Virus record (IMG/VR): IMGVR_UViG_3300045988_069864
DNA length: 64,000 nt
Direction: 5' to 3' (one strand)
Source of the DNA: a virus
How positions within the stretch are numbered: the stretch's first letter is position 1; each line of letters opens with the position of its first letter. This document shows positions 1 through 64,000 of this stretch, one piece after another. Under the pieces are notes generated by a model. It searched no databases. It saw only the letters and a list, made by a program, of their open reading frames with translations, and was not told where the DNA came from. A program made the translations under genes and the position numbers.

Positions 1-168
1 ATGACTCGACAAGGTGTTAGTCAATTAGAGCTTTCGGAACTTACTGGCATTCCTCAGTCAACAATCAGTAATTACTTAACGGGTAAGTTTCTTCCTGGAT
101 TCTACAACATGGATAAGATCGCAAAAGCTTTGAAGTGTTCTATTGATGAGTTTAGATATACTGAGTGA
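1..168 (+). CDS. XRE-family helix-turn-helix DNA-binding protein (possibly 5'-truncated by the window edge)
   Basis: Open frame from base 1 (ATG) to TGA 166-168. 'LSELTGIPQSTISNYLTG' is a typical HTH_3 motif. Confidence 0.6.
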   Translation: MTRQGVSQLELSELTGIPQSTISNYLTGKFLPGFYNMDKIAKALKCSIDEFRYTE

Positions 169-176
169 TATTTTTA

Positions 177-204
177 GTCGCGTTAGAAACGTATTCCTTT
201 ATGC
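177..204 (+). promoter_or_regulatory. Bipartite promoter-like motif, copy 1 (GTCGCG-N16-TTATGC)
   Basis: GTCGCG TTAGAAACGTATTCCT TTATGC. Same 6+16+6 architecture as the other copies. Confidence 0.5.
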
Positions 205-263
205 AGAGTAAATTCTGATAACTCTTGCAAGAGTCTTGGCAAAAGCTAGGACTCTTTATTTTT
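205..263 (+). ncRNA. ORF-less short transcript or attenuator candidate with alternative hairpins and a terminator
   Basis: AGAGT 205-209 can pair with ACTCT 221-225. ACTCTTGCAAGAGT 221-234 is a perfect 14-nt palindrome. AAGAGTC 229-235 pairs with GACTCTT 250-256 and is followed by TATTTTT. Confidence 0.3.
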
Positions 264-279
264 CCAGTTTTGACAAAAA

Positions 280-307
280 TTCGCGAAAAAAACAACGACT
301 GTTATGA
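280..307 (+). promoter_or_regulatory. Bipartite promoter-like motif, copy 2 (TTCGCG-N16-TTATGA)
   Basis: TTCGCG AAAAAAACAACGACTG TTATGA. Immediately followed by hairpin AAGAGAA 307-313 / TTCTCTT 320-326 and TTAGCTTTTT. Confidence 0.55.
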
Positions 308-370
308 AGAGAAGATACTTTCTCTTTTAGCTTTTTCAAAAATGATATTTCACGAAAGGAGGTCCACTGA

Positions 371-661
371 ATGTTAGAAAACAAATTCCAAGCAAATCTT
401 ATCAAAGAGCTTAAGAAACTGTTTCCTGGATGCATCGTAATGAAGAATGACTCGAGTTATATTCAAGGCATTCCCGATTTGTTGATTCTCTTCCAGGATA
501 AGTGGGCTTCCCTCGAAGTCAAGAAGAACGCGAGCGCGTCAAAACGACCGAATCAAGAATACTATGTTGGGATGATGGATAAGATGTCATTTTCTCGTTT
601 CATCTGTCCCGAGAACAAAGACGAAATCCTAAATGAACTTGCAAATAAATTCAACAGTTAA
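371..661 (+). CDS. VRR-NUC-like PD-(D/E)xK nuclease (Holliday-junction-resolvase-like)
   Basis: 96 aa. 'GIPDLLIL...ASLEVKK' gives the D...ExK core. SD GAAAGGAGG lies upstream. Confidence 0.55.
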   Translation: MLENKFQANLIKELKKLFPGCIVMKNDSSYIQGIPDLLILFQDKWASLEVKKNASASKRPNQEYYVGMMDKMSFSRFICPENKDEILNELANKFNS

Positions 662-676
662 GGAGAATAGTTAGCA

Positions 677-1234
677 ATGATATTTAACAATCATCGAAAT
701 CTTAACGGTCTACACGCTCCGTTCTCAGCGAGTCAATCCAGTTGGCTTCGCTATGATATTTCAAAAGCAATTGAAGTTTATCAAAACAAGAAAGCTGCAG
801 AGATTGGAACTAAACTCCATGCCTGGGCTAAAGAAACTATAGATCTTGGTATTAAGCAGCCTCGTTCTAAGAAGACCCTTTATGCGTATGTGAATGACGC
901 AATTGGTTTTCGAATGGCGACTGAGGTGGTGTTATATTATTCTGACAGATTCTTCGGTACTGCCGATGCTATTTCTTTCAGAGATAATTTTTTGAGAATC
1001 CACGATTTGAAAACTGGAAAAGGACCTGTACACAGAGAGCAGCTTGAAGTATATGCTGCTCTTTTTTGTTTGGAGTACAGAGTCAAACCTAGTGATATTC
1101 GTATCGAGTTGAGAATCTATCAGAACGATGACTGTGATATTTGGGAACCGTCTCCCGAAGACATCGAGTTCGTTATGAACAAGATTATTACTCTGAATAA
1201 AGAACTTGAACGACTAGATTTTGAGGAGGCTTAG
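677..1234 (+). CDS. PD-(D/E)xK exonuclease-fold protein (RecB/Cas4-like, no Cys cluster)
   Basis: 185 aa. 'GTADAISF...LRIHDLKTGK' is a D...DxK nuclease core. Confidence 0.45.
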   Translation: MIFNNHRNLNGLHAPFSASQSSWLRYDISKAIEVYQNKKAAEIGTKLHAWAKETIDLGIKQPRSKKTLYAYVNDAIGFRMATEVVLYYSDRFFGTADAISFRDNFLRIHDLKTGKGPVHREQLEVYAALFCLEYRVKPSDIRIELRIYQNDDCDIWEPSPEDIEFVMNKIITLNKELERLDFEEA

Positions 1235-1238
1235 TACC

Positions 1239-4187
1239 ATGAATTCTGTTGCGGAAGAAATTAAATCATATTATGGTTCTAATTCCATGAACGATGACGA
1301 ATACCTTGAACATTATGGCATGCCTCGCCGTAGTGGTCGATATCCTTGGGGTTCTGGCGAAAATCCATATCAGCACGGTAATGATTTTCTAAGCCGAATC
1401 GAAAAACTAAAAAGTAAAGGCTGGACCGAGACACCTGAAAACATCAAGAACGAATTTGGTCTGACTACTACTCAATATCGAGCTCAGAAAGCATTGGCTA
1501 AAGATGAACGTCGAGGCTATGACGTGGCGAGAGCTAAATCGTTGGAAAGTGACGGTTTGGGTCCTACTGCCATTGCCAAAAAGATGTCTGAAGAACAAGG
1601 CAAAAACATCAACGAATCTACTATTCGTTCTTGGCTTAATGAAGAGTCCGAAGCTCGTATGAATCAGGCTAAACAGACTGCTGAATTTATTAAGAAACAA
1701 ATCGACGAAAAAGGCATGATTGATGTCGGTGTTGGTGTTGAACGAGAACTTGGTATATCCAAAGAAAAACTTAATCAAGCACTGGCAATTCTCGAAGCTG
1801 AAGGCTATGAGCTTTATGGCGGTCGTGTTCCGCAGGTTACTAATCCTAATCAAATGACCACTCTTAAAGTCATTTGTCCTCCTGGTACTGAACATAAAGA
1901 TATTTATGACTACGAAAATGTACATTCTCTGAATGAATATATTTCTCGTGACGGTGGCGAAACTTACGAAAAGAAGTTCCACTATCCTGAAAGCATGGAT
2001 GCTAGTCGTCTTATGATTCGGTATAAAGAAGATGGCGGTATCGATAAAGATGGTGTTATTGAACTTCGTCGAGGCGTTCCTGATTTGTCTCTTGGTGAAT
2101 CTCGTATCTCTCAGGTTCGAATCCTCGTTGACGGTGACAGATATTTGAAGGGCATGGCTGTTTATTCGGATAATATGCCTGATGGTGTCGATGTTATATT
2201 TAACACCAATAAGTCCAAAGACGTTGCTATGCGAGATGTCCTCAAAAAGATTAAGGATGATCCGGACAATCCCTTTGGTTCCGCTATCAAGGATGTGGAA
2301 AAGGGCGGTCAGTATTGGTATGATCCTAAAACCGGTAAACAAGTATCGGCATCAACTCCTGGTGCTAAGTTGGGTCTGATCAATAAACGAGCTGATGAGG
2401 GCGATTGGTCTGAATGGAAAGATGCACTTCCTGCTCAGTTCTTGTCTAAGCAATCATTGCATTTGGCTAAACAGCAGCTGAACATTGCCGCTTCTGATAA
2501 AGAGGCTGAGTTTGCAGAACTAAGTTCACTTACTAATCCTACTGTAAAGAAGTATTTACTTAATAAATTTGCAGATGAGTGTGATTCAGCAGCTGTACAT
2601 CTTCAAGCAGCAGCTCTGCCTGGTCAGAAGTATCATGTTATATTACCTGTTACTTCTATGAAGGACACCGAAGTGTATGCTCCAAGGTATGAAAATGGAT
2701 CTAAGCTCGCACTTATTCGATATCCTCATGGCGGCACCTTTGAGATTCCTATCTTGACTGTTAATAATAAACAGAAAGACGCCAAAGCTTTGCTTGGCAC
2801 TGATATTTCGGATGCTATCGCTATCAATAGTAAGGTTGCTGAGCGTCTGTCTGGTGCCGACTTTGATGGCGATACCGTTATGTGTATTCCTACTCATGAC
2901 AAAGCTGGCAAGGTCAAGATTACATCTACGAATCCGCTTAAGGGTCTCGAAGGATTTGATCCCAAGACTTCTTATGGTGCTACGAAGACTGTCAAAGATT
3001 CCGATGGCACTGAACATTATCTTCGTAACGGTAAAGAATATAAGATTATGAAGAATACTCAGACCGAAATGGGTAAGATCTCTAATCTTATCAGCGATAT
3101 GACACTGAAAGGTGCTAATGATGACGAGTTAGCTAGAGCTGTTCGTCATAGCATGGTTGTCATCGATGCCGAGAAACATAAGCTTGACTATAAGCAGAGC
3201 GAGATCGACAATAACATCTCCGCTCTTAAGAAGGAGTACCAGAATGGCGGCGGTGCATCCACCTTGATCTCTAGAAGTAAAGGCGAAATCCCGGTTCTTA
3301 AACGACAGGGTAGCCCTATAGTCAATACCAAGACCAAGAACGGAAAACCCAACCCCGACTATGATTCTAGTAAGCCTGAAGGGTCTCTCATATGGAAGAC
3401 TGCCGATGATGTGAATTACCAGTATACAAAAGTAAACAAGAAAACTGGTGAAGTTACTACCATCACCAAGCAACGTACTCAGAAGAGTACTCGTATGGCG
3501 GAGACAACCGATGCACGTACCCTTATCTCGGATGCAGATACCCCCATGGAACGGGCCTATGCGGACTATGCTAACCATATGAAGAACCTGGCCAATAAGG
3601 CCCGCATTGAGGTATCCACTACCGGTAAGATAGCATACTCCTCTAAGGCTAAAGCTACCTATCAGACCGAGGTAAAGAGTCTCAATGATAAGCTGAATAA
3701 TGCCTTACTTAATGCTCCACGAGAGCGACAGGCTACCCTTAAGGCTAATGCAGAGGTACAGCGCAAGGTTGATGCTGCTAAGGCCGCTATCAAAAAAGAG
3801 AACCCCGAGGCCACTAATAGGGAGATTAACAAGCTTGTTCGTAAGAAGATTGATGTTAAGAAGACCGGACAGCAGGCTCTTACTAAATATCGTACTGAGG
3901 CTGGTTCTGTAAAACGTAGTGATCGATCTATTAAGATTACTGATAAGGAATGGGAAGCTATTCAGGCTGGTGCTATTAGTGAGAATGTACTTAAGAAGAT
4001 CCTTGCTAACTCTGACGTGGATAGTCTTAGACAAAGAGCAACGCCTCGTTCTACAACAACGCTTAGTACAGCTAAGATTAATAGAATCAAAGCTATGCGC
4101 GCTTCTGGTAAAACACTTAATGAAATCGCAAATGCGCTTAATGTTTCTGCATCAACAGTTGCAACTTATGTGAAAGGAGTGAATTGA
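1239..4187 (+). CDS. Large multidomain protein with an RdRP/YonO-like two-barrel RNA polymerase catalytic motif and several HTH-like segments
   Basis: 982 aa from ATG 1239 (SD GAGGAGG 1223-1229). 'LALIRYPHGGTFEI...AERLSGADFDGDTVM' (DFDGD at nt 2859-2873) matches the metal-binding loop pattern of beta-prime, YonO and eukaryotic RdRP DPBB domains. C-terminal 'TLNEIANALNVSASTVATYVKG' looks like an HTH. Confidence 0.5.
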   Translation: MNSVAEEIKSYYGSNSMNDDEYLEHYGMPRRSGRYPWGSGENPYQHGNDFLSRIEKLKSKGWTETPENIKNEFGLTTTQYRAQKALAKDERRGYDVARAKSLESDGLGPTAIAKKMSEEQGKNINESTIRSWLNEESEARMNQAKQTAEFIKKQIDEKGMIDVGVGVERELGISKEKLNQALAILEAEGYELYGGRVPQVTNPNQMTTLKVICPPGTEHKDIYDYENVHSLNEYISRDGGETYEKKFHYPESMDASRLMIRYKEDGGIDKDGVIELRRGVPDLSLGESRISQVRILVDGDRYLKGMAVYSDNMPDGVDVIFNTNKSKDVAMRDVLKKIKDDPDNPFGSAIKDVEKGGQYWYDPKTGKQVSASTPGAKLGLINKRADEGDWSEWKDALPAQFLSKQSLHLAKQQLNIAASDKEAEFAELSSLTNPTVKKYLLNKFADECDSAAVHLQAAALPGQKYHVILPVTSMKDTEVYAPRYENGSKLALIRYPHGGTFEIPILTVNNKQKDAKALLGTDISDAIAINSKVAERLSGADFDGDTVMCIPTHDKAGKVKITSTNPLKGLEGFDPKTSYGATKTVKDSDGTEHYLRNGKEYKIMKNTQTEMGKISNLISDMTLKGANDDELARAVRHSMVVIDAEKHKLDYKQSEIDNNISALKKEYQNGGGASTLISRSKGEIPVLKRQGSPIVNTKTKNGKPNPDYDSSKPEGSLIWKTADDVNYQYTKVNKKTGEVTTITKQRTQKSTRMAETTDARTLISDADTPMERAYADYANHMKNLANKARIEVSTTGKIAYSSKAKATYQTEVKSLNDKLNNALLNAPRERQATLKANAEVQRKVDAAKAAIKKENPEATNREINKLVRKKIDVKKTGQQALTKYRTEAGSVKRSDRSIKITDKEWEAIQAGAISENVLKKILANSDVDSLRQRATPRSTTTLSTAKINRIKAMRASGKTLNEIANALNVSASTVATYVKGVN

Positions 4188-4189
4188 TC

Positions 4190-4438
4190 ATGGAAAACGT
4201 TTGTGCATTGACCACAATTGACAATCCTTTTGATCCTTTTGATCAATTCAGTCAATGGTTTCTCTTTGATACAGAAAAAGGTTACAATTCTTGTTCTTAT
4301 CTTGCTCGAATTGCACAAACTTCTGATGAAATGTCTGAACAAGAATACAATCATGAAGTTGAACGAGCAATTGACGAAATTGTCACGATTAATCCTTTAG
4401 GAATTTACAAGAAAGTAACCAAACCCCAGGTAAATTAA
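4190..4438 (+). CDS. hypothetical phage protein
   Basis: 82 aa ORF, ATG 10 nt after AGGAG, abutting the stop of the upstream gene. Confidence 0.5.
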   Translation: MENVCALTTIDNPFDPFDQFSQWFLFDTEKGYNSCSYLARIAQTSDEMSEQEYNHEVERAIDEIVTINPLGIYKKVTKPQVN

Positions 4439-4458
4439 AAAGATGTAGAGCTAATGAT

Positions 4459-4467
4459 GGGGGGGGG
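4459..4467. repeat. G9 homopolymer tract
   Basis: GGGGGGGGG in a roughly 40% GC genome. It can pair with CCCCCTCC about 14 nt downstream. Confidence 0.9.
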
Positions 4468-4624
4468 TCGCTAAAACTACACCCCCTCCTCACATCGCCG
4501 GCCTCCTTGAAAATTCTCCGGAGGGATTTTTCAGAAAAGCATTTATATTTGAGGTAATGACGATACCAGTACGCTTAAGGTCGAGGAAGTTACGAATTGA
4601 TTGAGAATTAGATTGCTATTTTCC

Positions 4625-4727
4625 TGGGTAGTGTTTAGACGAGTTCATAAGGTTGAATATTGGTCATACTTTGCGCTCCTTTCAGTGAATCGTTATTGAC
4701 CTTATGGGCTCCTTTAAGCACTACCCA
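4625..4727 (+). other. Long imperfect inverted repeat or hairpin in the non-coding region upstream of terS (cos/pac or structured-RNA candidate)
   Basis: The left arm TGGGTAGTGTTTAGACGAGTTCATAAGGTTGAATA matches the reverse complement of the right arm TATTGACCTTATGGGCTCCTTTAAGCACTACCCA at about 27 of 34 positions. Confidence 0.45.
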
Positions 4728-4775
4728 AAACTGTAACTAAAGTCATTAATAACTGTATGAAAGGAGGCAGGATTA

Positions 4776-5120
4776 TTGGCTAAAGTTAAATCAAAACCAA
4801 AGTATTCTAAAGAAAACCAACCCAAAATAAGGCCAGCTCTTACCCCAGAAGCAAGAGAGAATCAGCTTATTTCTTTAGCAGTCGACTTAGTGGAACAGAG
4901 ATTGCTTGATGGTACTGCCTCTTCTCAGGAAACTACTCATTTTCTCAAACTCGGTTCTATGAAGAATCGTCTTGAGATGGAAAAACTTCAAGAAGAGAAC
5001 AAGTTACTCCAGGCAAAGACTGAAGCGCTTCAATCCGCTAAACGAGTTGAAGAACTGTATTCCGAAGCTATCTCTGCCATGCGTCGATATAGCGGTAATG
5101 GTGATCCTGATGAGTATTAG
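4776..5120 (+). CDS. terS: putative terminase small subunit
   Basis: 114 aa, TTG start 8 nt after AAGGAGG. Basic N-terminus and coiled-coil C-terminus. It is the first gene after a 340-bp non-coding region and lies next to an HNH endonuclease. The motif 'DGTASSQETTHFLKLGS' is recalled from terS-like proteins. Confidence 0.45.
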   Translation: MAKVKSKPKYSKENQPKIRPALTPEARENQLISLAVDLVEQRLLDGTASSQETTHFLKLGSMKNRLEMEKLQEENKLLQAKTEALQSAKRVEELYSEAISAMRRYSGNGDPDEY

Positions 5121-5559
5121 ACGATATTCCGAGCTAATTACCATTCCTACATACGAGGAACGATTTAAGTATCTTCAACTTAAAGGTGCTGTTGGCGCTG
5201 ATACCTTTGGCTATGATCGATATTTGAATCAGATTCTGTATAACTCTCCGGAGTGGAAGCGATTCAGAAATGACATCATCATTCGAGATAATGGCTGTGA
5301 TCTTGCTTGTGAAGGATATGAGATTAAAGGTTGGAAAGATCAAGAAGGTAAGATTCATAGAGCTAGAATAATCATTCATCATATGAATCCTATCACAGTC
5401 GACGACATTCTTAATCATAATCCAATGGTGTTTGATCCTGAGAATGTTATAACTACAGTTCTCAATACTCACAACGCCATTCATTACGGTGACGAGAAGT
5501 TATTAGTTACTGGACCAGTCACAAGGTCTCCTAACGATACGTGTCTCTGGCGAAAATAA
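5110..5559 (+). CDS. HNH endonuclease (packaging-associated)
   Basis: 'IIIHHMNPIT...NVITTVLNTHNAIH' is an HNH core. The position next to terminase genes is typical of cos phages. Confidence 0.8.
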   Translation: MSIRRYSELITIPTYEERFKYLQLKGAVGADTFGYDRYLNQILYNSPEWKRFRNDIIIRDNGCDLACEGYEIKGWKDQEGKIHRARIIIHHMNPITVDDILNHNPMVFDPENVITTVLNTHNAIHYGDEKLLVTGPVTRSPNDTCLWRK

Positions 5560-5576
5560 TCAAAAGGAGAATAATT

Positions 5577-5918
5577 GTGGAAAGTATTCTGACATCAATT
5601 AAAAAGTTACTCGGAATCGCCGAAGAAGATACCAACTTTGATCAGGATCTTATTATGCATATCAACTCGGTATTCATGATCCTAACTCAACTTGGTGTTG
5701 GTCCTTCCAAGGGATTCTCCATCAAAGATGAGAATGACGTCTGGTCCGATTTTATACCAGAACAGTCTCCTCTCGAGGCAGTCAAAACTTATGTCTACAT
5801 GAAAGTTAGACTTATGTTTGATCCTCCTTTAAGTTCCGCAGTCGTAGACGCCATTAATAGAAACATCTCCGAACTTGAGTGGCGACTTAATGTTGGTGCT
5901 GAGAATGGAGGTGAGTAA
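5577..5918 (+). CDS. putative head-tail connector (gp6/QLRG-like) protein
   Basis: GTG start after AAGGAG. The 'SIKKLLGI..ED..FD.DLI' N-terminus and the size fit connector/adaptor proteins. The position before terL is unusual. Confidence 0.35.
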   Translation: MESILTSIKKLLGIAEEDTNFDQDLIMHINSVFMILTQLGVGPSKGFSIKDENDVWSDFIPEQSPLEAVKTYVYMKVRLMFDPPLSSAVVDAINRNISELEWRLNVGAENGGE

Positions 5919-5919
5919 T

Positions 5920-6192
5920 ATGACAGAATGGATGGTTGCTGGGATCGTTGTAACAATTATTGGCGGTGGTTGGGCAGTTATTAAAGCTATTTCCGGTATT
6001 GTTCAACCATTGACAGAACAAATCACAAGACTCAATGATAGCATGAAATCGATCACTAATGATATGAACGAACTTACTGAACGAAACAGTAAAACTCATA
6101 CCCGATTGTTTCAAGCTATCGAAGAGCATGGTAAAATGCTAAGCGAACATGAAATTCGAATTGTAAAACTGGAAGAACATGAAAAGAAATGA
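5920..6192 (+). CDS. small membrane protein with coiled coil (BhlA/UviB holin-like architecture)
   Basis: 90 aa. N-terminal TM 'WMVAGIVVTIIGGGWAVIKAI' followed by a coiled coil. SD GGAGGTGAG. Confidence 0.35.
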   Translation: MTEWMVAGIVVTIIGGGWAVIKAISGIVQPLTEQITRLNDSMKSITNDMNELTERNSKTHTRLFQAIEEHGKMLSEHEIRIVKLEEHEKK

Positions 6193-6209
6193 GTGAAAGG
6201 AGGGATAGT

Positions 6210-6764
6210 ATGAAGTCTTATAATCACTCTGAAGAACTCTATCATCATGGCATCAAAGGTATGAAATGGGGTGTCCGGCGCTATCAGAATTCCGATGGTT
6301 CGCTTACTGCGGCTGGTCAGAAACGATACGCGAGAGATGCTCGAGAAAAAGAATTTAATAAGTATGATTCGTCCACTAAGACATATTACAAAACGTCTAA
6401 GAAAAATGGGCGAAGTGATTTGGAAGCAGATCCTAAACGTTATGCTAAAGAGGATCTATCTCGAACCAAAAAACTTGCTGACGAGTCAGCCAATCTTACA
6501 AGAAATCTAAAAACTGCTAATGATCAGGCTATCAAAAGTAAACCCAAGACTCGAATGGACCTTAGCAAGATGACTGACCAGGAGATGCGGGAAAAGATTA
6601 ATCGAGAATTACTTGAACGACAGTATAACGATGTCTTTAATCCTCCTACTGTTTCTAAGGGTCGGGAGTATGCAAGCAAAGTTCTCGATACTACTGGTAC
6701 TGTTTTGGCTATTACTAGTTCCGCATTGGGAATCGCCCTGGCTATTAAAGATCTTAAGGGGTGA
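6210..6764 (+). CDS. 'ELYHHGxKGxKWG' paralog 1 (basic, C-terminal TM helix), function unknown
   Basis: N-terminus 'SEELYHHGIKGMKWGVRRYQNSDGSLTAAGQKRY'. SD AAGGAGGG. C-terminal 'VLAITSSALGIALAI'. Confidence 0.7.
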   Translation: MKSYNHSEELYHHGIKGMKWGVRRYQNSDGSLTAAGQKRYARDAREKEFNKYDSSTKTYYKTSKKNGRSDLEADPKRYAKEDLSRTKKLADESANLTRNLKTANDQAIKSKPKTRMDLSKMTDQEMREKINRELLERQYNDVFNPPTVSKGREYASKVLDTTGTVLAITSSALGIALAIKDLKG

Positions 6765-6772
6765 TCGTCAAA

Positions 6773-7828
6773 ATGGAATTGTATCACCACGGAATCAAGG
6801 GACAGAAGTGGGGCATTCGCCGGTATCAATATGCTGACGGTACTTATACTCCTGCTGGTAGGAAGCGATACGGCGTTAGTCAAAGTTCAAGTAATGCTCA
6901 ACGTGTTGCAACCATGATGGGTATGAGAGTAAAAGATGTGGTTAACACAGCGAGAACTCAAGTTACCGGAAGACAGTATGTTGATACATATCTGAAACGA
7001 GGTACAACATTTGCAAGAATTCAAACTTCTAAAGAGTTTGAAAATTTTGCATTCTACGCCACTTATAAGAAGGCTGACTCTGATAAGTATATGGGTCTGT
7101 TTGGGAAGAATCTGACTAGTCGTGCAAACAGTGATGCTAAGCGAGCAGAGAAAACAGCCAATGCTTCCGGTAGTGAAGCTGATGCCGCCACAGCTAAGCA
7201 ACTTCGAGATAAAGCTAACAACATGAAAGTTTATCAGCTGAAGCTAGAGACTACTAAGAAACTGAAAGTTCCGTCAGATGAGAATGCTAGTGACATCACT
7301 GCTAATCTACTGAAAGACTCTGAGTTTAAGAAGAATGTTGTTGCTTCAATTGAGGACTCGAAGGAAAAGATGCGTCGTCCTACTCAACAGGTCTTGTTTA
7401 AGCAAGCTCAAAATGCTTTGAATAAAGATCCGAGTAGGATGACAACTTCAGAGAAGGTTGCAGTCTACAAAGCTTTGAATCTGTCTTTGACTAATCACAA
7501 TCAGCAGGAAGTTGCAGCTCAGGCTAAGTTCTACTCGGAACTAAAGAAGAAAGGTTACAATGCACTGCTCGATTATAATGACAAAGATTATTCGAGTTAT
7601 CATGCTAAGCGACCAATGATCGTGTTCGATACTGACTCCGTGAAGCTTCAATCAGTGGCTGAGGCTAATCCGAAGGTCGTGGAAAAGATGTATGCGAAGT
7701 ATAACGCTGAACGAATCATGAAGGAAGTCGGAGCCAATACAATTGGCTATGTCGGCAAACTTGGTAAAAAGACTGTATCCGAATGCGAATCTTATGTGAA
7801 ACAGAAAACTGACAGCTATTTGAGTTAA
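6773..7828 (+). CDS. 'ELYHHGxKGxKWG' paralog 2, function unknown
   Basis: N-terminus 'MELYHHGIKGQKWGIRRYQYADGTYTPAGRKRY'. 351 aa. Confidence 0.7.
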   Translation: MELYHHGIKGQKWGIRRYQYADGTYTPAGRKRYGVSQSSSNAQRVATMMGMRVKDVVNTARTQVTGRQYVDTYLKRGTTFARIQTSKEFENFAFYATYKKADSDKYMGLFGKNLTSRANSDAKRAEKTANASGSEADAATAKQLRDKANNMKVYQLKLETTKKLKVPSDENASDITANLLKDSEFKKNVVASIEDSKEKMRRPTQQVLFKQAQNALNKDPSRMTTSEKVAVYKALNLSLTNHNQQEVAAQAKFYSELKKKGYNALLDYNDKDYSSYHAKRPMIVFDTDSVKLQSVAEANPKVVEKMYAKYNAERIMKEVGANTIGYVGKLGKKTVSECESYVKQKTDSYLS

Positions 7829-7833
7829 TTTTA

Positions 7834-7843
7834 GGGGGGGGGG
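7834..7843. repeat. G10 homopolymer tract forming the SD region of paralog 3
   Basis: TTTTAGGGGGGGGGGTAGATTAATG. Confidence 0.9.
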
Positions 7844-7850
7844 TAGATTA

Positions 7851-8570
7851 ATGAATTCCAATGAACTTTACCACCATGGCGTCAAAGGCATGAAATGGGG
7901 TGTTCGCAAAGATCGATCTAGCTACACATCGACTGGACTTAGAGCTGCTATTGCTAGAAGACAGAATGAAAAAGTAGATGCGAACTTTAAAAACTGGAAA
8001 GAAAATTCTGAGAAAAGGACCAATGCCATTGAGCTCGGCAAGAAAATGAACCAATCCAAGATGGCATACGAAAATAACAAATCCGATAAGACATTTCGGC
8101 AGACGTATAAGCAGGACAGTAAAGCTTATAAAAAGGCTCTTAGAAGTAACACTACTTATCGCAAAGGTCAGATTAAGCAGGAAGTTGGTCAGGATGCTTC
8201 TCGGAAATACCTGAGCGAAGCTAAAAAGATAAAGAAACAGTTGGATTCCGATCCTTCTAATAAGCAGCTCCAAAAGAAGTATAATGATCTGATGAGTAAG
8301 CACGACATTGAACGAGCTAATGCTCGTAGAGCTCCAGAAGTAGCAGCGAACCGGTCTAGAAAGAAAGCTGCCATCAAGAGAGCGATGACAATGTCCGTAA
8401 AAGCTGCAGCTACAACCGCTGTTGTTACTGCTGGAACATACGCGGTAAATAAGTATTTGTCAGATCATAATGTAACTTTGAATGGCAACAATCTTCGAGT
8501 CGATTCTAACATGGTCAACACATTTAGTAATGCTGTCAAAGTTGGTAGCGAAATTTTTAAGTATATTTAA
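7851..8570 (+). CDS. 'ELYHHGxKGxKWG' paralog 3 (basic, C-terminal TM helix), function unknown
   Basis: N-terminus 'NSNELYHHGVKGMKWGVRKDRS'. C-terminal 'SVKAAATTAVVTAGTYAV'. Confidence 0.7.
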   Translation: MNSNELYHHGVKGMKWGVRKDRSSYTSTGLRAAIARRQNEKVDANFKNWKENSEKRTNAIELGKKMNQSKMAYENNKSDKTFRQTYKQDSKAYKKALRSNTTYRKGQIKQEVGQDASRKYLSEAKKIKKQLDSDPSNKQLQKKYNDLMSKHDIERANARRAPEVAANRSRKKAAIKRAMTMSVKAAATTAVVTAGTYAVNKYLSDHNVTLNGNNLRVDSNMVNTFSNAVKVGSEIFKYI

Positions 8571-8607
8571 CATTTGAGTTCCAGATTAAAGGAGGTGACA
8601 ACTCTAA

Positions 8608-9195
8608 GTGGATTCCAGTGAACTTTACCACCATGGCGTCAAAGGCATGAAATGGGGTGTTAGGCGGTATCAGCGTGAAGATGGTACTCGTACTATTGCT
8701 GGACAGAAGCACGCTCAGACATTAACCGGCGGAGTTGCTGGTGTGATCAGAAAGAAGCAGCGCAGTAATGCTGAAAAAGACTTAGCACGAACGATCTCTA
8801 AGCAAAAGCAAGTCAATAGTGAACTGCGTGAACTTCGCGGTTATTCAAAAAACCCAAGTAAAATCGGTCGTTCAAAATTGGCTACTGCTATTCGAAATCA
8901 GCAGATTAAGTCTTTGGAACGGACCAATTCTAAGCTCGACCAGCGTAAAAAAGAGAGCACGAGCGCTTTGAAAGAGCTGAAACAGATCGATGAATATCAG
9001 GCAAAGAAAGCTGCCGACAGAGCGCAGAGGAAACTCGCTAATGCAAAGATCAAAGATCTTCAGAAGAAGTATGGGCGTCTCGAAGATCAGATGACTTATG
9101 GTAAAAACGCCGACACTAAGGCTAACGCTCGTATTCAGAAGCAGATGTCTAGTATCGACACTCAGATTAACAAGCTTAAAAAGTCTACACGATAA
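8608..9195 (+). CDS. 'ELYHHGxKGxKWG' paralog 4 (very basic coiled coil), function unknown
   Basis: GTG start after AAAGGAGGTG. N-terminus 'DSSELYHHGVKGMKWGVRRYQREDGTRTIAGQKH'. Confidence 0.7.
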   Translation: MDSSELYHHGVKGMKWGVRRYQREDGTRTIAGQKHAQTLTGGVAGVIRKKQRSNAEKDLARTISKQKQVNSELRELRGYSKNPSKIGRSKLATAIRNQQIKSLERTNSKLDQRKKESTSALKELKQIDEYQAKKAADRAQRKLANAKIKDLQKKYGRLEDQMTYGKNADTKANARIQKQMSSIDTQINKLKKSTR

Positions 9196-9209
9196 GGAGC
9201 TAATTCAAA

Positions 9210-10955
9210 ATGGCATTATCAAATACTGCCGTGCCAATCTATTACGGCCAGTTTCGTGATGCCGTATTGAGAGGCGAAATTCCAGTATGTAAAGAAATCT
9301 CTATGGAGATGAACCGAATAGATGGACTCATTGCAAACCCCGGCATTTGGTATGATGACCAAGCTGTCGAGGGTTTTATTGCATTTTGTGAGAATGAACT
9401 TACGTTGACTGACGGAGAAGACCTTAAGCTTCTAGATTCATTCAAACTTTGGGCTGAGTCAATTTTCGGTTGGTATTACTTTGTAGAGAGAAGTGTATAT
9501 GTTCCGTCTCCGGATGGTCATGGCGGTCACTATGAAAGAAAGTCTATTAAGAAACGATTAGTTAACAAGCAATATCTCATCGTTGCTCGCGGTGCGGCTA
9601 AATCAATGTATGGTGCATGTCTTCAGAGTTTCTTCTTGAATGTGGATACCTCAACTACAAATCAGATCACGACTGCTCCGACAATGAAGCAGGCTGAAGA
9701 AGTTATGAGTCCAATTCGAACCGCAATTACTCGATCCCGTGGACCATTGTTTAAGTTCTTAACCGAAGGTTCACTTCAGAATACGACCGGATCTAAAGCC
9801 AATCGTCAGAAGCTTGTACCTACCAAAAAGGGTATTGAGAATTTCTTAACTGGTTCTCTTCTTGAGATCCGACCGATGACAATCGACAAGATTCAGGGTT
9901 CTCGTGCGAAGATCTGGACAATCGATGAATGGCTTTCTGGCGATGTTCGAGAGGACATTGTTGGTGCTGCTGAACAGGGTGCTTCCAAGAACGACGACTA
10001 TCTGATCGTAGCTATCAGCTCAGAAGGTACCGTCCGTAATGGTAGTGGTGATACGATCAAAATGGAATTGATGGACATCTTAAAAGGTGATTACATCAAT
10101 CCTCATGTGTCAATCTGGTGGTACAAGCTGGATGACATTGACGAAGTCGCTAATCCTGATATGTGGCTCAAAGCCAACCCGAATCTCGGTAAGACTGTCA
10201 GCTATGAAACTTATCAGCTTGACGTCGATCGAGCCGAAAAAGCTCCTGCTACACGAAACGACATCCTGGCAAAGCGCTTCGGTATTCCGTGCGAAGGCTA
10301 TACGTATTACTTTACGTACGAGGAAACTCTTCCTCATCGGAGACGAGATTACTGGAGTATGCCGTGTGCACTTGGCGCTGACCTTTCTCAGGGCGATGAC
10401 TTCTGTGCATTTACGTTCATGTTTCCATTGTCCGATGGTTCATTCGGAATCAAGACTCGTAACTACATAACCGAGCTTACATTGATGAAGCTTCCCGGTG
10501 CTATGCGGAACAAGTACAACGAGTTCATGCGCGAAGGAAGCTTAATTGTTATGCCCGGAACTGTTCTTGACATGATGCAAGTTTATGAGGATCTGGATGA
10601 CCACATCGCCAAGTGCGAGTATGACGTTCGTTGCTTCGGTTTCGACCCCTACAATGCTCGTGAGTTTGTAGAACGATGGGAAAGAGAGAATGGTCCTTTT
10701 GGTATTGAAAAAGTCATTCAGGGTGCCAAAACTGAGTCTGTGCCTTTGGGTGAACTGAAGAAACTTTCTGAGGAAAGAATGCTTAGGTTCGATGAAGATC
10801 TTATGACTTTCGCTATGGGTAACTGCATTACTTTGGAAGATACCAACGGTAACCGTAAACTTTTGAAAAAGCGATATGATCAGAAGATCGATGCTGTTGC
10901 AGCTATGATGGATGCTTATGTGGCATTCAAACTTAATCGAGAAGCATTTGAATAA
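9210..10955 (+). CDS. terL: terminase large subunit
   Basis: 581 aa. Size, position before the portal gene and COG4626/Terminase_1-like sequence features (ATPase N-terminus, nuclease C-terminus). Confidence 0.85.
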   Translation: MALSNTAVPIYYGQFRDAVLRGEIPVCKEISMEMNRIDGLIANPGIWYDDQAVEGFIAFCENELTLTDGEDLKLLDSFKLWAESIFGWYYFVERSVYVPSPDGHGGHYERKSIKKRLVNKQYLIVARGAAKSMYGACLQSFFLNVDTSTTNQITTAPTMKQAEEVMSPIRTAITRSRGPLFKFLTEGSLQNTTGSKANRQKLVPTKKGIENFLTGSLLEIRPMTIDKIQGSRAKIWTIDEWLSGDVREDIVGAAEQGASKNDDYLIVAISSEGTVRNGSGDTIKMELMDILKGDYINPHVSIWWYKLDDIDEVANPDMWLKANPNLGKTVSYETYQLDVDRAEKAPATRNDILAKRFGIPCEGYTYYFTYEETLPHRRRDYWSMPCALGADLSQGDDFCAFTFMFPLSDGSFGIKTRNYITELTLMKLPGAMRNKYNEFMREGSLIVMPGTVLDMMQVYEDLDDHIAKCEYDVRCFGFDPYNAREFVERWERENGPFGIEKVIQGAKTESVPLGELKKLSEERMLRFDEDLMTFAMGNCITLEDTNGNRKLLKKRYDQKIDAVAAMMDAYVAFKLNREAFE

Positions 10956-10975
10956 TTCAAAATGGAGATGATTGA

Positions 10976-12223
10976 ATGGGTTTTATAGACCGGCTTCAGC
11001 ATGGATGGAACGCATTCATGAGCAGAGCCCCCACTGGAAGCTATTACGACATTGGACAGAGCTATTCATATCGACCGGATCGAGTGGTTTTTACCCGAGG
11101 CAATGAACGTTCCATTATTACGTCGGTATACAACCGAATTGCTTTGGACGTTTCTGCAATCAATATCAAACATTGCCGTCTGGATAATAATGATCGATAC
11201 ATGTCTGTAATCGACTCTGGTTTGAATAGCTGTTTGAATCTGGAGGCTAATATCGACCAAACTGGACGAGCCTTCATCCAGGATATTGTCATGTCGATGC
11301 TGGACGAAGGTTGCGTAGCTATTGTTCCAGTCGATACGTCTATCGATCCCAAGGTGAGTAGTTCGTACGATATTTTATCGATGCGAACTGGTAAGATCTT
11401 GGATTGGTATCCGGAGCATGTGAAAGTTCGACTCTATAATGAGCGAACAGGTAATAAGGAGGAAATCATCGTCCCGAAGAAAACGGTGGCGATCATTGAG
11501 AATCCTCTTTATGCAGTGACTAATGCTCCTAACTCAACAATGCAACGTCTTATTAGGAAGCTTAGTCTACTCGACGTAACAGATGAGAAGACCGCTTCAG
11601 GTAAATTGGATTTGATCATTCAGTTGCCCTATGTTATTAAGACGGAAGCTAGACGTCAACAAGCCGAAACAAGGCGCAAAGATATCGAGATGCAGCTTGC
11701 CGGAAGTAAGTATGGTATTGCGTACACGGATGGCACTGAAAAGATCACACAGTTAAATCGTTCTGTTGAGAACAATCTTATGTCTCAGATTGAATACTTG
11801 ACGAGCATGCTTTATAGCCAGTTAGGTATCACTCAGAGTATTTTGGATGGTTCTGCAGATGAGAAAACTATGCTGAACTACCATAATCGAACTATCGAAC
11901 CAATTGTTTCTGCGATTGTTGACGAAATGAAACGAAAATTCTTAACTAAAACTGCTCGGTCACAACAGCAGTCTATCTTGTTCTTTAGAGATCCGTTTAA
12001 ACTTGTTCCGTTGAATGACATCGCTGAAATTGGCGATAAATTTACCAGAAATGAGATTATGACGTCTAATGAAATTAGGCAAATCATTGGTATGACACCG
12101 TCTAACGATCCGAAGGCTGACCAGTTGGTTAACAGTAATCTGAATCATCCCGATGAGGAGTCTATGGTACCTGCGGTTTTGACCGAAAACTCTAACGAAG
12201 GGAGAATAAATCAAAATGGTTAA
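10976..12223 (+). CDS. portal protein
   Basis: 415 aa immediately after terL, with portal-like sequence character. Confidence 0.8.
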   Translation: MGFIDRLQHGWNAFMSRAPTGSYYDIGQSYSYRPDRVVFTRGNERSIITSVYNRIALDVSAINIKHCRLDNNDRYMSVIDSGLNSCLNLEANIDQTGRAFIQDIVMSMLDEGCVAIVPVDTSIDPKVSSSYDILSMRTGKILDWYPEHVKVRLYNERTGNKEEIIVPKKTVAIIENPLYAVTNAPNSTMQRLIRKLSLLDVTDEKTASGKLDLIIQLPYVIKTEARRQQAETRRKDIEMQLAGSKYGIAYTDGTEKITQLNRSVENNLMSQIEYLTSMLYSQLGITQSILDGSADEKTMLNYHNRTIEPIVSAIVDEMKRKFLTKTARSQQQSILFFRDPFKLVPLNDIAEIGDKFTRNEIMTSNEIRQIIGMTPSNDPKADQLVNSNLNHPDEESMVPAVLTENSNEGRINQNG

Positions 12224-14045
12224 ATGCGATTTTGCTGGTTGGGCCACGCGAAACGATTTGTTGTGTGGCGATGGCAGAATTATTAAGAAAGATGCGTTTA
12301 AGGATAACGATGGCGACACGGTATCGTTGGTTTGGAATCACGATCATTCTGATCCTAATGCAGTTCTGGGTCATGCTCTGCTTGAGAATCGAGACGAAGG
12401 TGTTTATGCATATTGCACCTTCAATGACACTGAGCAGGGTCGAAACGCCAAGGAACTGGTTCGTCATGGTGATGTAAGTGCTCTTTCCATTTATGCTAAT
12501 AAGCTGAAACAGAATGGTAAAGAAGTTGTTCATGGTGCAATTCGGGAGCTGAGTCTCGTACTTGCTGGCGCTAATCCCGGTGCATATATCGATTTCGTCA
12601 TGGCTCACAGTGACGATGGCGAAGAATCTGTAGATGGTCTGTATGCTGGATACAATGAAAACATTGTGCTCTATCATTCGGATGAGTCTAGTAATGAAAC
12701 TGACAGTAAAAAGGAGGATTCCAAAGTGGCAGAAGAAACTAAGAAGCCCGAGAGTGAAAAGACTGTTAAAGATGTGTTCGATACTCTCAATGAAGAGCAG
12801 AAGACCGTTGTTTACGCACTGATTGGTCAGGCATTGGAAGATGCCGGTGTTAGTGACGATGACAATGATGCTAATAACGATGACAACAAGGAGGACGACG
12901 AGATGAAACACAATGTATTTGACAATGATGATCAGGAGATGGATAATGTTCTGACTCATTCCGCCATGAATGATGTTCTGGACCTGGCTAAGACGCCCAG
13001 TGTGGGTAGCTTCAAGCAGGCCATGAAAATCTACGAGAATGAGAATGAGCTTCAGCATGACGCTTTCGATAGCGAGACCATGGACATGCTGTTGCCGGAG
13101 TATAAGCTGATCGATCCTGCCGAACCGAAGATTCTGTATCCTGATGACACTTGGGTGTCCAGCGTTATCAATGGTGTACATAAGTCTCCGTATAGCCGTG
13201 TCCGTACTCGTCGTGCTGATGCTCGTCAGGCTGAACTGCAGGCCCTGGGTTACAAGAAGGGTGACTACAAGAAGGAAGGTCAGAAGATCAAACTGCTGGG
13301 TCGTACTCACGATGCTCAGACGGTTTATGTAAAAGATAAGATCAACCGTGATGACGTTCTGGACATCACTGATTTCGACATCGTCGCTTACCAGTGGAAG
13401 ATCATGCGTCACGCTATGGACCAGACTCTGGCCACTGCAATTCTGATTGGCGATGGTCGTGATGATCTGGACCCGGATAAGATCAAGGAAGATCACATTC
13501 GTCCTATTTGGAAGGATGATGATATGTACTGCATCCATCAGGATATCGATATCGCTTCCGCTAAGGCAGAACTTCAGGGCACCAATACTGGCGCTAATTT
13601 CGGCGAGAACTACATTTATGCTGAAGCAATCATCACTGCTGCTCTGTATTCTCGTGAAAAGTATAAGGGTTCTGGCAATCTGACTTTCTTCTGCACTCCG
13701 CATCTGCTGAATGTCATGCTGCTGGCTCGTGATCTGAATGGTCGTCGTATCTATTCTTCTAAGAATGATCTGGTTGCAGCACTGAACGTTAAGGATATTC
13801 AGACCGTCGAACAGTTTGAGGGTCTGACTCGTACCACTACTGATAGCAAGACTAAGAAGCTGCTGGGTCTGTTCGTTAATCTGGCTGACTATCAGCTGGG
13901 CTGTGTCAAGGGCGGCGAGATTACCAAGTTCGAAGGCTTCGATATCGATTTCAACCAGCACAAACTGCTGCTGGAGACTCGTGCTTCTGGTGCCTTGGTT
14001 GAGTGGTATTCCGCTATTGCTCTGGAAGAAGACGTTACTGAATAA
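12216..14045 (+). CDS. prohead protease (HK97/S78-like) fused to an HK97-fold major capsid protein through an acidic linker
   Basis: N-terminus 'VSLVWNHDHSDPNAVLGHA...LSIYA...ELSLVLAGANPGA' is protease-like. It is followed by a D/E/N-rich linker and a roughly 400-aa MCP-like C-terminal part. Confidence 0.7.
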   Translation: MVKCDFAGWATRNDLLCGDGRIIKKDAFKDNDGDTVSLVWNHDHSDPNAVLGHALLENRDEGVYAYCTFNDTEQGRNAKELVRHGDVSALSIYANKLKQNGKEVVHGAIRELSLVLAGANPGAYIDFVMAHSDDGEESVDGLYAGYNENIVLYHSDESSNETDSKKEDSKVAEETKKPESEKTVKDVFDTLNEEQKTVVYALIGQALEDAGVSDDDNDANNDDNKEDDEMKHNVFDNDDQEMDNVLTHSAMNDVLDLAKTPSVGSFKQAMKIYENENELQHDAFDSETMDMLLPEYKLIDPAEPKILYPDDTWVSSVINGVHKSPYSRVRTRRADARQAELQALGYKKGDYKKEGQKIKLLGRTHDAQTVYVKDKINRDDVLDITDFDIVAYQWKIMRHAMDQTLATAILIGDGRDDLDPDKIKEDHIRPIWKDDDMYCIHQDIDIASAKAELQGTNTGANFGENYIYAEAIITAALYSREKYKGSGNLTFFCTPHLLNVMLLARDLNGRRIYSSKNDLVAALNVKDIQTVEQFEGLTRTTTDSKTKKLLGLFVNLADYQLGCVKGGEITKFEGFDIDFNQHKLLLETRASGALVEWYSAIALEEDVTE

Positions 14046-14059
14046 GGAGGAAATTAATT

Positions 14060-14341
14060 ATGGCTATGATTACTATTATGGAACACGCTGACGATCAGCA
14101 CGTTCGCGCTTATGTTGTCTATGGTAAGGCCGCTGACCATAAGCTGTATTACGAGAAGGATTATAAGACTCAGGTCACCCAGGCTGATGCTGAGAACGCT
14201 TTCAAGAAGAACCTGCTGCAGATCGTGGATACTACCACTACTCTGGTTCCGGTTGCCATGACTGGTACTACTGTTAAGACTGTTGCTGGTTCCAGCACTG
14301 CTGCCACTCTGACTGATTGGGCTGTTAAGGCTGATAGCTAA
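14060..14341 (+). CDS. hypothetical head-associated protein
   Basis: 93 aa directly after the capsid gene, with an SD. Confidence 0.5.
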   Translation: MAMITIMEHADDQHVRAYVVYGKAADHKLYYEKDYKTQVTQADAENAFKKNLLQIVDTTTTLVPVAMTGTTVKTVAGSSTAATLTDWAVKADS

Positions 14342-14369
14342 AACTATTAAGTTGAGGTGAGAATTCAAA

Positions 14370-14684
14370 ATGGCAAAATACTGTGGAAAAATTGGATTCG
14401 CGGTTACCGAGGAAACCAAACCCGGTGTATGGACCGAGCAAATGGTGGAACGACGGTATTACGGTGATCTAACGAGAAATACTCGGCGACTTCAATCGTC
14501 TGGTAATCTCAACGATAACGTAACCATCTCTAATCAGATTTCTATCGTGGCTGATCCTTTTGCCAATGAGAATTTTCATGCGATGCGTTACGCTGAGTTT
14601 ATGGGTACTAAATGGAAGATCGCTAGTGTCGAAGTTCAGTACCCTAGACTGATACTGGAATTGGGGGATGTGTTCAATGCATGA
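14370..14684 (+). CDS. putative head-closure / head-tail adaptor protein
   Basis: 104 aa in the neck-gene position. 'RYAEFMGTKWKIASVEV' resembles SPP1-type head-closure C-termini. Confidence 0.4.
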   Translation: MAKYCGKIGFAVTEETKPGVWTEQMVERRYYGDLTRNTRRLQSSGNLNDNVTISNQISIVADPFANENFHAMRYAEFMGTKWKIASVEVQYPRLILELGDVFNA

Positions 14685-14982
14685 CCGCTTAGGTTTACAC
14701 GAGGAATTATGTAAAATCCTCGGATCAAGGAACGTATATTTTCAACCCCCAGTATCAGTATCAATGAAGTATCCGGCGATTGTGTATGAACGTGATAACA
14801 TTCGTAATGAACATGCGAATGATAGCGTTTACATGCAACCTCTGGTATATTCTTTAACGGTTATCGATTCAGATCCCGATAGTGAGATTGTCGAGAAGAT
14901 TTCTAAACTTCCCAAATGCAGTTTCTCTCGGCATTTCACATCGGATAATCTTAATCATGATGTATTTACTATATATTATTAA
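14677..14982 (+). CDS. hypothetical neck/tail-completion protein
   Basis: About 101 aa between the adaptor and the major tail gene. The start is uncertain (14668 or 14677). Confidence 0.45.
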   Translation: MHDRLGLHEELCKILGSRNVYFQPPVSVSMKYPAIVYERDNIRNEHANDSVYMQPLVYSLTVIDSDPDSEIVEKISKLPKCSFSRHFTSDNLNHDVFTIYY

Positions 14983-15000
14983 CAAAAGGAGGAATAATAA

Positions 15001-15672
15001 ATGCCTGAAACTTCTAAAGCTCTTGTTTGGGATGCTGCCGGTGAGCGTCTGTATGAGACTGGCGTAAAGAAAGGTGTTCTTTATGTTCAGGGCGATGACG
15101 GCAAGTATCCGAAAGGCGTTGCCTGGAACGGTCTGACTGGTGTTACGGAATCTCCGTCTGGTGCAGAAGCAAACGCTATCTATGCCGACGATATGAAGTA
15201 TCTGAACCTGTATTCTGCAGAGGAGTTCGGTGCAACCATCGAGGCTTACACCTATCCTGATGAATTTGCAGAATGTGATGGTTCTGCTGAACTGACGAAG
15301 GGTGTTAATATCGGTCAGCAGAAGCGTAAAGCATTTGGTATGTGCTATCGTACTGTGCTGGGTAACGACATTACTGGTGAAGATTACGGTTATAAGTTGC
15401 ATATCATTTATGGCGCTATGGCATCTCCGTCTGAGAAGGCTTATGCAACTATCAACGATAGCCCCGAGGCTATCACTTTCTCTTGGGAGATTACTACTAC
15501 CCCTGTCAACGTCGCTGGTCTGAAGCCGACCGCTTCTTTGGTGATCGATTCCACTAAAGCAGATTCTACTAAACTGACTGCTCTGGAAACTATTCTGTAT
15601 GGTAGTGAGAGTGTTGATCCTCGTCTGCCGCTGCCTGATGAAATCAAGACTCTGATGACTGCTGGCGGCTGA
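15001..15672 (+). CDS. major tail protein (phi13/TP901-1-like)
   Basis: 223 aa, in position before the chaperones. The N-terminus 'ALVWDAAGERLYETGVKKGVLYV' is typical of siphovirus major tail proteins. Confidence 0.8.
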   Translation: MPETSKALVWDAAGERLYETGVKKGVLYVQGDDGKYPKGVAWNGLTGVTESPSGAEANAIYADDMKYLNLYSAEEFGATIEAYTYPDEFAECDGSAELTKGVNIGQQKRKAFGMCYRTVLGNDITGEDYGYKLHIIYGAMASPSEKAYATINDSPEAITFSWEITTTPVNVAGLKPTASLVIDSTKADSTKLTALETILYGSESVDPRLPLPDEIKTLMTAGG

Positions 15673-15744
15673 TCAAATTATTTACATGCGTGAAATTCGT
15701 AGCATTGACCGTTATAGCCGGTTTTATTTGAAAGGAGATTTATT

Positions 15745-16113
15745 ATGCTGAAAAAATCTATTACTTATTACGATTACAATGGTGTTGAGCGTACTGAGGA
15801 TTTCCGTTTTAATCTGTCCAAGGCAGAACTGATGGAAATGGAGATGAGTACTAATGGCGGTCTGACTGAAATGATCGATAAGATTGTCGCTGCTCAAGAC
15901 ATTCCGGCAATTATTAAAGTCTTCAAGGATCTTATCCTGAAGGCTTATGGTGAGAAGAGCCCGGATGGTAAGCGATTCATTAAGTCTGAAGAGCTCTCCA
16001 CTGCGTTTGCTCAGACTGAAGCCTACTCTCAGTTGTTTATGGAATTGGCTACTAATCCGGAAGAAGCCGCCAAGTTTATTAATGGCATTATTCCAACGGA
16101 TGCCGACAAATAA
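15745..16113 (+). CDS. tail assembly chaperone
   Basis: 122 aa, acidic, between the major tail gene and the tape measure. Confidence 0.65.
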   Translation: MLKKSITYYDYNGVERTEDFRFNLSKAELMEMEMSTNGGLTEMIDKIVAAQDIPAIIKVFKDLILKAYGEKSPDGKRFIKSEELSTAFAQTEAYSQLFMELATNPEEAAKFINGIIPTDADK

Positions 16114-16139
16114 TGTGAATATAATAGAGGTGATAAGAA

Positions 16140-16685
16140 ATGCTTCGAATAATAGTACCGGCAGTCGAAGGGTGGGATGAAGCTAAGCAAGAATTTGTTG
16201 ATCTAAAACCAGCCCAAACATTGTCGCTTGAACATTCTCTTGTCTCTCTTTCAAAATGGGAATCGAAATGGTGCAAACCGTTTGTTTCTACAAAAGATAA
16301 AACTTCAGAAGAAATGATCGACTACATTAAATGTATGACATTAACACAGAATGTCAGTGACGATGTTTATAATCGATTATCTACTGAAAACATTAGACAA
16401 ATAAATGAATACATAAATGCTCCGATGACTGCTACCTGGTTTAATGAACGAAAAAATGGATCACAACGTAGTGAGCAGATTACATCGGAGCTTATTTATT
16501 ATTGGATGATTGCTTTGAACATTCCTTTTGAGTGTCAAAAGTGGCATCTAAATCGTCTTCTCACTTTGGTGCGGATTTGTAATATAAAGAATCAGCCATC
16601 TAAAAAGATGAGTAGAAATGAGATATTGAGTCAAAACGCAGCGTTAAATGCTGCTCGAAAAAAGCAACTTAATTCAAGAGGGTGA
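16140..16685 (+). CDS. second tail-chaperone-like protein (Gp15-like)
   Basis: 181 aa. 'LSLEHSLVSLSKWESKWCKPF' resembles the Phage_Gp15 family. Supported by position. Confidence 0.5.
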   Translation: MLRIIVPAVEGWDEAKQEFVDLKPAQTLSLEHSLVSLSKWESKWCKPFVSTKDKTSEEMIDYIKCMTLTQNVSDDVYNRLSTENIRQINEYINAPMTATWFNERKNGSQRSEQITSELIYYWMIALNIPFECQKWHLNRLLTLVRICNIKNQPSKKMSRNEILSQNAALNAARKKQLNSRG

Positions 16686-16691
16686 TAGTTT

Positions 16692-18095
16692 ATGAGTAAC
16701 AGTCCTTTGGTTGTTTATACAAAAATCAGTCCTAACCGAAATAGTCCTCGTAATCGGCCGATTCGTAAGATCACCATTCATCACATGGCCGGTAATCTGA
16801 GTATTGAGCGATGTGGTGAAGTATTTGCACCGGTTAGTCGCCAAGCTTCTAGTAATTATGGTATTGGTACTGACGGCCGAATCGGAATGTATGTTGAAGA
16901 GAAGGATCGTGCTTGGACAAGTTCTAGTCCGGAGAATGATCATCAGGCTATCACGATCGAAGTGGCTAATGATGAGATTGGTGGGCAGTGGCATGTTTCT
17001 GACAAAGCTATGGTCTCTCTGATTAACTTGTGTGCCGACATTTGTAAACGCAATGGTATCAAGAAGCTGAACTATACCGGCGACAAATCTGGTAACTTGA
17101 CGATGCATTGTTGGTTTGCAAATACTCTTTGTCCAGGTCCGTATTTGAAGAGTAAATTCCCTTATATCGCCGAAGAAGTGAACAAGCGTCTTGGCCAGAG
17201 TTCTGCAAATCAAACCGGAACTCAAGCCGCTGATTTGGGAAGCCTGTCTGAAGAGGCGATCATATCTAAAATCGGCCCGTTGTTTACTGCCGATCAGAAG
17301 AAGACTGGCGTTCTGGCATCTGTATCTATGGCTCAGTTTATTCTTGAATCCGCTTATGGCAAAAGCGAGCTTGCTAAGAATGCTAACAACTGTTTTGGCA
17401 TGAAGACTCAGTTGTCCGGTAATACTTGGTCGGGTTCTACTTGGGACGGAAGTGTTTATATCAAAGAAACTAAAGAGTTTACGAATGGCACATATACGAC
17501 CATCACTGCAAATTTTCGTAAGTATTCGTCCATTGAAGATTCTATTGCCGACCATTCTGCATATTTGCTTGGCGCTATGAACGGTTCCAAGAAGCGTTAT
17601 GAAGGTTTGAAAGGTGAACCTAATTATAAGAAAGCTGCTCAGCTGATTAAGGATGGCGGTTATGCAACATCACCTACTTATGTCGAGAACCTTTGCAAAG
17701 TGATCGAAAAATGGAATCTTACCAAATACGAATGTAAACAGACAGAAAGTGAGTCTAGTGATATGGCATTTCCTAATGTCCCGTTTGCGGTAACGGTACT
17801 TGTAAACGATTTGAACTATCGTTCGGAGCCTTCTATGAAGGGGGCTGTTAAGGGTCAGACTGGTAAAGGCATCTTCACGATTGTCAAAGTTTCCGATGGT
17901 TGGGGTAAACTCAAATCTGGTGTTGGTTGGATTTGGCTTGGAAACAGTGACTATTGCACTTTTGAAAAGCCTGCCGCTCCTAAATCTATTTGGGACACTA
18001 ACGGACCATGGCGAATTGAAGGCGCTACTGGTACTGATAAAACTGCGTTGAAAGAAGTATGTGAGAAATACGGTCTTAAGGTGACGTCTATCTAA
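16692..18095 (+). CDS. bifunctional peptidoglycan hydrolase: N-acetylmuramoyl-L-alanine amidase + glucosaminidase + SH3-like domain
   Basis: 'ITIHHMAGNLS...HQAITIEVAN' is Amidase_2-like. 'ASVSMAQFILESAYGKSELAKNANNCFGMK' is glucosaminidase/FlgJ-like. 'GIFTIVKVSDGWGKLKSGVGWIWL' is SH3-like. Confidence 0.85.
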   Translation: MSNSPLVVYTKISPNRNSPRNRPIRKITIHHMAGNLSIERCGEVFAPVSRQASSNYGIGTDGRIGMYVEEKDRAWTSSSPENDHQAITIEVANDEIGGQWHVSDKAMVSLINLCADICKRNGIKKLNYTGDKSGNLTMHCWFANTLCPGPYLKSKFPYIAEEVNKRLGQSSANQTGTQAADLGSLSEEAIISKIGPLFTADQKKTGVLASVSMAQFILESAYGKSELAKNANNCFGMKTQLSGNTWSGSTWDGSVYIKETKEFTNGTYTTITANFRKYSSIEDSIADHSAYLLGAMNGSKKRYEGLKGEPNYKKAAQLIKDGGYATSPTYVENLCKVIEKWNLTKYECKQTESESSDMAFPNVPFAVTVLVNDLNYRSEPSMKGAVKGQTGKGIFTIVKVSDGWGKLKSGVGWIWLGNSDYCTFEKPAAPKSIWDTNGPWRIEGATGTDKTALKEVCEKYGLKVTSI

Positions 18096-18106
18096 CGGAG
18101 GGTCAA

Positions 18107-18484
18107 ATGATCACATTTAGACAAAAGGGTGACTTTTCTAAGTTAACTCAATACTTGGAAAGAGTAAAGGGGGTCGTTAAATTAAGTCAACTTGATAAAT
18201 ACGGCCAACAAGGTGTAGCTGCCCTTTCGTCTGCGACACCAGTTGATTCAGGATTGACGGCTACTTCTTGGTATTATAAGGTCGAACATCAAAATGGTTC
18301 GACTTCGATTAATTTCTATAATTCGAATACGAACAAAGGGGTCAACATCGCCATCATTTTACAGTATGGTCATGGAACTCGCAATGGTGGCTGGGTTCAG
18401 GGTCGAGATTATATCAATCCTGCAATTCAGCCTATTTTTGATAAGATCGCGAATGATGCATGGGAGGAGGTTACTAAAGTATGA
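18107..18484 (+). CDS. HK97 gp10-family neck/tail component
   Basis: 125 aa. 'GVAALSSATPVDSGLTATSW' is the gp10-family signature. Confidence 0.6.
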   Translation: MITFRQKGDFSKLTQYLERVKGVVKLSQLDKYGQQGVAALSSATPVDSGLTATSWYYKVEHQNGSTSINFYNSNTNKGVNIAIILQYGHGTRNGGWVQGRDYINPAIQPIFDKIANDAWEEVTKV

Positions 18485-21400
18485 GTCGAACAATTGATGA
18501 AAAAATTGTATCGATGCAATTCGACAATAAACAGTTTGAAAGCAATGTTAAGACGAGTCTGTCCACTTTGGATAAACTTAAGCAAAGTTTGAAATTGGAC
18601 GGAGCTTCTAAAGGTCTTGAGAATGTTAGCTCTGCAGCTAAAAGTTTCGATATGTCTCCTATGGGTAATGGCATCGAAATGGTCCAGGCTAAATTTTCAG
18701 CTTTGGAGGTTATGGCTGTAACCGCCCTTGCAAATATTACTAATTCCGTGGTCAATGCCGGTAAAAAGTTGGTTTCTGCTATAACAATTGAACCAATCAA
18801 AAGCGGTTTCCAAGAATATGAGACACAGATGAATGCCGTTCAGACCATTTTAGCTAATACGCAAAAAGAAGGTACGAACGTTAAAATTGTAAATGCGGCA
18901 CTCGATGATTTGAATCATTATGCTGATAAGACGATCTATAACTTTACTGAGATGACTCGTAACATCGGCACCTTTACTGCTGCTGGCGTTAAGTTGGATA
19001 CATCAGTATCGGCAATTAAGGGTATTGCTAACCTCGCAGCTGTATCGGGATCTAGTTCTCAGCAGGCGTCTACGGCTATGTATCAGCTATCACAGGCAAT
19101 TGCTTCCGGTACTGTAAAACTTATGGACTGGAACTCGGTTGTTAATGCCGGTATGGGTGGTCAGGTATTTCAGGATGCTCTTATTAGAACATCTGAACAT
19201 CTGAAGACTGGTGCAAATGCTGCGATTAAGGCGAAAGGCTCTTTCCGAGAGTCTTTGCAAGAAGGATGGCTTACAACTGAAGTTCTTACTCAAACTTTGG
19301 ACCAATTTGCAACCGCTGCAGATACTCAAGAAGAGTATGAAGCTGCTGTTAAGAAGTTTGTTGACCAAGGGTATACTCAAGAAGAAGCAAAGCAGATGGC
19401 CAATATGGCTAGAACGGCTGGCGATGCTGCTACTAAAGTTAAAACCTTCTCTCAGCTTATTGATACCTTGAAGGAAGCTCTTGGTTCTGGTTGGACTGAG
19501 AGTTGGCGACTCATAATTGGTGACTTTGAGGAAGCAAAAGAATTATGGACACAAGCTTCTGATTATTTTAGCGAAGCAATCAATAAATCTTCGGATGCTC
19601 GTAATGAATTGATAAAAGCTTGGGCTGATGGTGGCGGACGTGAAATGGGCATCGAGGCCATCAAAAATGCATTCGATGCTCTTCTTAGAATAGTCAAACC
19701 AATCAAAGAGGCTCTTAGCGAGGTATTTCCTCGAGTAACATCTGATCAACTGCTCAAAATCACTAAAAGTATTAAAGACTTCACAGAAAAATTGAAGATA
19801 AGCGATGAGACCGCAGATAAACTTAAGAGAACATTCAAGGGCGTCTTTTCTGTCTTTGATATTTTCAAAAAAGTGCTAGGGACTGTCGGAAAAGCTATTG
19901 CAAGTCTCCTCGGTTCGGATGGTGTATCTAGTCTTGGCAGTTTCCTTCTCGATATTACGGCAAGTATTGGTGACTTCTTGACCTCGCTTAATGAGGGTTT
20001 TAGTACAGATGGCATTTCTGGAATCATTTCGAAAGCTGTTTCCGGGATATCTAATGCTCTAAAGGGAGCAGTCAGCGGTCTTGGCAGTTTTGGGGACATG
20101 CTCTCATCAGTAGGAAGCACTATCACTACTGTTGCCGGTAAAATCTGGGAAGCTCTTAAAGGCTTTTTTGGATGGCTTACCGAAAATATGTCTTTCAAAG
20201 GAATTTTGAGTGCTATTGCCGGAATATTCGGAGTTTTAACTGGTAAAAAGCTGTATAACGCCGCATCCGGTGTTCAAGAGTTCATTCAGAAAATATTTGA
20301 TAAGAGTGGATTCAAGCAGATGGGTATCAAAGAGAAAATCAGTGATTTGCTTAATTCGGTACACGATTCTCTTCAATCGTTCACTAGTGGAATTAAGGTG
20401 TCGTCGCTTCTTGCAATTGCAGCTGCCATCGGAATTCTTGCTGCATCCATGAATACTATAGCTAAACTTAAATTCCCAGACGTATTAAAGTCTTTGACCG
20501 CTATCGGCGTTATGTTCAAAATGCTTAGTGTTACACTTGACTCCGTAACCAAATCGTTGTCTAAAAATGGCTCTAAAGGTTTGATCAAAGCCGGTGTATC
20601 GCTTTTACTTATAGCAGAAGCCATTAGTATTTTGGCTAAAGCTATGACCAAAATGGCTGGATTGTCTCTTAAAGAGATTGGTAAAGGTCTTATAGGCATT
20701 GGTGGAGGTCTGGCTGAACTTTGTGCTGGTCTTAAAGTTCTAGACGGTACAAAAGTTTCGCTTCGCACGAGTGTGGCTATGCTTGCGTTGGCTGAAAGCT
20801 GTAAGATTCTTGCAGATGCACTTGAAAAGTTTGGCAAAATGAAATGGGACGAGATCAAGCATGGTCTTGTTGGCATGGGTGGAGCTCTTGCTGAACTCGT
20901 CATCTCTCTTGGAGTGTTGAATAAATTTGGTGGTGGCGGTTCTCTTCTTGGAAGCGTCAGTATATTAATCGTGGTTCAATCTCTAAAGAAAATGGCTGAC
21001 GGTCTTAAGAGCTTTGGCGACATGAAATGGGATGAGATCAAACGTGGTCTTGCCGGCATGGGCGGAGCTCTTGCTGAATTGAGTGTAGCTGTTGGAGCTC
21101 TTGGCAAATTTTCTGGATTCTCTGGTGTTCTTGGATCGGTATCGATTCTTCTTGTTGTACAGTCTCTACAGAAAATGGCAGATGCATTCAAAGATTTCGG
21201 TAGTATGTCCTGGGATGAGATCAAACGTGGTCTTGCCGGCATGGGCGGAGCATTAACCGAAGTCGGTGTCATTAGTGGCGCGCTTGGATATTTGACTAAT
21301 TTTGCTGGATTACTTGGTAGTGGCTCACTGCTCTTGGCAATTCAGGGCTTAGGCGATTTAGCCGATGCTTTTAAGAAATTTGGAGAAATGTCTTGGGATG

Positions 21401-23835
21401 AGATCAAACAGGGTCTGGCTGGAATGGCCGGAGCTCTTGGTGAGACTGCTCTCGGCGGTTTGTTAAATACCTTCTCTGGTTTCGGTGCTGCAGCTATAGG
21501 TGAAATGGCTCAACCTTTGGGTGATTTAGCTGATGCGGTCAAGAAATGGAGTGGAGTAACTGTTCCTGAAGGTCTGAGTCTTCAGCTTGGGTCTCTTGCT
21601 AGTGGCGTTAATACTTTTATGTTTTCTGGCATGGGTGCTGACGCCATTGCTACTGCAGCTCCTGGCGTCGGTGCTATGGCCGATGCTGTTAAAAAATGGA
21701 GTGGTGTAACAATACCCGAGGGGATAGGGTCTAGTTTAGGATCGCTTGCTAATGGTGTCAACACTTTTACATTCAGTGGTCTAGGTGCAAGTGCTATTGC
21801 TACGGTAGCTCCTGGAATTGGAACTTTAGCTGATTCTGTTAAAAAATGGAGTGGTGTGACAGTTCCTGAGGGCATTGGCACAAAACTTATGGCTCTTGCT
21901 AATGGCATCAATTCTTTCACATTCAGTGGAATGGGCGCTGGTGCAATCGCTACAGCAGCTCCGGCTATTGGAACGATGGCTGATTCCATTAAAAAGTGGT
22001 CGAACGTTACCATACCAGAGAATATTGGTACTCAACTTAGCGATCTAGCTAATGGTGTTAAAGCGTTTAGCTTTGCATTTATGGGCGGATTGAGTATAGC
22101 TACACTCGTCGAGCCTCTTGGTAATTTGGCTGGTTCTGTTAAGAAATGGAACGGAGTGAAGATTCCCGATACCCTTGGCGATCAACTTGATAAACTCGCC
22201 AGTGGTGTAAAAGCGTTTACGTTCGCTTTCATAGGTGCATGGACGATTGACACACTCGTCGAGCCTCTTGGTAATTTGGCTGGGGCCGTTAAGAAGTGGA
22301 ATGGCGTTAGTATTCCAGAGGGTCTCGGCGATCAGTTATCGACACTTGCTACTGGAGTAAAATCGTTCGCCAATGTTGGTGATATATCTGGTGCAACTTC
22401 CGGTATGAAGACCATTGTTTCCTCGGTAAACACCCTTTCGAGTATTAATTTTGGGACCATATCTGATGGCTTTACGAGTTTAATCACATCCATAACCAAT
22501 CTGAGTGCGGCTGGCCCTATCATTAGTTCGGCAGCTCAACAGATATCGTCGTCGATTTCCAGTTTGATGACCGGTCTTGTTGTGAGTATCGCTTCTAGTG
22601 GTCCGATGATTAGTATGGCATTTTCTAGTGTAATAACTAATGCTTTAAATTCTGTAGTTAGTAATCAGCAATCTTTTTATTTTGCTGGCACGAATGCCAT
22701 ACAGAGTTTCGCTAGTGGTATTACTGCTGGTGGTGGTTCGGTTATGGTGTCTGTATCGGCGTTTGTTAGTATGATTGCGACTAGCATTTCTGGTTGTCAG
22801 GGTCTATTTCAAAATGCTGGTATTATGCTTATGACTCAATTTTATGCTGGTATAAATATAGGCATGAACAATGTTCAGGTGACAGTATCGTCTGCTATTA
22901 CTAGAATCGTATCTTATCTTAATAACAATCAGGGTAGATTCCAAGCTTCTGGTATGATGCTGATGACTCAGTTTAATAGCGCTATACTTTCCGGCAGCAG
23001 CATGGTAATTTCGACGATGAACGTTTTTATTACGCGTCTGCTTACCATGATAACTAATCGGGCTGCTTTGTTCAGCAATGCCGGTAGGATGCTTATGGAA
23101 CGAATGAAACAAGGTATCATGATCGGCGGCGCTGGATTCTCGGCCGCTATAGCATCGATTATTGTCAGTGCCGTGAGTACGATCAATAGTTGCTATCAGT
23201 CTTTCTACAGCGCTGGTGCATATCTGGGTGATGGTTTGATCGATGGTATTGAGTCTAAAGAAACAGAAGCTTATGATGCTGGTTATGCTCTGGGTCAAGC
23301 TGCTGTTCAGGGCGAGAAGGATGGTCAGCAATCCAATTCTCCGTCCAAGCTTACCATTAAAGCTGGTAAATGGATTGGGGAAGGTCTCGTTATTGGCATG
23401 AATCAGATGAGTAAATCTGTATACAAAGCCGGCGAAAATATGGGCGGTTCTGCTGTTGATAGTATTTCTGGTGCATTGGCGCGAGTGTCCAATTCTACTA
23501 AATACGCTATGGATGTTCAACCTACCATTAGACCGGTCGTAGATTTGAGTAACGTTAATGCTATGAATTTCGATCTTGGATCTACCGTCAAATTCTCAAT
23601 GGCTAAACCGATTAACTCTTTGTCTCAAATCGTTACCGATGCACAATCTAGTATTGATGCTAGTAATCGAGAAGTTGTGTCGGCTATTGATGGCTTGCGA
23701 AAAGATCTTTCGGAATTGTATTCTTCCGATGGACAAGAGGTAGCTCTCTACGTTGACTCTAAGAAGCTCGCAAGCTCTATTGCTAAACCCATGAATCGTC
23801 AACTCAATATTCTTTCGAAAAGGGGTGATTACTAA
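18481..23835 (+). CDS. tape measure protein
   Basis: 1784 aa, the largest tail gene. N-terminal TMP-like region, glycine/alanine-rich TM-like segments and two internal repeat families. Confidence 0.9.
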   Translation: MSRTIDEKIVSMQFDNKQFESNVKTSLSTLDKLKQSLKLDGASKGLENVSSAAKSFDMSPMGNGIEMVQAKFSALEVMAVTALANITNSVVNAGKKLVSAITIEPIKSGFQEYETQMNAVQTILANTQKEGTNVKIVNAALDDLNHYADKTIYNFTEMTRNIGTFTAAGVKLDTSVSAIKGIANLAAVSGSSSQQASTAMYQLSQAIASGTVKLMDWNSVVNAGMGGQVFQDALIRTSEHLKTGANAAIKAKGSFRESLQEGWLTTEVLTQTLDQFATAADTQEEYEAAVKKFVDQGYTQEEAKQMANMARTAGDAATKVKTFSQLIDTLKEALGSGWTESWRLIIGDFEEAKELWTQASDYFSEAINKSSDARNELIKAWADGGGREMGIEAIKNAFDALLRIVKPIKEALSEVFPRVTSDQLLKITKSIKDFTEKLKISDETADKLKRTFKGVFSVFDIFKKVLGTVGKAIASLLGSDGVSSLGSFLLDITASIGDFLTSLNEGFSTDGISGIISKAVSGISNALKGAVSGLGSFGDMLSSVGSTITTVAGKIWEALKGFFGWLTENMSFKGILSAIAGIFGVLTGKKLYNAASGVQEFIQKIFDKSGFKQMGIKEKISDLLNSVHDSLQSFTSGIKVSSLLAIAAAIGILAASMNTIAKLKFPDVLKSLTAIGVMFKMLSVTLDSVTKSLSKNGSKGLIKAGVSLLLIAEAISILAKAMTKMAGLSLKEIGKGLIGIGGGLAELCAGLKVLDGTKVSLRTSVAMLALAESCKILADALEKFGKMKWDEIKHGLVGMGGALAELVISLGVLNKFGGGGSLLGSVSILIVVQSLKKMADGLKSFGDMKWDEIKRGLAGMGGALAELSVAVGALGKFSGFSGVLGSVSILLVVQSLQKMADAFKDFGSMSWDEIKRGLAGMGGALTEVGVISGALGYLTNFAGLLGSGSLLLAIQGLGDLADAFKKFGEMSWDEIKQGLAGMAGALGETALGGLLNTFSGFGAAAIGEMAQPLGDLADAVKKWSGVTVPEGLSLQLGSLASGVNTFMFSGMGADAIATAAPGVGAMADAVKKWSGVTIPEGIGSSLGSLANGVNTFTFSGLGASAIATVAPGIGTLADSVKKWSGVTVPEGIGTKLMALANGINSFTFSGMGAGAIATAAPAIGTMADSIKKWSNVTIPENIGTQLSDLANGVKAFSFAFMGGLSIATLVEPLGNLAGSVKKWNGVKIPDTLGDQLDKLASGVKAFTFAFIGAWTIDTLVEPLGNLAGAVKKWNGVSIPEGLGDQLSTLATGVKSFANVGDISGATSGMKTIVSSVNTLSSINFGTISDGFTSLITSITNLSAAGPIISSAAQQISSSISSLMTGLVVSIASSGPMISMAFSSVITNALNSVVSNQQSFYFAGTNAIQSFASGITAGGGSVMVSVSAFVSMIATSISGCQGLFQNAGIMLMTQFYAGINIGMNNVQVTVSSAITRIVSYLNNNQGRFQASGMMLMTQFNSAILSGSSMVISTMNVFITRLLTMITNRAALFSNAGRMLMERMKQGIMIGGAGFSAAIASIIVSAVSTINSCYQSFYSAGAYLGDGLIDGIESKETEAYDAGYALGQAAVQGEKDGQQSNSPSKLTIKAGKWIGEGLVIGMNQMSKSVYKAGENMGGSAVDSISGALARVSNSTKYAMDVQPTIRPVVDLSNVNAMNFDLGSTVKFSMAKPINSLSQIVTDAQSSIDASNREVVSAIDGLRKDLSELYSSDGQEVALYVDSKKLASSIAKPMNRQLNILSKRGDY
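20620..21470 (+). repeat. Tape measure repeat family A (about 180 nt / 60 aa, 4-5 copies)
   Basis: Repeated 'KMADxxKxFGxMxWDEIKxGLxGMGGALxE...LGSxSxLxxxQSL'. Confidence 0.85.
21520..22380 (+). repeat. Tape measure repeat family B (about 120 nt / 40 aa, 6-7 copies)
   Basis: Repeated 'LADxVKKWSGVTxPEGxGxxLxxLAxGVxxFxFSGxGAxAIATxAPxxG'. Confidence 0.85.
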
Positions 23836-24728
23836 TGGGTTATCCGGATTTCCCTAAAAATAGATTGATTGTCGATGGTGCTGATCTATCTGAGACATTT
23901 GGTATGATTTTGGTCGATGGATATACATTAGAGCCTCCTGAACCGAAGCTATACAAAGTTGATGTTCCTGGCGGTGATGGATGTTTGGATTTAACGGAGG
24001 CTATCACAGGAGACGTTTTGTTTTCAAATCGAAAACAAGAATTCGAATTTTATGTGATCGCACCTGAAAACTTTGAAAAAGTAAAGACGAGAGTTACAAA
24101 CTTTCTTCATGGAAAAGCATATGACTATAAAATGACCATGGACCCGGATTATACCTACCATGGTCGTTTTACTGTTTCTAGCTATACACATGAGGCATAC
24201 TCCATAGGAAAAGTTGGAATCATCAAAATAGCAGTCGATAGCGATCCGTACAAATTTAAAAAGCCAATCACCTTATTTGTCGATAATTCATACGGTCAAT
24301 ATCTTACCCTTGAAAGTGGTAGGAAAATAGTCCAACCTACATTCGAGTTTTCTTGTCCGTCCGTAATCATATTTGATAAGTATCGATATGAAGTCGTCGA
24401 AGGTTCTTATAAATTTGAAAATATTTGGTTTACTAGCGGCTATAACAATGTTTACATCGGTCGTGTAGGATTTCAAAGCGCAATGATGTATAGTGATATG
24501 GCATCTTATACATACAGCACGCTAAAAAGTAAATACCGAATTTTTGAATGGTATAAAGGGACTGACGAAGGAAGTGCTAAAAAGACGGCGACATTTGGCG
24601 ACTATGCTAAAGCGGGATCAAATCCTAAGACGTATAGCCAGATGAAGAAAATGATTTCTCGTTTGTATTTGATTGACGACAGCGCTTCGTATCCAACCTA
24701 TATACAATATGATTGGAGGGATTTGTGA
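23835..24728 (+). CDS. distal tail protein (Dit)
   Basis: 297 aa directly after the tape measure. 'GMILVDGYTLEPPEPKLYKVDVPGGDGCLDLTEA' is Sipho_tail-like. Confidence 0.75.
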   Translation: MGYPDFPKNRLIVDGADLSETFGMILVDGYTLEPPEPKLYKVDVPGGDGCLDLTEAITGDVLFSNRKQEFEFYVIAPENFEKVKTRVTNFLHGKAYDYKMTMDPDYTYHGRFTVSSYTHEAYSIGKVGIIKIAVDSDPYKFKKPITLFVDNSYGQYLTLESGRKIVQPTFEFSCPSVIIFDKYRYEVVEGSYKFENIWFTSGYNNVYIGRVGFQSAMMYSDMASYTYSTLKSKYRIFEWYKGTDEGSAKKTATFGDYAKAGSNPKTYSQMKKMISRLYLIDDSASYPTYIQYDWRDL

Positions 24729-25261
24729 TGGGTACAACCACGTCAAAACTTAAACTCACTAAACCGTACGAAAGTGATTATTTTGATATCGGTGTTTTTA
24801 ATGATAACGCTGATAAGATTGATGCTCTTACGCATATCGTTGCTTCTGGTAGCACCACTTCCACTAAGTATGCTATTAATTCCACCAGTACCTCGGATGG
24901 AACGTTTACCTGGTATTACAAGAAGTATGACGATAAAACATTTGAAGCCATGGGTAATTTTACAACGACTAATCTCCGTTGTAATGAATCTTGGGGGGAA
25001 GACGGAACATATATTAGTGGCTATATTCGTATCAAACTTCCTAGTTTGGGAATCAAGTCTATCTATATGAAATCCCTCAACATCGCAGCAAACGGAGCTA
25101 GTGAAACGGGTTATTGTCGCTTCAATTGGACTGTCGACACCACGGAGATTGGTAGCGTTCTTCAGCATGTTGACGTCCGCCTTGCTGGTTTCTCCAATGA
25201 ACCTGTCTCGGAGGCAATCAACAAGACTATTTACATTAGTATTCATGGGACCTGGGGTTAA
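24728..25261 (+). CDS. hypothetical tail-tip/baseplate protein
   Basis: ATG overlaps the Dit stop (TGATG). The N-terminus 'TSKLKLTKPYESDYFDIGVFNDNADKIDAL' resembles fibre-anchor N-termini. Confidence 0.4.
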   Translation: MGTTTSKLKLTKPYESDYFDIGVFNDNADKIDALTHIVASGSTTSTKYAINSTSTSDGTFTWYYKKYDDKTFEAMGNFTTTNLRCNESWGEDGTYISGYIRIKLPSLGIKSIYMKSLNIAANGASETGYCRFNWTVDTTEIGSVLQHVDVRLAGFSNEPVSEAINKTIYISIHGTWG

Positions 25262-25264
25262 TCT

Positions 25265-27586
25265 ATGTACCTCGTAAAATATGGAACTGAGTGTCTGCAT
25301 GATGTTCGCACTGATAACTGTCAACTATTAAGCTTGACTCTGGACGGCGAATCAAATGCGTGTGATCACTGCGAATTTGAAATAGCTACCAATCATCCTA
25401 TGTATGACAAACTAAAGGAACGAGATCTTAGTTCTCCTGTATGCGTATATGATGGCGAGGAGATGATATTCTCTGGCTTTATCTATGAGATTGGCGAGGA
25501 ATTTAATCGAACCAAAACCATCAAATGTAAGGGCGAATTAGCATATCTTGGAGACACTGTCGTCAGACCATATTCTACACTTAAAGGCGAGTACGGAGAA
25601 ATCGTTCCGAATTATCTATCCGGATATTTCGAATGGCTTATCGATCAGCATAATCTTCAAGTCGATGTCTCTAAGCAGTTTGTTGTTGGTTATAACGAAG
25701 GCTCCATGCTGTATTCTGGACTGGTTTACAAATCGTCCGTTGAATATCCAACGACTTCTACTGAAATTAAAGAACAAATTTTGGACTCGTTTGGAGGTTA
25801 CCTTCGGATCAGAAGAGAAAATGGAATTCGGTACATCGATTTGCTTAGCGAGTATACAGATGTCAATGAGCAATTGATTGACTTTGGTGTTAACATTCTA
25901 GATTATGCCAAGACCGACGATTCCCTTGATGTTTATACGGCTATTGTTCCTCTTGGTGCGAATATGTCCGAAACAGATTACTATTATTCTGATGGATATT
26001 TTCTAACCAAAGATAAAACCCCCAGCTCGATCAAGACTTATTATTCTCAAAGTACTTATGAGCGATGCAGCGATATTGAGACTTTTGAGTCTGGTGTAAA
26101 ATATTTCGAGTTACTTACTAGAGATACTTATACACGGACTGCTGACACGACTCCGAGTACGTTTAAAACGTATTATACAAAAGGGAGTATGTCTGAACAG
26201 TCGAAATTGTTGTATTTTACATATGGCATTGAGTATTACGAAAAGAACGGGGACTCTTACTATAGAACCCCAGATTTAACGCCCAATTATCGCAAATCGT
26301 ATTATACGCAATCTTGGTCGAGTAATACTGGAGTAGCAGAATGGGAAGCAAATACCGTATATTACGAGCTATCGAGCTACCAGTGGTATAGTGAAACAAA
26401 AGACAGTAAACCTATTTACGGTAAAACGTATTATACTATGGCTGTGTACAGTACTTCTAAAACTGAAGAAGAAGGTCTTACTGCGTTTGCCAATGATAAA
26501 ACGTATTATGAGTTCGACGAATCACTAAATCAATCGGACAAACCGCTTACCCTATCGATGATTGCCGACTGGAAAGTAACGGATGATCTTTATCATACCG
26601 GCGACTATATATTTTCTAAGGAGAATGTTGCTGCTCATGGTTTGAGGGTTTTCTCCTCTAAAAATACCGACATTATTACCGTTGGTGATCTTCTTATGTG
26701 GGGAACAAAAGAGCTAAATTCGGTTCTTTCTCCGATTACAACAATCGAAATCAAGGCAATCGATTTGTCGTTGGTGGATAAAAATTATAAGGGGATTCGA
26801 GTTGGGCAATATGTTCGAGTTCGTAGTAAACCACATGGGTTTGACTCGTACATGCTTTGTGACAGTATCGATCTGGATTTAGTAAATCCGGAGAATACGA
26901 CATATACATTTGGTATGTCTTATGATACATTCACTGGCCAGCAAAGTAAGAAAATTAGTGCTCTGAATAGTACGATTAACAAAGAGTATCAAAATGCGGC
27001 CACTATAAGTCAGGAAGCTAAGAAAACAGCTCAAGATGCGCTAAACATATCCAAAGATGCTAATAACAACGCTAGTTCTGCTAAAGATACTGCCAGTTCT
27101 GCCGTAGTATCTGTAACTGAGCAATATGCTGTATCTGCTTCAAGGACTGAAGTTCCAACCGAAGGATGGTCTACAGAGACGCCGTCGGATACTGATAAAT
27201 ACGTTTGGCATCGAATAGTCACAACCTATGGAGACGGTTCGACTGTTGTTGGTGAACCAGCATTGCTTACTGGACCGAATGGTGAAAATGCGGTGCTTCT
27301 TCGAATCGATAGTAGTCGCGGAACTGTATTCAAGAACGACTCTATTTCAACGGTGTTAAGTGCTGTTATTTATAATGGTTCCAACCGAATTACTGGAATT
27401 GACGATCTACATTCCATTTTTGGTTCTGGGGCTTATTTGCAATGGTATTGGCAAAAAGTTGACGATGAAACATTTGGTGTCATTTCTTCTGGTGATAGCA
27501 TGATTAGTAATAACGGTTTTACTCTTACAATCGCCGCGAATCAAGTGGACACCAAAGTTACTTTTATGTGCGAACTTATAACTTAA
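25265..27586 (+). CDS. tail-associated protein (Tal / prophage-tail endopeptidase family N-terminus) with internal repeats and a C-terminal Ig-like domain
   Basis: 773 aa after Dit, with a Prophage_tail-like N-terminus. It has four repeats of about 40 aa ('TPxxxKTYY...YYE'). The C-terminal segment is similar to the next ORF. Confidence 0.7.
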   Translation: MYLVKYGTECLHDVRTDNCQLLSLTLDGESNACDHCEFEIATNHPMYDKLKERDLSSPVCVYDGEEMIFSGFIYEIGEEFNRTKTIKCKGELAYLGDTVVRPYSTLKGEYGEIVPNYLSGYFEWLIDQHNLQVDVSKQFVVGYNEGSMLYSGLVYKSSVEYPTTSTEIKEQILDSFGGYLRIRRENGIRYIDLLSEYTDVNEQLIDFGVNILDYAKTDDSLDVYTAIVPLGANMSETDYYYSDGYFLTKDKTPSSIKTYYSQSTYERCSDIETFESGVKYFELLTRDTYTRTADTTPSTFKTYYTKGSMSEQSKLLYFTYGIEYYEKNGDSYYRTPDLTPNYRKSYYTQSWSSNTGVAEWEANTVYYELSSYQWYSETKDSKPIYGKTYYTMAVYSTSKTEEEGLTAFANDKTYYEFDESLNQSDKPLTLSMIADWKVTDDLYHTGDYIFSKENVAAHGLRVFSSKNTDIITVGDLLMWGTKELNSVLSPITTIEIKAIDLSLVDKNYKGIRVGQYVRVRSKPHGFDSYMLCDSIDLDLVNPENTTYTFGMSYDTFTGQQSKKISALNSTINKEYQNAATISQEAKKTAQDALNISKDANNNASSAKDTASSAVVSVTEQYAVSASRTEVPTEGWSTETPSDTDKYVWHRIVTTYGDGSTVVGEPALLTGPNGENAVLLRIDSSRGTVFKNDSISTVLSAVIYNGSNRITGIDDLHSIFGSGAYLQWYWQKVDDETFGVISSGDSMISNNGFTLTIAANQVDTKVTFMCELIT
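25990..26520 (+). repeat. About 4 tandem divergent 40-aa repeats inside Tal
   Basis: 'DKTPSSIKTYYSQ..', 'DTTPSTFKTYYTK..', 'DLTPNYRKSYYTQ..', 'DSKPIYGKTYYTM..'. Confidence 0.7.
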
Positions 27587-27607
27587 TAGTAAAGGAGAAA
27601 ATTCAAA

Positions 27608-28297
27608 ATGGCAGTTAAAGCTTCTGATCAAATTTCAATTGTTGACGTAACCGATGCTTATTCAATTACTCTTACTTCCGAGGCTTACACTTTTGTCGGT
27701 AGTGCATCTGGTGTAGCCTCTGGTAATTCTTGTAGTACTCAGGTGGTTGCCTATTGTGGTACCAACCAATGTTCTAGTGTGACCGTGGATGCTAGTAAAA
27801 TTACCTGTCCTACAGGTATTTCCGCTTCGGTATCCAATAGCGGAAGTTCAGTTGTAACTATTTCTTTTACTACTACTGCCACTATTTCCAAAGCTTGTGA
27901 GGCGACCATTCCTGTATCTGTAGATGGTATCGCGATTAACAAGAAGTTCTCTTTTGCCGTCGCCATTGCAGGTCAAAAAGGTGAGAAAGGTAAAGATGGT
28001 ACCAACGGTAAAGATGGCACTAATGGTAAAAACGGAGCGGATGCTATTACTATGAGTATTAGTTCTAGTAACGGTACTGTCTTTAAAAACAGCTCCGGTT
28101 CTACTGTACTGACAGCTCATGTGTACAAAGGCGGTGCTGAACAAACTATTACGGATGCCGGTGTTTGCGGTTCTCTTGGTTCCGTTAAATGGTATAAAGG
28201 TACTTCGACCACTGCTTTCAAGACGTCTAAAACCATTACTGTTTCTGCTTCTGAAGTCGATAATGCTTTGGCATATACTTGTCAGCTGGAGGGATGA
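27608..28297 (+). CDS. collagen-like tail fibre protein
   Basis: 229 aa. A G-X-Y x8 run 'GQKGEKGKDGTNGKDGTNGKNGADA'. Shares the 'MAVKAS' N-terminus with the next ORF and an Ig-like segment with Tal. Confidence 0.65.
   Translation: MAVKASDQISIVDVTDAYSITLTSEAYTFVGSASGVASGNSCSTQVVAYCGTNQCSSVTVDASKITCPTGISASVSNSGSSVVTISFTTTATISKACEATIPVSVDGIAINKKFSFAVAIAGQKGEKGKDGTNGKDGTNGKNGADAITMSISSSNGTVFKNSSGSTVLTAHVYKGGAEQTITDAGVCGSLGSVKWYKGTSTTAFKTSKTITVSASEVDNALAYTCQLEG
27971..28045 (+). repeat. collagen-like G-X-Y repeat
   Basis: 25 codons of Gly-X-Y. Confidence 0.9.
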
Positions 28298-28300
28298 TGT

Positions 28301-29938
28301 ATGGCGGTAAAAGCTAGTGCATCAATTACTTTGAGTTTTATGGTGGATGTCTACGCTAGTTATCGCTATTACAAATTGCAGGCATCTACCGCATCTGCTC
28401 CTAATGCGCCTACAGTATTTCCTCCAAGTACTTCCAGTGGTTGGGACGATACAGAGCCAAGCTATACAAGTGGAAGTACCAATACGTTATACTTCGTTGA
28501 CTGTACCGTATTTACTGACGATAGCTTTGCGTATTCCAAAGTATCCATATCTAGCAGCTATGAAGCAGCTAAGGAGGCATGGAATAAAGCTAATAACGCC
28601 CAGAAGACAGCTGACGATGCTAAGGACAAAGCAAATGATGCAAATGTCAAGATTGATAATCTGGAAGTCGGCGGAAGGAATCTGCTTGTTAATGGAACGC
28701 TAGTTAACGGTTACCCATCTGCTAGTACTGGACAAATGGCATCAACAAGTGCTAATTTCAGAACGTCTGATTTTATTCCTTTAAAAACTGGAGAAACGTA
28801 TACGATAAGTTGGAGAAGAAACAGTAAAATAATTCGCCAATGGCTCGGTGTGTTTTACTATAAGTCAGACAAGACATTTATTAGTTGCGAAGATTTACAA
28901 CGAACTGGCGATCCAGTCATTCTAACAAAAGTGGCTCCTACTGAATGCGCTTATTTAAGAATCTATTGGCAATACTCGGTTGATGATAAAGTCAAAGTCG
29001 AAAAAGGCAACAAAGCTACCGACTGGACTCCTGCACCAGAAGATGTTGACAATGCTATTGACGATGCTGCCAAAACTGCAACCAATTATATGGAATTCAC
29101 CGAAGGAACTGGTTTGGTAGTTGGTGACATGACATCTGATACATTAGGGAAGAACTCTTTGATCGACTCCGATGGAATGGCTATTCGAGATGGCACTACA
29201 GAAATAGCTAGATTTTGTGCTAATAAGATTGAACTTGGTAAAAATAACGATTCATCTAAAACTAGCATAAGTCTGCTAAATGGATATGGAAACATAGATA
29301 CTACAACTGTTAATATAACCGACGTAGGAGAATACAAGTATTTGGATATATATGCAGAGAAAATTAGCATGGCATCCCAAACCGCAGCAAATAACATAGA
29401 TGGTTATATCCCAAGTATTATTATTACTCCAGATATTGCATCACTAAGATCCAGAGGCGCTTATGTTAGTGCTAATGCTGATGGGTCGGTATCTATACAT
29501 TCGGGCCTTAATAATGTATCTATTGAAGCAGGGTCTGTTAATTTCAAAACCGGTAATACTTCCTTGACCAAAAACTCGAATTATCGTATTTATGGTGGTC
29601 GCGTACTTTATAGTAATTCCAGCGGATCAACCGGAACCATTACTTTAAATGAAACAGCTAATAACTTTTCCATGATTGAAATATTTTACGGAAAAGACGG
29701 TCAAGGATATGACTCTACTAAAATATTTCTTCCGAATGGAAAAACGGCATCTCTTACCGTCACGAATATGTATAGTACTACTGGGATTCAGACGGCAACC
29801 AAACTTGTGACTATTTCCGGAACATCAGTTACCCCCAATACATCAAGATGCGGTTATGTTAACTTGGATGGTTCTAGTTTTTCAAAGACAGGCGCAGAAA
29901 ATACGATAAAAATACGCTATGTTGTCGGATACAAATAA
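28301..29938 (+). CDS. tail fibre / receptor-binding protein 1
   Basis: 545 aa. 'MAVKAS' N-terminus and a coiled-coil 'AKEAWNKANNAQKTADDAKDKANDA'. The C-terminal roughly 90 aa are homologous to the C-terminus of ORF 30259-31125. Confidence 0.6.
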   Translation: MAVKASASITLSFMVDVYASYRYYKLQASTASAPNAPTVFPPSTSSGWDDTEPSYTSGSTNTLYFVDCTVFTDDSFAYSKVSISSSYEAAKEAWNKANNAQKTADDAKDKANDANVKIDNLEVGGRNLLVNGTLVNGYPSASTGQMASTSANFRTSDFIPLKTGETYTISWRRNSKIIRQWLGVFYYKSDKTFISCEDLQRTGDPVILTKVAPTECAYLRIYWQYSVDDKVKVEKGNKATDWTPAPEDVDNAIDDAAKTATNYMEFTEGTGLVVGDMTSDTLGKNSLIDSDGMAIRDGTTEIARFCANKIELGKNNDSSKTSISLLNGYGNIDTTTVNITDVGEYKYLDIYAEKISMASQTAANNIDGYIPSIIITPDIASLRSRGAYVSANADGSVSIHSGLNNVSIEAGSVNFKTGNTSLTKNSNYRIYGGRVLYSNSSGSTGTITLNETANNFSMIEIFYGKDGQGYDSTKIFLPNGKTASLTVTNMYSTTGIQTATKLVTISGTSVTPNTSRCGYVNLDGSSFSKTGAENTIKIRYVVGYK

Positions 29939-29954
29939 AAAAGGAGTAATGAAT

Positions 29955-30242
29955 ATGGCCCTGTATAAAGAAATTGATCTTGATAATGGAGTAACTGTTA
30001 GGTATCACCGAGTAGTATCTGTCAATACGATCACTAATGTTCAGAACATCATCGAAGTGGCAAGCTATACCAGCAAAGAAAAACGCGATGAAGAGAAAAA
30101 ATCGATTGAGACTGGGGGCGATTCCAATGTCTTCATTGAAACGACATTTGTAAATGCCGATTATAATCAAAGTATGACCATTATCGATGCGTATGATTAT
30201 TTGAAAGCGCTTCCCGAGTATGAGGGAGCAATTGAGGTGTGA
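29955..30242 (+). CDS. hypothetical protein between the two fibre genes
   Basis: 95 aa. SD AAAGGAG then ATG 29955. Confidence 0.5.
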   Translation: MALYKEIDLDNGVTVRYHRVVSVNTITNVQNIIEVASYTSKEKRDEEKKSIETGGDSNVFIETTFVNADYNQSMTIIDAYDYLKALPEYEGAIEV

Positions 30243-30258
30243 ACCAAAGGAGTTTATT

Positions 30259-31125
30259 ATGGTAGTTAAAAAGGGAACCTTGAGTGTAAGTTTGTATGAG
30301 GGCGCTCCCTCCACAATCTATACCGTTTGGGAATTCATCGAAGATGTTGAAAATTTGATTGTAATGCGTAATGAAGCATTTCCGTCCGAACAGGCAAAAG
30401 CTTATGCCGGAATTGACGTATCTGAGATTGCGTCGATCTTTGATTCTGCTCAGTATCCCGATCCCATTTGTACATGGGATGTCGAATTGACTCCGGTATC
30501 TGAAGAATCCGAGTCGGTTGACGTCAATCTTATTCCCAATGCTTCTGTTGATTGCAACCTCGTTGATACAAGCGGAAAACTCTATAACATGTTCTCCAGA
30601 GATTCTGATGAAACTAGAAACTTCCCTATTAGAATTAATGGTTGGCTTGAAACCATGGTTTATTCTAGTGATACAAACTACAGAACTCAACGCTATACTA
30701 CCTACAAAGGCGTCGTATATGAACGAAATATGATCGATGGCGTGTGGACTGCTTGGGCTAGACAGATGCGACAGTATGTTCTGTTTAACAATGATTCGGC
30801 TAGCCTTAGCGGTTCTGTCACTTTGTCCGAAAGTGCAGCAAATTTCGATAAGCTTACCATCATGTACCGCTCCAATGATAACTATTTTGCCAGTATTGAT
30901 GTGTGGAATCCGAATGGGAAATATGCAGTTCTTACGTCTTCCAGTTATACAAGTGTTTCTAACGTTATCCTGAAGAGTAAGACTATTTATATTTCTGGAA
31001 CCAGTATCACTACTCATCATAATAGCTCTAATTTCTATTATACAGGAGAAGCAGCTGTTAATGGGAATCAGCCGACTACTCATAAAGATTCGGTATGTGT
31101 GACTCAGGTAATCGGTTGGAAGTAA
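30259..31125 (+). CDS. tail fibre / receptor-binding protein 2
   Basis: 288 aa. The C-terminus 'LTIMYRSNDNYFASIDVWNPNGKYAVLT...ISGTSIT...VIGWK' parallels 'IEIFYGKDGQGYDSTKIFLPNGKTASLT...ISGTSVT...VVGYK' of RBP1. Confidence 0.55.
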   Translation: MVVKKGTLSVSLYEGAPSTIYTVWEFIEDVENLIVMRNEAFPSEQAKAYAGIDVSEIASIFDSAQYPDPICTWDVELTPVSEESESVDVNLIPNASVDCNLVDTSGKLYNMFSRDSDETRNFPIRINGWLETMVYSSDTNYRTQRYTTYKGVVYERNMIDGVWTAWARQMRQYVLFNNDSASLSGSVTLSESAANFDKLTIMYRSNDNYFASIDVWNPNGKYAVLTSSSYTSVSNVILKSKTIYISGTSITTHHNSSNFYYTGEAAVNGNQPTTHKDSVCVTQVIGWK

Positions 31126-31187
31126 TTTAATATTACTTATAAATCATGTCCTGCGATATATAGCTATGGACATAGTAAGGAGGCGTA

Positions 31188-31502
31188 ATGATGAGACTTC
31201 TACAGTTTATGGTTGATAACCAGAAATTAACTAGAAATGGAGATTTCTCTCATATTATTCGAGGTACAAAGGGCTACTTGAGATGCTTCTTCGAGTTCCA
31301 TGGTAACGAATGGACAAATTGCAATATTGTAGCTATTTTTGAAAAAGGCTCTGAAGAATTTTATGAAAGGGTATCTAAAAATGGAATGTGCAAAGTTCCA
31401 GACGAGGTAACTGATAATGCAAGTTTTCGAGTTAAACTCGTAGGGGCAAGAAACAACATTAGACTTGTAACGAATAAAATTCTCATAAGTCAGGAGGGAT
31501 GA
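31188..31502 (+). CDS. hypothetical tail-module protein
   Basis: 104 aa. SD AAGGAGG. Confidence 0.5.
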   Translation: MMRLLQFMVDNQKLTRNGDFSHIIRGTKGYLRCFFEFHGNEWTNCNIVAIFEKGSEEFYERVSKNGMCKVPDEVTDNASFRVKLVGARNNIRLVTNKILISQEG

Positions 31503-31503
31503 T

Positions 31504-33762
31504 ATGGCGAATCTTGAGGAATTACTTACTACCTCCACAAACACAGACGATAACAACATAGATTATTACAATGATGAGATCCAGTTTGATATTGATAATG
31601 ATCTAAGAGCAATTTCCTATTCGAGTAAAGGTGCCGTTATTGGTGTAGTTGGAGATAAGAATGTAAATCGCATTAATTTTCGAATGCCAAGATACTATAA
31701 CGGCTTTGATATGTCTGAATTTTCAATCAGAGTCAACTATGTAAATGCCAATGGTGATCCCAACTATTATGATGTTAATGATGGAATTGTTGAAGAAGAT
31801 AAAATTAAATTTACCTGGTTAGTAGATTCAGATGTTACTGCATATATTGGCGATGTGAATTTCGCAATCGAGTTGTATAAATTAATCGATACCGATACTA
31901 TCACCCAGTCGTTCAATACGACAACAACATCATGTAAAGTTCTTAAGGGTTTAAATGCTAATTCTTATATAACTCCAGAACAAATTCAGGATCTCATTGC
32001 GCATTTGCAATCGGATCTTGACGCGTATAGTGACATCAAGAAAAAAGAGATATCCAATTCTAGCATGCAGACAGTTACGACTGGCGGACGCCGTATACGT
32101 CCTATTATTAGTTTTATTGATGACGACTGTCGTGACACTGTATACACCACGTTGTATCCGCTTATTAAGGAACTAAATATTCCGTATGCATTGGCTTGTC
32201 CAGCGCAGCAGATTGACACAAATGGGTATCTCACATCATCACAAATCAAAGAAATGATGAATGATGGAGTTGAGATTTCTTGTCATTTTGCTAAACAAGA
32301 ATCGATGGGGTCTTTTACCACAGTCGACGATCTGACCAAAAACTTGGATGCTTGTATGACGGTATATCGTTCTCTTGGTGCACAAGTAAATTCGATTGCT
32401 TATCCAAATGGCATATATGTATCCGATTATTTAAATACCATTAGGAAATATTTCAAACTTGGAATGACTGTTACTCGTGGTATAAATAAAATTCCATATT
32501 CTAGTTCAGTGATGATGCGTGTGGAAGTATTTCCGAGAGCGAATACGAGTGGTACATATCCATATTCTTTTAGCGATGTGAAAAAATATGTAGATATGGT
32601 AAATGCTAACGGCGGTTGGTTGATCTTGATGACACACTGTTGGTATACCAGTTTCGATGCTGATAAGTTAAACGAATTGGTACAGTATATCCAGAGTAAT
32701 GGTATTGATATTGTTGGTATAAATGAAGCCATGGAACTGACCGAAAACCCGGTTGATTGCGGTAGCTCTACTGAAACTTCAAAATACAATGCAGATGCCT
32801 ACACAATTATAGATGCGAATGGTGAATTGTGGACAAACGCATTTCATGACATGGGTACTGGATACGGTGTGGAGAATATCGAAATCGAGTTTAGTCCAGG
32901 GAGTGAATCGAAACCTGGATGCATGCTAGATGGGACTACTGGAAAGAAAACCACCACAAGTGACCCCTCGTATAAAATTACGCAGGAGATCGATTGCAGT
33001 GGTTATGGCGCGGTAATCGTATCTGGCTGGGCTTGTGATGGTTATAACATCTATTCGTTCTTTGACGAAAATAGAGCATATATTAGCGGCTATAGTAGTA
33101 CTGGAACTTACAATGAGGCTCAAACGCTGAGCGAGTATATCGTGGAGATCCCGTCTAATGCCAAGTACGTACGAATTGCTGGTTATCTTTATAAGCAGTT
33201 GCCAAAAGCTACTCTGATAAGTAAAGATCGTTATGTCGTATATAATACCAATGTTACACCTGCTTGGAATAGCGGATATAAACTAAGTACAAATGGTAAG
33301 TTACTTAACAAAAAAGAAAGTTCTTTCCGTGTAAGTGTGGATGTGGCAGCGGAAGAAGGCGACATCTTTGAAATCTCAGCTAGTTCGAATTACAACAATG
33401 CTTTGTATGTTGTTTACGATGCAAATAATAATGTCGTAACTTATTTAGCAGACACTACCAATACGGTTGCAGGTACTACAATTACAGATTATCGTGTTGT
33501 GATGCCGGCAGATACAGCTAAGTTCAAAGTAGCCACAAATATCACGGTACAGCCAAATGGATTTTCTGTAAAACATCTTGGTTCAATTAATGCTAGTAAA
33601 TATGATGTAACTTTAACTCGACGCGATCAAGCTCCTGATTCCCAGGTAGTTGGGGAGAAATTGAATAAAAATTCCAACGATATTACAGCTTTGCAAACAA
33701 TAATCGCATCACTCGAACAACGTATCACTAAACTCGAAAATCCTTCAGATACTGGTACCTAA
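31504..33762 (+). CDS. tail fibre/spike-like protein with a polysaccharide deacetylase (CE4/NodB-like) domain
   Basis: 752 aa. 'RPIISFIDDDCRD...EISCH...AYPNG' fits the NodB-homology motif order (DD, H, YPxG). It also has beta-rich C-terminal domains and a terminal coiled coil. Confidence 0.55.
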   Translation: MANLEELLTTSTNTDDNNIDYYNDEIQFDIDNDLRAISYSSKGAVIGVVGDKNVNRINFRMPRYYNGFDMSEFSIRVNYVNANGDPNYYDVNDGIVEEDKIKFTWLVDSDVTAYIGDVNFAIELYKLIDTDTITQSFNTTTTSCKVLKGLNANSYITPEQIQDLIAHLQSDLDAYSDIKKKEISNSSMQTVTTGGRRIRPIISFIDDDCRDTVYTTLYPLIKELNIPYALACPAQQIDTNGYLTSSQIKEMMNDGVEISCHFAKQESMGSFTTVDDLTKNLDACMTVYRSLGAQVNSIAYPNGIYVSDYLNTIRKYFKLGMTVTRGINKIPYSSSVMMRVEVFPRANTSGTYPYSFSDVKKYVDMVNANGGWLILMTHCWYTSFDADKLNELVQYIQSNGIDIVGINEAMELTENPVDCGSSTETSKYNADAYTIIDANGELWTNAFHDMGTGYGVENIEIEFSPGSESKPGCMLDGTTGKKTTTSDPSYKITQEIDCSGYGAVIVSGWACDGYNIYSFFDENRAYISGYSSTGTYNEAQTLSEYIVEIPSNAKYVRIAGYLYKQLPKATLISKDRYVVYNTNVTPAWNSGYKLSTNGKLLNKKESSFRVSVDVAAEEGDIFEISASSNYNNALYVVYDANNNVVTYLADTTNTVAGTTITDYRVVMPADTAKFKVATNITVQPNGFSVKHLGSINASKYDVTLTRRDQAPDSQVVGEKLNKNSNDITALQTIIASLEQRITKLENPSDTGT

Positions 33763-33811
33763 GCTCGGTTCACGGATATTAAAGTTTCAAAAAAATAAGG
33801 AGGTAACATTT

Positions 33812-34072
33812 ATGGACTTCACTGTGTTTGAAAACTATTTCGTTCTTTCGGTTGTACTGGCCTGCCTTATTGTGGGCTACATTATCAAAAAATGGATTAA
33901 GGATGTAGATAATAAGTACATTCCCACCATTGTCACCGTTGTTGGTATGCTGCTGAATCTGGCAGTAAGCGGCGTTTCCATTGAATCCGCTATTTTTGGC
34001 GCATTTATGGGTCTCGCTTCCACTGGTCTGCATCAGGCATTCAAACAGTATATTGAGAAAGATAAAGAATGA
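33812..34072 (+). CDS. holin
   Basis: 86 aa with 2-3 TM segments and a charged C-terminus 'KQYIEKDKE'. It is the last gene of the late operon and is followed by a terminator. Confidence 0.7.
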   Translation: MDFTVFENYFVLSVVLACLIVGYIIKKWIKDVDNKYIPTIVTVVGMLLNLAVSGVSIESAIFGAFMGLASTGLHQAFKQYIEKDKE

Positions 34073-34076
34073 AAAC

Positions 34077-34120
34077 AAGGAGGGGCAGTCCGTGTGGGCT
34101 ACTCCTCCTTTTATTTTTTA
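34077..34120 (+). terminator. intrinsic terminator after the holin
   Basis: AAGGAGG...CCTCCTT stem followed by TTATTTTTTATTT. Confidence 0.7.
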
Positions 34121-34125
34121 TTTAC

Positions 34126-34153
34126 TTCGCGTAAAATGCACCTCTTTTTATGA
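34126..34153 (+). promoter_or_regulatory. Bipartite promoter-like motif copy (TTCGCG-N16-TTATGA)
   Basis: TTCGCG TAAAATGCACCTCTTT TTATGA, directly abutting the SD AAGGAGG. Confidence 0.55.
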
Positions 34154-34168
34154 AAGGAGGCAATAAAT

Positions 34169-34459
34169 ATGTTGCTAAAAACAGTTGCATTCAATGCGGA
34201 ATGCGCTAATTGGACGGACGATATAAAAATCAATGTTGCATTTTTGAAGAATGCTGAACATCATCTGAATACAATTATTCAATACAGAGGATACGTATAT
34301 CTAAATCAGATATATGAACACTTAGGTATCAAGTGGAATCCAGAAGATGAAAACATATGTATCAAAAATGACAACACGGATCAAAATGCGTTCATCGAAT
34401 TTAAGGTGTTTCCAAATTTGAAAAATTCGTTTTTAATTAACATTTATTCCCGCGAATAA
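34169..34459 (+). CDS. moron-position protein related to the C-terminal domain of the three 2-TM paralogs
   Basis: 96 aa. 'RGYVYLNQIYEHLGIKWNPEDE' parallels 'RDYAYLNEWYEELDLD', 'NMYQSLNDFYDLLGVEY' and 'KGYLFLNDVYEMLGIPK'. Confidence 0.6.
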   Translation: MLLKTVAFNAECANWTDDIKINVAFLKNAEHHLNTIIQYRGYVYLNQIYEHLGIKWNPEDENICIKNDNTDQNAFIEFKVFPNLKNSFLINIYSRE

Positions 34460-34465
34460 GAAAAA

Positions 34466-34500
34466 GAGGCTCTGCCACTATGACAGGGCCTTTTATTTTT
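34466..34500 (+). terminator. intrinsic terminator after the moron gene
   Basis: GGCTCTG...CAGGGCC stem followed by TTTTATTTTT. Confidence 0.6.
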
Positions 34501-34602
34501 GCTCGTGTTATTGACCTGAATAAATAAAACTTTTAGAATAATAAGAGAGACGGATGCCATTGCATATTAAGTACATCTACTTTGGAGAAGATTCTCTTAA
34601 TA

Positions 34603-34637
34603 CGCAAAAGAACCCAAGCCAGTGATAGCAAGGGTTC
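34603..34637 (-). terminator. intrinsic terminator after the integrase (minus strand)
   Basis: On the minus strand, GAACCC..GGGTTC stem followed by TTTTGCG. Confidence 0.5.
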
Positions 34638-34647
34638 CACGTATATT

Positions 34648-36105
34648 TTATGCAAATTTCCAGTAGACATGAAGATCTTCTTCGTCTACGACAATCTCTT
34701 TAATCAGCTCTTGTACAAGGGCTTTGATCTCGTCAATATCTCCACTATCAATCACATCACACAAACTCGATGCGATTTCTACAGCTTCTTCTTTTGACAT
34801 CTTCTCTTTATTTTCTAAAGATCTCATGTTAACTTCTAGCTTTTCTTTTTCAGCGAGCAATGCATCGGTTCTACTCTTAATCACATTTATATCTAGAGTT
34901 CCAAGAGTATATAAATCTATCAATTTATCAAGTTGTGAATCTATTTCTTCGATACGTTTGGAGATGACTTTTATTTTCATCGCATTCTCATCGCTTTCGG
35001 TTGAACCAATATCAAACGATTCCGGATGTAATGCAAGTTTACGAACTTCATCAAACACTTCTTTCTCGAGTTCTTCAGCTTTCCAAATTTTATTTTTGCA
35101 ACGTTCTTCTTTGGGTATGTCTTTCCACTTACCAGCACGACAAGATCGTTTGTAGCAATTGCAATACAACTTCGCACTGTTCTTGGTCTTCGCTCGACGG
35201 AAGAAGAACTTATTTCCGCAGTGACCGCAACGTATCATTCCAGCAAGAGGAGCATTAATTCGAGATATACGACTGTTAGCATCTTCGTCACGCTCGGCTA
35301 GTATAGCCTGTGTTTTTTCAAATGTTTCCTTATCTATAATCGGTTTGTGAATTCCTTCGTACCATTCACCTTTATATGATACCATGCCGATATAATGCTT
35401 ATTTTCTAGCAATGGTCTAATATTATGTCGATTCCAGTTTCCATCGTAAGTAGTTCTATACCCCTTTGATTGTAGCATTTCTGCAACTCGTCTTTGCGAT
35501 ATTCTCATGTTGAACAGTCTAAACATTTCTCGAATTTGCATTGCCTCATATTCGTGGACTACGAGTTCATCATTTTCGACTCGATATCCGATAGGTACGT
35601 AACGACTACCACACCATTTTCCTTCTTTGGCTCTACCGATCTTACCAACTTCCATACGCTCTTTTATTTGTTCACGTTCAAGTTGGGCGAAAACACTTAG
35701 AATACCAATCATAGCTCGTCCGAACGGCGTACTCGTATCTAGATTCTCAGTCATACTAATGAAATCTACGTTGTTTGGAAGGAACACGTCCTCGATAAGA
35801 GTCAGTGTATCCTTCTGCGAACGTGAAAGTCGATCGAGTTTATATACTAAAACGGCGTTGACCTTGTTACTTTCTGCATCTTTAATTAAAGACTGTAGTC
35901 CGGGACGATCTGTGTCTGCTCCAGAGTAACCAGCATCTGTGTATATTTTATGAACTACCCAACCTTTAGCTTCACAGTATTTAATCATTCTCTCAGTTTG
36001 TTCATTGATAGAGTATCCATCCTTAGCTTGCTCTAATGTAGATACGCGTGGATATAATGCTACACGCATGGCGTTTCTATTGACCACTCCGTATGTTTCG
36101 CCCAT
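34648..36105 (-). CDS. int: large serine recombinase (integrase)
   Basis: 485 aa. 'VALYPRVSTLEQ...GYSINEQ' is the resolvase catalytic N-terminus. It also has a recombinase domain, a Cys-rich zinc ribbon 'CGHCGNKF..' and a C-terminal coiled coil. Confidence 0.9.
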   Translation of the reverse strand: MGETYGVVNRNAMRVALYPRVSTLEQAKDGYSINEQTERMIKYCEAKGWVVHKIYTDAGYSGADTDRPGLQSLIKDAESNKVNAVLVYKLDRLSRSQKDTLTLIEDVFLPNNVDFISMTENLDTSTPFGRAMIGILSVFAQLEREQIKERMEVGKIGRAKEGKWCGSRYVPIGYRVENDELVVHEYEAMQIREMFRLFNMRISQRRVAEMLQSKGYRTTYDGNWNRHNIRPLLENKHYIGMVSYKGEWYEGIHKPIIDKETFEKTQAILAERDEDANSRISRINAPLAGMIRCGHCGNKFFFRRAKTKNSAKLYCNCYKRSCRAGKWKDIPKEERCKNKIWKAEELEKEVFDEVRKLALHPESFDIGSTESDENAMKIKVISKRIEEIDSQLDKLIDLYTLGTLDINVIKSRTDALLAEKEKLEVNMRSLENKEKMSKEEAVEIASSLCDVIDSGDIDEIKALVQELIKEIVVDEEDLHVYWKFA

Positions 36106-36110
36106 TTAAA

Positions 36111-36500
36111 TCATTCCCCTTTATCTAAGATGTCTTTAGCCAATTGTAGAATTTTAATAAGCATATATTTTTCTCGCTCAGTGACTTGCCTCGAGCCGAT
36201 TGTCAGATATTTAGAGTTCTTTACATAATTAATGAAATGATCCAATGAAAACAACAAATTGGTCGTCTTCCCTTCATTTCGTTCTTTAATGTCTGATTTA
36301 CCAATAAGCCAAGCAGGATTCACATTGAGCATAGATGCTATAGTTTCTAAAACTGGCAACTTGATGTCTTTTATTTCTCCATTCTCGTATCTGTGTATTG
36401 TAGCTTTACTCAGTCCTGTATAAGCAGCTACATCCGCAACTGATATATTTAAGGCTTTGCGTTGCTGTCGTATTCGCTTGCCTATTTCCATGTTCTTCAT
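36111..36500 (-). CDS. CI-like XRE-family repressor
   Basis: 129 aa. 'IGKRIRQQRKALNISVADVAAYTGLSKATIHRYENG' is an HTH_3 motif. Divergent from the cro-like gene. Confidence 0.8.
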   Translation of the reverse strand: MKNMEIGKRIRQQRKALNISVADVAAYTGLSKATIHRYENGEIKDIKLPVLETIASMLNVNPAWLIGKSDIKERNEGKTTNLLFSLDHFINYVKNSKYLTIGSRQVTEREKYMLIKILQLAKDILDKGE

Positions 36501-36522
36501 ATATTCACTCCTTCCATGTATA

Positions 36523-36552
36523 ATTATAAGCTAAAAAATTGCGCCATGCGAA
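36523..36552 (-). promoter_or_regulatory. sigma-A-type promoter candidate for the repressor/integrase operon
   Basis: The minus strand reads TTCGCA-N18-TATAAT, upstream of GGAAGGAG and the repressor ATG. Confidence 0.5.
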
Positions 36553-36561
36553 TGATTTGTA

Positions 36562-36572
36562 TGCGTAACGCA
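36562..36572. promoter_or_regulatory. operator candidate (palindrome TGCGT-A-ACGCA)
   Basis: Perfect 5+1+5 inverted repeat in the divergent intergenic region. Confidence 0.4.
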
Positions 36573-36588
36573 ACTTTCTATGTTATTT

Positions 36589-36610
36589 CAAACTTTTTTC
36601 AAACTTTTTT
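36589..36610. repeat. tandem 11-nt repeat CAAACTTTTTT x2
   Basis: Perfect direct repeat in the switch region. Confidence 0.8.
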
Positions 36611-36637
36611 CATAAATTCGAGTTATTATTCTTTTTA

Positions 36638-36665
36638 GTCGCATAACGCGACAAAATTTTATAAG
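36638..36665 (+). promoter_or_regulatory. cro-side promoter-like variant of the bipartite motif, overlapping an operator-like inverted repeat
   Basis: GTCGCA TAACGCGACAAAATTT TATAAG. GTCGC-ATAAC-GCGAC (36638-36652) is an inverted repeat. Confidence 0.4.
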
Positions 36666-36677
36666 GAGTGACGCATT

Positions 36678-36899
36678 TTGATAAACACTAAAGAATTAAA
36701 GAAACTACTTATAGATAAAAATTTGAAAGTTAGCGATATAGCTGTACATATAGAGAAATCATATTCTAGCACAATGCTTAAGATAAACGGTAAATCTTCG
36801 ATGTCGTTAGGAGAAGCAGAGAAGATTCAGTTTCTTTTAGATATAGATGACAATGACTTTTGTTTTTATTTCTTGAGTCATGAGTCCGGGCTATGGTAA
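36678..36899 (+). CDS. Cro-like small DNA-binding protein
   Basis: 73 aa, TTG start after AAGGAG. Divergent from the repressor. 'LKVSDIAVHIEKSYSSTMLKING' is HTH-like. Confidence 0.55.
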   Translation: MINTKELKKLLIDKNLKVSDIAVHIEKSYSSTMLKINGKSSMSLGEAEKIQFLLDIDDNDFCFYFLSHESGLW

Positions 36900-37007
36900 T
36901 CCATCACATGGTCGATGGAACGATAAGGCATAGTATAGATGGTCTTATCATTCCCAAAAGTTTTGTGACTGTATACGAATTAGCAAACAAAAGAAGAGGA
37001 ATACAAA

Positions 37008-37427
37008 ATGGCAACAGTAATACGAGCGGAACTATCAAAAAGAAATAAGTACTGGGTCGAGAAACACCGATACTACGAATTGAAACATTTTTGCTTGCAA
37101 TATCCAATTTGGAAACGAGCATATTCCGAGATTGAAATGCTAGGTGGGTGTACGTACGATCCAATGATATTTCATAGATCGAGTTCGCCAGGCGACCCAA
37201 CCGGACGACTAGCCGAGAAGCGGATGCTGTACCACGATCGAATGAAACTTGTCGAGCAAACAGCATTAGCCGCCGATTCGGAACTAGCCACTTATATTTT
37301 AAAGGGGGTGACTGAAGAACTAAGTTTTAACATGCTGAAATCAAAGTTGGACATACCGTGTAGTAAAGATACTTACTACGATCGGTACAGAAGATTCTTT
37401 TGGTTATTGGATGAAATAAGAGATTGA
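37008..37427 (+). CDS. RinA/ArpU-like (sigma region-4-like) phage transcriptional regulator
   Basis: 139 aa. 'YYELKHFCLQYPIWK' N-terminus and C-terminal 'DIPCSKDTYYDRYRRFFWLLDE' resemble the architecture of RinA-family late activators. Confidence 0.45.
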   Translation: MATVIRAELSKRNKYWVEKHRYYELKHFCLQYPIWKRAYSEIEMLGGCTYDPMIFHRSSSPGDPTGRLAEKRMLYHDRMKLVEQTALAADSELATYILKGVTEELSFNMLKSKLDIPCSKDTYYDRYRRFFWLLDEIRD

Positions 37428-37447
37428 TATTTTAGGAGGAAACAACA

Positions 37448-37588
37448 ATGGAAAACAAAATTCTTAATGCAGTAATGATTGCAGTAGCAGGCGGTATCGT
37501 GGCTAAAGTATTGAAAACAGTAAGAGATAGAAAGATCGAAAAAGAATTATATGATACGGAGGTTGTTTGCGATGAACAATCAGATAAA
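37448..37588 (+). CDS. small membrane protein (46 aa)
   Basis: SD AGGAGGAAA. TM segment 'ILNAVMIAVAGGIVAKVL'. Confidence 0.45.
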
Positions 37589-37802
37589 GAGTAGTATTCG
37601 TGCAAAAGCTAGATTAATTTACGGATTACTGAATGTTCTTGAATACGATATTGATAATCTTCGTTCAGATGTAAACACTTGCGAAGTTGCTAGTTTGATG
37701 AAAACCATCCAAGATACTAACATGACACTTGAAAACCTAATCGATATTGTAGCTGAGATCGAATACTTATTATATTTACATAATGCAGAGGAGTCCCTAT
37801 AG
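37572..37802 (+). CDS. hypothetical protein
   Basis: 76 aa. SD GGAGG before ATG 37572. Followed by a terminator. Confidence 0.5.
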   Translation: MNNQIKSSIRAKARLIYGLLNVLEYDIDNLRSDVNTCEVASLMKTIQDTNMTLENLIDIVAEIEYLLYLHNAEESL

Positions 37803-37813
37803 GGGCTCTTTTT
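37791..37813 (+). terminator. intrinsic terminator
   Basis: GAGTCCC TATA GGGGCTC followed by TTTTT. Confidence 0.7.
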
Positions 37814-37814
37814 G

Positions 37815-37842
37815 TTCGCGCGAAAAGCATGTTCATTTATGA
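37815..37842 (+). promoter_or_regulatory. Bipartite promoter-like motif copy
   Basis: TTCGCG CGAAAAGCATGTTCAT TTATGA. Confidence 0.55.
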
Positions 37843-37944
37843 AGAGAGAACAAAAGTGAACATTAGAAAGACAAATTTATAAGATGCGACCGTCTATGCC
37901 TTCGCAAGAAGGAGGGAACACATATCGCACTCTCTTTTCATTTT
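37841..37944 (+). ncRNA. candidate ~100-nt ORF-less RNA closed by stem AAGAGAG/CTCTCTT plus a T-run
   Basis: 37842-37848 pairs with 37930-37936, followed by TTTTCATTTT. There is no SD-preceded ORF. The next motif copy follows immediately. Confidence 0.3.
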
Positions 37945-37970
37945 CGCGAAAAAAACTTGTTCCTTTATGC
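37943..37970 (+). promoter_or_regulatory. Bipartite promoter-like motif copy
   Basis: TTCGCG AAAAAAACTTGTTCCT TTATGC. Confidence 0.55.
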
Positions 37971-37997
37971 AAATAAAACTTTTAGGAGGAATTTATT

Positions 37998-38150
37998 ATG
38001 ATGCCTGTAGGAGCTAAAATTGTGTCGAATATTGCTATTGGAATTATTTATATATGCACGATTCCAGTTGTAGTTACGACAATCAAAGCTGTCATTGCAG
38101 AAATCAAAAATATTCTTAGCGAAGAAGCATTTGACGACGAGGAGAGCTGA
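37998..38150 (+). CDS. small membrane protein (50 aa)
   Basis: SD TAGGAGGAA. TM segment 'IVSNIAIGIIYICTIPVVV'. Acidic tail. Confidence 0.5.
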   Translation: MMPVGAKIVSNIAIGIIYICTIPVVVTTIKAVIAEIKNILSEEAFDDEES

Positions 38151-38170
38151 GCAAGCTCTTCTTTTTTATT
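38143..38170 (+). terminator. intrinsic terminator
   Basis: AGAGCT GAGCA AGCTCT followed by TCTTTTTTAT. Confidence 0.7.
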
Positions 38171-38197
38171 TCGCGTAGAAAACATCCTCCTTTATGC
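38170..38197 (+). promoter_or_regulatory. Bipartite promoter-like motif copy
   Basis: TTCGCG TAGAAAACATCCTCCT TTATGC. The motif and 5'UTR are near-identical to the copy at 37943. Confidence 0.55.
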
Positions 38198-38225
38198 AGA
38201 ATAAAACTTTTAGGAGGTATTTATT

Positions 38226-38426
38226 ATGAGTAACAGTATTATTCACAAGGTATTGGATTGGACTGAGAAAACAACGAATGAACTCGATCCTAAGACTGAC
38301 AAACATGCCTACGCAAAAGCGTTTGGTTTGGGTGCCATTGAAGGATTGATTGATTCCGCTGTATTCTGGTATCTGCCATTGCTTGCATTGTGCTATTACT
38401 GGAAAGGTAAGGCTGAAAAGAAGTAA
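38226..38426 (+). CDS. small membrane protein (66 aa)
   Basis: SD TAGGAGGTA. C-terminal TM 'AVFWYLPLLALCYYW'. Confidence 0.55.
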   Translation: MSNSIIHKVLDWTEKTTNELDPKTDKHAYAKAFGLGAIEGLIDSAVFWYLPLLALCYYWKGKAEKK

Positions 38427-38435
38427 TTCTGAGGT

Positions 38436-38470
38436 GAGGGCCATCTAAACGATGGCTCTTTCTTTTATAT
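38436..38470 (+). terminator. intrinsic terminator
   Basis: GAGGGCCATC..GATGGCTCTT followed by TCTTTTATATTTT. Confidence 0.65.
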
Positions 38471-38607
38471 TTTCTAATCTAGATTAAGTATCCTAACCTA
38501 GCTTTAAAAGTTCCGTACTCGGGTGACGACAAACAATGTTATTTTTATAAAGTCGAAATTTTCCCGGGTGGGATTTTTGAAAAAACAAAATGAAAGGAGG
38601 TGGGTAT

Positions 38608-38823
38608 ATGGATTACATAATTCTCTTTGTTGTCTGTATCTTGGTTAATATTGCGATCAACATTATATTTTTCGATCATAAACCATCCGGAACCCTTCGA
38701 ATCGATCATTCTAATCCTGAGAAAGATATCTATCGTTTTGAAATAAACGATTTTGATGCACTGTCCAAGAAAAAGCGAATCGTCATCAATGTGGATAACA
38801 ATGCTTATCTTTCGCAAGAGTAG
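38608..38823 (+). CDS. small membrane protein (71 aa)
   Basis: SD AAAGGAGGTGGG. N-terminal TM 'IILFVVCILVNIAINIIFF'. Confidence 0.55.
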   Translation: MDYIILFVVCILVNIAINIIFFDHKPSGTLRIDHSNPEKDIYRFEINDFDALSKKKRIVINVDNNAYLSQE

Positions 38824-38874
38824 CATGCACTATTATGGAACGTAAGTTCACATATTTGAAAGGAGTAGTTATTT

Positions 38875-39258
38875 ATGAGCTACAAGACCCTGTTGAATGA
38901 AGAAATCGAAAACGAGTTCAAAGAATTAAAGAAATTGAATGTTGGCTCGGAACAGTACAAAACGGCAGTTGATGGTCTGACCAAACTGATGGACAAAAAT
39001 CTTGAGATTCAGAAGTTCGAAGCGGAACGTTCGGAGAAGGATACTAGTCATTGTGACGACTATGAACTTCAAACGAAACAGTTCGAAAGCGAACGTCGGG
39101 ATCGCATTGTGAAGAACGTCCTGACTGCGGCCGGTATCGTATTGCCGCTTGGTGTAACTATCTGGGGAACAATCGTATCGATGGATTTTGAGAAGGAGGA
39201 GACGTTTACTACGATCATGGGTCGAGGCTTTATCCAAAAGCTTCTTCCAAAGAAGTAA
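38875..39258 (+). CDS. hypothetical coiled-coil protein with a C-terminal TM helix
   Basis: 127 aa. SD AAAGGAG. Confidence 0.55.
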   Translation: MSYKTLLNEEIENEFKELKKLNVGSEQYKTAVDGLTKLMDKNLEIQKFEAERSEKDTSHCDDYELQTKQFESERRDRIVKNVLTAAGIVLPLGVTIWGTIVSMDFEKEETFTTIMGRGFIQKLLPKK

Positions 39259-39270
39259 GAACTAAGTTTT

Positions 39271-39305
39271 AAGAAGGGGCCGTGGAAACATGGTCTCTTC
39301 TTTTT
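39271..39305 (+). terminator. intrinsic terminator
   Basis: AAGAAGGGGCC..GGTCTCTTCTT followed by TTT. Confidence 0.6.
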
Positions 39306-39331
39306 CGCGAAATTTACAGCGTGTATTATGA
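39304..39331 (+). promoter_or_regulatory. Bipartite promoter-like motif copy
   Basis: TTCGCG AAATTTACAGCGTGTA TTATGA. Confidence 0.55.
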
Positions 39332-39480
39332 GAGAAAGCAATGGATAAATGCTGGTGGAAATCCAGCGGTGAGACACGAAGGCGGTGCGCCAAGTAATAA
39401 CTTAATAAAAGATGCACCCTACCGGGCAACGGTTTTCGTTGGGCCGACCCTGAAGTCATTACTTTCTCTCTTTTATTTTT
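39330..39480 (+). promoter_or_regulatory. structured ~150-nt leader: a 13/14-bp closing stem around an internal multi-hairpin domain, followed by a T-run (attenuator, riboswitch-like element or sRNA candidate)
   Basis: GAGAGAAAGCAATG 39330-39343 pairs with CATTACTTTCTCTC 39457-39470, then TTTTATTTTT. Internal hairpins are GCTGG..CCAGC and CAACG-GTTTT-CGTTG. Confidence 0.4.
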
Positions 39481-39508
39481 ACAAAACTTTTACAAGGAGA
39501 GGATTGTC

Positions 39509-40250
39509 ATGAGATTACGTCCCAGGCTTAGAAAGATTCATTAAAAAGAATGGAGCAACTATTCTAACTGGTATCGGGGTCACCGGAGTTGTGGCTACTT
39601 CAGTTTTAGTCGGTAAAGCTACATTCAAAGCTTCCGAAATTTTAGAAGAAACCAAGAAAGAAAAAGGTGGAAAACTGGAAACTATGGAAGCCGTTAAACT
39701 TGTAGCTCCGGTTTATATTCCGTCAATCGTAATGGGCGCATCTACTATTGCTTGTATTCTTGGTGCGAACGTACTGAACAGACATCATCAAGCAGCTTTA
39801 ACTAGTGCGTATGCGTTTGTTGATCAATCTTTCAAAGAGTACAAAGCAAAAGTTACTGAATTGTATGGTGAAGAAGCCGATCAAGCAGTAGAAGAGGCAA
39901 TCGAGCAAGATCATGTTTCAGGAGAAAACGATCTTCAATTATTCTATGATGAATTATCAGACCGATATTTTGAATCTACGCCATACAGAGTCCAAAGAGC
40001 AGAATACGAGTTGAATAGAAATATGCTTAAGCGAGACTATGCATACTTGAATGAATGGTATGAAGAATTAGACCTAGACATCGTAGAGAACGGCTATGCT
40101 TTAGGTTGGTCTACATTCCAATGTATGGAAATGTACTGGCAACCATGGATTGACTTCGATCACTATTCATTCACCACTGAAGATGGTCGAGAATGTATGG
40201 GACTTTGCATTATCCAACAACCGATCTTAGATTTTGAGGATTATTGCTAA
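39509..40250 (+). pseudogene. 2-TM paralog 1; the SD-preceded ATG (39509) is out of frame by +1 with the conserved body
   Basis: The ATG frame stops at 39542-39544. The body frame is open from 39513 and encodes 'LERFIKKNGATILTGIGVTGVV', homologous to the paralog 2 N-terminus. The only in-frame start is GTG 39591, inside the first TM helix. Confidence 0.5.
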
Positions 40251-40276
40251 TTCGCGATAGAAACTCCTTCTTTAAT
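40249..40276 (+). promoter_or_regulatory. Bipartite promoter-like motif copy
   Basis: TTCGCG ATAGAAACTCCTTCTT TAATGA. Confidence 0.5.
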
Positions 40277-40303
40277 GAAAGATATTTAAAGGAGGAACCT
40301 ACT

Positions 40304-40603
40304 ATGTTAAACAAACAAGTTAAAAACCTATTCGAAAGCGAAAAGATGGCTAGAAACATAGAAAACTTTGTGGAAAATATCTACATTGACCAGCTTGTAC
40401 GAGATGATCTCGGAGTTGAAGAGAAAGAAGACATTGCCAAAAGAGCTAAGGAACATTTAGCTAATATGGGAAAGTACGAAGAACAAAACTCTGAGTACTG
40501 GTACAAGTATGGCATTATTGAAGGTGAAATCAAAGGTATGTGGAAAGCTATTGGTGTCTTTGCAGTAAGTTATGCACTTGGAGCTTTACTATTTAGAAAA
40601 TGA
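40304..40603 (+). CDS. hypothetical protein with a C-terminal TM helix
   Basis: 99 aa. SD AAAGGAGGAA. Confidence 0.55.
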   Translation: MLNKQVKNLFESEKMARNIENFVENIYIDQLVRDDLGVEEKEDIAKRAKEHLANMGKYEEQNSEYWYKYGIIEGEIKGMWKAIGVFAVSYALGALLFRK

Positions 40604-40616
40604 CTTAAAATCTTTC

Positions 40617-40656
40617 AAGGGGAGGGTCCTTGGTCGGACTCTTCCTTTTATTTTTC
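40617..40656 (+). terminator. intrinsic terminator
   Basis: GGGGAGGGTCC..GGACTCTTCC followed by TTTTATTTTT. Confidence 0.65.
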
Positions 40657-40667
40657 CGGAGATAACA

Positions 40668-41024
40668 ATGAGATACCATTATGAAAAACCAGCTATATAT
40701 TCGTCTAAATATGGTGCTACATATACATGTAACCATCCAGTTTACAATAAATGTACTTTATATTTAATTGACGGGAAAGGATTAGCCGTAATCCAGCAGC
40801 GATGTGACGATGAAAAACGAACCTGGTGGGATGAGATAGATCCATGGTTAACTAATGAATTATATTTACATCCAAGATTCAAAAAATTCTTCGATACTCG
40901 CGCAGGAAAGCATGACGAGGGATTATATCCAACTGTGACCATTAGACAAATAATGTGGGCATTAAGAATGAAACCTTTAAAACGTGAGCGATGGGAAACA
41001 TGTTTTGATAAAAAAGATATTTAG
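40668..41024 (+). CDS. conserved hypothetical phage protein
   Basis: 118 aa. SD GGAGA. 'CTLYLIDGKGLAVIQQRCDDEKRTWWDEID'. Confidence 0.5.
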   Translation: MRYHYEKPAIYSSKYGATYTCNHPVYNKCTLYLIDGKGLAVIQQRCDDEKRTWWDEIDPWLTNELYLHPRFKKFFDTRAGKHDEGLYPTVTIRQIMWALRMKPLKRERWETCFDKKDI

Positions 41025-41025
41025 T

Positions 41026-41053
41026 TTCGCGATGAAAACATTTTCCTTTATGA
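41026..41053 (+). promoter_or_regulatory. Bipartite promoter-like motif copy
   Basis: TTCGCG ATGAAAACATTTTCCT TTATGA. Confidence 0.55.
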
Positions 41054-41085
41054 GAAAATAAACTTTCTGAAAAGGAGAAAGGAAT

Positions 41086-41310
41086 ATGTTTGACATTATG
41101 CAAATCAAAACTAAATTCATGAGAGGCATGATCGCAAAATTGATCGGAATAGCAATTAAGAACAAATTGGGCTGTAAGATTAAAGTCCAATTTGACGATA
41201 TTGATATTCGCATCGATGACGAGATTGCTCACGTACATGTGAACGGTGGATTTGACATGAAAGTCGACGATCTAAAAAAGTTCACAAAGTTTATCGACGA
41301 AGAGGACTGA
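41086..41310 (+). CDS. hypothetical protein
   Basis: 74 aa. SD AAAGGAGAAAGG. Confidence 0.55.
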   Translation: MFDIMQIKTKFMRGMIAKLIGIAIKNKLGCKIKVQFDDIDIRIDDEIAHVHVNGGFDMKVDDLKKFTKFIDEED

Positions 41311-41337
41311 GCTAGCAATAGCTCTTCCTTTTGATAT
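41309..41337 (+). terminator. weak intrinsic terminator
   Basis: GAGCTA GCAA TAGCTC followed by TTCCTTTTGATATTT. Confidence 0.45.
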
Positions 41338-41365
41338 TTCGCAAAAATTACAAGCTGTATTATGA
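41338..41365 (+). promoter_or_regulatory. Bipartite promoter-like motif copy
   Basis: TTCGCA AAAATTACAAGCTGTA TTATGA, abutting the SD GAAAGGAGG. Confidence 0.5.
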
Positions 41366-41383
41366 GAAAGGAGGTAATGCTTT

Positions 41384-41530
41384 ATGAACGGAACTACATT
41401 GAAAATTATCAAAACTACTCTTACCGTTATCGGTTTGGGCGTAAATATCGCCTCTACCGTTTTGGCAGAGAAAGAACTTGATGTTAAGATTGCAAAAGCT
41501 GTTAGCAAAGCAGTTACCCGCCACAAGTAA
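41384..41530 (+). CDS. small membrane protein (48 aa)
   Basis: SD AAAGGAGGTAA. TM segment 'IIKTTLTVIGLGVNIASTVL'. Confidence 0.5.
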   Translation: MNGTTLKIIKTTLTVIGLGVNIASTVLAEKELDVKIAKAVSKAVTRHK

Positions 41531-41532
41531 TG

Positions 41533-41566
41533 AGAGGGGCCCACATCGGGCCTCTTTTATTTTTCC
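41533..41566 (+). terminator. intrinsic terminator
   Basis: GAGAGGGGCCC..GGGCCTCTT followed by TTATTTTT. Confidence 0.65.
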
Positions 41567-41587
41567 ACAAATGAAAGGAGTTTAACT

Positions 41588-42361
41588 ATGAACGCATCAA
41601 TCGTAACTAATTTTATCAAAAGCATTAGAAGTACCGCGACTAAGCATAGTCCTGAAATTCTCACTGGCATCGGCATTGCTGGTATGGTTACTACTACCGT
41701 ATTGGCTGTACGAGCTACTCCGAAAGCTATGACGCTCATCGAGGATAAGAAAGAGGAATTGAAAACCGAAAAATTGCCGGTGATAGAAACCGTAAAAACA
41801 ACGTGGAAATGCTATATTCCGGCGGTTATCACTGGTGCTCTTTCTGTTTCTTGTCTTGTAGGCGCAAGTGCGACTAACCTGAAACGTAATGCAGCTCTTG
41901 CTACTGCATATAAACTGTCTGAAACAGCTCTTAGTGAGTATAAGGACGCAGTAGTTGAGACTATTGGCGAGAAAAAGATGCAGGACGTTAAAGATAAAGT
42001 TGCTGAAAAACAGCTTGAGAGAAGTTCTGCTACTAGATCTGACGTGATTGTTGAGGGTAAGGGTACTACACTTTGCTGCGAAGGTTTCACTGGCAGACGT
42101 TTCTATTGCGATATGGACACATTGAAGAAAGCTGAGAACGAACTCAACCGTAATATTATTAACAACATGTATCAATCTTTGAATGATTTCTACGATTTAC
42201 TTGGGGTTGAATACAGTGAAATGGGTGACGAACTTGGCTGGAATCTTGATAGCGGGACAATTGAATTAAGTTTTAGTTCTCAGCTTACTAGTGATGGTCG
42301 TCCTTGCCTTGTTTATGACTTTAATCATGCCCCGGAGTATAACTTTTCCAACTTTCTATGA
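41588..42361 (+). CDS. 2-TM paralog 2, function unknown
   Basis: 257 aa. Two TM helices, a conserved 'RNAALATAYKLSETALSEYKDAV' segment and a C-terminal globular domain shared with paralogs 1 and 3. Confidence 0.7.
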   Translation: MNASIVTNFIKSIRSTATKHSPEILTGIGIAGMVTTTVLAVRATPKAMTLIEDKKEELKTEKLPVIETVKTTWKCYIPAVITGALSVSCLVGASATNLKRNAALATAYKLSETALSEYKDAVVETIGEKKMQDVKDKVAEKQLERSSATRSDVIVEGKGTTLCCEGFTGRRFYCDMDTLKKAENELNRNIINNMYQSLNDFYDLLGVEYSEMGDELGWNLDSGTIELSFSSQLTSDGRPCLVYDFNHAPEYNFSNFL

Positions 42362-42394
42362 TTGGTTTACACCATATATTCCGTACTATATACG

Positions 42395-42422
42395 TCCGCG
42401 AAATTTGCAAGTTATTTTATGA
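42395..42422 (+). promoter_or_regulatory. Bipartite promoter-like motif copy
   Basis: TCCGCG AAATTTGCAAGTTATT TTATGA, followed by the hairpin GAAGC-AGATA-GCTTC. Confidence 0.5.
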
Positions 42423-42465
42423 GAAGCAGATAGCTTCCGTTATATTTCGAAAGGAGTAATTAATC

Positions 42466-42738
42466 ATGAGTGAAAATGTTGAAATGAATGCAGTTGAGGT
42501 CAAGGAAACTGTCGAAACCAAAAAGAACTTTGGTTCCAAACTTATCGATGGCATCAAGGAGCATAAGAAGGAAATCGCAGGTATTGCGGTGACCGCCGTA
42601 TGCAGCTATGCCGCATATAAGTATGGTGTCAAGGTCGGACTTAAAAAGATCGACGTTAAACCTGTCATCGAAGCTGTAGCTGACACTGACATTGGCGACG
42701 TGGTTGAGGACGTTATTGAAGACACAACGGAAATCTGA
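42466..42738 (+). CDS. hypothetical single-TM protein with an acidic C-terminus
   Basis: 90 aa. SD AAAGGAG. TM segment 'IAGIAVTAVCSYAAY'. Confidence 0.55.
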   Translation: MSENVEMNAVEVKETVETKKNFGSKLIDGIKEHKKEIAGIAVTAVCSYAAYKYGVKVGLKKIDVKPVIEAVADTDIGDVVEDVIEDTTEI

Positions 42739-42744
42739 TTACTA

Positions 42745-42790
42745 AAAGGGGAGGCACCCATAACAAGGTGCTTTCCCTTTTTACTTTTTG
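42745..42790 (+). terminator. intrinsic terminator
   Basis: AAGGGGAGGCACC..GGTGCTTTCCCTT followed by TTTACTTTTT. Confidence 0.65.
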
Positions 42791-42799
42791 GAGGTTAGG

Positions 42800-43000
42800 A
42801 TGAGCGAGTATCATCGATATGTTTATATAGGCCCGGTGTTGTTATTTGACAGCTGCATCACTGGAAATTGGAAAGCAGAGACAATGGCTGTCTCTAAAGA
42901 GAAAGCTTTGAGTAATCTCAAACATCAATATAAGAAAAAACAACGATTGGCAGTTAATTCCAAAATTGATTTGCCTGGAAAATTAAAAGCTGTCGATTAA
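42800..43000 (+). CDS. hypothetical protein
   Basis: 66 aa. SD GGAGGTTAGG. Confidence 0.5.
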   Translation: MSEYHRYVYIGPVLLFDSCITGNWKAETMAVSKEKALSNLKHQYKKKQRLAVNSKIDLPGKLKAVD

Positions 43001-43014
43001 AGGAGGCATTTATC

Positions 43015-43626
43015 ATGGATGATTTTAAACCAAACTCTCACCGTTTCAAAGAAGAACAGAACAACCTGCCCGCATTGCCGGAGCCAAAGAAAGTTGAAAA
43101 GGTTGTAACTGGCACCGTTAAAACTCGAAAGAAAACTGAGTTTGACAAGATCAAAGAAACGTTTATTTCCGAAGACGCTCGTAATATCAAAAGTTTTGTG
43201 ATTGACGACGTTCTTATTCCGTCCATCAAGAAAGCGATCAGCGATATTGTTGTTAATAGTATCGACATGCTCCTTTATGGAGATAGTGGTAGACCTAATA
43301 GACGTACTACTGTAACTGATCGTTTCTCTTATGATCAATGCAGTCGAAATCGTACTACTAGAACTGAATCTCGTGGACGTTCCGGGTATGACTTCGATGA
43401 TATTGTTCTCGAGACTAGGGGTGAAGCTGAAGCTGTCTTGTCTCAAATGGATGCAATTATTGATACTTACGGTGTGGCGAAAGTATCTGACTTGTATGAT
43501 CTTGTCGGTAAAACTTGCGCTTACACTGATAATAAATACGGTTGGACCAATCTTCGCAATGCCGAACCGATTCGAGTTCGTGATGGATATTTGTTGAAGA
43601 TGCCCAAAGCAATTCCCATTGATTAA
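43015..43626 (+). CDS. conserved hypothetical phage protein
   Basis: 203 aa. SD AAAGGAGG. Confidence 0.6.
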   Translation: MDDFKPNSHRFKEEQNNLPALPEPKKVEKVVTGTVKTRKKTEFDKIKETFISEDARNIKSFVIDDVLIPSIKKAISDIVVNSIDMLLYGDSGRPNRRTTVTDRFSYDQCSRNRTTRTESRGRSGYDFDDIVLETRGEAEAVLSQMDAIIDTYGVAKVSDLYDLVGKTCAYTDNKYGWTNLRNAEPIRVRDGYLLKMPKAIPID

Positions 43627-43636
43627 GGAGTAACAA

Positions 43637-43978
43637 ATGATTAGGAATGATATTTTGGAAAAGGCTCGTTCTATCATTAACGGTGAGCGAGCCGGTACTT
43701 ATGGTAAAGCGGAAGATAGCTTTGCTACCATTGCCCAAATGTGGAGCGCATATTTGGACCATCCGGTTACTAGTGCCGATGTGGCAAATATGATGATTCT
43801 TTTGAAAATTGCTCGTAATTCCAGTGGTGTTTATAAGGATGACAATTGGATTGATATTTGTGGCTATGCGGCTTTGGGTGCCGAAATTCAGAGCGATGCA
43901 AGTAAAACAGAATTTGGAAAAATGTATTCTGAAACTATCGCGGCCATGAAAAAATATGCTAATAACGAAAAGGAGTAA
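43637..43978 (+). CDS. conserved hypothetical phage protein (DUF6378-like pattern)
   Basis: 113 aa. 'GERAGTYGKAEDSFATIAQMWSAYL...ADVANMMILLKIAR...DNWIDICGYAALGAEI'. Confidence 0.5.
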   Translation: MIRNDILEKARSIINGERAGTYGKAEDSFATIAQMWSAYLDHPVTSADVANMMILLKIARNSSGVYKDDNWIDICGYAALGAEIQSDASKTEFGKMYSETIAAMKKYANNEKE

Positions 43979-43984
43979 TGAACT

Positions 43985-44911
43985 ATGAAATTCAATGATA
44001 TTATGGCGAGTGCATCTCGTACGTTCAGCAAGGTAAGTCTGCAGGGCAAGAAGTATGCACCCGAGGTTATGATTGTTGTCGGTGTCGTTGGTGTTGTAGC
44101 CAGTGCTGTTATGGCATGCAAAGCCACTACTAAGGCCGGTGCTATTGTAGAAGATACCAAGGATCAGATGGATCAGATCCATGAAGTAGCTGAAACTCAT
44201 GCTGAGGAATATTCTGAAGACGATATGAAGAAAGACACTGTCATCGTCTACACTCAGACTGCTGTCAAATTCGCAAAACTGTACGGTCCAGCGGTTATTC
44301 TTGGCGCTGCTTCTATCGCATGCATCCTTGGTTCTCATCATATTTTGAGTAAACGTAATGCTGCTTTGGCTGCTGCTTACGCAACTGTGGATAAAGGATT
44401 TAAAGAATACCGTGGTCGTGTAATCGAGCGTTTCGGCAGGGAACTCGATAAAGAACTTCGCTATAATGTCAAGGCGAAAGACTTTGAGGAAACTGTAGTC
44501 AACGAAGAAACCGGTGAAGAGACTAAAGTTACGAACACTGTAAACGTAGCTGATCCTAATGATTATAGTGACTATGCTCGTTTCTTTGATGATGGATGCA
44601 CTGGTTGGACCAAGGATTCTGAGCAGAATTTATATTTCCTGAAATGTCAGCAGAACTATGCTAATGAGCGTCTTCAGAAAAAAGGCTATTTGTTCCTGAA
44701 TGATGTGTATGAAATGCTTGGTATTCCTAAGACCAAGGCTGGTCAGATTGTTGGTTGGATCTATGACAAGAAGAATCCTGTAGGCGACAACTTTGTAGAT
44801 TTCGGCATTTACAACATGAACCGTGAGAAAGCTCGCGACTTTGTTAACGGTTATGAACGCACTATCCTGCTTGACTTCAATGTCGATGGTAATATTCTCG
44901 ACTTGATCTAA
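43985..44911 (+). CDS. 2-TM paralog 3, function unknown
   Basis: 308 aa. 'VMIVVGVVGVVASAVMACKATTKA', 'AVILGAASIACILGSHHILSKRNAALAAAYATVDKGFKEYRGRV' and 'KGYLFLNDVYEMLGIPK'. Confidence 0.7.
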   Translation: MKFNDIMASASRTFSKVSLQGKKYAPEVMIVVGVVGVVASAVMACKATTKAGAIVEDTKDQMDQIHEVAETHAEEYSEDDMKKDTVIVYTQTAVKFAKLYGPAVILGAASIACILGSHHILSKRNAALAAAYATVDKGFKEYRGRVIERFGRELDKELRYNVKAKDFEETVVNEETGEETKVTNTVNVADPNDYSDYARFFDDGCTGWTKDSEQNLYFLKCQQNYANERLQKKGYLFLNDVYEMLGIPKTKAGQIVGWIYDKKNPVGDNFVDFGIYNMNREKARDFVNGYERTILLDFNVDGNILDLI

Positions 44912-44978
44912 TCTCAAATTACCTTTGTCTCTTTGCTAGCGGAGACAGGGGTAATTATATTTGAAAGGAGTGACTTAA

Positions 44979-45206
44979 ATGACTGGGCGAGATCTGATCG
45001 TGTATATTCTTCAGAACAATCTTGAAGATACAGACGTGGACTCCATTATGTCATCGGTTTTCATTGATGAGGAAAAAGTTGCTAAGAAGTTTAACGTTGG
45101 TGTTGCAACGGTAAGAACTTGGTATGCTCTTGGAATCATTAGAGGTTTCGAGGACCATAACAAGTTATATTTCCCAATCACCATTAAAGATCCTAGAAAG
45201 GAATGA
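44979..45206 (+). CDS. small HTH (MerR/excisionase-like) DNA-binding protein
   Basis: 75 aa. 'VAKKFNVGVATVRTWYALGIIRG'. Confidence 0.45.
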   Translation: MTGRDLIVYILQNNLEDTDVDSIMSSVFIDEEKVAKKFNVGVATVRTWYALGIIRGFEDHNKLYFPITIKDPRKE

Positions 45207-45302
45207 GCAATATGCTAAAAACCCTAGAAGCAGTTTTTGCAGTAATGTCAGCTCTATGTCTTGCTAGTGGTATCGCAATCCTACACGGAAGGGGCTGATC
45301 TT

Positions 45303-45449
45303 ATGGACAGATTCGAAGAGATTCTATCTATTATAGATGAAGCATTAAACACAAAACGGAAGCGTCATATTGTTGGTGGAGTTCTTTTGAGTACCGCATT
45401 ACTTTTCGGGAGGCTTAGCTTTCACCGTTATAACGTTACGAGAGGATGA
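45303..45449 (+). CDS. small membrane protein (48 aa)
   Basis: ATG 45303. TM segment 'IVGGVLLSTALLFG'. Confidence 0.35.
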   Translation: MDRFEEILSIIDEALNTKRKRHIVGGVLLSTALLFGRLSFHRYNVTRG

Positions 45450-46027
45450 AGATGATGGGAGATAAAATTGTAAAACTTCTTATATTTGGAGTAGGTGCTG
45501 CTATCGGTTCGGTCGTAACTTGGAAACTTGTAAAAACAAAATATAAGCGAATTGCAGACGAAGAGATCGAGTCTGTGAAAAAAATCTACAATTATAAAAA
45601 GATCGCTGAAGAACACGCAGCAAAGCCTGAAGTTAAGGTTCAAAATGTTGTTGAAGTTGAGCCAAAGGTTAACCAGGATCGTGTCGATTATTCGAAGTTA
45701 ACCGTGGATCTTGGTTATACAAATGAATCTAAGGAAGGAGGAGAGGACATGCATGAGAAGCCCTATGTGATTGCTCCAGAAGAATTCGGCGAAATGGATG
45801 ACTACGAAACTGTTAGTCTGACATACTATTCCGATGGTGTTTTGACTGACGACTTTGACAATGAGATTGAAGATGTCGAAGGTATGGTCGGTGAAGATTC
45901 GCTGGATCATTTTGGTGAGTATGAGGACGACTCTGTCTTTGTACGAAATGACCGATATAAAACCGATTATGAAATTCTTCTGGATCTTCGTAAGTATTCT
46001 GATGTTAAAAAGTCCAATCCTAATTAA
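45446..46027 (+). CDS. hypothetical N-terminally anchored protein with an acidic C-terminal domain
   Basis: 193 aa. TM segment 'IVKLLIFGVGAAIGSVVTW'. Confidence 0.6.
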   Translation: MKMMGDKIVKLLIFGVGAAIGSVVTWKLVKTKYKRIADEEIESVKKIYNYKKIAEEHAAKPEVKVQNVVEVEPKVNQDRVDYSKLTVDLGYTNESKEGGEDMHEKPYVIAPEEFGEMDDYETVSLTYYSDGVLTDDFDNEIEDVEGMVGEDSLDHFGEYEDDSVFVRNDRYKTDYEILLDLRKYSDVKKSNPN

Positions 46028-46041
46028 GGAGTGGATAGTTT

Positions 46042-46596
46042 ATGACATTTGGAGATCGAATAACTAATGAATACTTCGATTGGATGTATGATCTAGCTTG
46101 TAAAGATCGATATCCTGAACAAATCTCATATCGAAAACTGTTTGTGCTGCTTCATGATACCGAATTCATCTATTCTATTCCGAGAGATAAAAACCGAGCT
46201 GAGGATGGAATAGATTTACGTTATCGATTTTCTCGTCTTAAAGGCTATGAGCAAGATGGTATTGATATTTATCAGTATCTCGACATGCCATGTAGTGTGC
46301 TTGAGATGATTCTTGCACTGGCTATCAGATGCGAAGAAACGATAATGGACGATCCAAGCATTGGTGATCGAACTCAGCAATGGTTTTGGGGGATGATCAC
46401 TAATCTTGGTCTTGGTTCTATGACTGATAGCAGATTTGACAGAGATGCCGCGAATGATATTCTTGAACGGTTTCTTAATCGAGAATATGAGCCCGATGGT
46501 AAGGGCGGATTATTCACGGTTAGAAATTGCGATTCCGATCTACGAGATGTTGAAATCTGGTATCAGATGTGCGGGTATCTCAACCATATTACTTGA
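46042..46596 (+). CDS. hypothetical protein
   Basis: 184 aa. SD AAGGAGTGG. Confidence 0.6.
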   Translation: MTFGDRITNEYFDWMYDLACKDRYPEQISYRKLFVLLHDTEFIYSIPRDKNRAEDGIDLRYRFSRLKGYEQDGIDIYQYLDMPCSVLEMILALAIRCEETIMDDPSIGDRTQQWFWGMITNLGLGSMTDSRFDRDAANDILERFLNREYEPDGKGGLFTVRNCDSDLRDVEIWYQMCGYLNHIT

Positions 46597-46615
46597 TATT
46601 TGAAAGGAGTCATAA

Positions 46616-46879
46616 ATGGAACCACTCTATATTCAGCTTGCTAAAGAATGTGAAATGATCAATCGTAACTTTGCTAATGTTGGTGAGGATATTAACGCTA
46701 TCGCCAAAGCACTTGCGAAGCAGCGTAGATTCAATACTAAGACTACTATCCTTCTAGTTGTGGGCGGTATTTGTATCTATGGCATTGCCGAACAGTGTAA
46801 AGAGCTGACCAAAAAAGTAAATGATTTAGAGCAAGAGGTCTACAAACTCAAATATCCCGACGTGTTCAAGGAGGATTGA
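46616..46879 (+). CDS. hypothetical single-TM protein
   Basis: 87 aa. SD AAAGGAG. Confidence 0.55.
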   Translation: MEPLYIQLAKECEMINRNFANVGEDINAIAKALAKQRRFNTKTTILLVVGGICIYGIAEQCKELTKKVNDLEQEVYKLKYPDVFKED

Positions 46880-46883
46880 GAAT

Positions 46884-49800
46884 GTGCTTGATTTCTTGCT
46901 GATTTCAACAAGATCCAAGAAGCAAGGAGTCGTCGAGGTATATCCTAAGTTCGTGATAAAGAAAAGTAAGGACTTAATGATCCGAGGCGGCGATTTCTAT
47001 GCTGTTTGGATCGAGGATCGGGGCTTGTGGTCCACAGATGAGCAGGACGCTTTATATTTGATTGACCAAGCGTTGGATGCATACGCAAATGATTATAAAC
47101 AGAAAACTTCTGATACGGTCATAACCCTTCATTTGTGGGATGCTGGCTCAGGAATGATTGACGCTTGGCATAAGTATTGTCAGAAGCAGATGCGTGATAA
47201 CTTCCACATGCTTGATGAAAAATTGATATTCTTGAACACTCCTACGAATAAGAAGGATTATGCAAGTAAAAAGCTCAATTATTCTCTTGAACCTGGCAGC
47301 ATTGATGCATATGAGAAGATCATTTCTACCTTATATTCTCCAGAAGAGCGCCACAAGATTGAATGGGCTATTGGGTCTATTATCGAAGGCGATTCGAAAA
47401 CGATTCAGAAATTTGTAGTCTTTTACGGTTCAATGGGCACAGGTAAATCTACGATTCTGAATATTATTCAACAGTTATTTGAGGGTTACTATTCGGTCTT
47501 TGATGCTAAGGCATTGGGATCGTCTAGTAACTCTTTTGCTTTGGAGCCGTTCAAAAACAATCCTCTTGTGGCTATTCAACATGATGGTGACTTATCGAAA
47601 ATCGAAGATAACACTCGTTTAAACAGTCTGGTTTCTCACGAGATGATGACCGTGAATGAGAAGTTTAAGTCTGCATATTCTAATCGATTTAAATGTTTCT
47701 TGTTCATGGGTACGAATAATCCTGTGAAGATTACTGACGGTAAATCCGGTTTGATTCGAAGACTGATTGATGTATCTCCATCTGGAAACAAGTTGAAGCC
47801 AAAAGAGTATAAGGCTGCTGTAAAGCAGGTGTCGTTTGAACTTGGAGCTATAGCAAGCCATTGTCATGAGGTATATTTAGACGATCCTGGAGCATACGAT
47901 GACTATATTCCGGTTGCAATGCTGGGAGCATCAAACGACTTCTACAACTTTATTGTCGATAACTATCATATTTTCAAGAAAGACGATGGAACGACACTGA
48001 AAGCTGCTTGGGAGATGTATAAAGTATATTGTGATGAGGCGAAGGTTCCTTTCTCGTTGAGTAAGATGAAATTCAAGGAGGAATTGAAGAACTATTTCTG
48101 GGACTTCAAAGAACGATTCGTAGCAGAAGATGGATCTCGTGTACGTAGCTACTACACAGGATTCAGAACTGATAAATTTGAAAACGAAATTGAAGATCCA
48201 AAAATTCCCAGGGAGGAAAAACCGTGGATTCAATTCAATTCGACGGAATCTATATTTGACAAAGAATGCGCGGATTGCTTTGCACAGTATGCTTCGTCAA
48301 AAGAGACTCCGAGTAAAAAATGGGATGACGTAACTTCTACTCTGAAAGATTTGGATACAACAAAGCTTCATTATGTGAAAGTTCCGGAGAATCATATAGT
48401 GATCGACTTCGATATTCCAGATGAGAAAGGAGAGAAGTCGCTTGAGAGAAACCTTGCTGCTGCTTCTTCTTGGCCTACTACTTATGCGGAACTTTCTAAA
48501 AGTGGTGCGGGTATCCACCTACATTATGTTTACGCTGGCGATGTTACTCGCCTTAGTCGGGTGTACGATGATCATATTGAAATAAAAGTATTTAACGGAA
48601 AAAGCTCGCTGAGGCGCAAATTAACCAAATGCAATGATATTCCGATCGCGACTATTAACTCCGGGTTGCCGTTGAAGGAGGATGCAAAATTGATTAATAA
48701 AGACGTAGTTCAGACTGAAAAAGGTCTTCGAACTACTATTAAGAAATGCCTAAACAAAGAGGTTCATCCGAACACGAGATGTAATGTTGATTTCATCAAT
48801 GATATTTTGACTAAAGCCTATGATAGTGGAATTTCATATGACGTATCTGATATGAAAAATGCTGTAATTGCTTTTGCAGCACAAAGCACCAATCAATCGG
48901 ACTATTGCATCAAGCTCGTCAATAGGATGAAATTCAAGTCGGACGAACCTTCAGTTAATAAAGAAGATGAGTCAGCAGACCTGGTCTTTTACGATGTAGA
49001 GGTCTTCCCGAACTTATTCCTTGTGAACTGGAAAATTGCTGGCGAAGGAAAACCGGTAGTCCGAATGATCAATCCTAAGCCGAGTGAGATTGAGGATTTA
49101 CTGAGATTCAAACTTGTTGGCTTTAACTGTCGTCGTTACGACAATCACATGCTTTATGCCAGAATGATTGGCTATACAACCGAGCAGTTGTATGAATTGT
49201 CTCAAAAGATCATTAACACCAAGAAAGGTACTAAAGGCGTATTCTTCGGTGAAGCCTATAACCTCTCGTACACTGATATTTACGACTTCGCTTCTGCCGG
49301 TAACAAAAAGAGCTTGAAGAAACTCGAGATCGAGATGGGTATCCATCATCAGGAGCTCGGACTTCCTTGGGATCAGCCGGTACCGAAAGAAAGATGGATT
49401 GAGGTTGCTGAATATTGCGATAATGACGTTATTGCGACCGAGGCAGCATTCAACTATCTGAAAGCGGATTGGACTGCTCGAGAAATTCTGGCTGACTTGG
49501 CTGGCATGACGGTTAATGATACGACTAACAGTCTCACAACCAAGATTATATTTGGTAACAACAAGAAACCCCAAGGATCTTTCTGTTATCGAGATATGTC
49601 GAAACCGGTCACGGCACTTGATCCGGAAGTCGAAGCATTCTTGAACATGGCTTGTCCCGAAATGATGCAGGCTGCTACTGATGAATCTTATCTCCCATAT
49701 TTTCCTGGGTACAAATTCGAGGGTGGCAAGTCTACTTACCGTGAGGAAGAAGTCGGTGAGGGTGGCTATGTATATTCTGAACCTGGCATATATTTCGATG

Positions 49801-50861
49801 TAGCGCTGCTTGATATTGCTTCCATGCATCCTCATAGTCTTATTGCCGAGTGTTTGTTGGGTGTCCAATTCACTAAAGCATTCCGTGATATTGTTGAGGG
49901 TCGAGTGAGTATCAAGCATGAAGCTTGGGATGAAGTTAGCCATATGCTGGATGGTAAGCTTGTTCCTTATATTCAGAAAGTAAAAGATGGAGAACTAACT
50001 TCAAAACAGCTTGCTGATGCACTTAAGACGGCCATTAACTCGGTTTATGGTTTAACATCTGCCAGCTTCGACAATCCGTTCCATGATCCTCGTAACAAGG
50101 ATAACATCGTAGCTAAGCGTGGCGCTCTATTCATGATCGACTTGAAACATGAAGTTCAGAAACGAGGATTCACTGTTGCTCATATCAAGACGGACTCAAT
50201 CAAGATCCCGAATGCTACTCCGGAGATTATTGAGTTTGTTATGGATTTCGGCAAGCGTTATGGCTACACATTCGAGCATGAGGCTACTTATGAACGTATG
50301 TGTCTCGTGAATGATGCTGTTTATATTGCTAAGTATAAAGACGGTAAACATGCTGGAGAATGGACTGCTACTGGTAAGCAATTCGCTGTTCCTTATTTGT
50401 TCAAGACTCTGTTTAGCAAGGAACCTATTGAATTCGACGACGTATGTGAGACTTTCTCGGTTAGCTCTGCTTTATATTTGGACATGAATGAACGTCTACC
50501 CGAAGGCGAACATAACTACCAATTCATCGGAAAGGTTGGTCAATTCTGTCCGATTAAACCTGGCTGCGGTGGCGGTGAACTTGTTCGGGAGGGTGTCGAT
50601 AAGGATGGTAACACCAAATACGATTCTGCTTCTGGTGCCAAAGGTTATCGTTGGCTTGAATCTGAGATGGTTCGAGTTCTTGGTAAAGAGGAAGATATTG
50701 ATCGCTCGTTCTATGGAAAACTCGTAGATGACGCTGTTGAATCTATTTCTCAGTACGGAGATTTCGAACAGTTTGTCGGAGATGATATTTCTAATGAGGA
50801 ACCTCCGTGGAATAATCCAGACGAGCCTTGGAACGAAACAACCGCATTCGATGTGCGATAA
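46884..50861 (+). CDS. replicase fusion: D5/P4-type P-loop NTPase + AEP-like primase module + 3'-5' exonuclease/family-B DNA polymerase
   Basis: 1325 aa, GTG start after AAGGAGGA. Walker A 'YGSMGTGKST'. AEP-like 'VIDFD' and 'SGAGIHLHY'. Exo motifs 'FYDVEVFPN', 'NCRRYDNHML' and 'YCDNDVIATE'. PolB motifs 'DIASMHPHS' (A), 'KTAINSVYG' (B) and 'IKTDSI' (C). Confidence 0.75.
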   Translation: MLDFLLISTRSKKQGVVEVYPKFVIKKSKDLMIRGGDFYAVWIEDRGLWSTDEQDALYLIDQALDAYANDYKQKTSDTVITLHLWDAGSGMIDAWHKYCQKQMRDNFHMLDEKLIFLNTPTNKKDYASKKLNYSLEPGSIDAYEKIISTLYSPEERHKIEWAIGSIIEGDSKTIQKFVVFYGSMGTGKSTILNIIQQLFEGYYSVFDAKALGSSSNSFALEPFKNNPLVAIQHDGDLSKIEDNTRLNSLVSHEMMTVNEKFKSAYSNRFKCFLFMGTNNPVKITDGKSGLIRRLIDVSPSGNKLKPKEYKAAVKQVSFELGAIASHCHEVYLDDPGAYDDYIPVAMLGASNDFYNFIVDNYHIFKKDDGTTLKAAWEMYKVYCDEAKVPFSLSKMKFKEELKNYFWDFKERFVAEDGSRVRSYYTGFRTDKFENEIEDPKIPREEKPWIQFNSTESIFDKECADCFAQYASSKETPSKKWDDVTSTLKDLDTTKLHYVKVPENHIVIDFDIPDEKGEKSLERNLAAASSWPTTYAELSKSGAGIHLHYVYAGDVTRLSRVYDDHIEIKVFNGKSSLRRKLTKCNDIPIATINSGLPLKEDAKLINKDVVQTEKGLRTTIKKCLNKEVHPNTRCNVDFINDILTKAYDSGISYDVSDMKNAVIAFAAQSTNQSDYCIKLVNRMKFKSDEPSVNKEDESADLVFYDVEVFPNLFLVNWKIAGEGKPVVRMINPKPSEIEDLLRFKLVGFNCRRYDNHMLYARMIGYTTEQLYELSQKIINTKKGTKGVFFGEAYNLSYTDIYDFASAGNKKSLKKLEIEMGIHHQELGLPWDQPVPKERWIEVAEYCDNDVIATEAAFNYLKADWTAREILADLAGMTVNDTTNSLTTKIIFGNNKKPQGSFCYRDMSKPVTALDPEVEAFLNMACPEMMQAATDESYLPYFPGYKFEGGKSTYREEEVGEGGYVYSEPGIYFDVALLDIASMHPHSLIAECLLGVQFTKAFRDIVEGRVSIKHEAWDEVSHMLDGKLVPYIQKVKDGELTSKQLADALKTAINSVYGLTSASFDNPFHDPRNKDNIVAKRGALFMIDLKHEVQKRGFTVAHIKTDSIKIPNATPEIIEFVMDFGKRYGYTFEHEATYERMCLVNDAVYIAKYKDGKHAGEWTATGKQFAVPYLFKTLFSKEPIEFDDVCETFSVSSALYLDMNERLPEGEHNYQFIGKVGQFCPIKPGCGGGELVREGVDKDGNTKYDSASGAKGYRWLESEMVRVLGKEEDIDRSFYGKLVDDAVESISQYGDFEQFVGDDISNEEPPWNNPDEPWNETTAFDVR

Positions 50862-50889
50862 TTCGCTAATTTTGCATGTCATATTATGA
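50862..50889 (+). promoter_or_regulatory. Bipartite promoter-like motif copy
   Basis: TTCGCT AATTTTGCATGTCATA TTATGA, abutting the SD AAGGAG. Confidence 0.45.
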
Positions 50890-50904
50890 AAGGAGTGATT
50901 CTAA

Positions 50905-51105
50905 ATGAAAATCACTGATGGTATCAAACTCGGTTTTGGTCTTGCAATTGGTAAGACTCTGTATGACATCGCATTTGCTGCCGGTGGAACAGTATTGTTC
51001 CAGGTGGCTAGCAATGACGATAAGTTCGTAGAATGGTGTGAAACCAATGCACCCAAAACCTACGCGAACCTCATGAAATTCAAAGGTGAAAATCACACCG
51101 ACTAA
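50905..51105 (+). CDS. hypothetical protein
   Basis: 66 aa. SD AAAGGAGTG. Confidence 0.55.
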   Translation: MKITDGIKLGFGLAIGKTLYDIAFAAGGTVLFQVASNDDKFVEWCETNAPKTYANLMKFKGENHTD

Positions 51106-51107
51106 AA

Positions 51108-51146
51108 AAGCCCAAAGGGCCCTGTAACAGGGGCTCTTTGCTTTTA
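51108..51146 (+). terminator. intrinsic terminator
   Basis: AGCCC..GGGCT with an inner CCTG/CAGG stem, followed by CTTTGCTTTT. Confidence 0.55.
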
Positions 51147-51176
51147 TATTTTACTATTTTAAAGGAGACTCTACCA

Positions 51177-51428
51177 ATGGAAGAAAAGAAGAATGTGAAA
51201 TGCGTTTGCAAGAAATGCGGTAAAGAATTTACTGCGCCTAAAGCTTATGAGCTTTGCTACGATTGCAGTAACGAAGTAGTCGAAACTCGTAAGTGTCGTC
51301 AGTGCGGTAAGGAATTTAAAATCAAGCTTGGTGAATCCGTTTTTTATGAAAAGACGGGTCTTAAACTTCCTAATCGTTGTCCCGAGTGCCGCAAAGAACA
51401 TAAAGTACGTCCTAAGAAAATTAATTAA
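51177..51428 (+). CDS. double zinc-ribbon protein
   Basis: 83 aa. 'CKKCGKEF...CYDC' and 'CRQCGKEF...CPEC'. Confidence 0.6.
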   Translation: MEEKKNVKCVCKKCGKEFTAPKAYELCYDCSNEVVETRKCRQCGKEFKIKLGESVFYEKTGLKLPNRCPECRKEHKVRPKKIN

Positions 51429-51458
51429 AAATATTTAAGAAAAAAGGAGAATTATATT

Positions 51459-51938
51459 ATGAACATTGCATATGCACCTCGCGGTATCCTTCAGATCGAT
51501 GATGCTCGTATCATTTACCGTAACTTTGCAGGCGTTGGTAGTAAGTTTAATCGTGATGGCGATCGCAACTTCGCAGTTATTATTCCTAATCAGGAGATTG
51601 CCGACGAGCTGATTGAAGCCGGTTGGAACATTAAGATCAAGCCTCCCAGAGATGATCAGGACATGCCGTTCATGTATCTGCCGGTTAAGATCAAGTTCAA
51701 TGACCGCGGTCCTAATGTATATTTGGTTACTGGTGACCGTCGTAATCCGCTGAATGAAGAGACTGTTGGCTGCATTGACGACATTGATATTTCCAGTGTA
51801 AATCTGGACATTCGCCCGTATGACTGGGAAGTGAATGGTAAGGCTGGTCGTACTGCGTATCTGCAGGCAATGGAAGTCATTCAGGAGATCGATCGCTTCG
51901 CAGCTCGCTATGCTGAGGAAGAACATCCTGAGGAATAA
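51459..51938 (+). CDS. putative ssDNA-binding protein (T7 gp2.5-like pattern)
   Basis: 159 aa. 'DIRPYDWEVNGKAGRTAYLQAMEV' parallels the 'LVPYKW..G..VKLQL' region of gp2.5. Acidic tail 'AEEEHPEE'. Confidence 0.4.
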   Translation: MNIAYAPRGILQIDDARIIYRNFAGVGSKFNRDGDRNFAVIIPNQEIADELIEAGWNIKIKPPRDDQDMPFMYLPVKIKFNDRGPNVYLVTGDRRNPLNEETVGCIDDIDISSVNLDIRPYDWEVNGKAGRTAYLQAMEVIQEIDRFAARYAEEEHPEE

Positions 51939-51966
51939 ATCGCGAATCCTACTTCTTCTTTAATGA
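51939..51966 (+). promoter_or_regulatory. Bipartite promoter-like motif copy
   Basis: ATCGCG AATCCTACTTCTTCTT TAATGA, abutting the SD AGGAGG. Confidence 0.45.
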
Positions 51967-51981
51967 AGGAGGTTGATATTT

Positions 51982-52116
51982 ATGAAAAAACTCAAAGTAA
52001 TGGTATCTAAACTAATTTGGAAAATAGCTGGCATTTCTCCTGAGTGGGGAAATAGGGTTATGGATATTTTAGGTGAAGATCTGTACTGCAAAGTTATGAG
52101 GTATCAACAAATGTAA
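51982..52116 (+). CDS. small hypothetical protein (44 aa)
   Basis: SD GAAGGAGG. ATG 51982. Confidence 0.4.
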   Translation: MKKLKVMVSKLIWKIAGISPEWGNRVMDILGEDLYCKVMRYQQM

Positions 52117-52121
52117 AAGTT

Positions 52122-52160
52122 TAGGGCATCTGAAACATGGTGTCCTATTCTCTTTATCGC
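52122..52160 (+). terminator. intrinsic terminator; diverged third copy of the 44-nt terminator repeat
   Basis: TAGGGCATCTGAAACATGGTGTCCTATTCTCTTTAT. Confidence 0.6.
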
Positions 52161-52183
52161 GAACTGAAAAACTAACTTAAAAG
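52156..52183 (+). promoter_or_regulatory. weak variant of the bipartite motif
   Basis: ATCGCG AACTGAAAAACTAACT TAAAAG, followed directly by a terminator hairpin and then the tRNA. Confidence 0.3.
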
Positions 52184-52185
52184 GG

Positions 52186-52226
52186 TAAGACCTGGTGGAA
52201 ACGCTGGGTCTTATTCTTTTATATTT
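52186..52226 (+). terminator. intrinsic terminator-like hairpin immediately 5' of the tRNA
   Basis: TAAGACC..GGTCTTA followed by TTCTTTTATATTT. The tRNA starts at the next base. Confidence 0.55.
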
Positions 52227-52301
52227 GGGCCATTAGCTTAAGGGTAAAGCTGGCAGCTCATAACTGCTTGAGTGCGGGTTCGAATCCTGCATGGCCCACC
52301 A
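52227..52301 (+). tRNA. tRNA-Met(CAU): tRNA with anticodon CAT (Met elongator type, or Ile2 if lysidinylated), CCA encoded
   Basis: Cloverleaf folded by hand. Perfect 7-bp acceptor stem GGGCCAT/ATGGCCC. D stem GCTT/AAGC with a GG in the loop. Anticodon stem GGCAG/CTGCT with loop CTCATAA. T arm GCGGG-TTCGAAT-CCTGC. Discriminator A followed by CCA. Confidence 0.9.
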
Positions 52302-52332
52302 TTTATATTTTATAGAAAGGATGCGACTAATC

Positions 52333-52440
52333 ATGAGAAAGCGAGGACTTTTAGGTCTTATCTTGGACTTCATTTTAGTGTTCGCTACTGGTGGATTGTG
52401 GTTGATCTGGATCTTGATTCGATTTTTAAGAAATAGTTGA
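52333..52440 (+). CDS. small membrane protein (35 aa)
   Basis: 'LLGLILDFILVFATGGLWLIWILI'. SD AAAGGA. Confidence 0.4.
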   Translation: MRKRGLLGLILDFILVFATGGLWLIWILIRFLRNS

Positions 52441-52452
52441 GGAGTGATATTT

Positions 52453-52666
52453 ATGGCACGAATTATGTTCACTAATCAGAAATGCCCTATTTGTGGGAGG
52501 CGAAGTTCATTATCCAGTCGGTTATAATCCAAAGACGGCTAAAGATCATGGGAATGTCGAATGGATTGTAACTAAAAGAGGTTTAAAACAATTCTTTCAT
52601 ACTAATTGCTATTGGGCTTTAATTGAAGCACAAAAGATCGAAACCGAGATGAATTCTCATGACTAA
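52453..52666 (+). pseudogene. zinc-finger-type small gene apparently split by a +1 frameshift
   Basis: The ATG frame gives 'MARIMFTNQKCPICGRRSSLSSRL*'. The +1 frame continues 'GGEVHYPVGYNPKTAKDHGNVEWIVTKRGLKQFFHTNCYW...' to TAA 52664-52666. Joined, they give CxxC...HxxC. Confidence 0.4.
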
Positions 52667-52829
52667 GTATGCAATATTTGTTCGTTTCGATGAGTCGGAG
52701 TCAGGAGATATTTGTGACTATGCTGATGATTTGGAAGAAGCACGCTATCTGCTTAACGAGTATTATGCAGCTTATCATGGCTATTGTGAATTCAAAGTGT
52801 TACCGATATCTGAAAAGGAGTCTGGTTAA
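52659..52829 (+). CDS. small acidic hypothetical protein (56 aa)
   Basis: 'MTKYAIFVRFDESESGDICDYADDLEEARYLLNEYY..'. The ATG overlaps the upstream stop region. Confidence 0.45.
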   Translation: MTKYAIFVRFDESESGDICDYADDLEEARYLLNEYYAAYHGYCEFKVLPISEKESG

Positions 52830-52830
52830 A

Positions 52831-53275
52831 ATGTTAGCACAAGCTTATCACGACTTACAGGAAAAACAACGACAAGAGATTAATGACTTCCCTATTGCTT
52901 ATGCATTCAGTAATGAACAATTAAAAGAAGCCCTTGTGAAGCTGAGGCAATGTTGAATTATCCGATTGCTGCACTGTAATGAATCATGGCGATATTATGC
53001 TGAAAAAAGACGCTAAACGTTTCATTGAAATGTTGAGACGTCATAATCAAGAAGTTCATGACTTACTCATGAGCAGCGATGATATTGCCTATGAAACATT
53101 CGTGTACGAAATGGATAATCATGAATACGCCATCAACTGGGATGGTGATTATGATGTATTGTGCTCTTTAGGATTAGATGCAAAAGACTTGGAAGACATG
53201 GGACTGCAATGTATCTACCAAAAAGCAAGACATGAACATCTGCGTAAAGCTCATGAAGAATGGGAGATTATTTGA
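52831..53275 (+). pseudogene. conserved hypothetical gene apparently split by a +1 frameshift near 52941-52956
   Basis: Frame 1 'MLAQAYHDLQEKQRQEINDFPIAYAFSNEQLKEALVKLRQC*' stops at 52956. Frame 2 is open from 52946 ('GNVELSDCCTVMNHGDIMLKKDAKRFIEML...') and runs to 53275. Confidence 0.45.
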
Positions 53276-53276
53276 T

Positions 53277-53471
53277 ATGAAAACTGCAAACTGGTATCGA
53301 CATCGATTGGCTAAATACACTGAGGATCATTATGGTAGATATTCGGATGAGATTGAGTTCTTTCCAGATCCGGATATTAATCAATGGAAATTCAAAATTC
53401 CATCTCTCAATCTCGTAGTGGTGTTGGTTTGTCTGGATAGCGGAAATATTAATGAATTTTCATTGTTTTAA
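53277..53471 (+). CDS. hypothetical protein
   Basis: 64 aa. The ATG is adjacent to the upstream stop. Confidence 0.45.
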   Translation: MKTANWYRHRLAKYTEDHYGRYSDEIEFFPDPDINQWKFKIPSLNLVVVLVCLDSGNINEFSLF

Positions 53472-53497
53472 CGCGGCCTAAACAAGCCCCTTTATGA
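53470..53497 (+). promoter_or_regulatory. Bipartite promoter-like motif copy
   Basis: AACGCG GCCTAAACAAGCCCCT TTATGA, abutting the SD AAGGAG. Confidence 0.45.
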
Positions 53498-53511
53498 AAG
53501 GAGTGGTTTAA

Positions 53512-53793
53512 ATGACCGATAAACAAGTTTATATTTATGGAATTGGTGGAGCTGATAAGCAGTATAAAGTTTTAGCTTATTGTTTTGTCATGGACGAGGA
53601 GGTGACAATTAGAAATATTTTATACCAAGCAGCCATGCTTAAGGCTAGAAACCCGAGCGTGGAGAAGGTATATGCTATTGATAATTATCGCGGTTTGCGT
53701 CGTGACTTCAACGATAGCATAAGAAAAAATACCATCGAAAGCTGTGCCATTTTCAAGAACATTCTTGAATCCCAAGGTATTAAAATCCTCTAA
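53512..53793 (+). CDS. hypothetical protein
   Basis: 93 aa. SD AAAGGAGTGG. Confidence 0.55.
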   Translation: MTDKQVYIYGIGGADKQYKVLAYCFVMDEEVTIRNILYQAAMLKARNPSVEKVYAIDNYRGLRRDFNDSIRKNTIESCAIFKNILESQGIKIL

Positions 53794-53800
53794 AAAGGTT

Positions 53801-53844
53801 TAGGAGATCTGAAACATGGTCTCCTATTCTTTTATATTTGTAAA
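53801..53844 (+). terminator. intrinsic terminator; 44-nt element repeated perfectly at 61039-61082
   Basis: TAGGAGATCTGAAACATGGTCTCCTATTCTTTTATATTTGTAAA. The stem is AGGAGATC/GGTCTCCT. Confidence 0.75.
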
Positions 53845-53870
53845 TTGGTAAAAATTGAAAGGAGTCGATC

Positions 53871-54530
53871 ATGACTTGGAAAGAATTTTCAGATCCTAAC
53901 CGAATTGATCAGCAAGCATCACAAAAACTCGTCGGCAATATTACTGATGGATATTCATTCGTCGATCCCATTAAGTATGCTGCACAACTTAAAACAGAAA
54001 GGAAGACGAATATGGGTTTTGCAAACGGTGACCGTGTAATGGTCGGCTATAACTCTGACGAATACAATGGTAAATTTCGTAGGACTTTTGGAGAGGTTAA
54101 ATTCGATTACGCAAAGGAATCCAAAATAGCCGTGGAAATTGATTACATTACAAACAAAGGGAGTAGATATGGATATTTCTATTTCGCTCCCGAGCATCTG
54201 ATCAAGGTACCCAACGATAAGAAACAGAATTTGGAGGATTATACTATGAATTCGCACGAAGATATTAACACCGCAATGTACAGAGCCTGCGTTAACGCTA
54301 CGTATGGTATCCCCACCAAGGTTCCTGGCATTAAAAACGTCATCTTCAACGCTCCTGCTACCATTGTCTTCTGGGCTGATGACACTAAGACCATTGTAAA
54401 ATGTGGTCCGAATGATATTTATGATCCTGAGAAGGGTTTGGCTATAGCAATTGCTAAGAAGCATTTTGGCAACGATAATTGCTTCCACAAGATCTTTAAG
54501 CAGTGGCTACCTAAGGAGGAAGAGAAATGA
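53871..54530 (+). CDS. hypothetical protein
   Basis: 219 aa. SD GAAAGGAG. Confidence 0.6.
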   Translation: MTWKEFSDPNRIDQQASQKLVGNITDGYSFVDPIKYAAQLKTERKTNMGFANGDRVMVGYNSDEYNGKFRRTFGEVKFDYAKESKIAVEIDYITNKGSRYGYFYFAPEHLIKVPNDKKQNLEDYTMNSHEDINTAMYRACVNATYGIPTKVPGIKNVIFNAPATIVFWADDTKTIVKCGPNDIYDPEKGLAIAIAKKHFGNDNCFHKIFKQWLPKEEEK

Positions 54531-54820
54531 AAAAAGATGATATTTTGGTGGTTAAATGCAATGTTTTTCTGAAACAAGATAAATATAAGGATCTCTATCA
54601 AAGCATTCTTGAGCAAAAAATAAACGGTGTGGTTATTCTTCCAGCATATTGCGATGCCGTCATTGTTCCAAAAGATACTGAAATTAAGGTTGAACCTGAC
54701 TCTGACCAGCCTAACCATACATGTATAAATTGTAAGTGCGGTGATAATATAGCTTCTGATGATCCTTGTTACAGATGTATGGAAAAAAGTCTCTGGGAGC
54801 CTAAGGATGATCTTAAATGA
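54527..54820 (+). CDS. hypothetical Cys-containing protein
   Basis: 97 aa. 'CINCKCGDNIASDDPCYRC'. Confidence 0.5.
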   Translation: MKKDDILVVKCNVFLKQDKYKDLYQSILEQKINGVVILPAYCDAVIVPKDTEIKVEPDSDQPNHTCINCKCGDNIASDDPCYRCMEKSLWEPKDDLK

Positions 54821-56520
54821 ATAAGGAAATATGGAAGGATATCGAGGGCTTTCCTAATTATGAAGTAAGTAATCATGGACAAATTAGAAACAAAACAACT
54901 AACCATATTTTATCTCCGATCCCGGACAAAGACGGATACTTAAGAGTACATTTAAATACTGATAAAACTGTAAAAAGAGTTCATCGATTAGTGGCCGAAG
55001 CGTTTATTCTAAACCCGAACAATAAGTCCCAAGTTAATCATATAGACGGTGACAAAACTAACAATGATGAAACTAATCTCGAATGGGTTACTGTTGGAGA
55101 AAACAACATTCATGCATTAAAAACAGGATTACGAAATATTTCTAGACCAGTCCGAATAGTAGAAACAGGAGAAATTTTTAGCAGTATACGAGAGTGTGCT
55201 TCCGCAATAAATGCTAAAGAACAAAATGTCCAAGCAGTTGCTTCTGAAATGAAAAATCGTAAAACAGTAAATGGTCTACATATTGAATATATGGAAAAAC
55301 CTAAACGTACTCCATTCTTATACGATTATCAAATGGAAGCTGTGCAAAAACTCCATAACGGATGCATTCTTTGTGGTTCTGTGGGATCTGGCAAATCAAG
55401 AACAGGACTTTTCTATTATTTCAAAGAAAACGGTGGTTGGATTGATGAGAACGGTTATGTTCCAATGAAGAACCCTCAAGACTTAATTATCATTACAACT
55501 GCAAAAAAGAGAGATTCGCTCGAATGGGAAGGAGAGTTAGCTAATTTTCTAATTTCAAAAAATCCAGAAGTAAGTTATTACAAAAACAAAGTGATAATCG
55601 ATAGCTGGAATAATATCAAAAAGTACAAAGATGTAACTGGAGCATTCTTTTTGCTGGATGAACAACGATTAGTCGGTAGCGGTTCATGGGTTAAGACTTT
55701 TCTTAAGATTGCTAAATCAAATCAATGGATATTATTAAGTGCAACTCCTGGGGATTCGTACATGGACTATTTGCCGGTATTTTTGGCAAACGGTTTCTTC
55801 AGAAACAAAACCGAATTCACAAGAGAGCATGTTGTATATTCCAGATACACAAAGTATCCAAAGATCGATCACTATGTAGGTACACAATTTCTCAATCGAT
55901 TACGAGACAAAGTTCTTGTAAAAATGAACTATCAGCATAAGATTAATACTCATCATGAGGACATCTATTGCCGGTATGATATTTCAGCTTACAAAGACGC
56001 TATTCGTAACCGTTGGGACCCATATAAAAACGAACCAATTCAACAAGCATCGGGGCTTTGCTATGTTCTAAGAAGAATAGTCAATTCGGATGAATCAAGA
56101 CAGATACAGTTACTCGAAATTCTTGAGGACTACGATCGAGCAATTATATTCTATTCGTTTGACTATGAATTAGATATTCTTAGAAATCTTGGTTACGGCG
56201 AAGATGTTGAAGTTGCTGAATACAATGGGCACAAGCATCAGCCTGTTCCAGAAGGTAAGAAGTGGATATATTTATGTAACTATACATCAGCATGCGAAGG
56301 TTGGGAGAACACACGAACCAACTGTATTATATTTTACAGCCAAAGCTACTCATATAAAGTCATGACTCAAGCTGCTGGACGGATCGATCGACTGAACACT
56401 CCATACGCTGATTTATATTACTATCACCTCAAAAGCCGTTCTGGAATCGACCTAGCCATCTCTAAAGCTCTTAGAGAGAAGAAGCAATTTAATGAAGTTC
56501 GTTGGGTTAACGGACATTGA
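54817..56520 (+). CDS. HNH/NUMOD4 homing-endonuclease-like N-terminus fused in frame to an SF2 (SNF2/DEAD-like) helicase
   Basis: 567 aa. 'WKDIEGFPNYEVSNHGQIRN...VHRLVAEAF...VNHIDGDKTNNDETNLEWVT' is NUMOD4 + HNH_3-like. The helicase motifs are 'GSVGSGKS', 'LLDEQ', 'LSATPG' and 'QAAGRIDR'. Confidence 0.7.
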   Translation: MNKEIWKDIEGFPNYEVSNHGQIRNKTTNHILSPIPDKDGYLRVHLNTDKTVKRVHRLVAEAFILNPNNKSQVNHIDGDKTNNDETNLEWVTVGENNIHALKTGLRNISRPVRIVETGEIFSSIRECASAINAKEQNVQAVASEMKNRKTVNGLHIEYMEKPKRTPFLYDYQMEAVQKLHNGCILCGSVGSGKSRTGLFYYFKENGGWIDENGYVPMKNPQDLIIITTAKKRDSLEWEGELANFLISKNPEVSYYKNKVIIDSWNNIKKYKDVTGAFFLLDEQRLVGSGSWVKTFLKIAKSNQWILLSATPGDSYMDYLPVFLANGFFRNKTEFTREHVVYSRYTKYPKIDHYVGTQFLNRLRDKVLVKMNYQHKINTHHEDIYCRYDISAYKDAIRNRWDPYKNEPIQQASGLCYVLRRIVNSDESRQIQLLEILEDYDRAIIFYSFDYELDILRNLGYGEDVEVAEYNGHKHQPVPEGKKWIYLCNYTSACEGWENTRTNCIIFYSQSYSYKVMTQAAGRIDRLNTPYADLYYYHLKSRSGIDLAISKALREKKQFNEVRWVNGH

Positions 56521-56538
56521 TATTTAAGGAGAAAACTT

Positions 56539-56784
56539 ATGAAAAAACTCACAGCGATTCTTCTTGCAATCGGAATGACATTTATCATGACCGGATGCAA
56601 CAAGCAAATCATCGACACTACATACAAATACACTTATGCCTATGTGGAACTTCCGAACGGCAAATGTGTTGAAGGTAAGATTTCATCTTGGAAGGATTAT
56701 GATGACGGAGATCAGATCCAAGTTGTAATCGATGGTGTCACATATTTCACTGATACGACTCGTGTAGTTCTGACGACTAAGTAA
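56539..56784 (+). CDS. lipoprotein
   Basis: 81 aa. Signal peptide plus lipobox 'LLAIGMTFIMTGC'. Confidence 0.65.
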   Translation: MKKLTAILLAIGMTFIMTGCNKQIIDTTYKYTYAYVELPNGKCVEGKISSWKDYDDGDQIQVVIDGVTYFTDTTRVVLTTK

Positions 56785-56796
56785 AGGAGAAAAACC

Positions 56797-56964
56797 ATGG
56801 GTAACCCTTGTAAGGAATTCTTTCCATATTGTGTTTGTAATAAATGTCAGCATAAAGTAGAAAATCCAAAATGCTGCATTGATCATCATAAAAATTGTTA
56901 TCAAGATCAACAATACCCTGGACGAAAGTATTCATGCAAACAATTCGTCAGGATTAAACGCTAA
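56797..56964 (+). CDS. small Cys-rich protein (55 aa)
   Basis: 'MGNPCKEFFPYCVCNKCQHKVENPKCCIDHHKNC'. SD AAAGGAGAAAA. Confidence 0.45.
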   Translation: MGNPCKEFFPYCVCNKCQHKVENPKCCIDHHKNCYQDQQYPGRKYSCKQFVRIKR

Positions 56965-56975
56965 CGGAGGCTTTT

Positions 56976-57071
56976 ATGTGTCCATTTTGTAAAGTGCCAC
57001 TAACTAAACTCCATGGAATTTATATTTGTCCATTGTGCGGAATGCAGTTTATTGACGAGGAGGATGTCTGA
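56976..57071 (+). CDS. mini zinc-ribbon protein (31 aa)
   Basis: 'MCPFCKVPLTKLHGIYICPLCGMQF'. SD ACGGAGG. Confidence 0.4.
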   Translation: MCPFCKVPLTKLHGIYICPLCGMQFIDEEDV

Positions 57072-57226
57072 TGGAAGAGCAATTCAAAGAAGTATATTTC
57101 GATCAGTACTGTAAAACTTGCAAGCACGAAAAGGTAGCAGAAGAAAAAGATCCTTGTCACGAGTGTTTGAGTGAGCCTACTAATTTATATTCTCACACAC
57201 CTGTCAATTGGGAGGAAAAGGAATGA
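57071..57226 (+). CDS. small zinc-ribbon protein (51 aa)
   Basis: 'YCKTCKHEKVAEEKDPCHEC'. SD GAGGAGGA. Confidence 0.45.
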   Translation: MEEQFKEVYFDQYCKTCKHEKVAEEKDPCHECLSEPTNLYSHTPVNWEEKE

Positions 57227-57504
57227 ACTTCGAAGATTTTAAGATTCAGACTTTTGAGGAGAATCCAGAAGTAAAAGAAGAGTATGACCAGCATGACTAT
57301 ACCAAACTGTCAACAGGTCTTGAAGCAACTTTCGCTACATTTGTTAAAGTTTCAAAAGATGTTATGATGACCATTCTTGGGATTAAAGATTCAGTCCTTG
57401 ATATTTGTCCGAATAAACGAGTGGTTCATTTAGCTAAGCATGGCAGTAAAAAGACTCGTAAGAAGAATTTCCATAGAGCTATTAAAATTCTGGAGGAACG
57501 GTAA
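57223..57504 (+). CDS. hypothetical protein
   Basis: 93 aa. ATGA overlap with the upstream gene. SD GGGAGGAAAAGG. Confidence 0.55.
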   Translation: MNFEDFKIQTFEENPEVKEEYDQHDYTKLSTGLEATFATFVKVSKDVMMTILGIKDSVLDICPNKRVVHLAKHGSKKTRKKNFHRAIKILEER

Positions 57505-57716
57505 TGAGACGCTTTGAATTGATCATTGAAGATGACGGTGTTGGGAACCAAAATATTAAAGCTACCAACGATGGCTTTTATACCATAGAACTAATCGGGT
57601 CGCTGGAAATCGAACTGCACAGTCTTAAAGAGCAGGCTTATAATAAGACAAATTTCGATAGAACCTGTATTATGCCCGACGGTAAAATTATGAAAATCGA
57701 GGATAAAAAGGAGTAA
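57504..57716 (+). CDS. hypothetical protein
   Basis: 70 aa. Start overlaps the upstream stop (TAATG). Confidence 0.5.
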   Translation: MRRFELIIEDDGVGNQNIKATNDGFYTIELIGSLEIELHSLKEQAYNKTNFDRTCIMPDGKIMKIEDKKE

Positions 57717-57720
57717 AACA

Positions 57721-58116
57721 ATGAGTACGCTGCATGATATTACAATCAAACTAGAACGACGGCTTTGCGAAGTTAACGGCGAACTTGGATATTTTCATTG
57801 CTGGGAACAGCATTCTACAACAGTACCTTCGATTGGATCATTACCAGGTGGACAAGAAACTCATATGTTTGGAATCGTGGAGTTTAAGGATCGTGTTGCA
57901 CGTATTCTCCCTTGGGAAATCAAATTCAATGATGAGGAAAATTATACACTTGGAATGATGCAGAAAGAATGGGACAAACGAAAATCCAAACATTGGATCG
58001 ATAATGCCGATTCTTATATTTGCCCGATCTGTGGCGAAGAGGTGCGAAGTCCAAGCGCTTACCCTGGATGCAAATGTCCGAAATGTGGATTCCAGGACGA
58101 AAAAGATAAGGAGTAA
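57721..58116 (+). CDS. hypothetical protein with a C-terminal zinc ribbon
   Basis: 131 aa. 'CPICGEEVRSPSAYPGCKCPKCG'. Confidence 0.55.
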   Translation: MSTLHDITIKLERRLCEVNGELGYFHCWEQHSTTVPSIGSLPGGQETHMFGIVEFKDRVARILPWEIKFNDEENYTLGMMQKEWDKRKSKHWIDNADSYICPICGEEVRSPSAYPGCKCPKCGFQDEKDKE

Positions 58117-58119
58117 ACT

Positions 58120-58614
58120 ATGAAAATCGAAAACTGGTGCGGTTATGATATTCGTTTTGTTGAGATCAATGGTGAATGGTGGGCTATTCTGAAGGATATT
58201 TGCGATGCATTGAATCTAAAGACATTTAAGATTGCCCAACGACTTAATCCCGACATGCTCACCAGAGTTACAGTTGAAGTATCTGATATACCTTCAAAGT
58301 ATAACAGATCACGAGGCGATAATATTACTCGATCTATGCTCGCAGTTAATGAGCTTGGCATATACGAGGCGCTCTTTGCTAGTAGGAAGCTTGAGGCTCG
58401 TAAATTCCGTATGTGGGCCGGCACTGTCATGCAGAAACTTCGTAAGAATGTTGGTCTCGAACAATATGAAGTCATGCGTATGACCGAACCGGAGATTCAG
58501 GATGAGATTGATGATATTCTTGATACCCTGTTCTATGACGAAGAGACTGGCAAGCTCATGCAGTCGGTTACAGTTCAGGGTGGGGATGTTGAACAGGTGC
58601 CGTTTGAGGAGTAA
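58120..58614 (+). CDS. Bro-N domain protein (antirepressor-like)
   Basis: 164 aa. 'IRFVEINGEWWAILKDICDALNL...AVNELGIYEALFASRKLEARKFRMW' is the Bro-N pattern. Confidence 0.7.
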   Translation: MKIENWCGYDIRFVEINGEWWAILKDICDALNLKTFKIAQRLNPDMLTRVTVEVSDIPSKYNRSRGDNITRSMLAVNELGIYEALFASRKLEARKFRMWAGTVMQKLRKNVGLEQYEVMRMTEPEIQDEIDDILDTLFYDEETGKLMQSVTVQGGDVEQVPFEE

Positions 58615-58618
58615 TATT

Positions 58619-58855
58619 TTGAAACGCGATAATTGTCCTATTTGCGATTACCCATTCGAGTACTGTCAGTGCTTATTTGCTGGAAATGCTCATCCGGATA
58701 GAGAAAAACGTAAGCAAGTGGTTAAAGATCATTTATATTTACTATCCAATGCCCAGATACGTCATCTCGCAAAACTCGAATCTTGGTGGGCCACTTCTTA
58801 CGATGACTATGAAAAGAACGTTATTTTAGAAGAACTTAAGGAGAAAAAGCAATGA
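58619..58855 (+). CDS. small Cys-containing protein
   Basis: 78 aa from TTG 58619. 'CPICDYPFEYCQC'. The start is uncertain. Confidence 0.4.
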   Translation: MKRDNCPICDYPFEYCQCLFAGNAHPDREKRKQVVKDHLYLLSNAQIRHLAKLESWWATSYDDYEKNVILEELKEKKQ

Positions 58856-59646
58856 TTAAAATTGAAAATGTAGAGGTAATGGGCTGGGATGCTGCTATTA
58901 GAGGCATGCGTAATCCGATGAACTCTTGGGAGAAGAGTGATAGTAACTATAGACCAATTCTTGCTAGCAGATGTGATACATGTACGTCTTATCTACTCGA
59001 TAATTGGGACGACTGTGACAATTGCGAGGTGCATAAGCTGTGCAATTCGCCAAATTATTTTCTGGTTGGTCCGAATGACCTCGATCTCATGACCCGTCTT
59101 AGTAAAGCCGGTACAGATCATCGTAAGTTCATGCGGATGATTACCGTATACCTTGATATTACAGCTCCGCTGTATTGGTGGAAAGAATTTGATACATACA
59201 AGGTAGGTACTGTTGCGAACTCTTGCTCAACTATGCACAAGATTGCGGCGAAGGAGTTTACGCTGGAGGATTTTAGTTGTGAGCATTTGATGAACCTTAC
59301 GGACTATAAAGAAGCTCCTTGTTTAGAAGATGATTTTCCAGCGTTTGAAGAAAAAGATGGCGAATCATTGTTCTGGACGCCGACCGATATTTTGGTCCGG
59401 ACCATTGGCGGGCTTAATTTCTATCGCCAGCGTTATCTTGAAACCAAAAATAAAAAATACTGGTGGCAGCTCATCCAACTCTTGCCGAGCTCTTATAACC
59501 AACGCCGGACGATCATGCTGGATTACGAGGTGTTGGCGAATATTTATAAATCTCGTAAAGGGCATAAACTTGACGAATGGAATAGCTTCTGCGACTGGAT
59601 TGAAAGTCTGCCTTATGCTGAGCTGATCATGGGTAAAGAGAAATGA
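58852..59646 (+). CDS. ThyX-fold-like protein lacking the canonical RHR...SxR motif
   Basis: 264 aa. 'DHRKFMRMITVYLDITAPLYWWKEFDTYKVGTVANSCSTMH' aligns by eye to the ThyX core 'FEH..F.F.I.G.SR....Q..RHR..S...QSQRY', but the catalytic residues are replaced. Confidence 0.35.
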   Translation: MIKIENVEVMGWDAAIRGMRNPMNSWEKSDSNYRPILASRCDTCTSYLLDNWDDCDNCEVHKLCNSPNYFLVGPNDLDLMTRLSKAGTDHRKFMRMITVYLDITAPLYWWKEFDTYKVGTVANSCSTMHKIAAKEFTLEDFSCEHLMNLTDYKEAPCLEDDFPAFEEKDGESLFWTPTDILVRTIGGLNFYRQRYLETKNKKYWWQLIQLLPSSYNQRRTIMLDYEVLANIYKSRKGHKLDEWNSFCDWIESLPYAELIMGKEK

Positions 59647-59855
59647 TATTTTCCTGTAATCGGTTCGCTCTTTTTCCACGTATGTGTTCCGAATGCAAAC
59701 GTTATATTTGGATGGAACCTTATAGAAGATCAGACGTTTGGCATGGAGGTTTTGTCGATAGATATTTTAAGGGGGATTACAAGAAAGAAAACATTTGTAA
59801 GAAATGTCTACCTAAATTCTTACCAAAAACTGAGCAAGACACAACCGCGATATAA
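59643..59855 (+). CDS. small Cys-containing protein
   Basis: 70 aa. 'CSECKRY...CKKC'. Confidence 0.5.
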   Translation: MIFSCNRFALFPRMCSECKRYIWMEPYRRSDVWHGGFVDRYFKGDYKKENICKKCLPKFLPKTEQDTTAI

Positions 59856-59871
59856 ACCGATCCTTTAATGA
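59844..59871 (+). promoter_or_regulatory. Bipartite promoter-like motif copy
   Basis: ACCGCG ATATAAACCGATCCTT TAATGA, abutting the SD AAGGAG. It overlaps the end of the upstream CDS. Confidence 0.45.
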
Positions 59872-59887
59872 AAGGAGTTGATTTAAC

Positions 59888-60214
59888 ATGACTATTAGAG
59901 ATTGGCTGAAGAAACCGGTAAGGACATACACCTGTTCTGATGGATCGTATGAAATCCAAGAGAATCGACCGAGATTGTACTGTAATGATGGATATTCCAT
60001 TTCGGTACAAGCCAGCAGCTTTCATTACTGTAAACCGAGACTTAATGGGATACGGGACTATGAAAGCGTTGAGCTTGGTTTTCCGAGTACGGAAGATGAA
60101 CTCATTAACGAGTATGCCGAGAATGATTCGATTTACACGCAAACCGTTTATGGTTATGTGCCTATCGAAATTATTGAAAAACTTATCAACAAGCATGGAG
60201 GAATAAAAGCTTAA
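59888..60214 (+). CDS. hypothetical protein
   Basis: 108 aa. SD AAAGGAG. Confidence 0.6.
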   Translation: MTIRDWLKKPVRTYTCSDGSYEIQENRPRLYCNDGYSISVQASSFHYCKPRLNGIRDYESVELGFPSTEDELINEYAENDSIYTQTVYGYVPIEIIEKLINKHGGIKA

Positions 60215-60228
60215 TAAAACAATGAAGT

Positions 60229-60270
60229 AAGAGGTCATAAAATTGGCCTTTTACTTTTTCTTTTTATCTA
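60229..60270 (+). terminator. intrinsic terminator
   Basis: AAGAGGTCA..TGGCCTTTT followed by ACTTTTTCTTTTT. Confidence 0.6.
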
Positions 60271-60306
60271 ATTCTGAGTTGATTACGGGAAAGGAGAAAA
60301 AAGCAG

Positions 60307-60507
60307 ATGCCTGAAGAAGTATACGCTTATTTATGTGACACGCATAAGTGTGAGAAGTGCTCATTTCCTGAATGCTCCCATACAACCGATGAGAGACATC
60401 GATGTATTTCTAACGAAGCGACTGAGATGAGACTTGTCGGGTCGACCAATGGTATTAACTATTATATGGAATTTGTTGCGATAGAAGGGAGAAGCCATGA
60501 AAATTAA
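60307..60507 (+). CDS. small Cys/His-rich protein
   Basis: 66 aa. 'CDTHKCEKCSFPECSH'. SD AAAGGAGAAAA. Confidence 0.5.
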   Translation: MPEEVYAYLCDTHKCEKCSFPECSHTTDERHRCISNEATEMRLVGSTNGINYYMEFVAIEGRSHEN

Positions 60508-60850
60508 AAATGCAAAAATCCATTCCACAATGCTTGGACGAGAAGATCATGGAATTATGACATTCATGATTTATATTGATGCAGACGGTTCCGGTTGTGG
60601 CGTCGGAGGATATTGCCTTGATGAATTCAACTCTGCTACTCAGACAAGAGTGTTCCGAGCTGAGTCCATGGAAGCGATATCTAAGATTTTGGAAGTAGTC
60701 GGTGTGGATAAGTGGGAGGACCTTCCAGGAAAGTATATTCGCTTCGAGGATAACGGCTTGGGTTCTACGGTGACCAAGATTGGCAATATCATCAAGGATA
60801 AATGGTTCGATTTGGAAGAATTCTTTCTGCCAACGAAACACTTTTCCTAG
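60497..60850 (+). CDS. hypothetical protein
   Basis: 117 aa, overlapping the upstream stop. Confidence 0.55.
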   Translation: MKIKNAKIHSTMLGREDHGIMTFMIYIDADGSGCGVGGYCLDEFNSATQTRVFRAESMEAISKILEVVGVDKWEDLPGKYIRFEDNGLGSTVTKIGNIIKDKWFDLEEFFLPTKHFS

Positions 60851-60864
60851 TTATTGCTAGGGGT

Positions 60865-60892
60865 CACGCGAGAATTACATATCGTATTATGA
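60865..60892 (+). promoter_or_regulatory. Bipartite promoter-like motif copy
   Basis: CACGCG AGAATTACATATCGTA TTATGA. Confidence 0.5.
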
Positions 60893-61000
60893 GAGAAAAG
60901 AGAATCATGTATTGGTGATGACCTTTGCCCGGTGTGTAAGGGGAATTGTACATTATTACAACAATACAGTAGAACTCGCACTTTTCTCTTTTATTTTTTT
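60891..61000 (+). ncRNA. candidate ~110-nt ORF-less RNA closed by a 9-bp stem AGAGAAAAG/CTTTTCTCT plus a T-run
   Basis: 60892-60900 pairs with 60981-60989, then TTTATTTTTTT. There is no SD-preceded ORF. A second terminator follows. Confidence 0.3.
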
Positions 61001-61038
61001 GTTTGCGTGGCTAACGGGGAACCACCCATTGGAATCCC

Positions 61039-61082
61039 TAGGAGATCTGAAACATGGTCTCCTATTCTTTTATATTTGTAAA
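61039..61082 (+). terminator. intrinsic terminator; perfect 44-nt repeat of 53801-53844
   Basis: Identical TAGGAGATCTGAAACATGGTCTCCTATTCTTTTATATTTGTAAA. Confidence 0.75.
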
Positions 61083-61094
61083 AAGGAGTAAAGT

Positions 61095-61118
61095 ATGGAA
61101 TGGTGGCATCGTTGTTGA
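61095..61118 (+). CDS. 7-codon mini-ORF MEWWHRC with tandem Trp codons (leader-peptide candidate)
   Basis: Strong SD AAAAGGAG 7 nt upstream. The stop codon is embedded in the hairpin ATCGT..ACGAT, followed by CTTTTGTT. Confidence 0.25.
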   Translation: MEWWHRC

Positions 61119-61193
61119 AGACGATAGCTTTTGTTACAGAGCAGATACCAGAAAACGCTGGTGCGATGATATTCATAGAAAGGACTGATAAAA

Positions 61194-61352
61194 ATGAAAG
61201 TATCTGAAATCTTCGAGACCATTAGTGATATTGAACGATTGCGCGGCGTTCTTGCTACAGATGGTTATCACCCGACAAATGTTGAGATATCTGAGATTCG
61301 TGATCTATTGTGGGGTTATCGGAATGAACTTCTTAAGAAGGAAGTTAAATGA
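61194..61352 (+). CDS. small hypothetical protein (52 aa)
   Basis: SD AAAGGA. ATG 61194. Confidence 0.45.
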   Translation: MKVSEIFETISDIERLRGVLATDGYHPTNVEISEIRDLLWGYRNELLKKEVK

Positions 61353-61366
61353 AAGAGGAATAAAAA

Positions 61367-61483
61367 ATGTTAGCTGTCGCTTTCGCAATCCTATATCTCG
61401 CCAATGCACCATTACCCACATACATAGCAATCGCACTTGCGTGGTATGTCAGTAGTTCATTTAACATTCGTATTGACAAATGA
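61367..61483 (+). CDS. small membrane protein (38 aa)
   Basis: 'MLAVAFAILYLANAPLPTYIAIALAWYV'. SD AGAGGAA. Confidence 0.4.
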   Translation: MLAVAFAILYLANAPLPTYIAIALAWYVSSSFNIRIDK

Positions 61484-61507
61484 TATTTGAGGATAAGGAG
61501 TCTAATT

Positions 61508-61585
61508 ATGAACGAACAGAAATTCATTGAGGAAATGCTTCTAAATATGAATGAACAGAAATTCACTGAGGAAACGCTTCATACG
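61508..61585 (+). repeat. tandem 39-nt duplication at the 5' end of the gene
   Basis: ATGAACGAACAGAAATTCATTGAGGAAATGCTTCTAAAT / ATGAATGAACAGAAATTCACTGAGGAAACGCTTCATACG. Confidence 0.8.
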
Positions 61586-61891
61586 ATGCTTTATTTTTTT
61601 GAAAATCGTAAGAACAAAGAAATTAGCGATCTTGCAGACGAATATTTCGAACATGACATGAGACTGGATGATTTTATTCTTAAGGCACAAGCGATTGTCG
61701 ATAAGCTTGAGTATGTAGAGACTATCGTCAAAAAGATATACCATGGACTGAATCCGAGCGACAGACTTTATGTTTCTTGTCCTAAGTGCGGTGCGTTTAT
61801 GACTTATGATGGCGAGCTCGAAGAATGTTTTTGCCCAGTTTGCAATTTTCATGCAAGGGTAGACACGCGAGGAGGTAAAGCTAATGATTGA
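61508..61891 (+). CDS. hypothetical protein with a duplicated N-terminus and a C-terminal zinc ribbon
   Basis: 127 aa. 'MNEQKFIEEMLLN/MNEQKFTEETLHT'. 'CPKCGAF...CPVCNF'. Confidence 0.55.
   Translation: MNEQKFIEEMLLNMNEQKFTEETLHTMLYFFENRKNKEISDLADEYFEHDMRLDDFILKAQAIVDKLEYVETIVKKIYHGLNPSDRLYVSCPKCGAFMTYDGELEECFCPVCNFHARVDTRGGKAND
61831..61870 (+). repeat. 40-nt direct repeat, copy 1 (3' end of gene 61508-61891)
   Basis: TTGCCCAGTTTGCAATTTTCATGCAAGGGTAGACACGCGA. It matches 62147-62186 at 36 of 40 positions. Confidence 0.85.
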
Positions 61892-62132
61892 ACGAACAGT
61901 AACTATTAGTGGCAGAGAAGAGGACGTTGCTACTGTACTTAGGCTCCTTAAACATATGGAGTATCTTGGAAATGTTGGAGTAAGCAGAAATCTCCTTGTA
62001 TGGGTCGACGGAGACGGCTGTGGTCAGATTCATGTAATGGACAAAAGCGGAGAGAAGCTAGATAATGTCCATTATAGCATAGAGCAGATCCCTACTATGG
62101 GTGCTGTTGCTGGCATTTACGATATCGGTTGA
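61884..62132 (+). CDS. hypothetical protein flanked by the 40-nt direct repeats
   Basis: 82 aa. ATGA overlap with the upstream gene. Confidence 0.55.
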   Translation: MIERTVTISGREEDVATVLRLLKHMEYLGNVGVSRNLLVWVDGDGCGQIHVMDKSGEKLDNVHYSIEQIPTMGAVAGIYDIG

Positions 62133-62146
62133 AAAGAAAACAACAA

Positions 62147-62186
62147 TTGCCCAGTTTGCGATTTTCAAGGAAGAGTAGACACGCGA
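62147..62186 (+). repeat. 40-nt direct repeat, copy 2 (in frame after the TGA of gene 61884-62132)
   Basis: TTGCCCAGTTTGCGATTTTCAAGGAAGAGTAGACACGCGA. It encodes '..CPVCDFQGRVDTR..', a remnant of the C-terminus of a zinc-ribbon paralog. Confidence 0.85.
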
Positions 62187-62219
62187 CTTGGTATTGTACG
62201 TATAGACGAAAAGGAGTGA

Positions 62220-62355
62220 ATGAAATATTTTATGCCCTAAATGCCAAAAAGCCGAAATGAATTATTATAAAATTCCGTATGATGGATGGATTTATATTTA
62301 CAGGTCTTGTCCAGCATGCGGGTTTTATATTAGTAAAGGAATTCGTAATTTATGA
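62220..62355 (+). pseudogene. zinc-ribbon mini-gene, possibly +1 frameshifted near its start (or a 32-aa product from ATG 62257)
   Basis: 'ATG AAA TAT TTT ATG CCC TAA' stops after 6 codons. The +1 frame reads 'LCPKCQKAEMNYYKIPYDGWIYIYRSCPACGFYISKGIRNL*'. Confidence 0.3.
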
Positions 62356-62377
62356 AAATTAAAAGGTGGTGTGTCAA

Positions 62378-62686
62378 ATGGATGTAGCCGATGCAAACTC
62401 TCTGTACACATTGAAAGTAATTGCATTGATATTCATTGGATGTCCTGCTCTTATGCTCACCGGTGCTTTTCTGCTATGGCCCGAGATTTGGGTAGCATCG
62501 CATATTTATAGTGAGATCAATAAGCGATTGCGAAAAGTTATTCGATGCAAGGACTGTCGGTATCGCAACGAAGAAGGCTGTCCGTTGAAAGGTAATTGTA
62601 CAGACTATGATTTCTGCTCAAAAGGAGAAGAAATTCCTTTAAAGCAATATGGTACGGCTTACGAAAATGAGGAGGACAACGCATGA
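62378..62686 (+). CDS. membrane protein with a Cys-rich C-terminus
   Basis: 102 aa. TM segment 'VIALIFIGCPALMLTGAFLLW'. 'CKDCRYRNEEGCPLKGNC'. Confidence 0.55.
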   Translation: MDVADANSLYTLKVIALIFIGCPALMLTGAFLLWPEIWVASHIYSEINKRLRKVIRCKDCRYRNEEGCPLKGNCTDYDFCSKGEEIPLKQYGTAYENEEDNA

Positions 62687-62850
62687 CTAATCCGTGCGAT
62701 AAATGCAAGCACACTGACGTTTGTAAATACAAAGAAGAACTTAATAATTGTTTGAACGACATTGACAAAATTGCACACGGCGATTTCATAACAATTAAAG
62801 TCGAATGTATTTATAGAGATAATATTTTCACTGCGAAAAGAGGTATGTAA
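62683..62850 (+). CDS. small Cys-containing protein (55 aa)
   Basis: 'MTNPCDKCKHTDVCKYKEELNNC'. SD GAGGAGGA. Confidence 0.45.
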   Translation: MTNPCDKCKHTDVCKYKEELNNCLNDIDKIAHGDFITIKVECIYRDNIFTAKRGM

Positions 62851-62853
62851 ACG

Positions 62854-63039
62854 ATGGTTATACCGGTTATTCTTATCTGTTTTGCTGCAGGGTTCATTTG
62901 GTTACTAACATTGGGATCGGTCGGTAGTAATCTTGATAGACACAAATCTGATGCTATATGGCCATGCGTTGCGATGCTTTTCTGCTCTGCTTTAGTCTGT
63001 CTAACTCTGATTAAATTTAGTTTCAGTTTTTTACTATAA
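62854..63039 (+). CDS. small 2-TM membrane protein
   Basis: 61 aa with two hydrophobic helices. Confidence 0.5.
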   Translation: MVIPVILICFAAGFIWLLTLGSVGSNLDRHKSDAIWPCVAMLFCSALVCLTLIKFSFSFLL

Positions 63040-63057
63040 ATAAAAGAGGTATAAATT

Positions 63058-63384
63058 ATGAATTTCTTCGCAATTGTCTCCGCTTTCATCATTGGCGGTA
63101 CTGTTGGATATTTTTACTGCGGACTCACGACTGGCGCCAAGAATGAGAATCTTGATCAAGAAACTACTAGTGAGGATATTAATATTATTGCGCGTTGCGA
63201 TAAACGAATCAAAGAATATGAAAAGACAGTTGAAAAGTACAAACAGATTATCGAAAACGACAATAAAAACATTCAGTATCTTCGTACATTGTTTATGAAA
63301 GCTTGCAAAATGGGCAACATTGATCCATTGACGGTTGATATTTGTGAAGAGACGGATAAAGCCGATAAGGAGGCAACTAAATGA
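63058..63384 (+). CDS. N-terminally anchored coiled-coil protein
   Basis: 108 aa. TM segment 'FFAIVSAFIIGGTVGYFY'. SD AAAGAGG. Confidence 0.55.
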   Translation: MNFFAIVSAFIIGGTVGYFYCGLTTGAKNENLDQETTSEDINIIARCDKRIKEYEKTVEKYKQIIENDNKNIQYLRTLFMKACKMGNIDPLTVDICEETDKADKEATK

Positions 63385-63596
63385 GTCCGATTCAAGGAAA
63401 CAAAAACGAACGCGGAAGAAACTCATCCGGATATTCTGATCCGACTATGACAGAGGCGGTCGATAAGGCCACTAAAGACCGTAAGCGAATGGAGAAGCTT
63501 GTGAAGACCATCTATTATATTTGTGAGATGGCAGGTTTCGAAGTTGGCGAACGGATTATATTAGTTGATAAAACCACAGGCAAGATTTGGAGGTAA
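63381..63596 (+). CDS. hypothetical protein
   Basis: 71 aa. ATGA overlap. SD AAGGAGG. Confidence 0.55.
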   Translation: MSPIQGNKNERGRNSSGYSDPTMTEAVDKATKDRKRMEKLVKTIYYICEMAGFEVGERIILVDKTTGKIWR

Positions 63597-63602
63597 TATA
63601 TT

Positions 63603-63935
63603 ATGAATATGTTCGATTATCAGTACGCAGCAGCTCGTAGCATCAATTATGATCTGACCGATGCAGAGAAAGGTAAACACGCACTTCACGGTATGGTGGC
63701 AGAAATTGGCGAACTCCACTCGATCTATCAGAAACGGTATCAGGGTCATCCGTTCAATGAGGAGCATGCTAAAAAAGAGCTAGGCGACCTGATATGGTTC
63801 ATTGCCGAGTATTGCACTGCTCACAACTGGGACCTTAATGATATTTGCCAAATGAATATTGACAAGCTCAAAGCTCGCTATCCCGATGGTTTCGAGGTTG
63901 ATAAGAGTCTGCATCGTGCTGAGGGTGATATTTGA
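63603..63935 (+). CDS. mazG: MazG-like nucleoside triphosphate pyrophosphohydrolase
   Basis: 110 aa. 'LHGMVAEIGELHSIYQK...AKKELGDLIWFIAEYC...NIDKLKARYPDGF' contains the EExxE/D-type MazG helices. Confidence 0.8.
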   Translation: MNMFDYQYAAARSINYDLTDAEKGKHALHGMVAEIGELHSIYQKRYQGHPFNEEHAKKELGDLIWFIAEYCTAHNWDLNDICQMNIDKLKARYPDGFEVDKSLHRAEGDI

Positions 63936-64000
63936 TGAAAGCTCATGTTGGAAAAAATGGCATAGCACCGTGGGTTTTGGATGAAGCTGTAGCAGAAGCT
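63935..64000 (+). CDS. hypothetical protein, 3'-truncated by the window edge
   Basis: The ATG overlaps the mazG stop (TGATG). The frame is open to the end of the window. Confidence 0.4.
   Translation, partial: MKAHVGKNGIAPWVLDEAVAEA

Follow-up and report, generated by a model that had tools for sequence, protein, structure and literature searches.

A single-orientation motif conserved with a single-chain RNA polymerase gene in phages: a candidate phage-specific promoter class

Introduction

YonO, a single-chain DFDGD polymerase of the temperate Firmicutes phage SPbeta, transcribes late genes from one promoter (PMC5467207). The 2017 paper that characterized the enzyme left its promoter undefined and the question of self-sufficient promoter recognition open, and the searchable literature holds no later description of a YonO promoter. 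Two further enzymes of the two-barrel superfamily, those of phages phiKZ and AR9, are multisubunit polymerases with split beta and beta' chains. The non-virion polymerase of phiKZ starts transcription at the G of TATG (PMC4666361), and the late promoters of AR9 read AACA-N6-T-R(+1) (PMC5312081). The AR9 polymerase needs uracil-containing DNA. The polymerases of T7 and SP6 have a right-hand fold; their promoters are contiguous conserved signals of ~23-27 bp, reaching as far as a +1 G and leading into a purine-rich initial sequence, and occur in multiple copies on a single strand. In T4 middle promoters, a MotA box at -30 is combined with a sigma-70 -10 element through sigma appropriation. Another class of repeated phage signal is the stoperator of cluster A mycobacteriophages, which is asymmetric, keeps one orientation to transcription and lies between genes or at gene ends in tens of copies (PMC13313380).

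The present analysis concerns a motif in a 64,000-nt stretch of viral DNA (IMG/VR record IMGVR_UViG_3300045988_069864), referred to as the window. The motif is 27 bp long, with an invariant core of C3-G4-C5, A13-C14-A15 and C20-T21-n-T23-n-A25-T26-G27 followed by purines only, and its three conserved blocks stand at 10-11 bp intervals. The same window encodes an RNA polymerase-like protein, a single chain of 982 aa (1239..4187, + strand). Like YonO, it is a probable single-chain DFDGD polymerase encoded just 5' of the late module of a temperate Firmicutes phage. Unlike the single late promoter of YonO, the motif occurs in 17 copies, none of them in the late module, and no significant similarity between the two proteins was detected by hhalign (probability 0.9%, insignificant). 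In SPbeta, TCATTTATGA(A/G)GG occurs only twice in 40 kb, both times in the yonN-yonK gap and on the late strand. One of these sites falls within the amplicon that mapped the YonO start; the exact start is not placeable on the SPbeta sequence. Within the P_YonO amplicon, TCATTTATGAGGG agrees with C-w-T-T-T-A-T-G-A-R-R, the half of the motif nearest the predicted start; the CGCG and ACA blocks are absent from SPbeta, where the full motif matrix scores at most 9.4.

As in phiKZ and AR9, the conserved element adjoins the predicted start rather than lying 7 nt upstream of it, and the proposed reader would belong to the two-barrel superfamily instead of being the host enzyme. The T-A-T-G with G as the putative +1 recalls phiKZ, and the order of an ACA block, a spacer, a T and a purine at the predicted +1 recalls AR9. 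The locus differs from both in its single 982-aa chain with fused helix-turn-helix (HTH) domains and in a longer motif (~25 bp) with an extra CGCG block, and from AR9 in the uracil requirement of that enzyme and in an ACA-to-start distance of 11-12 nt against 6. The motif also shares with T7 and SP6 promoters a contiguous signal running up to a G, a purine-rich sequence after it and multiple copies on one strand, and its version in Lactococcus phage 1706 contains the T7/SP6-like ACACTATAG. The right-hand fold is unrelated to the two-barrel fold predicted here, and this sequence resemblance is probably coincidental.

The motif family in the window

A 30-nt weight matrix run over the whole window finds 17 sites of at least 26 bits, all on the + strand. 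Below these members the best scores are 13.6, on the - strand, and then 8.5. Leave-one-out scores of the members are 15-36, and shuffled windows have a mean maximum of 10.7 with a single outlier of 23.7. The exact pattern TTCGCG-N16-TTATGA is found five times (0.03 expected) and with up to one mismatch 11 times (0.31 expected), in both cases on the + strand only; with up to two mismatches the pattern is noisy (20 observed against 7.1 expected, four on the - strand). Every copy is intergenic or overlaps a stop codon by no more than 2 nt. None lies between 4.4 and 34 kb, where the top matrix score is 8.5, at 16652. The family is real, and so are its biases in strand and position.

These figures bear out several claims of a preliminary description of the window, which had reported at least 17 same-strand copies (the matrix gives exactly 17), a fixed gap of 16 nt between two hexamers (rigid in 17 of 17) and an absence from 4.4-34 kb, and had asked that enrichment and strand bias be compared with shuffled controls. 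Its picture of a bipartite pair of hexamers holds less well: the outer hexamer bases carry little information, and the informative positions are C3 G4 C5, C14 and T23 A25 T26 G27. One site, given at 40249, starts at 40251, and the copy at 38811 had been overlooked. The "weaker variants" at 36638 and 52156 each score below 8 bits and are dropped; the former is a small palindrome or hairpin in the repressor-cro intergenic region. The repressor promoter TTCGCA-N18-TATAAT, on the - strand, is present as described.

Surroundings of the copies

All 17 copies are on the + strand. The leftmost (177..204; GTCGCG...TTTATGC; 27.9 bits, leave-one-out 19.9) precedes a unit of ~60 nt that, judged from the downstream fold, ends at an intrinsic terminator (229..256, +). 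The terminator separates it from the next copy (280..307; 32.5 bits), which is positionally conserved and lies upstream of the endonuclease-exonuclease-RNA polymerase operon. The copy at 34126..34153 is found behind the late-operon terminator. The first copy past the cro/p139 immediate-early operon is at 37815..37842, and the top-scoring one (37943..37970; 38.0 bits) is a putative promoter for the gene at 37998. Further copies are found at 38170..38197, behind a terminator at 38139-38163, at 38811..38838 (TTCGCA...TTATGG; 27.9 bits, leave-one-out 21.5), at 39304..39331 (of the TATTATG type), at 40251..40278, adjoining the stop codon of the upstream gene, at 41026..41053, a matrix member, and at 41338..41365, behind a terminator at 41309-41324. 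The copy at 42395..42422 heads the replication operon, which extends to the DNA polymerase gene, and 1 nt past the stop codon of that gene begins the copy at 50862..50889. The remaining copies are at 51939..51966, 53470..53497 (with a 2-nt overlap with the upstream stop codon), 59844..59871 and 60865..60892, the last a matrix member of the TATTATG type. The hairpin ahead of this last copy has no T-run.

Clear terminator hairpins precede 7-8 of the 17 copies, among them 280, 34126, 37815, 37943, 38170, 39304 and 41338; the preliminary statement that most copies follow a terminator was therefore right in kind and too strong in number. A Shine-Dalgarno sequence (SD) adjoins the motif at five sites (34126, with its ATG at 34169, 50862, 51939, 53470 and 59844), and the start codon lies 14-16 nt downstream. 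Copy 41338 likewise reads TTATGAGAAAGGAGG and has an ATG 11 nt past the motif, at which no gene is called. The two subclasses described earlier are visible in the window; across 141 related sites they are reduced to a weak T12/A22 association. The motif shows no internal complementarity or covariation, and the top mutual-information pairs are neighboring positions. The likening of this layout to the promoter/stem-loop cassettes of T4-type phages is only an analogy.

Conservation in related phages

The same motif in the same register is present in every examined relative with a homolog of the 982-aa polymerase. These include Faecalibacterium phage FP_oengus (14 sites), Arthrobacter phage Circum (~10), Streptomyces phage Scarif (13 in the 37-kb part scanned, record positions 18-55 kb) and Lactococcus phage 1706 (~9). 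In all four the sites are on the coding strand only and outside the structural modules scanned. Phages 1706 and Scarif are lytic and Circum is probably so; no repressor or integrase is annotated in Circum or in the scanned part of Scarif, and 1706 has an ORF annotated "putative repressor". The blocks CGC(G/A) and (T)ACA keep a constant register in phages of 34% to 59% G+C and across two host phyla. The proposed search of related phages thus recovered the motif in register with Clostridia, Lactococcus, Arthrobacter and Streptomyces as hosts.

Larger samples show the same picture. Among 80 IMG/VR polymerase loci, 168 motif sites are on the + strand and one is on the - strand, and a second set of viral contigs holds 596 copies against one on the opposite strand. 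In nearly all of the 80 loci, and also in 87 distinct relatives, an equivalent of copy 280 is found 930-1000 nt 5' of the polymerase gene. In bacterial genomes, the correctly spaced pattern is found at no fewer than 120 loci, predominantly in Clostridia, and in most of the 59 loci at which any phage marker protein was found it stands directly 5' of the endonuclease-exonuclease-polymerase operon. A mis-spaced control pattern of equal information gives only scattered single matches there, on both strands. The motif is conserved jointly with the polymerase gene across host phyla.

The polymerase and its operon

The 982-aa protein matches phrog_4291, labeled "RNA-dependent RNA polymerase", with E=0, its translation contains ADFDGD, and homologs are found in 251 phage records. 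YonO-like enzymes are recognized by a double-psi beta-barrel that bears a catalytic DxDGD loop, and a link to the motifs of RdRP and YonO, made with HHpred, is reported in bioRxiv 10.1101/842583. HTH-like helices are found at its N-terminus and an HTH at its C-terminus (aa 941-979), by HTH_38/GerE matches, and it alone among the scanned shared non-structural proteins has a detectable DNA-binding domain. A PDB sequence search gave no match, and the AlphaFold model (pLDDT 50) is too poor for searching. No split beta or beta' genes are found among the window proteins scanned, a subset of the ORFs.

Upstream in the operon, behind copy 280, are an endonuclease (371-661) and a PD-(D/E)XK exonuclease (677-1234), which together occupy 371..1234 on the + strand, and this synteny is kept in relatives. 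The gene that invariably follows the polymerase gene (4190..4438, +) encodes a small protein of 82 aa, conserved from 1706 through the actinophages.

Start-site geometry

Positions T23, A25, T26 and G27 are conserved in 90-99% of sites, and purines alone come next. By comparison, A22, which would be the -11 A of a sigma-70-type promoter, is present in 32% of 126 sites and 46% of 413 sites. If the frame 24-29 (TATGAA) is read as a -10 element, its final base is A or G and never T. TTCGCG is identical to TTGACA at 2-3 of six positions, and no conserved sequence is found 5' of motif position 1 in the aligned relatives. The versions of Circum, Scarif and 1706 have TATAAT or TATAGT at positions 21-26, and TTCGCG lies 14 bp from this hexamer, not 17. 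A TTGACA-like -35 hexamer 16-18 bp ahead of the -10, and a -10 hexamer with near-invariant A and T at its positions 2 and 6, as expected of a sigma-70/sigma-A promoter, are not found. The conservation pattern is not that of sigma-70.

The sequences that adjoin the motif suggest where transcription would begin. In ~50 of 126 sites, and in 82 of 251 further ones, an SD core followed at proper spacing by a start codon opens at motif position 28-31. A tRNA-like gene of FP_oengus begins at position 28, and G27 is the first base of the leader hairpins at the polymerase-operon copy. All these elements begin at position 27-31, which places the predicted start at about G27 and speaks against a start 5-9 nt downstream of a -10. 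The copies probably act as promoters. Two earlier proposals are favored by this evidence: that the start lies inside the motif, and, through the conserved register and the low share of A22 against at least 90% for T23, A25 and G27, that the motif is a phage-specific class rather than an ordinary sigma-70 promoter.

The p139 protein

A second candidate reader is p139 (37008..37427, +), an all-helical protein of 139 aa encoded in the immediate-early operon, with phrog_11237 as its sole match. It had been labeled RinA/ArpU-like, a label that finds no HMM backing: searches of Pfam and NCBIfam, including ArpU (TIGR01637) and DUF1492, gave no match at E up to 1. Its AlphaFold model (pLDDT 76) has weak matches in BFVD to phage proteins annotated as DUF1492, "transcriptional activator", "ECF sigma factor" and "Sigma70", with TM of ~0.4-0.55 and E no better than 0.01. 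The one BFVD match below E=0.001 is to an unannotated protein, and a fold search of the PDB found none. At the level of predicted fold, p139 thus bears a weak resemblance to small phage sigma-like activators. Late activators of the RinA/ArpU/Ltr kind are encoded just 5' of terS and switch on the late operon; the p139 gene instead adjoins cro, and some 31 kb would have to be transcribed from there to the terminase gene.

Proposed reading and alternatives

The proposed reading, given about an even chance, is that the motif defines a class of promoters for the single-chain, YonO-like two-barrel polymerase that the phage itself encodes. In its favor are the reality of the family, the joint conservation of motif and polymerase gene, the constant register of the upstream blocks together with the DNA-binding domain found in the polymerase alone among the scanned shared non-structural proteins, the conservation pattern unlike sigma-70, the start-site geometry, the phiKZ and AR9 precedents and the SPbeta sites. 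The 17 copies would stand at the head of the transcription units for early genes, replication and the polymerase in a temperate siphophage of gut Clostridia. The HTH domains of the polymerase would contact CGCG (about -24) and ACA (about -13), which lie a helical turn from each other; C-T-w-T-w-A-T, the T-rich block, would melt; and +1 would be motif position 27, where TATG has its G, or the purine after it. The RNA would open with a purine run, often already containing the SD. Copy 280 would drive the operon of the polymerase itself, and transcription from it may carry on past the joined cos site and enter the 30-kb late operon, because no copy or recognizable promoter lies downstream; both the identity of the reader and this read-through are predictions. 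No conserved sigma-A promoter is found upstream of the polymerase operon in 87 relatives. As this operon would depend on a motif copy, another enzyme would have to read the motif first, or the polymerase would have to be delivered in the virion, a hypothetical route. Also against the polymerase as reader, YonO, the sole relative to have been characterized, transcribes late genes, whereas the late module here has no motif; the CGCG-N16-TwATG spacing fits a sigma-type factor; and p139, weakly sigma-like in its predicted fold, adjoins motif arrays in 80 relatives. 

The main alternative, an unlikely one, makes the motif a middle promoter for host core RNA polymerase that carries p139, as a sigma-like or RinA-like factor, or is activated by it. 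CGCG would be -35-like and TwATG -10-like, 16 bp apart, and the phage polymerase would be late-only, as YonO is. The p139 gene lies in the sigma-A-driven cro operon, just 5' of the first motif; in 80 of 80 relatives the first downstream motif lies at -9 to +728 nt from the p139 end, and in FP_oengus it overlaps the p139 stop codon. The annotated BFVD matches, weak as they are, are concordant, the bootstrapping problem would be solved, the late module lacks the motif in agreement with the late-gene precedent of YonO, and canonical TATAAT/TATAGT occurs in relatives without detectable p139 and is mostly missing in the p139-bearing Clostridial group. T4 middle promoters offer a parallel: with a -10 at positions 21-26, CGCG would fall at about -30 to -27, in place of a -35, and p139 or another early protein of the phage could be its reader. 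Unlike those promoters, most Clostridial-group copies lack the essential A of the -10-like hexamer, and the predicted start does not fit; no MotA or AsiA homolog came up among the proteins scanned. If transcription began 6-8 nt downstream of the -10-like element, the start would lie within or past the SD at a third to half of all sites, and within the tRNA-like gene of FP_oengus. In Circum, 1706 and the scanned 37 kb of Scarif, p139 is undetectable by tblastn and profile HMM, yet all three bear CGC(G/A) and ACA in register; many relatives also have motif copies 240-870 nt upstream of p139; and p139 has no HMM tie to ArpU, RinA or sigma families and no PDB fold match.

An unusual host sigma-A promoter with its -10 at positions 21-26, the upstream blocks being baggage or the site of an accessory regulator, is very improbable. 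Actinobacterial promoters frequently function on the -10 element alone, which, with the TATAAT/TATAGT of Circum, Scarif and 1706 and the requirement of these lytic phages for some host-read promoter as infection begins, counts in its favor. The -11 A is nevertheless present in only 32-46% of Clostridial-group sites, the window included, no -35 lies at 16-18 bp (TTCGCG being 14 bp off), and the conservation of T23, A25 and G27 is unlike sigma-70. A start ~7 nt downstream would cut into adjoining SDs, and the conservation of CGCG and ACA across phyla would be left unaccounted for. About as improbable is a role other than that of a promoter, whether as a one-orientation repressor or roadblock site of the stoperator kind or as an RNA processing site or translational operator. 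The motif shares with stoperators its asymmetry, single orientation, intergenic position and multiple copies, and its place just 5' of ribosome-binding sites would suit an RNA operator. Stoperators are 13-14 bp repressor sites of early and late regions in temperate phages only, and the ~25-bp motif spares the 30-kb late module and is present in lytic relatives; its presence in the virulent 1706 and Scarif and its absence from the late module are at odds with a stoperator, with the "putative repressor" ORF of 1706 noted. Against an RNA role, 7-8 copies stand right behind terminators, where RNA would be scarce, and the motif lacks internal complementarity and covariation; its 10-11 bp block spacing is that expected of one-face recognition on duplex DNA.

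A fuller reading, in which the YonO-like polymerase is again the reader, is tentative and on balance doubtful. It would provide the first promoter consensus for YonO-like single-chain two-barrel polymerases, CGCG-W6-ACA-N4-CTwTwATG(+1)-purines, with the fused HTH domains recognizing the upstream blocks and a sigma factor unnecessary. The late genes, themselves lacking a promoter, would depend for their expression on read-through that starts at the polymerase-operon copy and runs over the joined cos site. Host polymerase would merely prime the circuit, in lytic relatives through the embedded TATAAT; temperate Clostridial phages would have lost this TATAAT, and host priming there would act through the sigma-like p139.

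Significance

Candidate sites numbering several hundred are aligned, their +1 is predicted, and the polymerase has DNA-binding domains fused to it, which makes an in vitro test with one protein and one oligonucleotide feasible. If the proposed reading is true, it would show by what means a minimal enzyme related to cellular RNA polymerases locates promoters without sigma. It would also supply a rule for annotating transcription units in a phage supercluster of Actinobacteria and Firmicutes that includes abundant human-gut prophages of Lachnospiraceae and Oscillospiraceae, and, again if true, the polymerase and its motif may be a compact orthogonal polymerase/promoter pair for Gram-positive hosts.

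The Motif Family and Its Genomic Setting

The window holds the genome of a temperate siphophage of about 40% G+C whose + strand carries nearly all genes. A serine integrase (34648-36105) and a CI-like repressor (36111-36500) lie on the - strand, followed by a cro-like gene (36678-36899); the structural module spans 30 kb (about 4.8-34 kb) and a fused primase-polymerase occupies 46884-50861. A GenBank search returned no near-identical phage. Prophage relatives sit in Lachnospiraceae, Oscillospiraceae, Ruminococcaceae and Clostridium leptum DSM 753, which points to a gut Clostridium-class bacterium as host. The large terminase gene (9210-10955) shares 72% nucleotide identity with Gordonia and Streptomyces phage terminases despite very different host G+C. 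DUF6353 is represented by three paralogues and one fragment (39591-40250, 41588-42361, 43985-44911 and 34169-34459), and several DUF6353 paralogues are also found in the Faecalibacterium phage FP_oengus and the Arthrobacter phage Circum.

The preliminary description of this genome had claimed at least 17 same-strand copies of TTCGCG-N16-TTATGA, and the family withstands statistical scrutiny. The literal pattern occurs five times against 0.03 expected, always on the + strand, and allowing up to one mismatch gives 11 occurrences against 0.31, again only on the + strand; matches with two mismatches (20 against 7.1 expected) include chance hits. With a 30-nt weight matrix, 17 sites score 26-38 bits and the next best 13.6 and 8.5, while leave-one-out scores run from 15 to 36 and the maxima of the shuffled window average 10.7. 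The members, all on the + strand, start at 177, 280, 34126, 37815, 37943, 38170, 38811, 39304, 40251, 41026, 41338, 42395, 50862, 51939, 53470, 59844 and 60865. Relative to the original list, 38811 is an addition and 40249 should read 40251. Two proposed weaker variants, 36638 and 52156, score below 8 bits each and are not members. The former is palindromic and lies between the repressor and cro genes, where the imperfect palindromes GCGTAACGC and TCGCATAACGCGA (36563-36652) are probably CI operators. The latter, together with a terminator-like hairpin, lies upstream of a tRNA-Met gene (52227-52301).

Information in the motif is concentrated in C3-G4-C5(-G6), an A/T-only stretch at 7-12, A13-C14-A15, C20-T21, T23, A25-T26-G27 and a purine-only run at 28-34. 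All 17 copies are intergenic and, as originally noted, none falls in the late module. The cassette layout first proposed, with most copies between a terminator and a Shine-Dalgarno (SD) sequence, holds for part of the family: a terminator hairpin precedes seven or eight of the 17 copies, and an SD abuts the motif at five, with the start codon 14-16 nt past the motif, a sixth (41338) having an abutting SD-like run. Copy 177 has nothing behind it but a unit of about 60 nt (203-262) that ends at a strong terminator (229-256) and may be a small RNA.

Conservation Among Related Phages

A tblastn search with the 982-aa polymerase encoded at 1239-4187 (+) matched 251 phage records, including Arthrobacter, Gordonia, Streptomyces and Rhodococcus phages, the Lactococcus 1706 group and FP_oengus. 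These relatives belong to an Actinobacteria/Firmicutes supercluster whose description (bioRxiv 10.1101/842583) notes the putative polymerase, with an HTH domain at either end, but no promoters. The motif is present, in identical register, in every supercluster member examined. FP_oengus (50% G+C) has 14 sites with the consensus gACGCGAAAAAtaCAg..tcCTTTATGgAg; Circum (45% G+C) has about 10, with tCGCGTAAATTACAnGGGCTATAATgA; the Streptomyces phage Scarif (59% G+C) has 13, with GTCGCAtATTTTACAyGGCCTATAATGAGA; and 1706 (34% G+C) has about nine, with CRCATGTTTTACATAYACTATAGTAGAAAG. In all four, the copies lie on the coding strand and none occurs in the scanned parts of the structural module. In the searchable literature, neither this motif nor any promoter of 1706, cluster AM, ReqiPepy6, Scarif or FP_oengus was found described; that coverage does not extend to the first publications on 1706 and ReqiPepy6, which may contain such a description.

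Strand bias is equally pronounced in metagenomic loci. Across 80 IMG/VR loci centered on the polymerase, 168 motif sites lie on the polymerase strand and one on the opposite strand. A near-universal copy 930-1000 nt 5' of the polymerase gene heads an endonuclease-exonuclease-polymerase operon in these loci, and the 1.5 kb 3' of the gene contain none. Another 80 loci, centered on homologs of p139 (a 139-aa early protein encoded at 37008-37427, + strand), yielded 596 sites against one on the other strand. A pattern mis-spaced by one base (N7 for N6; N4 before CTTTATG), which served by accident as a negative control, gave just scattered single matches on both strands of IMG/VR sequences. A search for the correctly spaced core in a set of 185,579 bacterial genomes yielded at least 120 loci, mostly in Clostridia; at least one phage marker protein was found at 59 of these, and in most of the 59 the match is directly 5' of the polymerase operon.

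In Scarif, the gene right before the first detected motif copy (6586-6828) has an Acb2/Tad1 hairpin domain, as in anti-CBASS/Thoeris sponges. In 1706, orf74 (region 1421-2080), just 5' of the polymerase gene, encodes a 70-aa HTH protein resembling sigma-70 region 4, and the 450-nt gap behind it contains three or four copies of CTATCACGAAAAAACTTCGGGAAAACTTCGGGATT.

A Probable Promoter Class and Its Predicted Start Site

The copies follow terminators, precede genes, keep a single orientation and consist of three blocks 10-11 bp apart, and thus have the character of a DNA signal for transcription initiation. An RNA-structure reading was discarded, since distant positions do not covary. The family is real and conserved, and it is almost certainly a class of promoters. 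Four points speak against a sigma-70 promoter. The distance from TTCGCG to the TATAAT embedded in actinophage versions is just 14 bp, and sequence further upstream shows no conservation. Only 32-46% of Clostridial-group sites have the would-be -11 A, whereas T23, A25, T26 and G27 reach 90-99%, a pattern foreign to DNA recognition by sigma region 2. If the frame is shifted to TATGAA, the final T is missing.

The geometry of the downstream elements places the putative transcription start at G27 or position 28. An SD core at positions 28-30, followed 7-10 nt later by a start codon, is seen at about 50 of 126 distinct sites from polymerase loci, and of 413 further sites, 251 have a scorable SD, which starts at 28-31 in 82. 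A tRNA-like gene of FP_oengus has its first base at position 28 of one copy. In many relatives the purine run from G27 of the polymerase-operon copy forms pairs with CTTTCTCTTTT plus T-run further downstream. G27 is the first paired base in 16 of 39 folded leaders of this copy, a count limited to folds that start at G27 because pairings between pyrimidine and purine blocks confound those including upstream sequence. A start at G27 or 28 would leave the abutting SDs, the tRNA-like gene and the leader hairpins intact; one 6-8 nt past TwATGA would destroy them all. The same arrangement is known from the phiKZ non-virion polymerase, whose measured start is the G of TATG (PMC4666361), and AR9 uses the closely similar AACA-N6-T-R(+1) (PMC5312081).

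The hairpin immediately 3' of the polymerase-operon copy (equivalent to window 306-340) is terminator-like in about half of the 39 relatives folded. It is formed by the first transcribed purines with the downstream CTTTCTCTTTT and T-run, and 17 of the 39 pass a strict terminator test. The purine-rich start after this copy is kept in 87 relatives, and the hairpin may act as an attenuator or a 5' stabilizer.

The Late Operon and a Possible Parallel in SPbeta

Two elements were found in the late leader, a cos-like site and a long hairpin that is conserved. The putative packaging site (4455-4520) consists of GGGGGGGGTCGCTAAAACTACACCCCCTCC followed by CATCGCCGGCCTCC; the site is conserved among relatives and corresponds to the physical right end of phage 1706, and many IMG/VR contigs end about 300 nt past the polymerase gene. 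The window would therefore be a permuted cos-phage genome with the polymerase gene at its extreme right end. Neither the motif nor its start-proximal half was found in the late leader or late module. Because no candidate late promoter was found, read-through from copy 280 into the late operon is suggested. Between cos and the first late gene, an RNA hairpin (4625-4727) of about 40 bp is predicted at -52 kcal/mol (z=-5.5). Its stem covaries in relatives, and its apical loop contains CTCCTTTC, complementary to an SD sequence. A role in regulation or antitermination, as an RNA of the late leader, is possible.

SPbeta likewise has an unannotated RNA downstream of the start used by YonO, the one characterized single-chain polymerase of this kind. 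YonO transcribes the late operon from a start upstream of yonK, its promoter is undefined, and the start-mapping primers bracket 240 nt (PMC5467207). This stretch contains GTCATTTATGAGGG, a match to C-w-T-T-T-A-T-G-A-R-R, the start-proximal half of the motif. In 40 kb of SPbeta (NC_001884), TCATTTATGA(A/G)GG has just two sites, 10446 and 10603 (minus strand). Both are on the late strand within the yonN-yonK gap, and one falls inside the start-mapping amplicon; the full motif matrix finds no site in SPbeta. The half-motif is offered as a lead to the YonO promoter; the published start, B. subtilis 168 coordinate 2225998, may correspond to the G or A of TCATTTATGAGGG.

Candidate Readers of the Motif

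The preliminary description named the polymerase and p139, considered RinA/ArpU-like, as possible readers. Since phages of two host phyla retain the upstream motif blocks, conservation is to be expected of the reader as well. The window phage, Circum and 1706 have in common structural proteins, DUF6353 proteins, a DNA polymerase, a helicase, an annealing protein, an endonuclease, an exonuclease, the 982-aa polymerase and a small protein after it. Among the scanned proteins of this set, the polymerase alone has a detectable DNA-binding domain. Its sequence, with ADFDGD and a C-terminal HTH, hits phrog_4291 'RNA-dependent RNA polymerase' at E=0 and has a 99% identical counterpart on an IMG/VR contig. 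A phmmer search against PDB sequences returned nothing relevant, an hhalign comparison with YonO was insignificant, and the AlphaFold model, built from a shallow 10-sequence alignment, reached pLDDT 50 and pTM 0.26. The phage polymerase is the most likely reader, a choice held with about as much doubt as belief.

It ranks above the alternative that the motif is read by host polymerase together with p139, with just a late promoter left to the phage polymerase, which we consider rather unlikely. The modeled p139 is all-helical, with a fold weakly resembling small phage sigma-like activators, and the gene adjoins motif arrays in 80 relatives. However, p139 matches no family model, a comparison with PDB folds gave nothing, and its profile HMM detects no homolog in Circum, 1706 or the fetched part of Scarif. 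Circum gp27, in the equivalent position before the first motif, was rejected as a counterpart, being a Dp-1-type holin. The start-site geometry and the relatives devoid of p139 stand against this alternative, and motif copies themselves precede p139 in many relatives.

The chief problem for the phage polymerase as reader, and what keeps the host route in play, is that the polymerase operon itself depends on a motif copy, with no other conserved promoter there in 87 relatives. Either host polymerase fires the motif at least weakly, or the phage polymerase enters with the virion, a conjectural way out of this bootstrapping problem. Host firing could rely on the embedded TATAAT in lytic relatives, and on p139 in temperate phages of the Clostridial group, where the TATAAT has been lost.

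Follow-up and report, generated by a model that had tools for sequence, protein, structure and literature searches.

A predicted single-chain two-barrel RNA polymerase and an accompanying promoter-like element in a temperate phage of gut Clostridia

A temperate phage of gut Clostridia encodes, beside its packaging genes, a 982-aa protein with the fold and the active-site residues of the single-chain two-barrel RNA polymerases. The gene (1239..4187; features are on the + strand unless stated otherwise) lies in a 64,000-nt stretch of viral DNA, the window, and was assigned from its open reading frame, its ribosome-binding site, a phrog_4291 match, and AF2 models searched with Foldseek. Its product is very probably a catalytically competent polymerase. 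The explanation that we favor overall, with roughly even confidence, is a sigma-independent, DNA-templated phage transcriptase that has its own promoter-like element and a tag to the capsid.

Gene, fold and active site

The longest frame over the gene runs from a TTG at 1221 to 4187. We place the start at ATG 1239 because a GAGGAGG Shine-Dalgarno sequence lies 10 nt upstream, constituting a strong ribosome-binding site, and because identical 982-aa products are called in metagenomes. Both motifs that an earlier note on this DNA had read in the product are present, R494-Y-P-H-G-G499 at nt 2718-2735 and D541-F-D-G-D545 at nt 2859-2873, and the two-barrel RNA polymerase fold that it proposed around DFDGD was found in both profile and structure tests. 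The core-only AF2 model (pLDDT 76, ~90 in the barrels) has nine PDB matches at E<=1e-3, all of them single-chain two-barrel RNA polymerases aligned with low TM-scores (0.3) and high rmsd (7-15 Å). Best are QDE-1 (5fsw_B, E 4e-7) and maize and Arabidopsis RDR2 (E 1e-6 to 2e-4), both of Pfam PF05183 and together spanning E 4e-7 to 2e-4 over 450-530 columns, along with Thermus phage P74-26 gp62 (8f5m_A, E 7e-7). Weaker matches include Pol IV, bacterial beta-prime, crAss gp66, AR9 nvRNAP and p97-N or isolated double-psi beta-barrel (DPBB) domains. The full-length model matches RDR2 at prob 1.0, and RlpA DPBB domains in BFVD.

The first barrel (beta-like, DPBB-B; aa ~256-345, 2004..2273) was delimited by its beta-strand pattern and a pLDDT of ~90. 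Its candidate active-site residues, assigned by motif order and spacing, are D271-G272, R294 and K304-G305; among 150 representatives of the family, D271 is found in 149, and R294 and K304 in all. The second barrel (beta-prime-like, DPBB-A; aa ~461-555, 2619..2903), recognized by conservation and hhalign, contains R494-Y-P496 (nt 2718-2726) and the metal loop D541-F-D543-G-D545 (nt 2859-2873), and the spacing from R-x-P to DxDGD is 45 aa, versus 43 in QDE-1. R494, P496, D541, D543 and D545 each occur in 150/150 representatives, which are 44-64% identical to the query (background mean identity 44%). All eight superfamily active-site residues have candidates (D271, R294, K304, R494, P496, D541, D543 and D545), in the order seen in QDE-1 and YonO, and all eight are common to QDE-1/RDR2, those of barrel B being matched by motif order and spacing. 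The most conserved helical segment after barrel A (aa 606-670, 3054..3248; MGxISNLIxDMT ... RHSMVVIDAEKHKL) has a mean identity to the query of 0.66 across the 150 representatives and aligns in hhalign with IGEISNNITKIW of YonO.

Many database records would make the protein a non-catalytic DNA-binding or structural protein that retains a polymerase-like fold: relatives are called 'HTH DNA-binding protein', 'structural protein' or 'tail fiber protein', most of those in GenBank are annotated only as HTH DNA-binding proteins, the original phage 1706 record reads 'structural protein', and Pfam sees the helix-turn-helix (HTH) alone. However, 149-150 of 150 divergent representatives keep the eight active-site residues unchanged, and nowhere is the protein better conserved than in its barrels. 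A decayed enzyme would not be expected to show this, and we regard a non-catalytic role as very improbable.

A known family and its remote relatives

Over its full length, the polymerase belongs to PHROG 4291 (the family of Lactococcus phage 1706 orf75; phrog_4291 match 1193 bits), and 249 phage records are 36-58% identical to it over at least 80% of its length. From the N-terminus, members consist of the tag, an HTH, both barrels, a helical region and a second HTH, and their gene is preceded by those of the endonuclease and the exonuclease and followed by the ~80-aa ORF and the genome end. Lytic actinophages and lactococcal phages make up most of the named isolates, whereas the window phage is temperate and from gut Clostridia; nothing essential distinguishes its polymerase from these relatives, the best annotated of which is only 58% identical. 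The system is not a newly recognized one. PHROGs and several GenBank records annotate the family as 'RNA-dependent RNA polymerase', a Faecalibacterium phage member (FP_oengus) is labeled 'putative RNA polymerase' and actinophage members 'HTH DNA-binding protein', a 2010 list of YonO-like families already included it (PMC2919709), and a 2021 preprint analyzed it, including the DxDGD loop and both HTHs, and gave an HHpred probability of 95.7% to PF05183 (bioRxiv 10.1101/842583). With HMMER, a comparison that the note had proposed, the protein has no match to PF05183, and plain HMMER reaches no characterized polymerase in Pfam, PDB sequences or NCBIfam. The PF05183 enzymes QDE-1 and RDR2 also have a different biology, making dsRNA for silencing. 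Our literature search found no biochemistry for any family member.

The note's term 'YonO-type' stands in part. YonO of the Bacillus prophage SP-beta is likewise a single-chain two-barrel enzyme of a temperate Firmicute phage, the invariants follow in the same order (D-G, R...K-G, R-x-P, DxDGD; the first of these are D249-G250, R266 and K271-G272 in the YonO family), and the profile alignment is in register over barrel A, with its R-x-P ... DxDGD, and the helix that follows. However, the relationship is only remote: hhalign gives P ~5e-4 and ~30% probability over one barrel, tblastn finds no match between the two proteins, and the HTH modules and tag of PHROG 4291 have no aligned counterpart in YonO, which ends in a Cys-rich tail. 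Both genes sit directly upstream of a terminase/portal late block. YonO, once also called RdRP-like, is a single-chain DNA-dependent RNA polymerase that transcribes 37 SP-beta late genes as one operon starting just downstream of yonO, and it is not known from virions (PMC5467207).

P74-26 gp62 is the best-matching phage structure (TM 0.32/0.32 over 452 aligned columns). It and P23-45 gp64 are non-virion RNA polymerases (PDB 8F72, 8F5M) of a small, single-chain, two-barrel, DNA-dependent type that uses phage-specific promoter motifs to transcribe early and middle genes (PMC10770324). The 592-aa gp62 lacks the HTH extensions and the tag, and its sequence similarity to the window polymerase is not detectable.

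The characterized relatives from phages, YonO and P23-45 gp64, are DNA-dependent enzymes, and the polymerase is carried by a dsDNA temperate phage, so DNA rather than RNA is the probable template, and transcription of phage genes the probable function. An enzyme that copies RNA, or synthesizes primers or R-loops together with the neighboring recombination and replication genes (VRR-Nuc, Cas4-like, SSAP in P092), is in our view improbable, although the cellular RdRPs QDE-1 and RDR2 are among the nearest solved folds, PMC9508822 credits QDE-1 with both RdRP and DdRP activity, and the gene ends a replication/recombination module, always beside two nucleases. The equally good match to P74-26 gp62, a close homolog of gp64, falls in a family of DNA-dependent phage transcriptases, and YonO carried the RdRP-like label too. 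The phage already encodes a primase-polymerase, and two or three sequence-specific HTH modules would better suit promoter recognition on dsDNA.

HTH modules, operon and promoter-like element

The HTH-like segments that had been noticed at both ends of the protein are real. The N-terminal region (aa ~56-148, 1404..1682), helical in the AF2 model, was located by comparing the family profile with PDB sequences, where it matches a designed HTH repeat protein (8vd6, E 4.5e-5) and, over aa ~92-146, the HTH of the IS5376 transposase (E 0.0035). The C-terminal module (aa 941-979, 4059..4175) matches Pfam HTH_38 (E 3.4e-6, 27.1 bits with a cut-off of 27), and homologs have precomputed sigma-70 region 4 family matches for it.

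The polymerase operon opens with a VRR-Nuc-like endonuclease (371..661; phrog_93 E 4e-15), which is also the polymerase's neighbor in actinophages and Lactococcus phages, followed by a Cas4/RecB-like PD-(D/E)xK exonuclease (677..1234; phrog_3953 E 3e-73; Pfam DUF2800, PDDEXK_1). The polymerase gene comes next, and a conserved 84-aa protein (4184..4438; phrog_4303 E 8e-35) is always 3' of it, an ~80-aa ORF occupying this place in all annotated relatives. As claimed, the gene lies just upstream of the packaging genes, and no terminator is predicted between this unit and the ~30-kb virion and lysis block.

A promoter-like element of ~30 nt, TTCGCG-N8-ACA-N5-TTATGA, with a longer form ending in T(T/A)T(T/A)ATGA(A/G), occurs 17 times on the + strand of the window and not once on the - strand, ahead of early/middle units and the polymerase operon and always outside the 4.7-34 kb virion block. 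Two copies precede the operon, at 175..210 (PWM 30.8) and, 58 nt before its first gene, at 278..313 (AATTCGCGAAAAAAACAACGACTGTTATGAAGAGAA; PWM 36.4), and a terminator-like hairpin (12-bp stem plus T-run, 229..256) separates them. Another is at 34124..34159 (PWM 35.4). The rightward early region starts with the copy at 37813..37848 (35.3), and further copies follow at 37941..37976 (37.9), 38168..38203 (36.9), 38809..38844 (28.6), 39302..39337 (33.8; preceded by a terminator-like repeat of family D16 at 39285), 40249..40284 (36.9), 41024..41059 (32.6), 41336..41371 (31.5), 42393..42428 (32.2), 50860..50895 (31.6; just 3' of the primase-polymerase gene), 51937..51972 (30.3), 59842..59877 (30.2) and, more weakly, 60863..60898 (23.0).

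The pattern recurs in relatives. In 80 Clostridia prophage loci, there are 166 + strand matches versus 4 on the - strand, distributed over 78 loci, and 94 of the matches are directly upstream of the polymerase operon. The equivalent of the 278..313 copy is present in 78/80 of these loci and in MT835495, KeaneyLin and ReqiPepy6. Arthrobacter phage KeaneyLin has eight copies, one of them upstream of its polymerase operon; the element is also found in the Rhodococcus phage ReqiPepy6 and in MT835495, where it occurs only upstream of the polymerase operon; and Lactococcus phage P092 has 10 copies of its core. It was not found in the portions of the phage 1706 genome examined. The element and its conservation across phages of three host groups seem to be new points. 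Roughly ten proteins are conserved throughout this phage supercluster, and of these only the polymerase is a DNA-binding or transcription protein (bioRxiv 10.1101/842583).

Which polymerase reads the element? That it is the promoter of the phage polymerase is a reading to which we give slightly less than even weight. Alternatively, the host's sigma-A RNA polymerase may read the elements, possibly aided by a phage factor, for early and middle transcripts, including the polymerase operon. The phage enzyme would then be a YonO-like, non-virion, late-gene-only polymerase with a putative promoter 3' of its own gene, from which it would read the ~30-kb virion and lysis block as a single long operon, and its N-terminal tag would have a different role, for example contact with a common partner. 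The single late operon of YonO (PMC5467207), the matching positions of yonO and the window polymerase gene with respect to terminase and portal, and the lack of element copies in the virion block all fit this alternative. A temperate phage with a CI-like repressor must also start from host polymerase after induction, and the KeaneyLin and P092 copies contain a perfect TATAAT, so host sigma-A polymerase could read them there. Nevertheless, two key bases of the sigma-A -10 box, the -11 A and the -7 T, are missing from the Clostridia version, and the parts conserved across host phyla include features foreign to sigma-A (TTACA-N5, ATGAGA, and a TTCGCG at a distance of only 14 nt from the AT-rich box). 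A Shine-Dalgarno sequence begins 1-4 nt past the element in 5 of 16 window copies (2 nt after the ATG at 34124, 50860 and 59842, 4 nt at 41336 and 1 nt at 51937), and a transcript with a sigma-70-type start would lose part of it. Downstream of the gene, we saw no candidate late promoter or repeat, and the alternative leaves the phage 1706 'structural protein' label and the sharing of the tag unexplained. We consider it rather unlikely.

The N-terminal tag and a possible route into the virion

Conservation defines a tag at aa 21-47 (1299..1379; L-x-HYG-x-P-R-R-SGRYPWGSG-x-N-P-Y-Q), which is predicted to be disordered (AF2 pLDDT below 50 over aa 1-47), is invariant in A1 and A2, and has G27, S32, G33, R34 and G38 in 148/150 representatives. 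The four downstream paralogs pointed out in the note (6189-9195) do exist, and have in common the Pfam DUF7211 N-terminal motif. They are a small basic protein (6189..6764; ELYHHGIKGMKWGVRRYQ; DUF7211 E 1e-10; tail K+R 20%), a second tagged protein (6761..7828; DUF7211 E 3e-4, below the Pfam cut-off, and A6 HMM E 1e-26), and two further basic proteins (7851..8570, E 2e-11; 8608..9195, E 2e-10, tail K+R 27%), the last encoded directly upstream of TerL (9210-10955). In 60/63 loci, the region downstream of the polymerase contains ORFs with a DUF7211 tag. Compared directly, the polymerase and DUF7211 tags are only weakly alike (hhalign P 0.024 over 11 columns); the resemblance claimed between the N-termini is borne out by bridging sequences in P092 and MT835495 and by the positional interchange of the two tags. 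In MT835616, the polymerase tag is found on two small ORFs that flank TerL (E 6e-15 and 1e-12). The disordered tag is a portable module that can trade places with the DUF7211 tag on small, basic, terminase-adjacent proteins, and this too seems to be new.

The depositors' record of phage 1706 labels both the polymerase homolog orf75 and the tagged orf7 'structural protein', a database annotation from which the 'structural' labels of ReqiPepy6 and JGI records were copied. We tentatively suggest that the polymerase is packaged in the virion through its tag. Virion RNA polymerases (phi14:2 gp66, N4 vRNAP, P23-45 gp96) travel in the virion, from which they are ejected along with the DNA; this is the behavior proposed here for the window enzyme. 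Crass-like phi14:2 gp66 is a two-barrel enzyme like it (Foldseek E 0.037), but gp66 (2180 aa) and N4 vRNAP (3500 aa) are much larger. The N4 enzyme is a T7-like right-hand polymerase rather than a two-barrel one, and the window phage is temperate. In the P23-45 system, the virion enzyme is a different polymerase, a fusion with the tape measure protein.

The phage is a temperate Firmicute phage, as the note had proposed: the window contains a serine integrase and a repressor, and relatives are prophages in Lachnospiraceae and Ruminococcus genomes. A G-run/C-run tract (4455..4500, no strand assigned) in a 338-nt non-coding gap is, judging from its sequence, a probable cos region. In relatives, the polymerase gene is at the right genome end, and a 3' cos overhang is annotated in ReqiPepy6; the mature genome probably ends at this tract, directly beyond the polymerase operon.

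In the explanation that we favor, the HTH modules of a sigma-independent, DNA-templated transcriptase would recognize the ~30-bp element TTCGCG-N8-ACA-N5-T(T/A)T(T/A)ATGA(A/G), and transcripts would begin at its ATGA or immediately 3' of it. With the cos ends joined, or in the prophage, the unit from 278-313 would run through the endonuclease, exonuclease, polymerase and small ORF, a gene order like that of yonO and the SP-beta late operon, and the tag may direct part of the polymerase into the capsid. Since a prophage must start without virion-delivered enzyme, and the polymerase operon is behind the same element, host polymerase or read-through must seed it. The family, already predicted in the literature, would place the catalytic core of cellular RNA polymerases in a single phage-encoded chain.

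The polymerase gene and its family

The open reading frame that ends at 4187 on the plus strand could start at TTG 1221 or ATG 1239. A GAGGAGG Shine-Dalgarno sequence lies 10 nt 5' of the ATG, and 982-aa products identical to the window protein are called on ~59-64 kb metagenomic contigs. The earlier note therefore had its coordinates right, with RYPHGG at aa 494-499 (nt 2718-2735) and DFDGD at aa 541-545 (nt 2859-2873). By hmmscan against PHROGs the protein matches phrog_4291 (E 0, 1193 bits) from aa 16 to 980 over profile positions 5-907 of 909, and it is thus a full-length homolog of the PHROG 4291 / phage 1706 orf75 family, which PHROGs names "RNA-dependent RNA polymerase".

The family is large. 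Full-length relatives with 36-58% identity occur in 251 phage records by tblastn, and 249 of these align over ≥ 80% of the length. Most come from phages of Arthrobacter (95 records), Gordonia (55), Streptomyces (54) and Lactococcus (13), with others from Rhodococcus, Curtobacterium, Microbacterium and Faecalibacterium phages and from gut or oral siphovirus contigs. Their annotations vary between "RNA-dependent RNA polymerase", "HTH DNA-binding protein" and "hypothetical", and one reads "tail fiber protein". Searched exhaustively at E ≤ 1e-30, a set of 1.84 billion representatives yielded 887 clusters (50% identity). As prophage genes, relatives are encoded in 310 species-representative bacterial genomes, many of them human-gut Clostridia; cultured carriers include [Ruminococcus] torques, Hungatella hathewayi, Blautia faecis, Enterocloster lavalensis, Lachnospira hominis and Cuneatibacter caecimuris, the last with two copies. 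For some relatives (loci L030, L063, L072, L073, L080, L083 and L089), the contig was assigned to a bin of Bacteroidota (Parabacteroides, Muribaculum, Tannerellaceae), Collinsella or Kiritimatiellae. With phage-sized lengths in most cases (~35-98 kb; 22 kb for L072), these are likely mis-binned free phage contigs.

The polymerase prediction itself is not new, because two studies already describe the family. The phage 1706 protein is one of five distantly related "YonO-like" families (Ruprich-Robert and Thuriaux, PMC2919709). In actinophages the polymerase is a signature of a supercluster of clusters BI, AM, AU, AW, DJ, CC and EL, which also takes in the Lactococcus 1706 group and Faecalibacterium phage FP_oengus, and an HHpred match to PF05183 (95.7%), HTH domains at both ends and a DxDGD loop have been reported (Koert et al., bioRxiv 10.1101/842583). 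This known, predicted family gains a new member in the window protein, whose existence would not surprise a specialist. Our literature search found no enzymology, transcript mapping or accessible virion proteomics for any member.

A predicted two-barrel fold with DNA-binding modules

Plain sequence comparison does not reach known polymerases. Against PDB sequences, neither the single protein (phmmer) nor a profile of the window protein and 32 relatives (38-90% identity) retrieved a polymerase, the profile matching HTH proteins only. No polymerase family in Pfam or NCBIfam matched, and Pfam returned just the C-terminal HTH. PF05183, the RdRP family to which the earlier note had likened the protein, is absent among the Pfam matches even at E ≤ 1, with no match above its gathering score; the ties to it are the fold similarity found here and the published HHpred match, and the "RNA-dependent" of database names is carried over from remote similarity.

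The fold is more informative. A full-length AlphaFold2 model (mean pLDDT 77, with aa 1-47 disordered) has Arabidopsis RDR2 as its best Foldseek match in the PDB (prob 1.0, ~580 columns, E 2e-3), followed by beta-prime/Rpb1 chains with non-significant E-values. Matches in BFVD include "RNA-dependent RNA polymerase" models and the double-psi beta-barrel protein RlpA. Because the full-length search was diluted, the core (aa 185-770) was modeled alone (pLDDT 76, barrels ~90). All nine PDB matches of this core model at E ≤ 1e-3 are single-chain two-barrel RNA polymerases, including QDE-1 (5fsw_B, E 4e-7), Thermus phage P74-26 gp62 (8f5m_A, E 7e-7, TM 0.32/0.32) and maize and Arabidopsis RDR2 (E 9e-7 to 2e-4). 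Lower matches comprise Pol IV NRPD1, bacterial beta-prime, crAss gp66 (E 0.037), the AR9 non-virion RNAP and p97-N DPBB domains. The models thus predict the two double-psi beta-barrels (DPBBs) of the superfamily, one of them around DFDGD as the earlier note proposed, and isolated DPBB domains (p97-N, RlpA) match them too.

In the superfamily, barrel A carries a DxDGD metal-binding loop with R-x-P ~43 residues upstream; here R494-Y-P496 leads to D541-F-D543-G-D545 with a spacing of 45 aa. Eight residues are invariant across all two-barrel polymerases, in QDE-1 D709, R738, K743, R962, P964, D1007, D1009 and D1011 (PMC2919709). Over 150 representatives of the present family (44-64% identical to the query; mean identity 44%), R494, P496, D541, D543, D545, R294 and K304 are kept in all and D271 in 149. 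Conservation peaks in the two barrels (mean identity 0.62 and 0.60) and in the helical segment after barrel A (0.66). The assignment of the barrel A residues is secure. In barrel B, which should supply one Asp and two basic residues (QDE-1 D709, R738, K743; Rpb2 D837, K979, K987), we infer D271, R294 and K304 from order, invariance and strand pattern. These candidates follow the order of YonO D249, R266 and K271, and R294 and K304 are 10 aa apart, as against 5-8 in known enzymes.

The invariants of a six-sequence YonO-family alignment (D249-G250, R266...K271-G272, R492-x-P494 and D535-x-D537-x-D539) stand in the same order as those of the window polymerase. Profile-profile alignment of the two families is in register at RYPH/RSPH, DFDGD/DxDGD and MGxVSNLITDM/IGEISNNITKIW, with P 4.6e-4 to 5.9e-4 but a probability of only 29-33% over 83-128 columns. 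Reciprocal tblastn between the polymerase and YonO found nothing, and hhalign of the family profile with the single YonO sequence gave no usable match (prob 0.1%). Among SP-beta relatives, the YonO match often falls in two pieces around an inserted ORF, annotated yonO_1/yonO_2 (e.g. MT601272 Goe11, KY030782 phi3T), with a GIY-YIG nuclease between the pieces in ON107264 BUCT083, a pattern suggestive of an insertion into the polymerase gene by a mobile intron or intein-like element.

Two HTH segments, anticipated in the earlier note, were recovered: one near the N-terminus, where transposase and resolvase-type HTHs match the family profile (aa ~92-146, as also at aa ~940-980), and one at the C-terminus (HTH_38 in Pfam, aa 941-979, E 3e-6). 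Precomputed C-terminal matches to sigma-70 region 4 families exist for many relatives; for the window protein the E-value is 0.1, not significant. Kinship of the C-terminal HTH with the small terminase subunit was dropped, as its support was non-significant (Pfam E 0.16; Foldseek E 5-9).

From these sequence and model data, we propose that the protein is an active single-chain two-barrel transcriptase that copies DNA and would recognize its promoters without sigma, by means of its HTH modules. A role in RNA-templated synthesis or priming, which would suit the database names and the RDR2 and QDE-1 matches, appears improbable next to the HTH modules and the likeness to YonO. A non-catalytic role has the silent sequence searches on its side and the near-complete retention of eight candidate active-site residues against it, and we consider it very improbable.

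Gene order and a promoter-like element

The polymerase gene, a long ORF at 1239-4187 on the plus strand, is third in an operon behind genes for a VRR-Nuc-like endonuclease (371-661) and a Cas4-like exonuclease (677-1234) and ahead of one for a small phrog_4303 protein (4184-4438). Phages of Lactococcus, Rhodococcus, Arthrobacter, Streptomyces, Gordonia and Curtobacterium share this order, and in them it runs up to the right genome end. The window follows this arrangement of endonuclease, exonuclease, polymerase, ~80-aa ORF and genome end: 3' of its operon is a 338-nt gap with a G-run/C-run tract that looks like a cos site. Past the gap, a small ORF is followed by genes for an HNH endonuclease, a connector protein and four DUF7211 proteins, and then by TerL (9210-10955) and the virion genes. 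In the circularized or prophage genome, the polymerase gene is directly 5' of a ~30-kb block of virion and lysis genes. The gene yonO likewise lies directly upstream of the SP-beta late operon, which YonO transcribes, the window's likeness being one of gene order only.

A serine integrase (34648-36105, minus strand, phrog_95, E 4e-129) and a CI-like repressor (36111-36500, minus strand) are encoded in the window, and the phage is therefore temperate, as the earlier note held. This pair, the sole leftward block, separates the lysis end of the virion module from the early genes, which run rightward. The ORF at 18481-23835 is a 1784-aa tape-measure-like gene with in-frame tandem repeats at 20812-21443 (four copies, 183 nt apart) and 21589-22028 (three copies, 150 nt apart). 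A 1325-aa primase-polymerase fusion (phrog_4210, 46884-50861) and an HNH endonuclease domain joined to a helicase (phrog_59 plus phrog_62, 54817-56520) are gene types shared with actinophage and lactococcal relatives. We also noted two phrog_2152 paralogs (41588-42361 and 43985-44911), a 39-nt tandem duplication (61501-61578) and a 47-nt repeat (TTGCCCAGTTTGCAATTTTCA...) in two neighboring small ORFs (61831-61877 and 62147-62193).

A promoter-like element of ~30 nt (consensus nnTTCGCGnnnnnnACnnnnnCnnTTATGnAA) occurs in 15-17 copies of identical geometry, all on the plus strand; the minus strand has one loose regex match and none above the position weight matrix (PWM) threshold. The copies, which span 175-60898, lie at 175 and 278, from 34.1 to 42.4 kb and at 50.9, 51.9, 59.8 and 60.9 kb, and none falls in the virion block (4.7-34 kb). 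The two at 175 and 278 precede the polymerase operon and have a terminator-like hairpin between them; several copies come after terminator-like repeats. Hairpin-plus-T-run repeats (TAGGAGATCTGAAACATGGTCTCCTATTCTTTTATATTTG) include identical 44-mers at 53801-53844 and 61039-61082 and related copies at 52122, 52198, 38437, 51116 and 39285, several of them followed by the element; they look like intrinsic terminators that close short early/middle transcription units.

A PWM built from the window copies only was applied to other genomes. Across 80 independent prophage loci (1.02 Mb, L023-L102) it gave 166 plus-strand matches versus 4 on the minus strand, in 78 loci, and 94 of the matches are within 1 kb directly 5' of the endonuclease-exonuclease-polymerase operon. 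Arthrobacter phage KeaneyLin, from another host phylum and with a polymerase 46% identical, has eight copies of TTCGCGTAAATTACAnGGGCTATAATGAGA, seven at the start of the early region and one in the gap just 5' of the polymerase operon. One copy is directly 5' of the endonuclease gene in Rhodococcus phage ReqiPepy6, two are 5' of the operon in MT835495, and Lactococcus phage P092 has ten copies of a core, TTTTACA(T/C)ACCCTATAATGA(A/G)A, at the start of the early region and 5' of the block whose last gene is the polymerase. Copies outside the window include those in loci L103 (16770-45902) and L017 (22968-44436). Phages of Clostridia and Actinobacteria conserve the form T(T/A)T(T/A)ATGA(A/G) after TTCGCG-N8-ACA-N5, and the Lactococcus phage conserves its core; a copy 5' of the polymerase operon is always among them. 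The SP-beta control gave weak, scattered matches only, no copy was found in the parts of phage 1706 that were scanned, which lie outside 30-46 kb, and the papers searched do not mention the element. The KeaneyLin and P092 alignments, together with the scan of 80 loci, overturned an interim reading in which element and polymerase do not travel together; that reading drew on a first count of one copy in MT835495 and on the sigma-A-like look of P092. Treating TTCGCG and TATGAA as a -35/-10 pair with a 17-nt spacer was also abandoned, as relatives have the AT-rich box 14 nt from TTCGCG.

Which polymerase, then, reads the element? We give the phage enzyme a little under an even chance. The parts of the element foreign to sigma-A promoters are conserved across Clostridia, Lactococcus and Actinobacteria hosts, and among the ten or so proteins conserved throughout the supercluster the polymerase is the sole transcription or DNA-binding candidate. 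Sigma-A needs an A at -11 and a T at -7, both of which the Clostridia element lacks, and TTCGCG is 14 nt from the AT-rich box versus 17 nt in a -35/-10 pair. Moreover, in 5 of 16 window copies a Shine-Dalgarno sequence starts just 1-4 nt past the ATG of the element; a start 6-8 nt past a -10 box would destroy it, and a T7-type start at or next to ATGA would not. In favor of the host polymerase, a perfect TATAAT is present in the copies of KeaneyLin and P092, and a prophage must start its program and make the polymerase without a pre-existing phage enzyme. These points suit the main rival, a purely YonO-like, non-virion enzyme of the late operon with the element left to the host polymerase, which we regard as somewhat unlikely overall and still ahead of the RNA-templated, priming and non-catalytic roles. 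Under our preferred reading, the conserved element is most likely the promoter that the phage polymerase uses, the enzyme would drive the middle/late program, and a long unit from 278-313 would read through the polymerase gene towards the virion block.

The N-terminal tag and the virion

The polymerase N-terminus carries a tag (aa 21-47, L-x-HYG-x-PRRSGRYPWGSG-x-NPYQ) that is invariant across phyla yet predicted to be disordered. An HMM of this tag finds polymerases and, in the related phage MT835616, two small Lys/Arg-rich ORFs flanking TerL (E 6e-15 and 1e-12). At the same positions, the small basic proteins of the window and MT835495 bear the DUF7211 tag, ELYHHG[IV]KGMKWGVRRYQ. Intermediate tags (L-x-HYG-[VT]-x-GMKWG-x-RR) occur in P092 gp07 and gp08 and in MT835495 ORF 11112-11630, and DUF7211-type tags are internal in ReqiPepy6 gp013 and 1706 orf7, each encoded between connector and TerL. 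Among Clostridia prophage loci the polymerase tag sits on the polymerase in 79 of 80, and DUF7211-tagged small ORFs follow 1-5.5 kb downstream of it in 60 of the 63 that extend far enough. Direct hhalign of the two tags was not significant (P 0.024), so their link rests on positional interchange and intermediate sequences. The earlier note's likeness between the polymerase N-terminus and the four window paralogs accordingly holds as functional and positional equivalence with bridging sequences.

A short Gly/aromatic/basic tag of the DUF7211 or polymerase type marks small Lys/Arg-rich proteins whose genes lie between connector and TerL/portal: at 6189-9195 in the window, at 1059-1670 and 3432-3989 in locus L018, at 2501-3889 in L021 (1706 orf7) and at 10681-12276 in L022 (ReqiPepy6 gp013). 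The tag is usually N-terminal; it occurs twice in 1706 orf7 and is internal in ReqiPepy6 gp013, placements that one would expect of fused modules or of cleavage at the tag. A literature search for DUF7211 found nothing.

The phage 1706 record (EU081845) offers a hint of virion association. Its depositors applied "structural protein" only to orf6, 7, 11, 12, 13, 17, 20, 21, 71 and 75, a list with both the polymerase homolog (orf75) and the tagged orf7, and worded bioinformatic guesses as "putative ...". Because the label is selective and guesses are so marked, it suggests that orf75 and orf7 were found in virions. The "structural" labels of ReqiPepy6 and JGI entries were discarded as separate support, being copies of the 1706 label. 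The 117-aa orf71 (L020 659-1012), from the replication/lysis region, bears the label with neither tag.

Some polymerase would probably be packaged through its N-terminal tag under the proposed mechanism. The full chain, in which a capsid-targeting tag common to the polymerase and the DUF7211 proteins leads to packaging, the enzyme is ejected with the DNA and it then reads the co-conserved element through its HTH modules, is doubtful as a whole.

Single-chain two-barrel RNA polymerases are taken as models for the ancestor of all cellular RNA polymerases, and to our knowledge only a few (YonO, crAss gp66, P23-45 gp64 and gp96) have been studied. To a family of 887 clusters, our analysis adds a candidate promoter shared across host phyla, DNA-binding modules within the enzyme itself and a candidate packaging tag, for which a database label hints at virion association. 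With these, the enzyme's role and the way it finds its genes become directly testable. Should the link between element and polymerase hold, the two would be a compact orthogonal polymerase-promoter pair for Gram-positive hosts. If the polymerase is also packaged, phages of this family, even temperate ones of the gut, would carry a self-contained transcription system that is widespread (~900 clusters at 50% identity), needs no sigma factor and has a known promoter.
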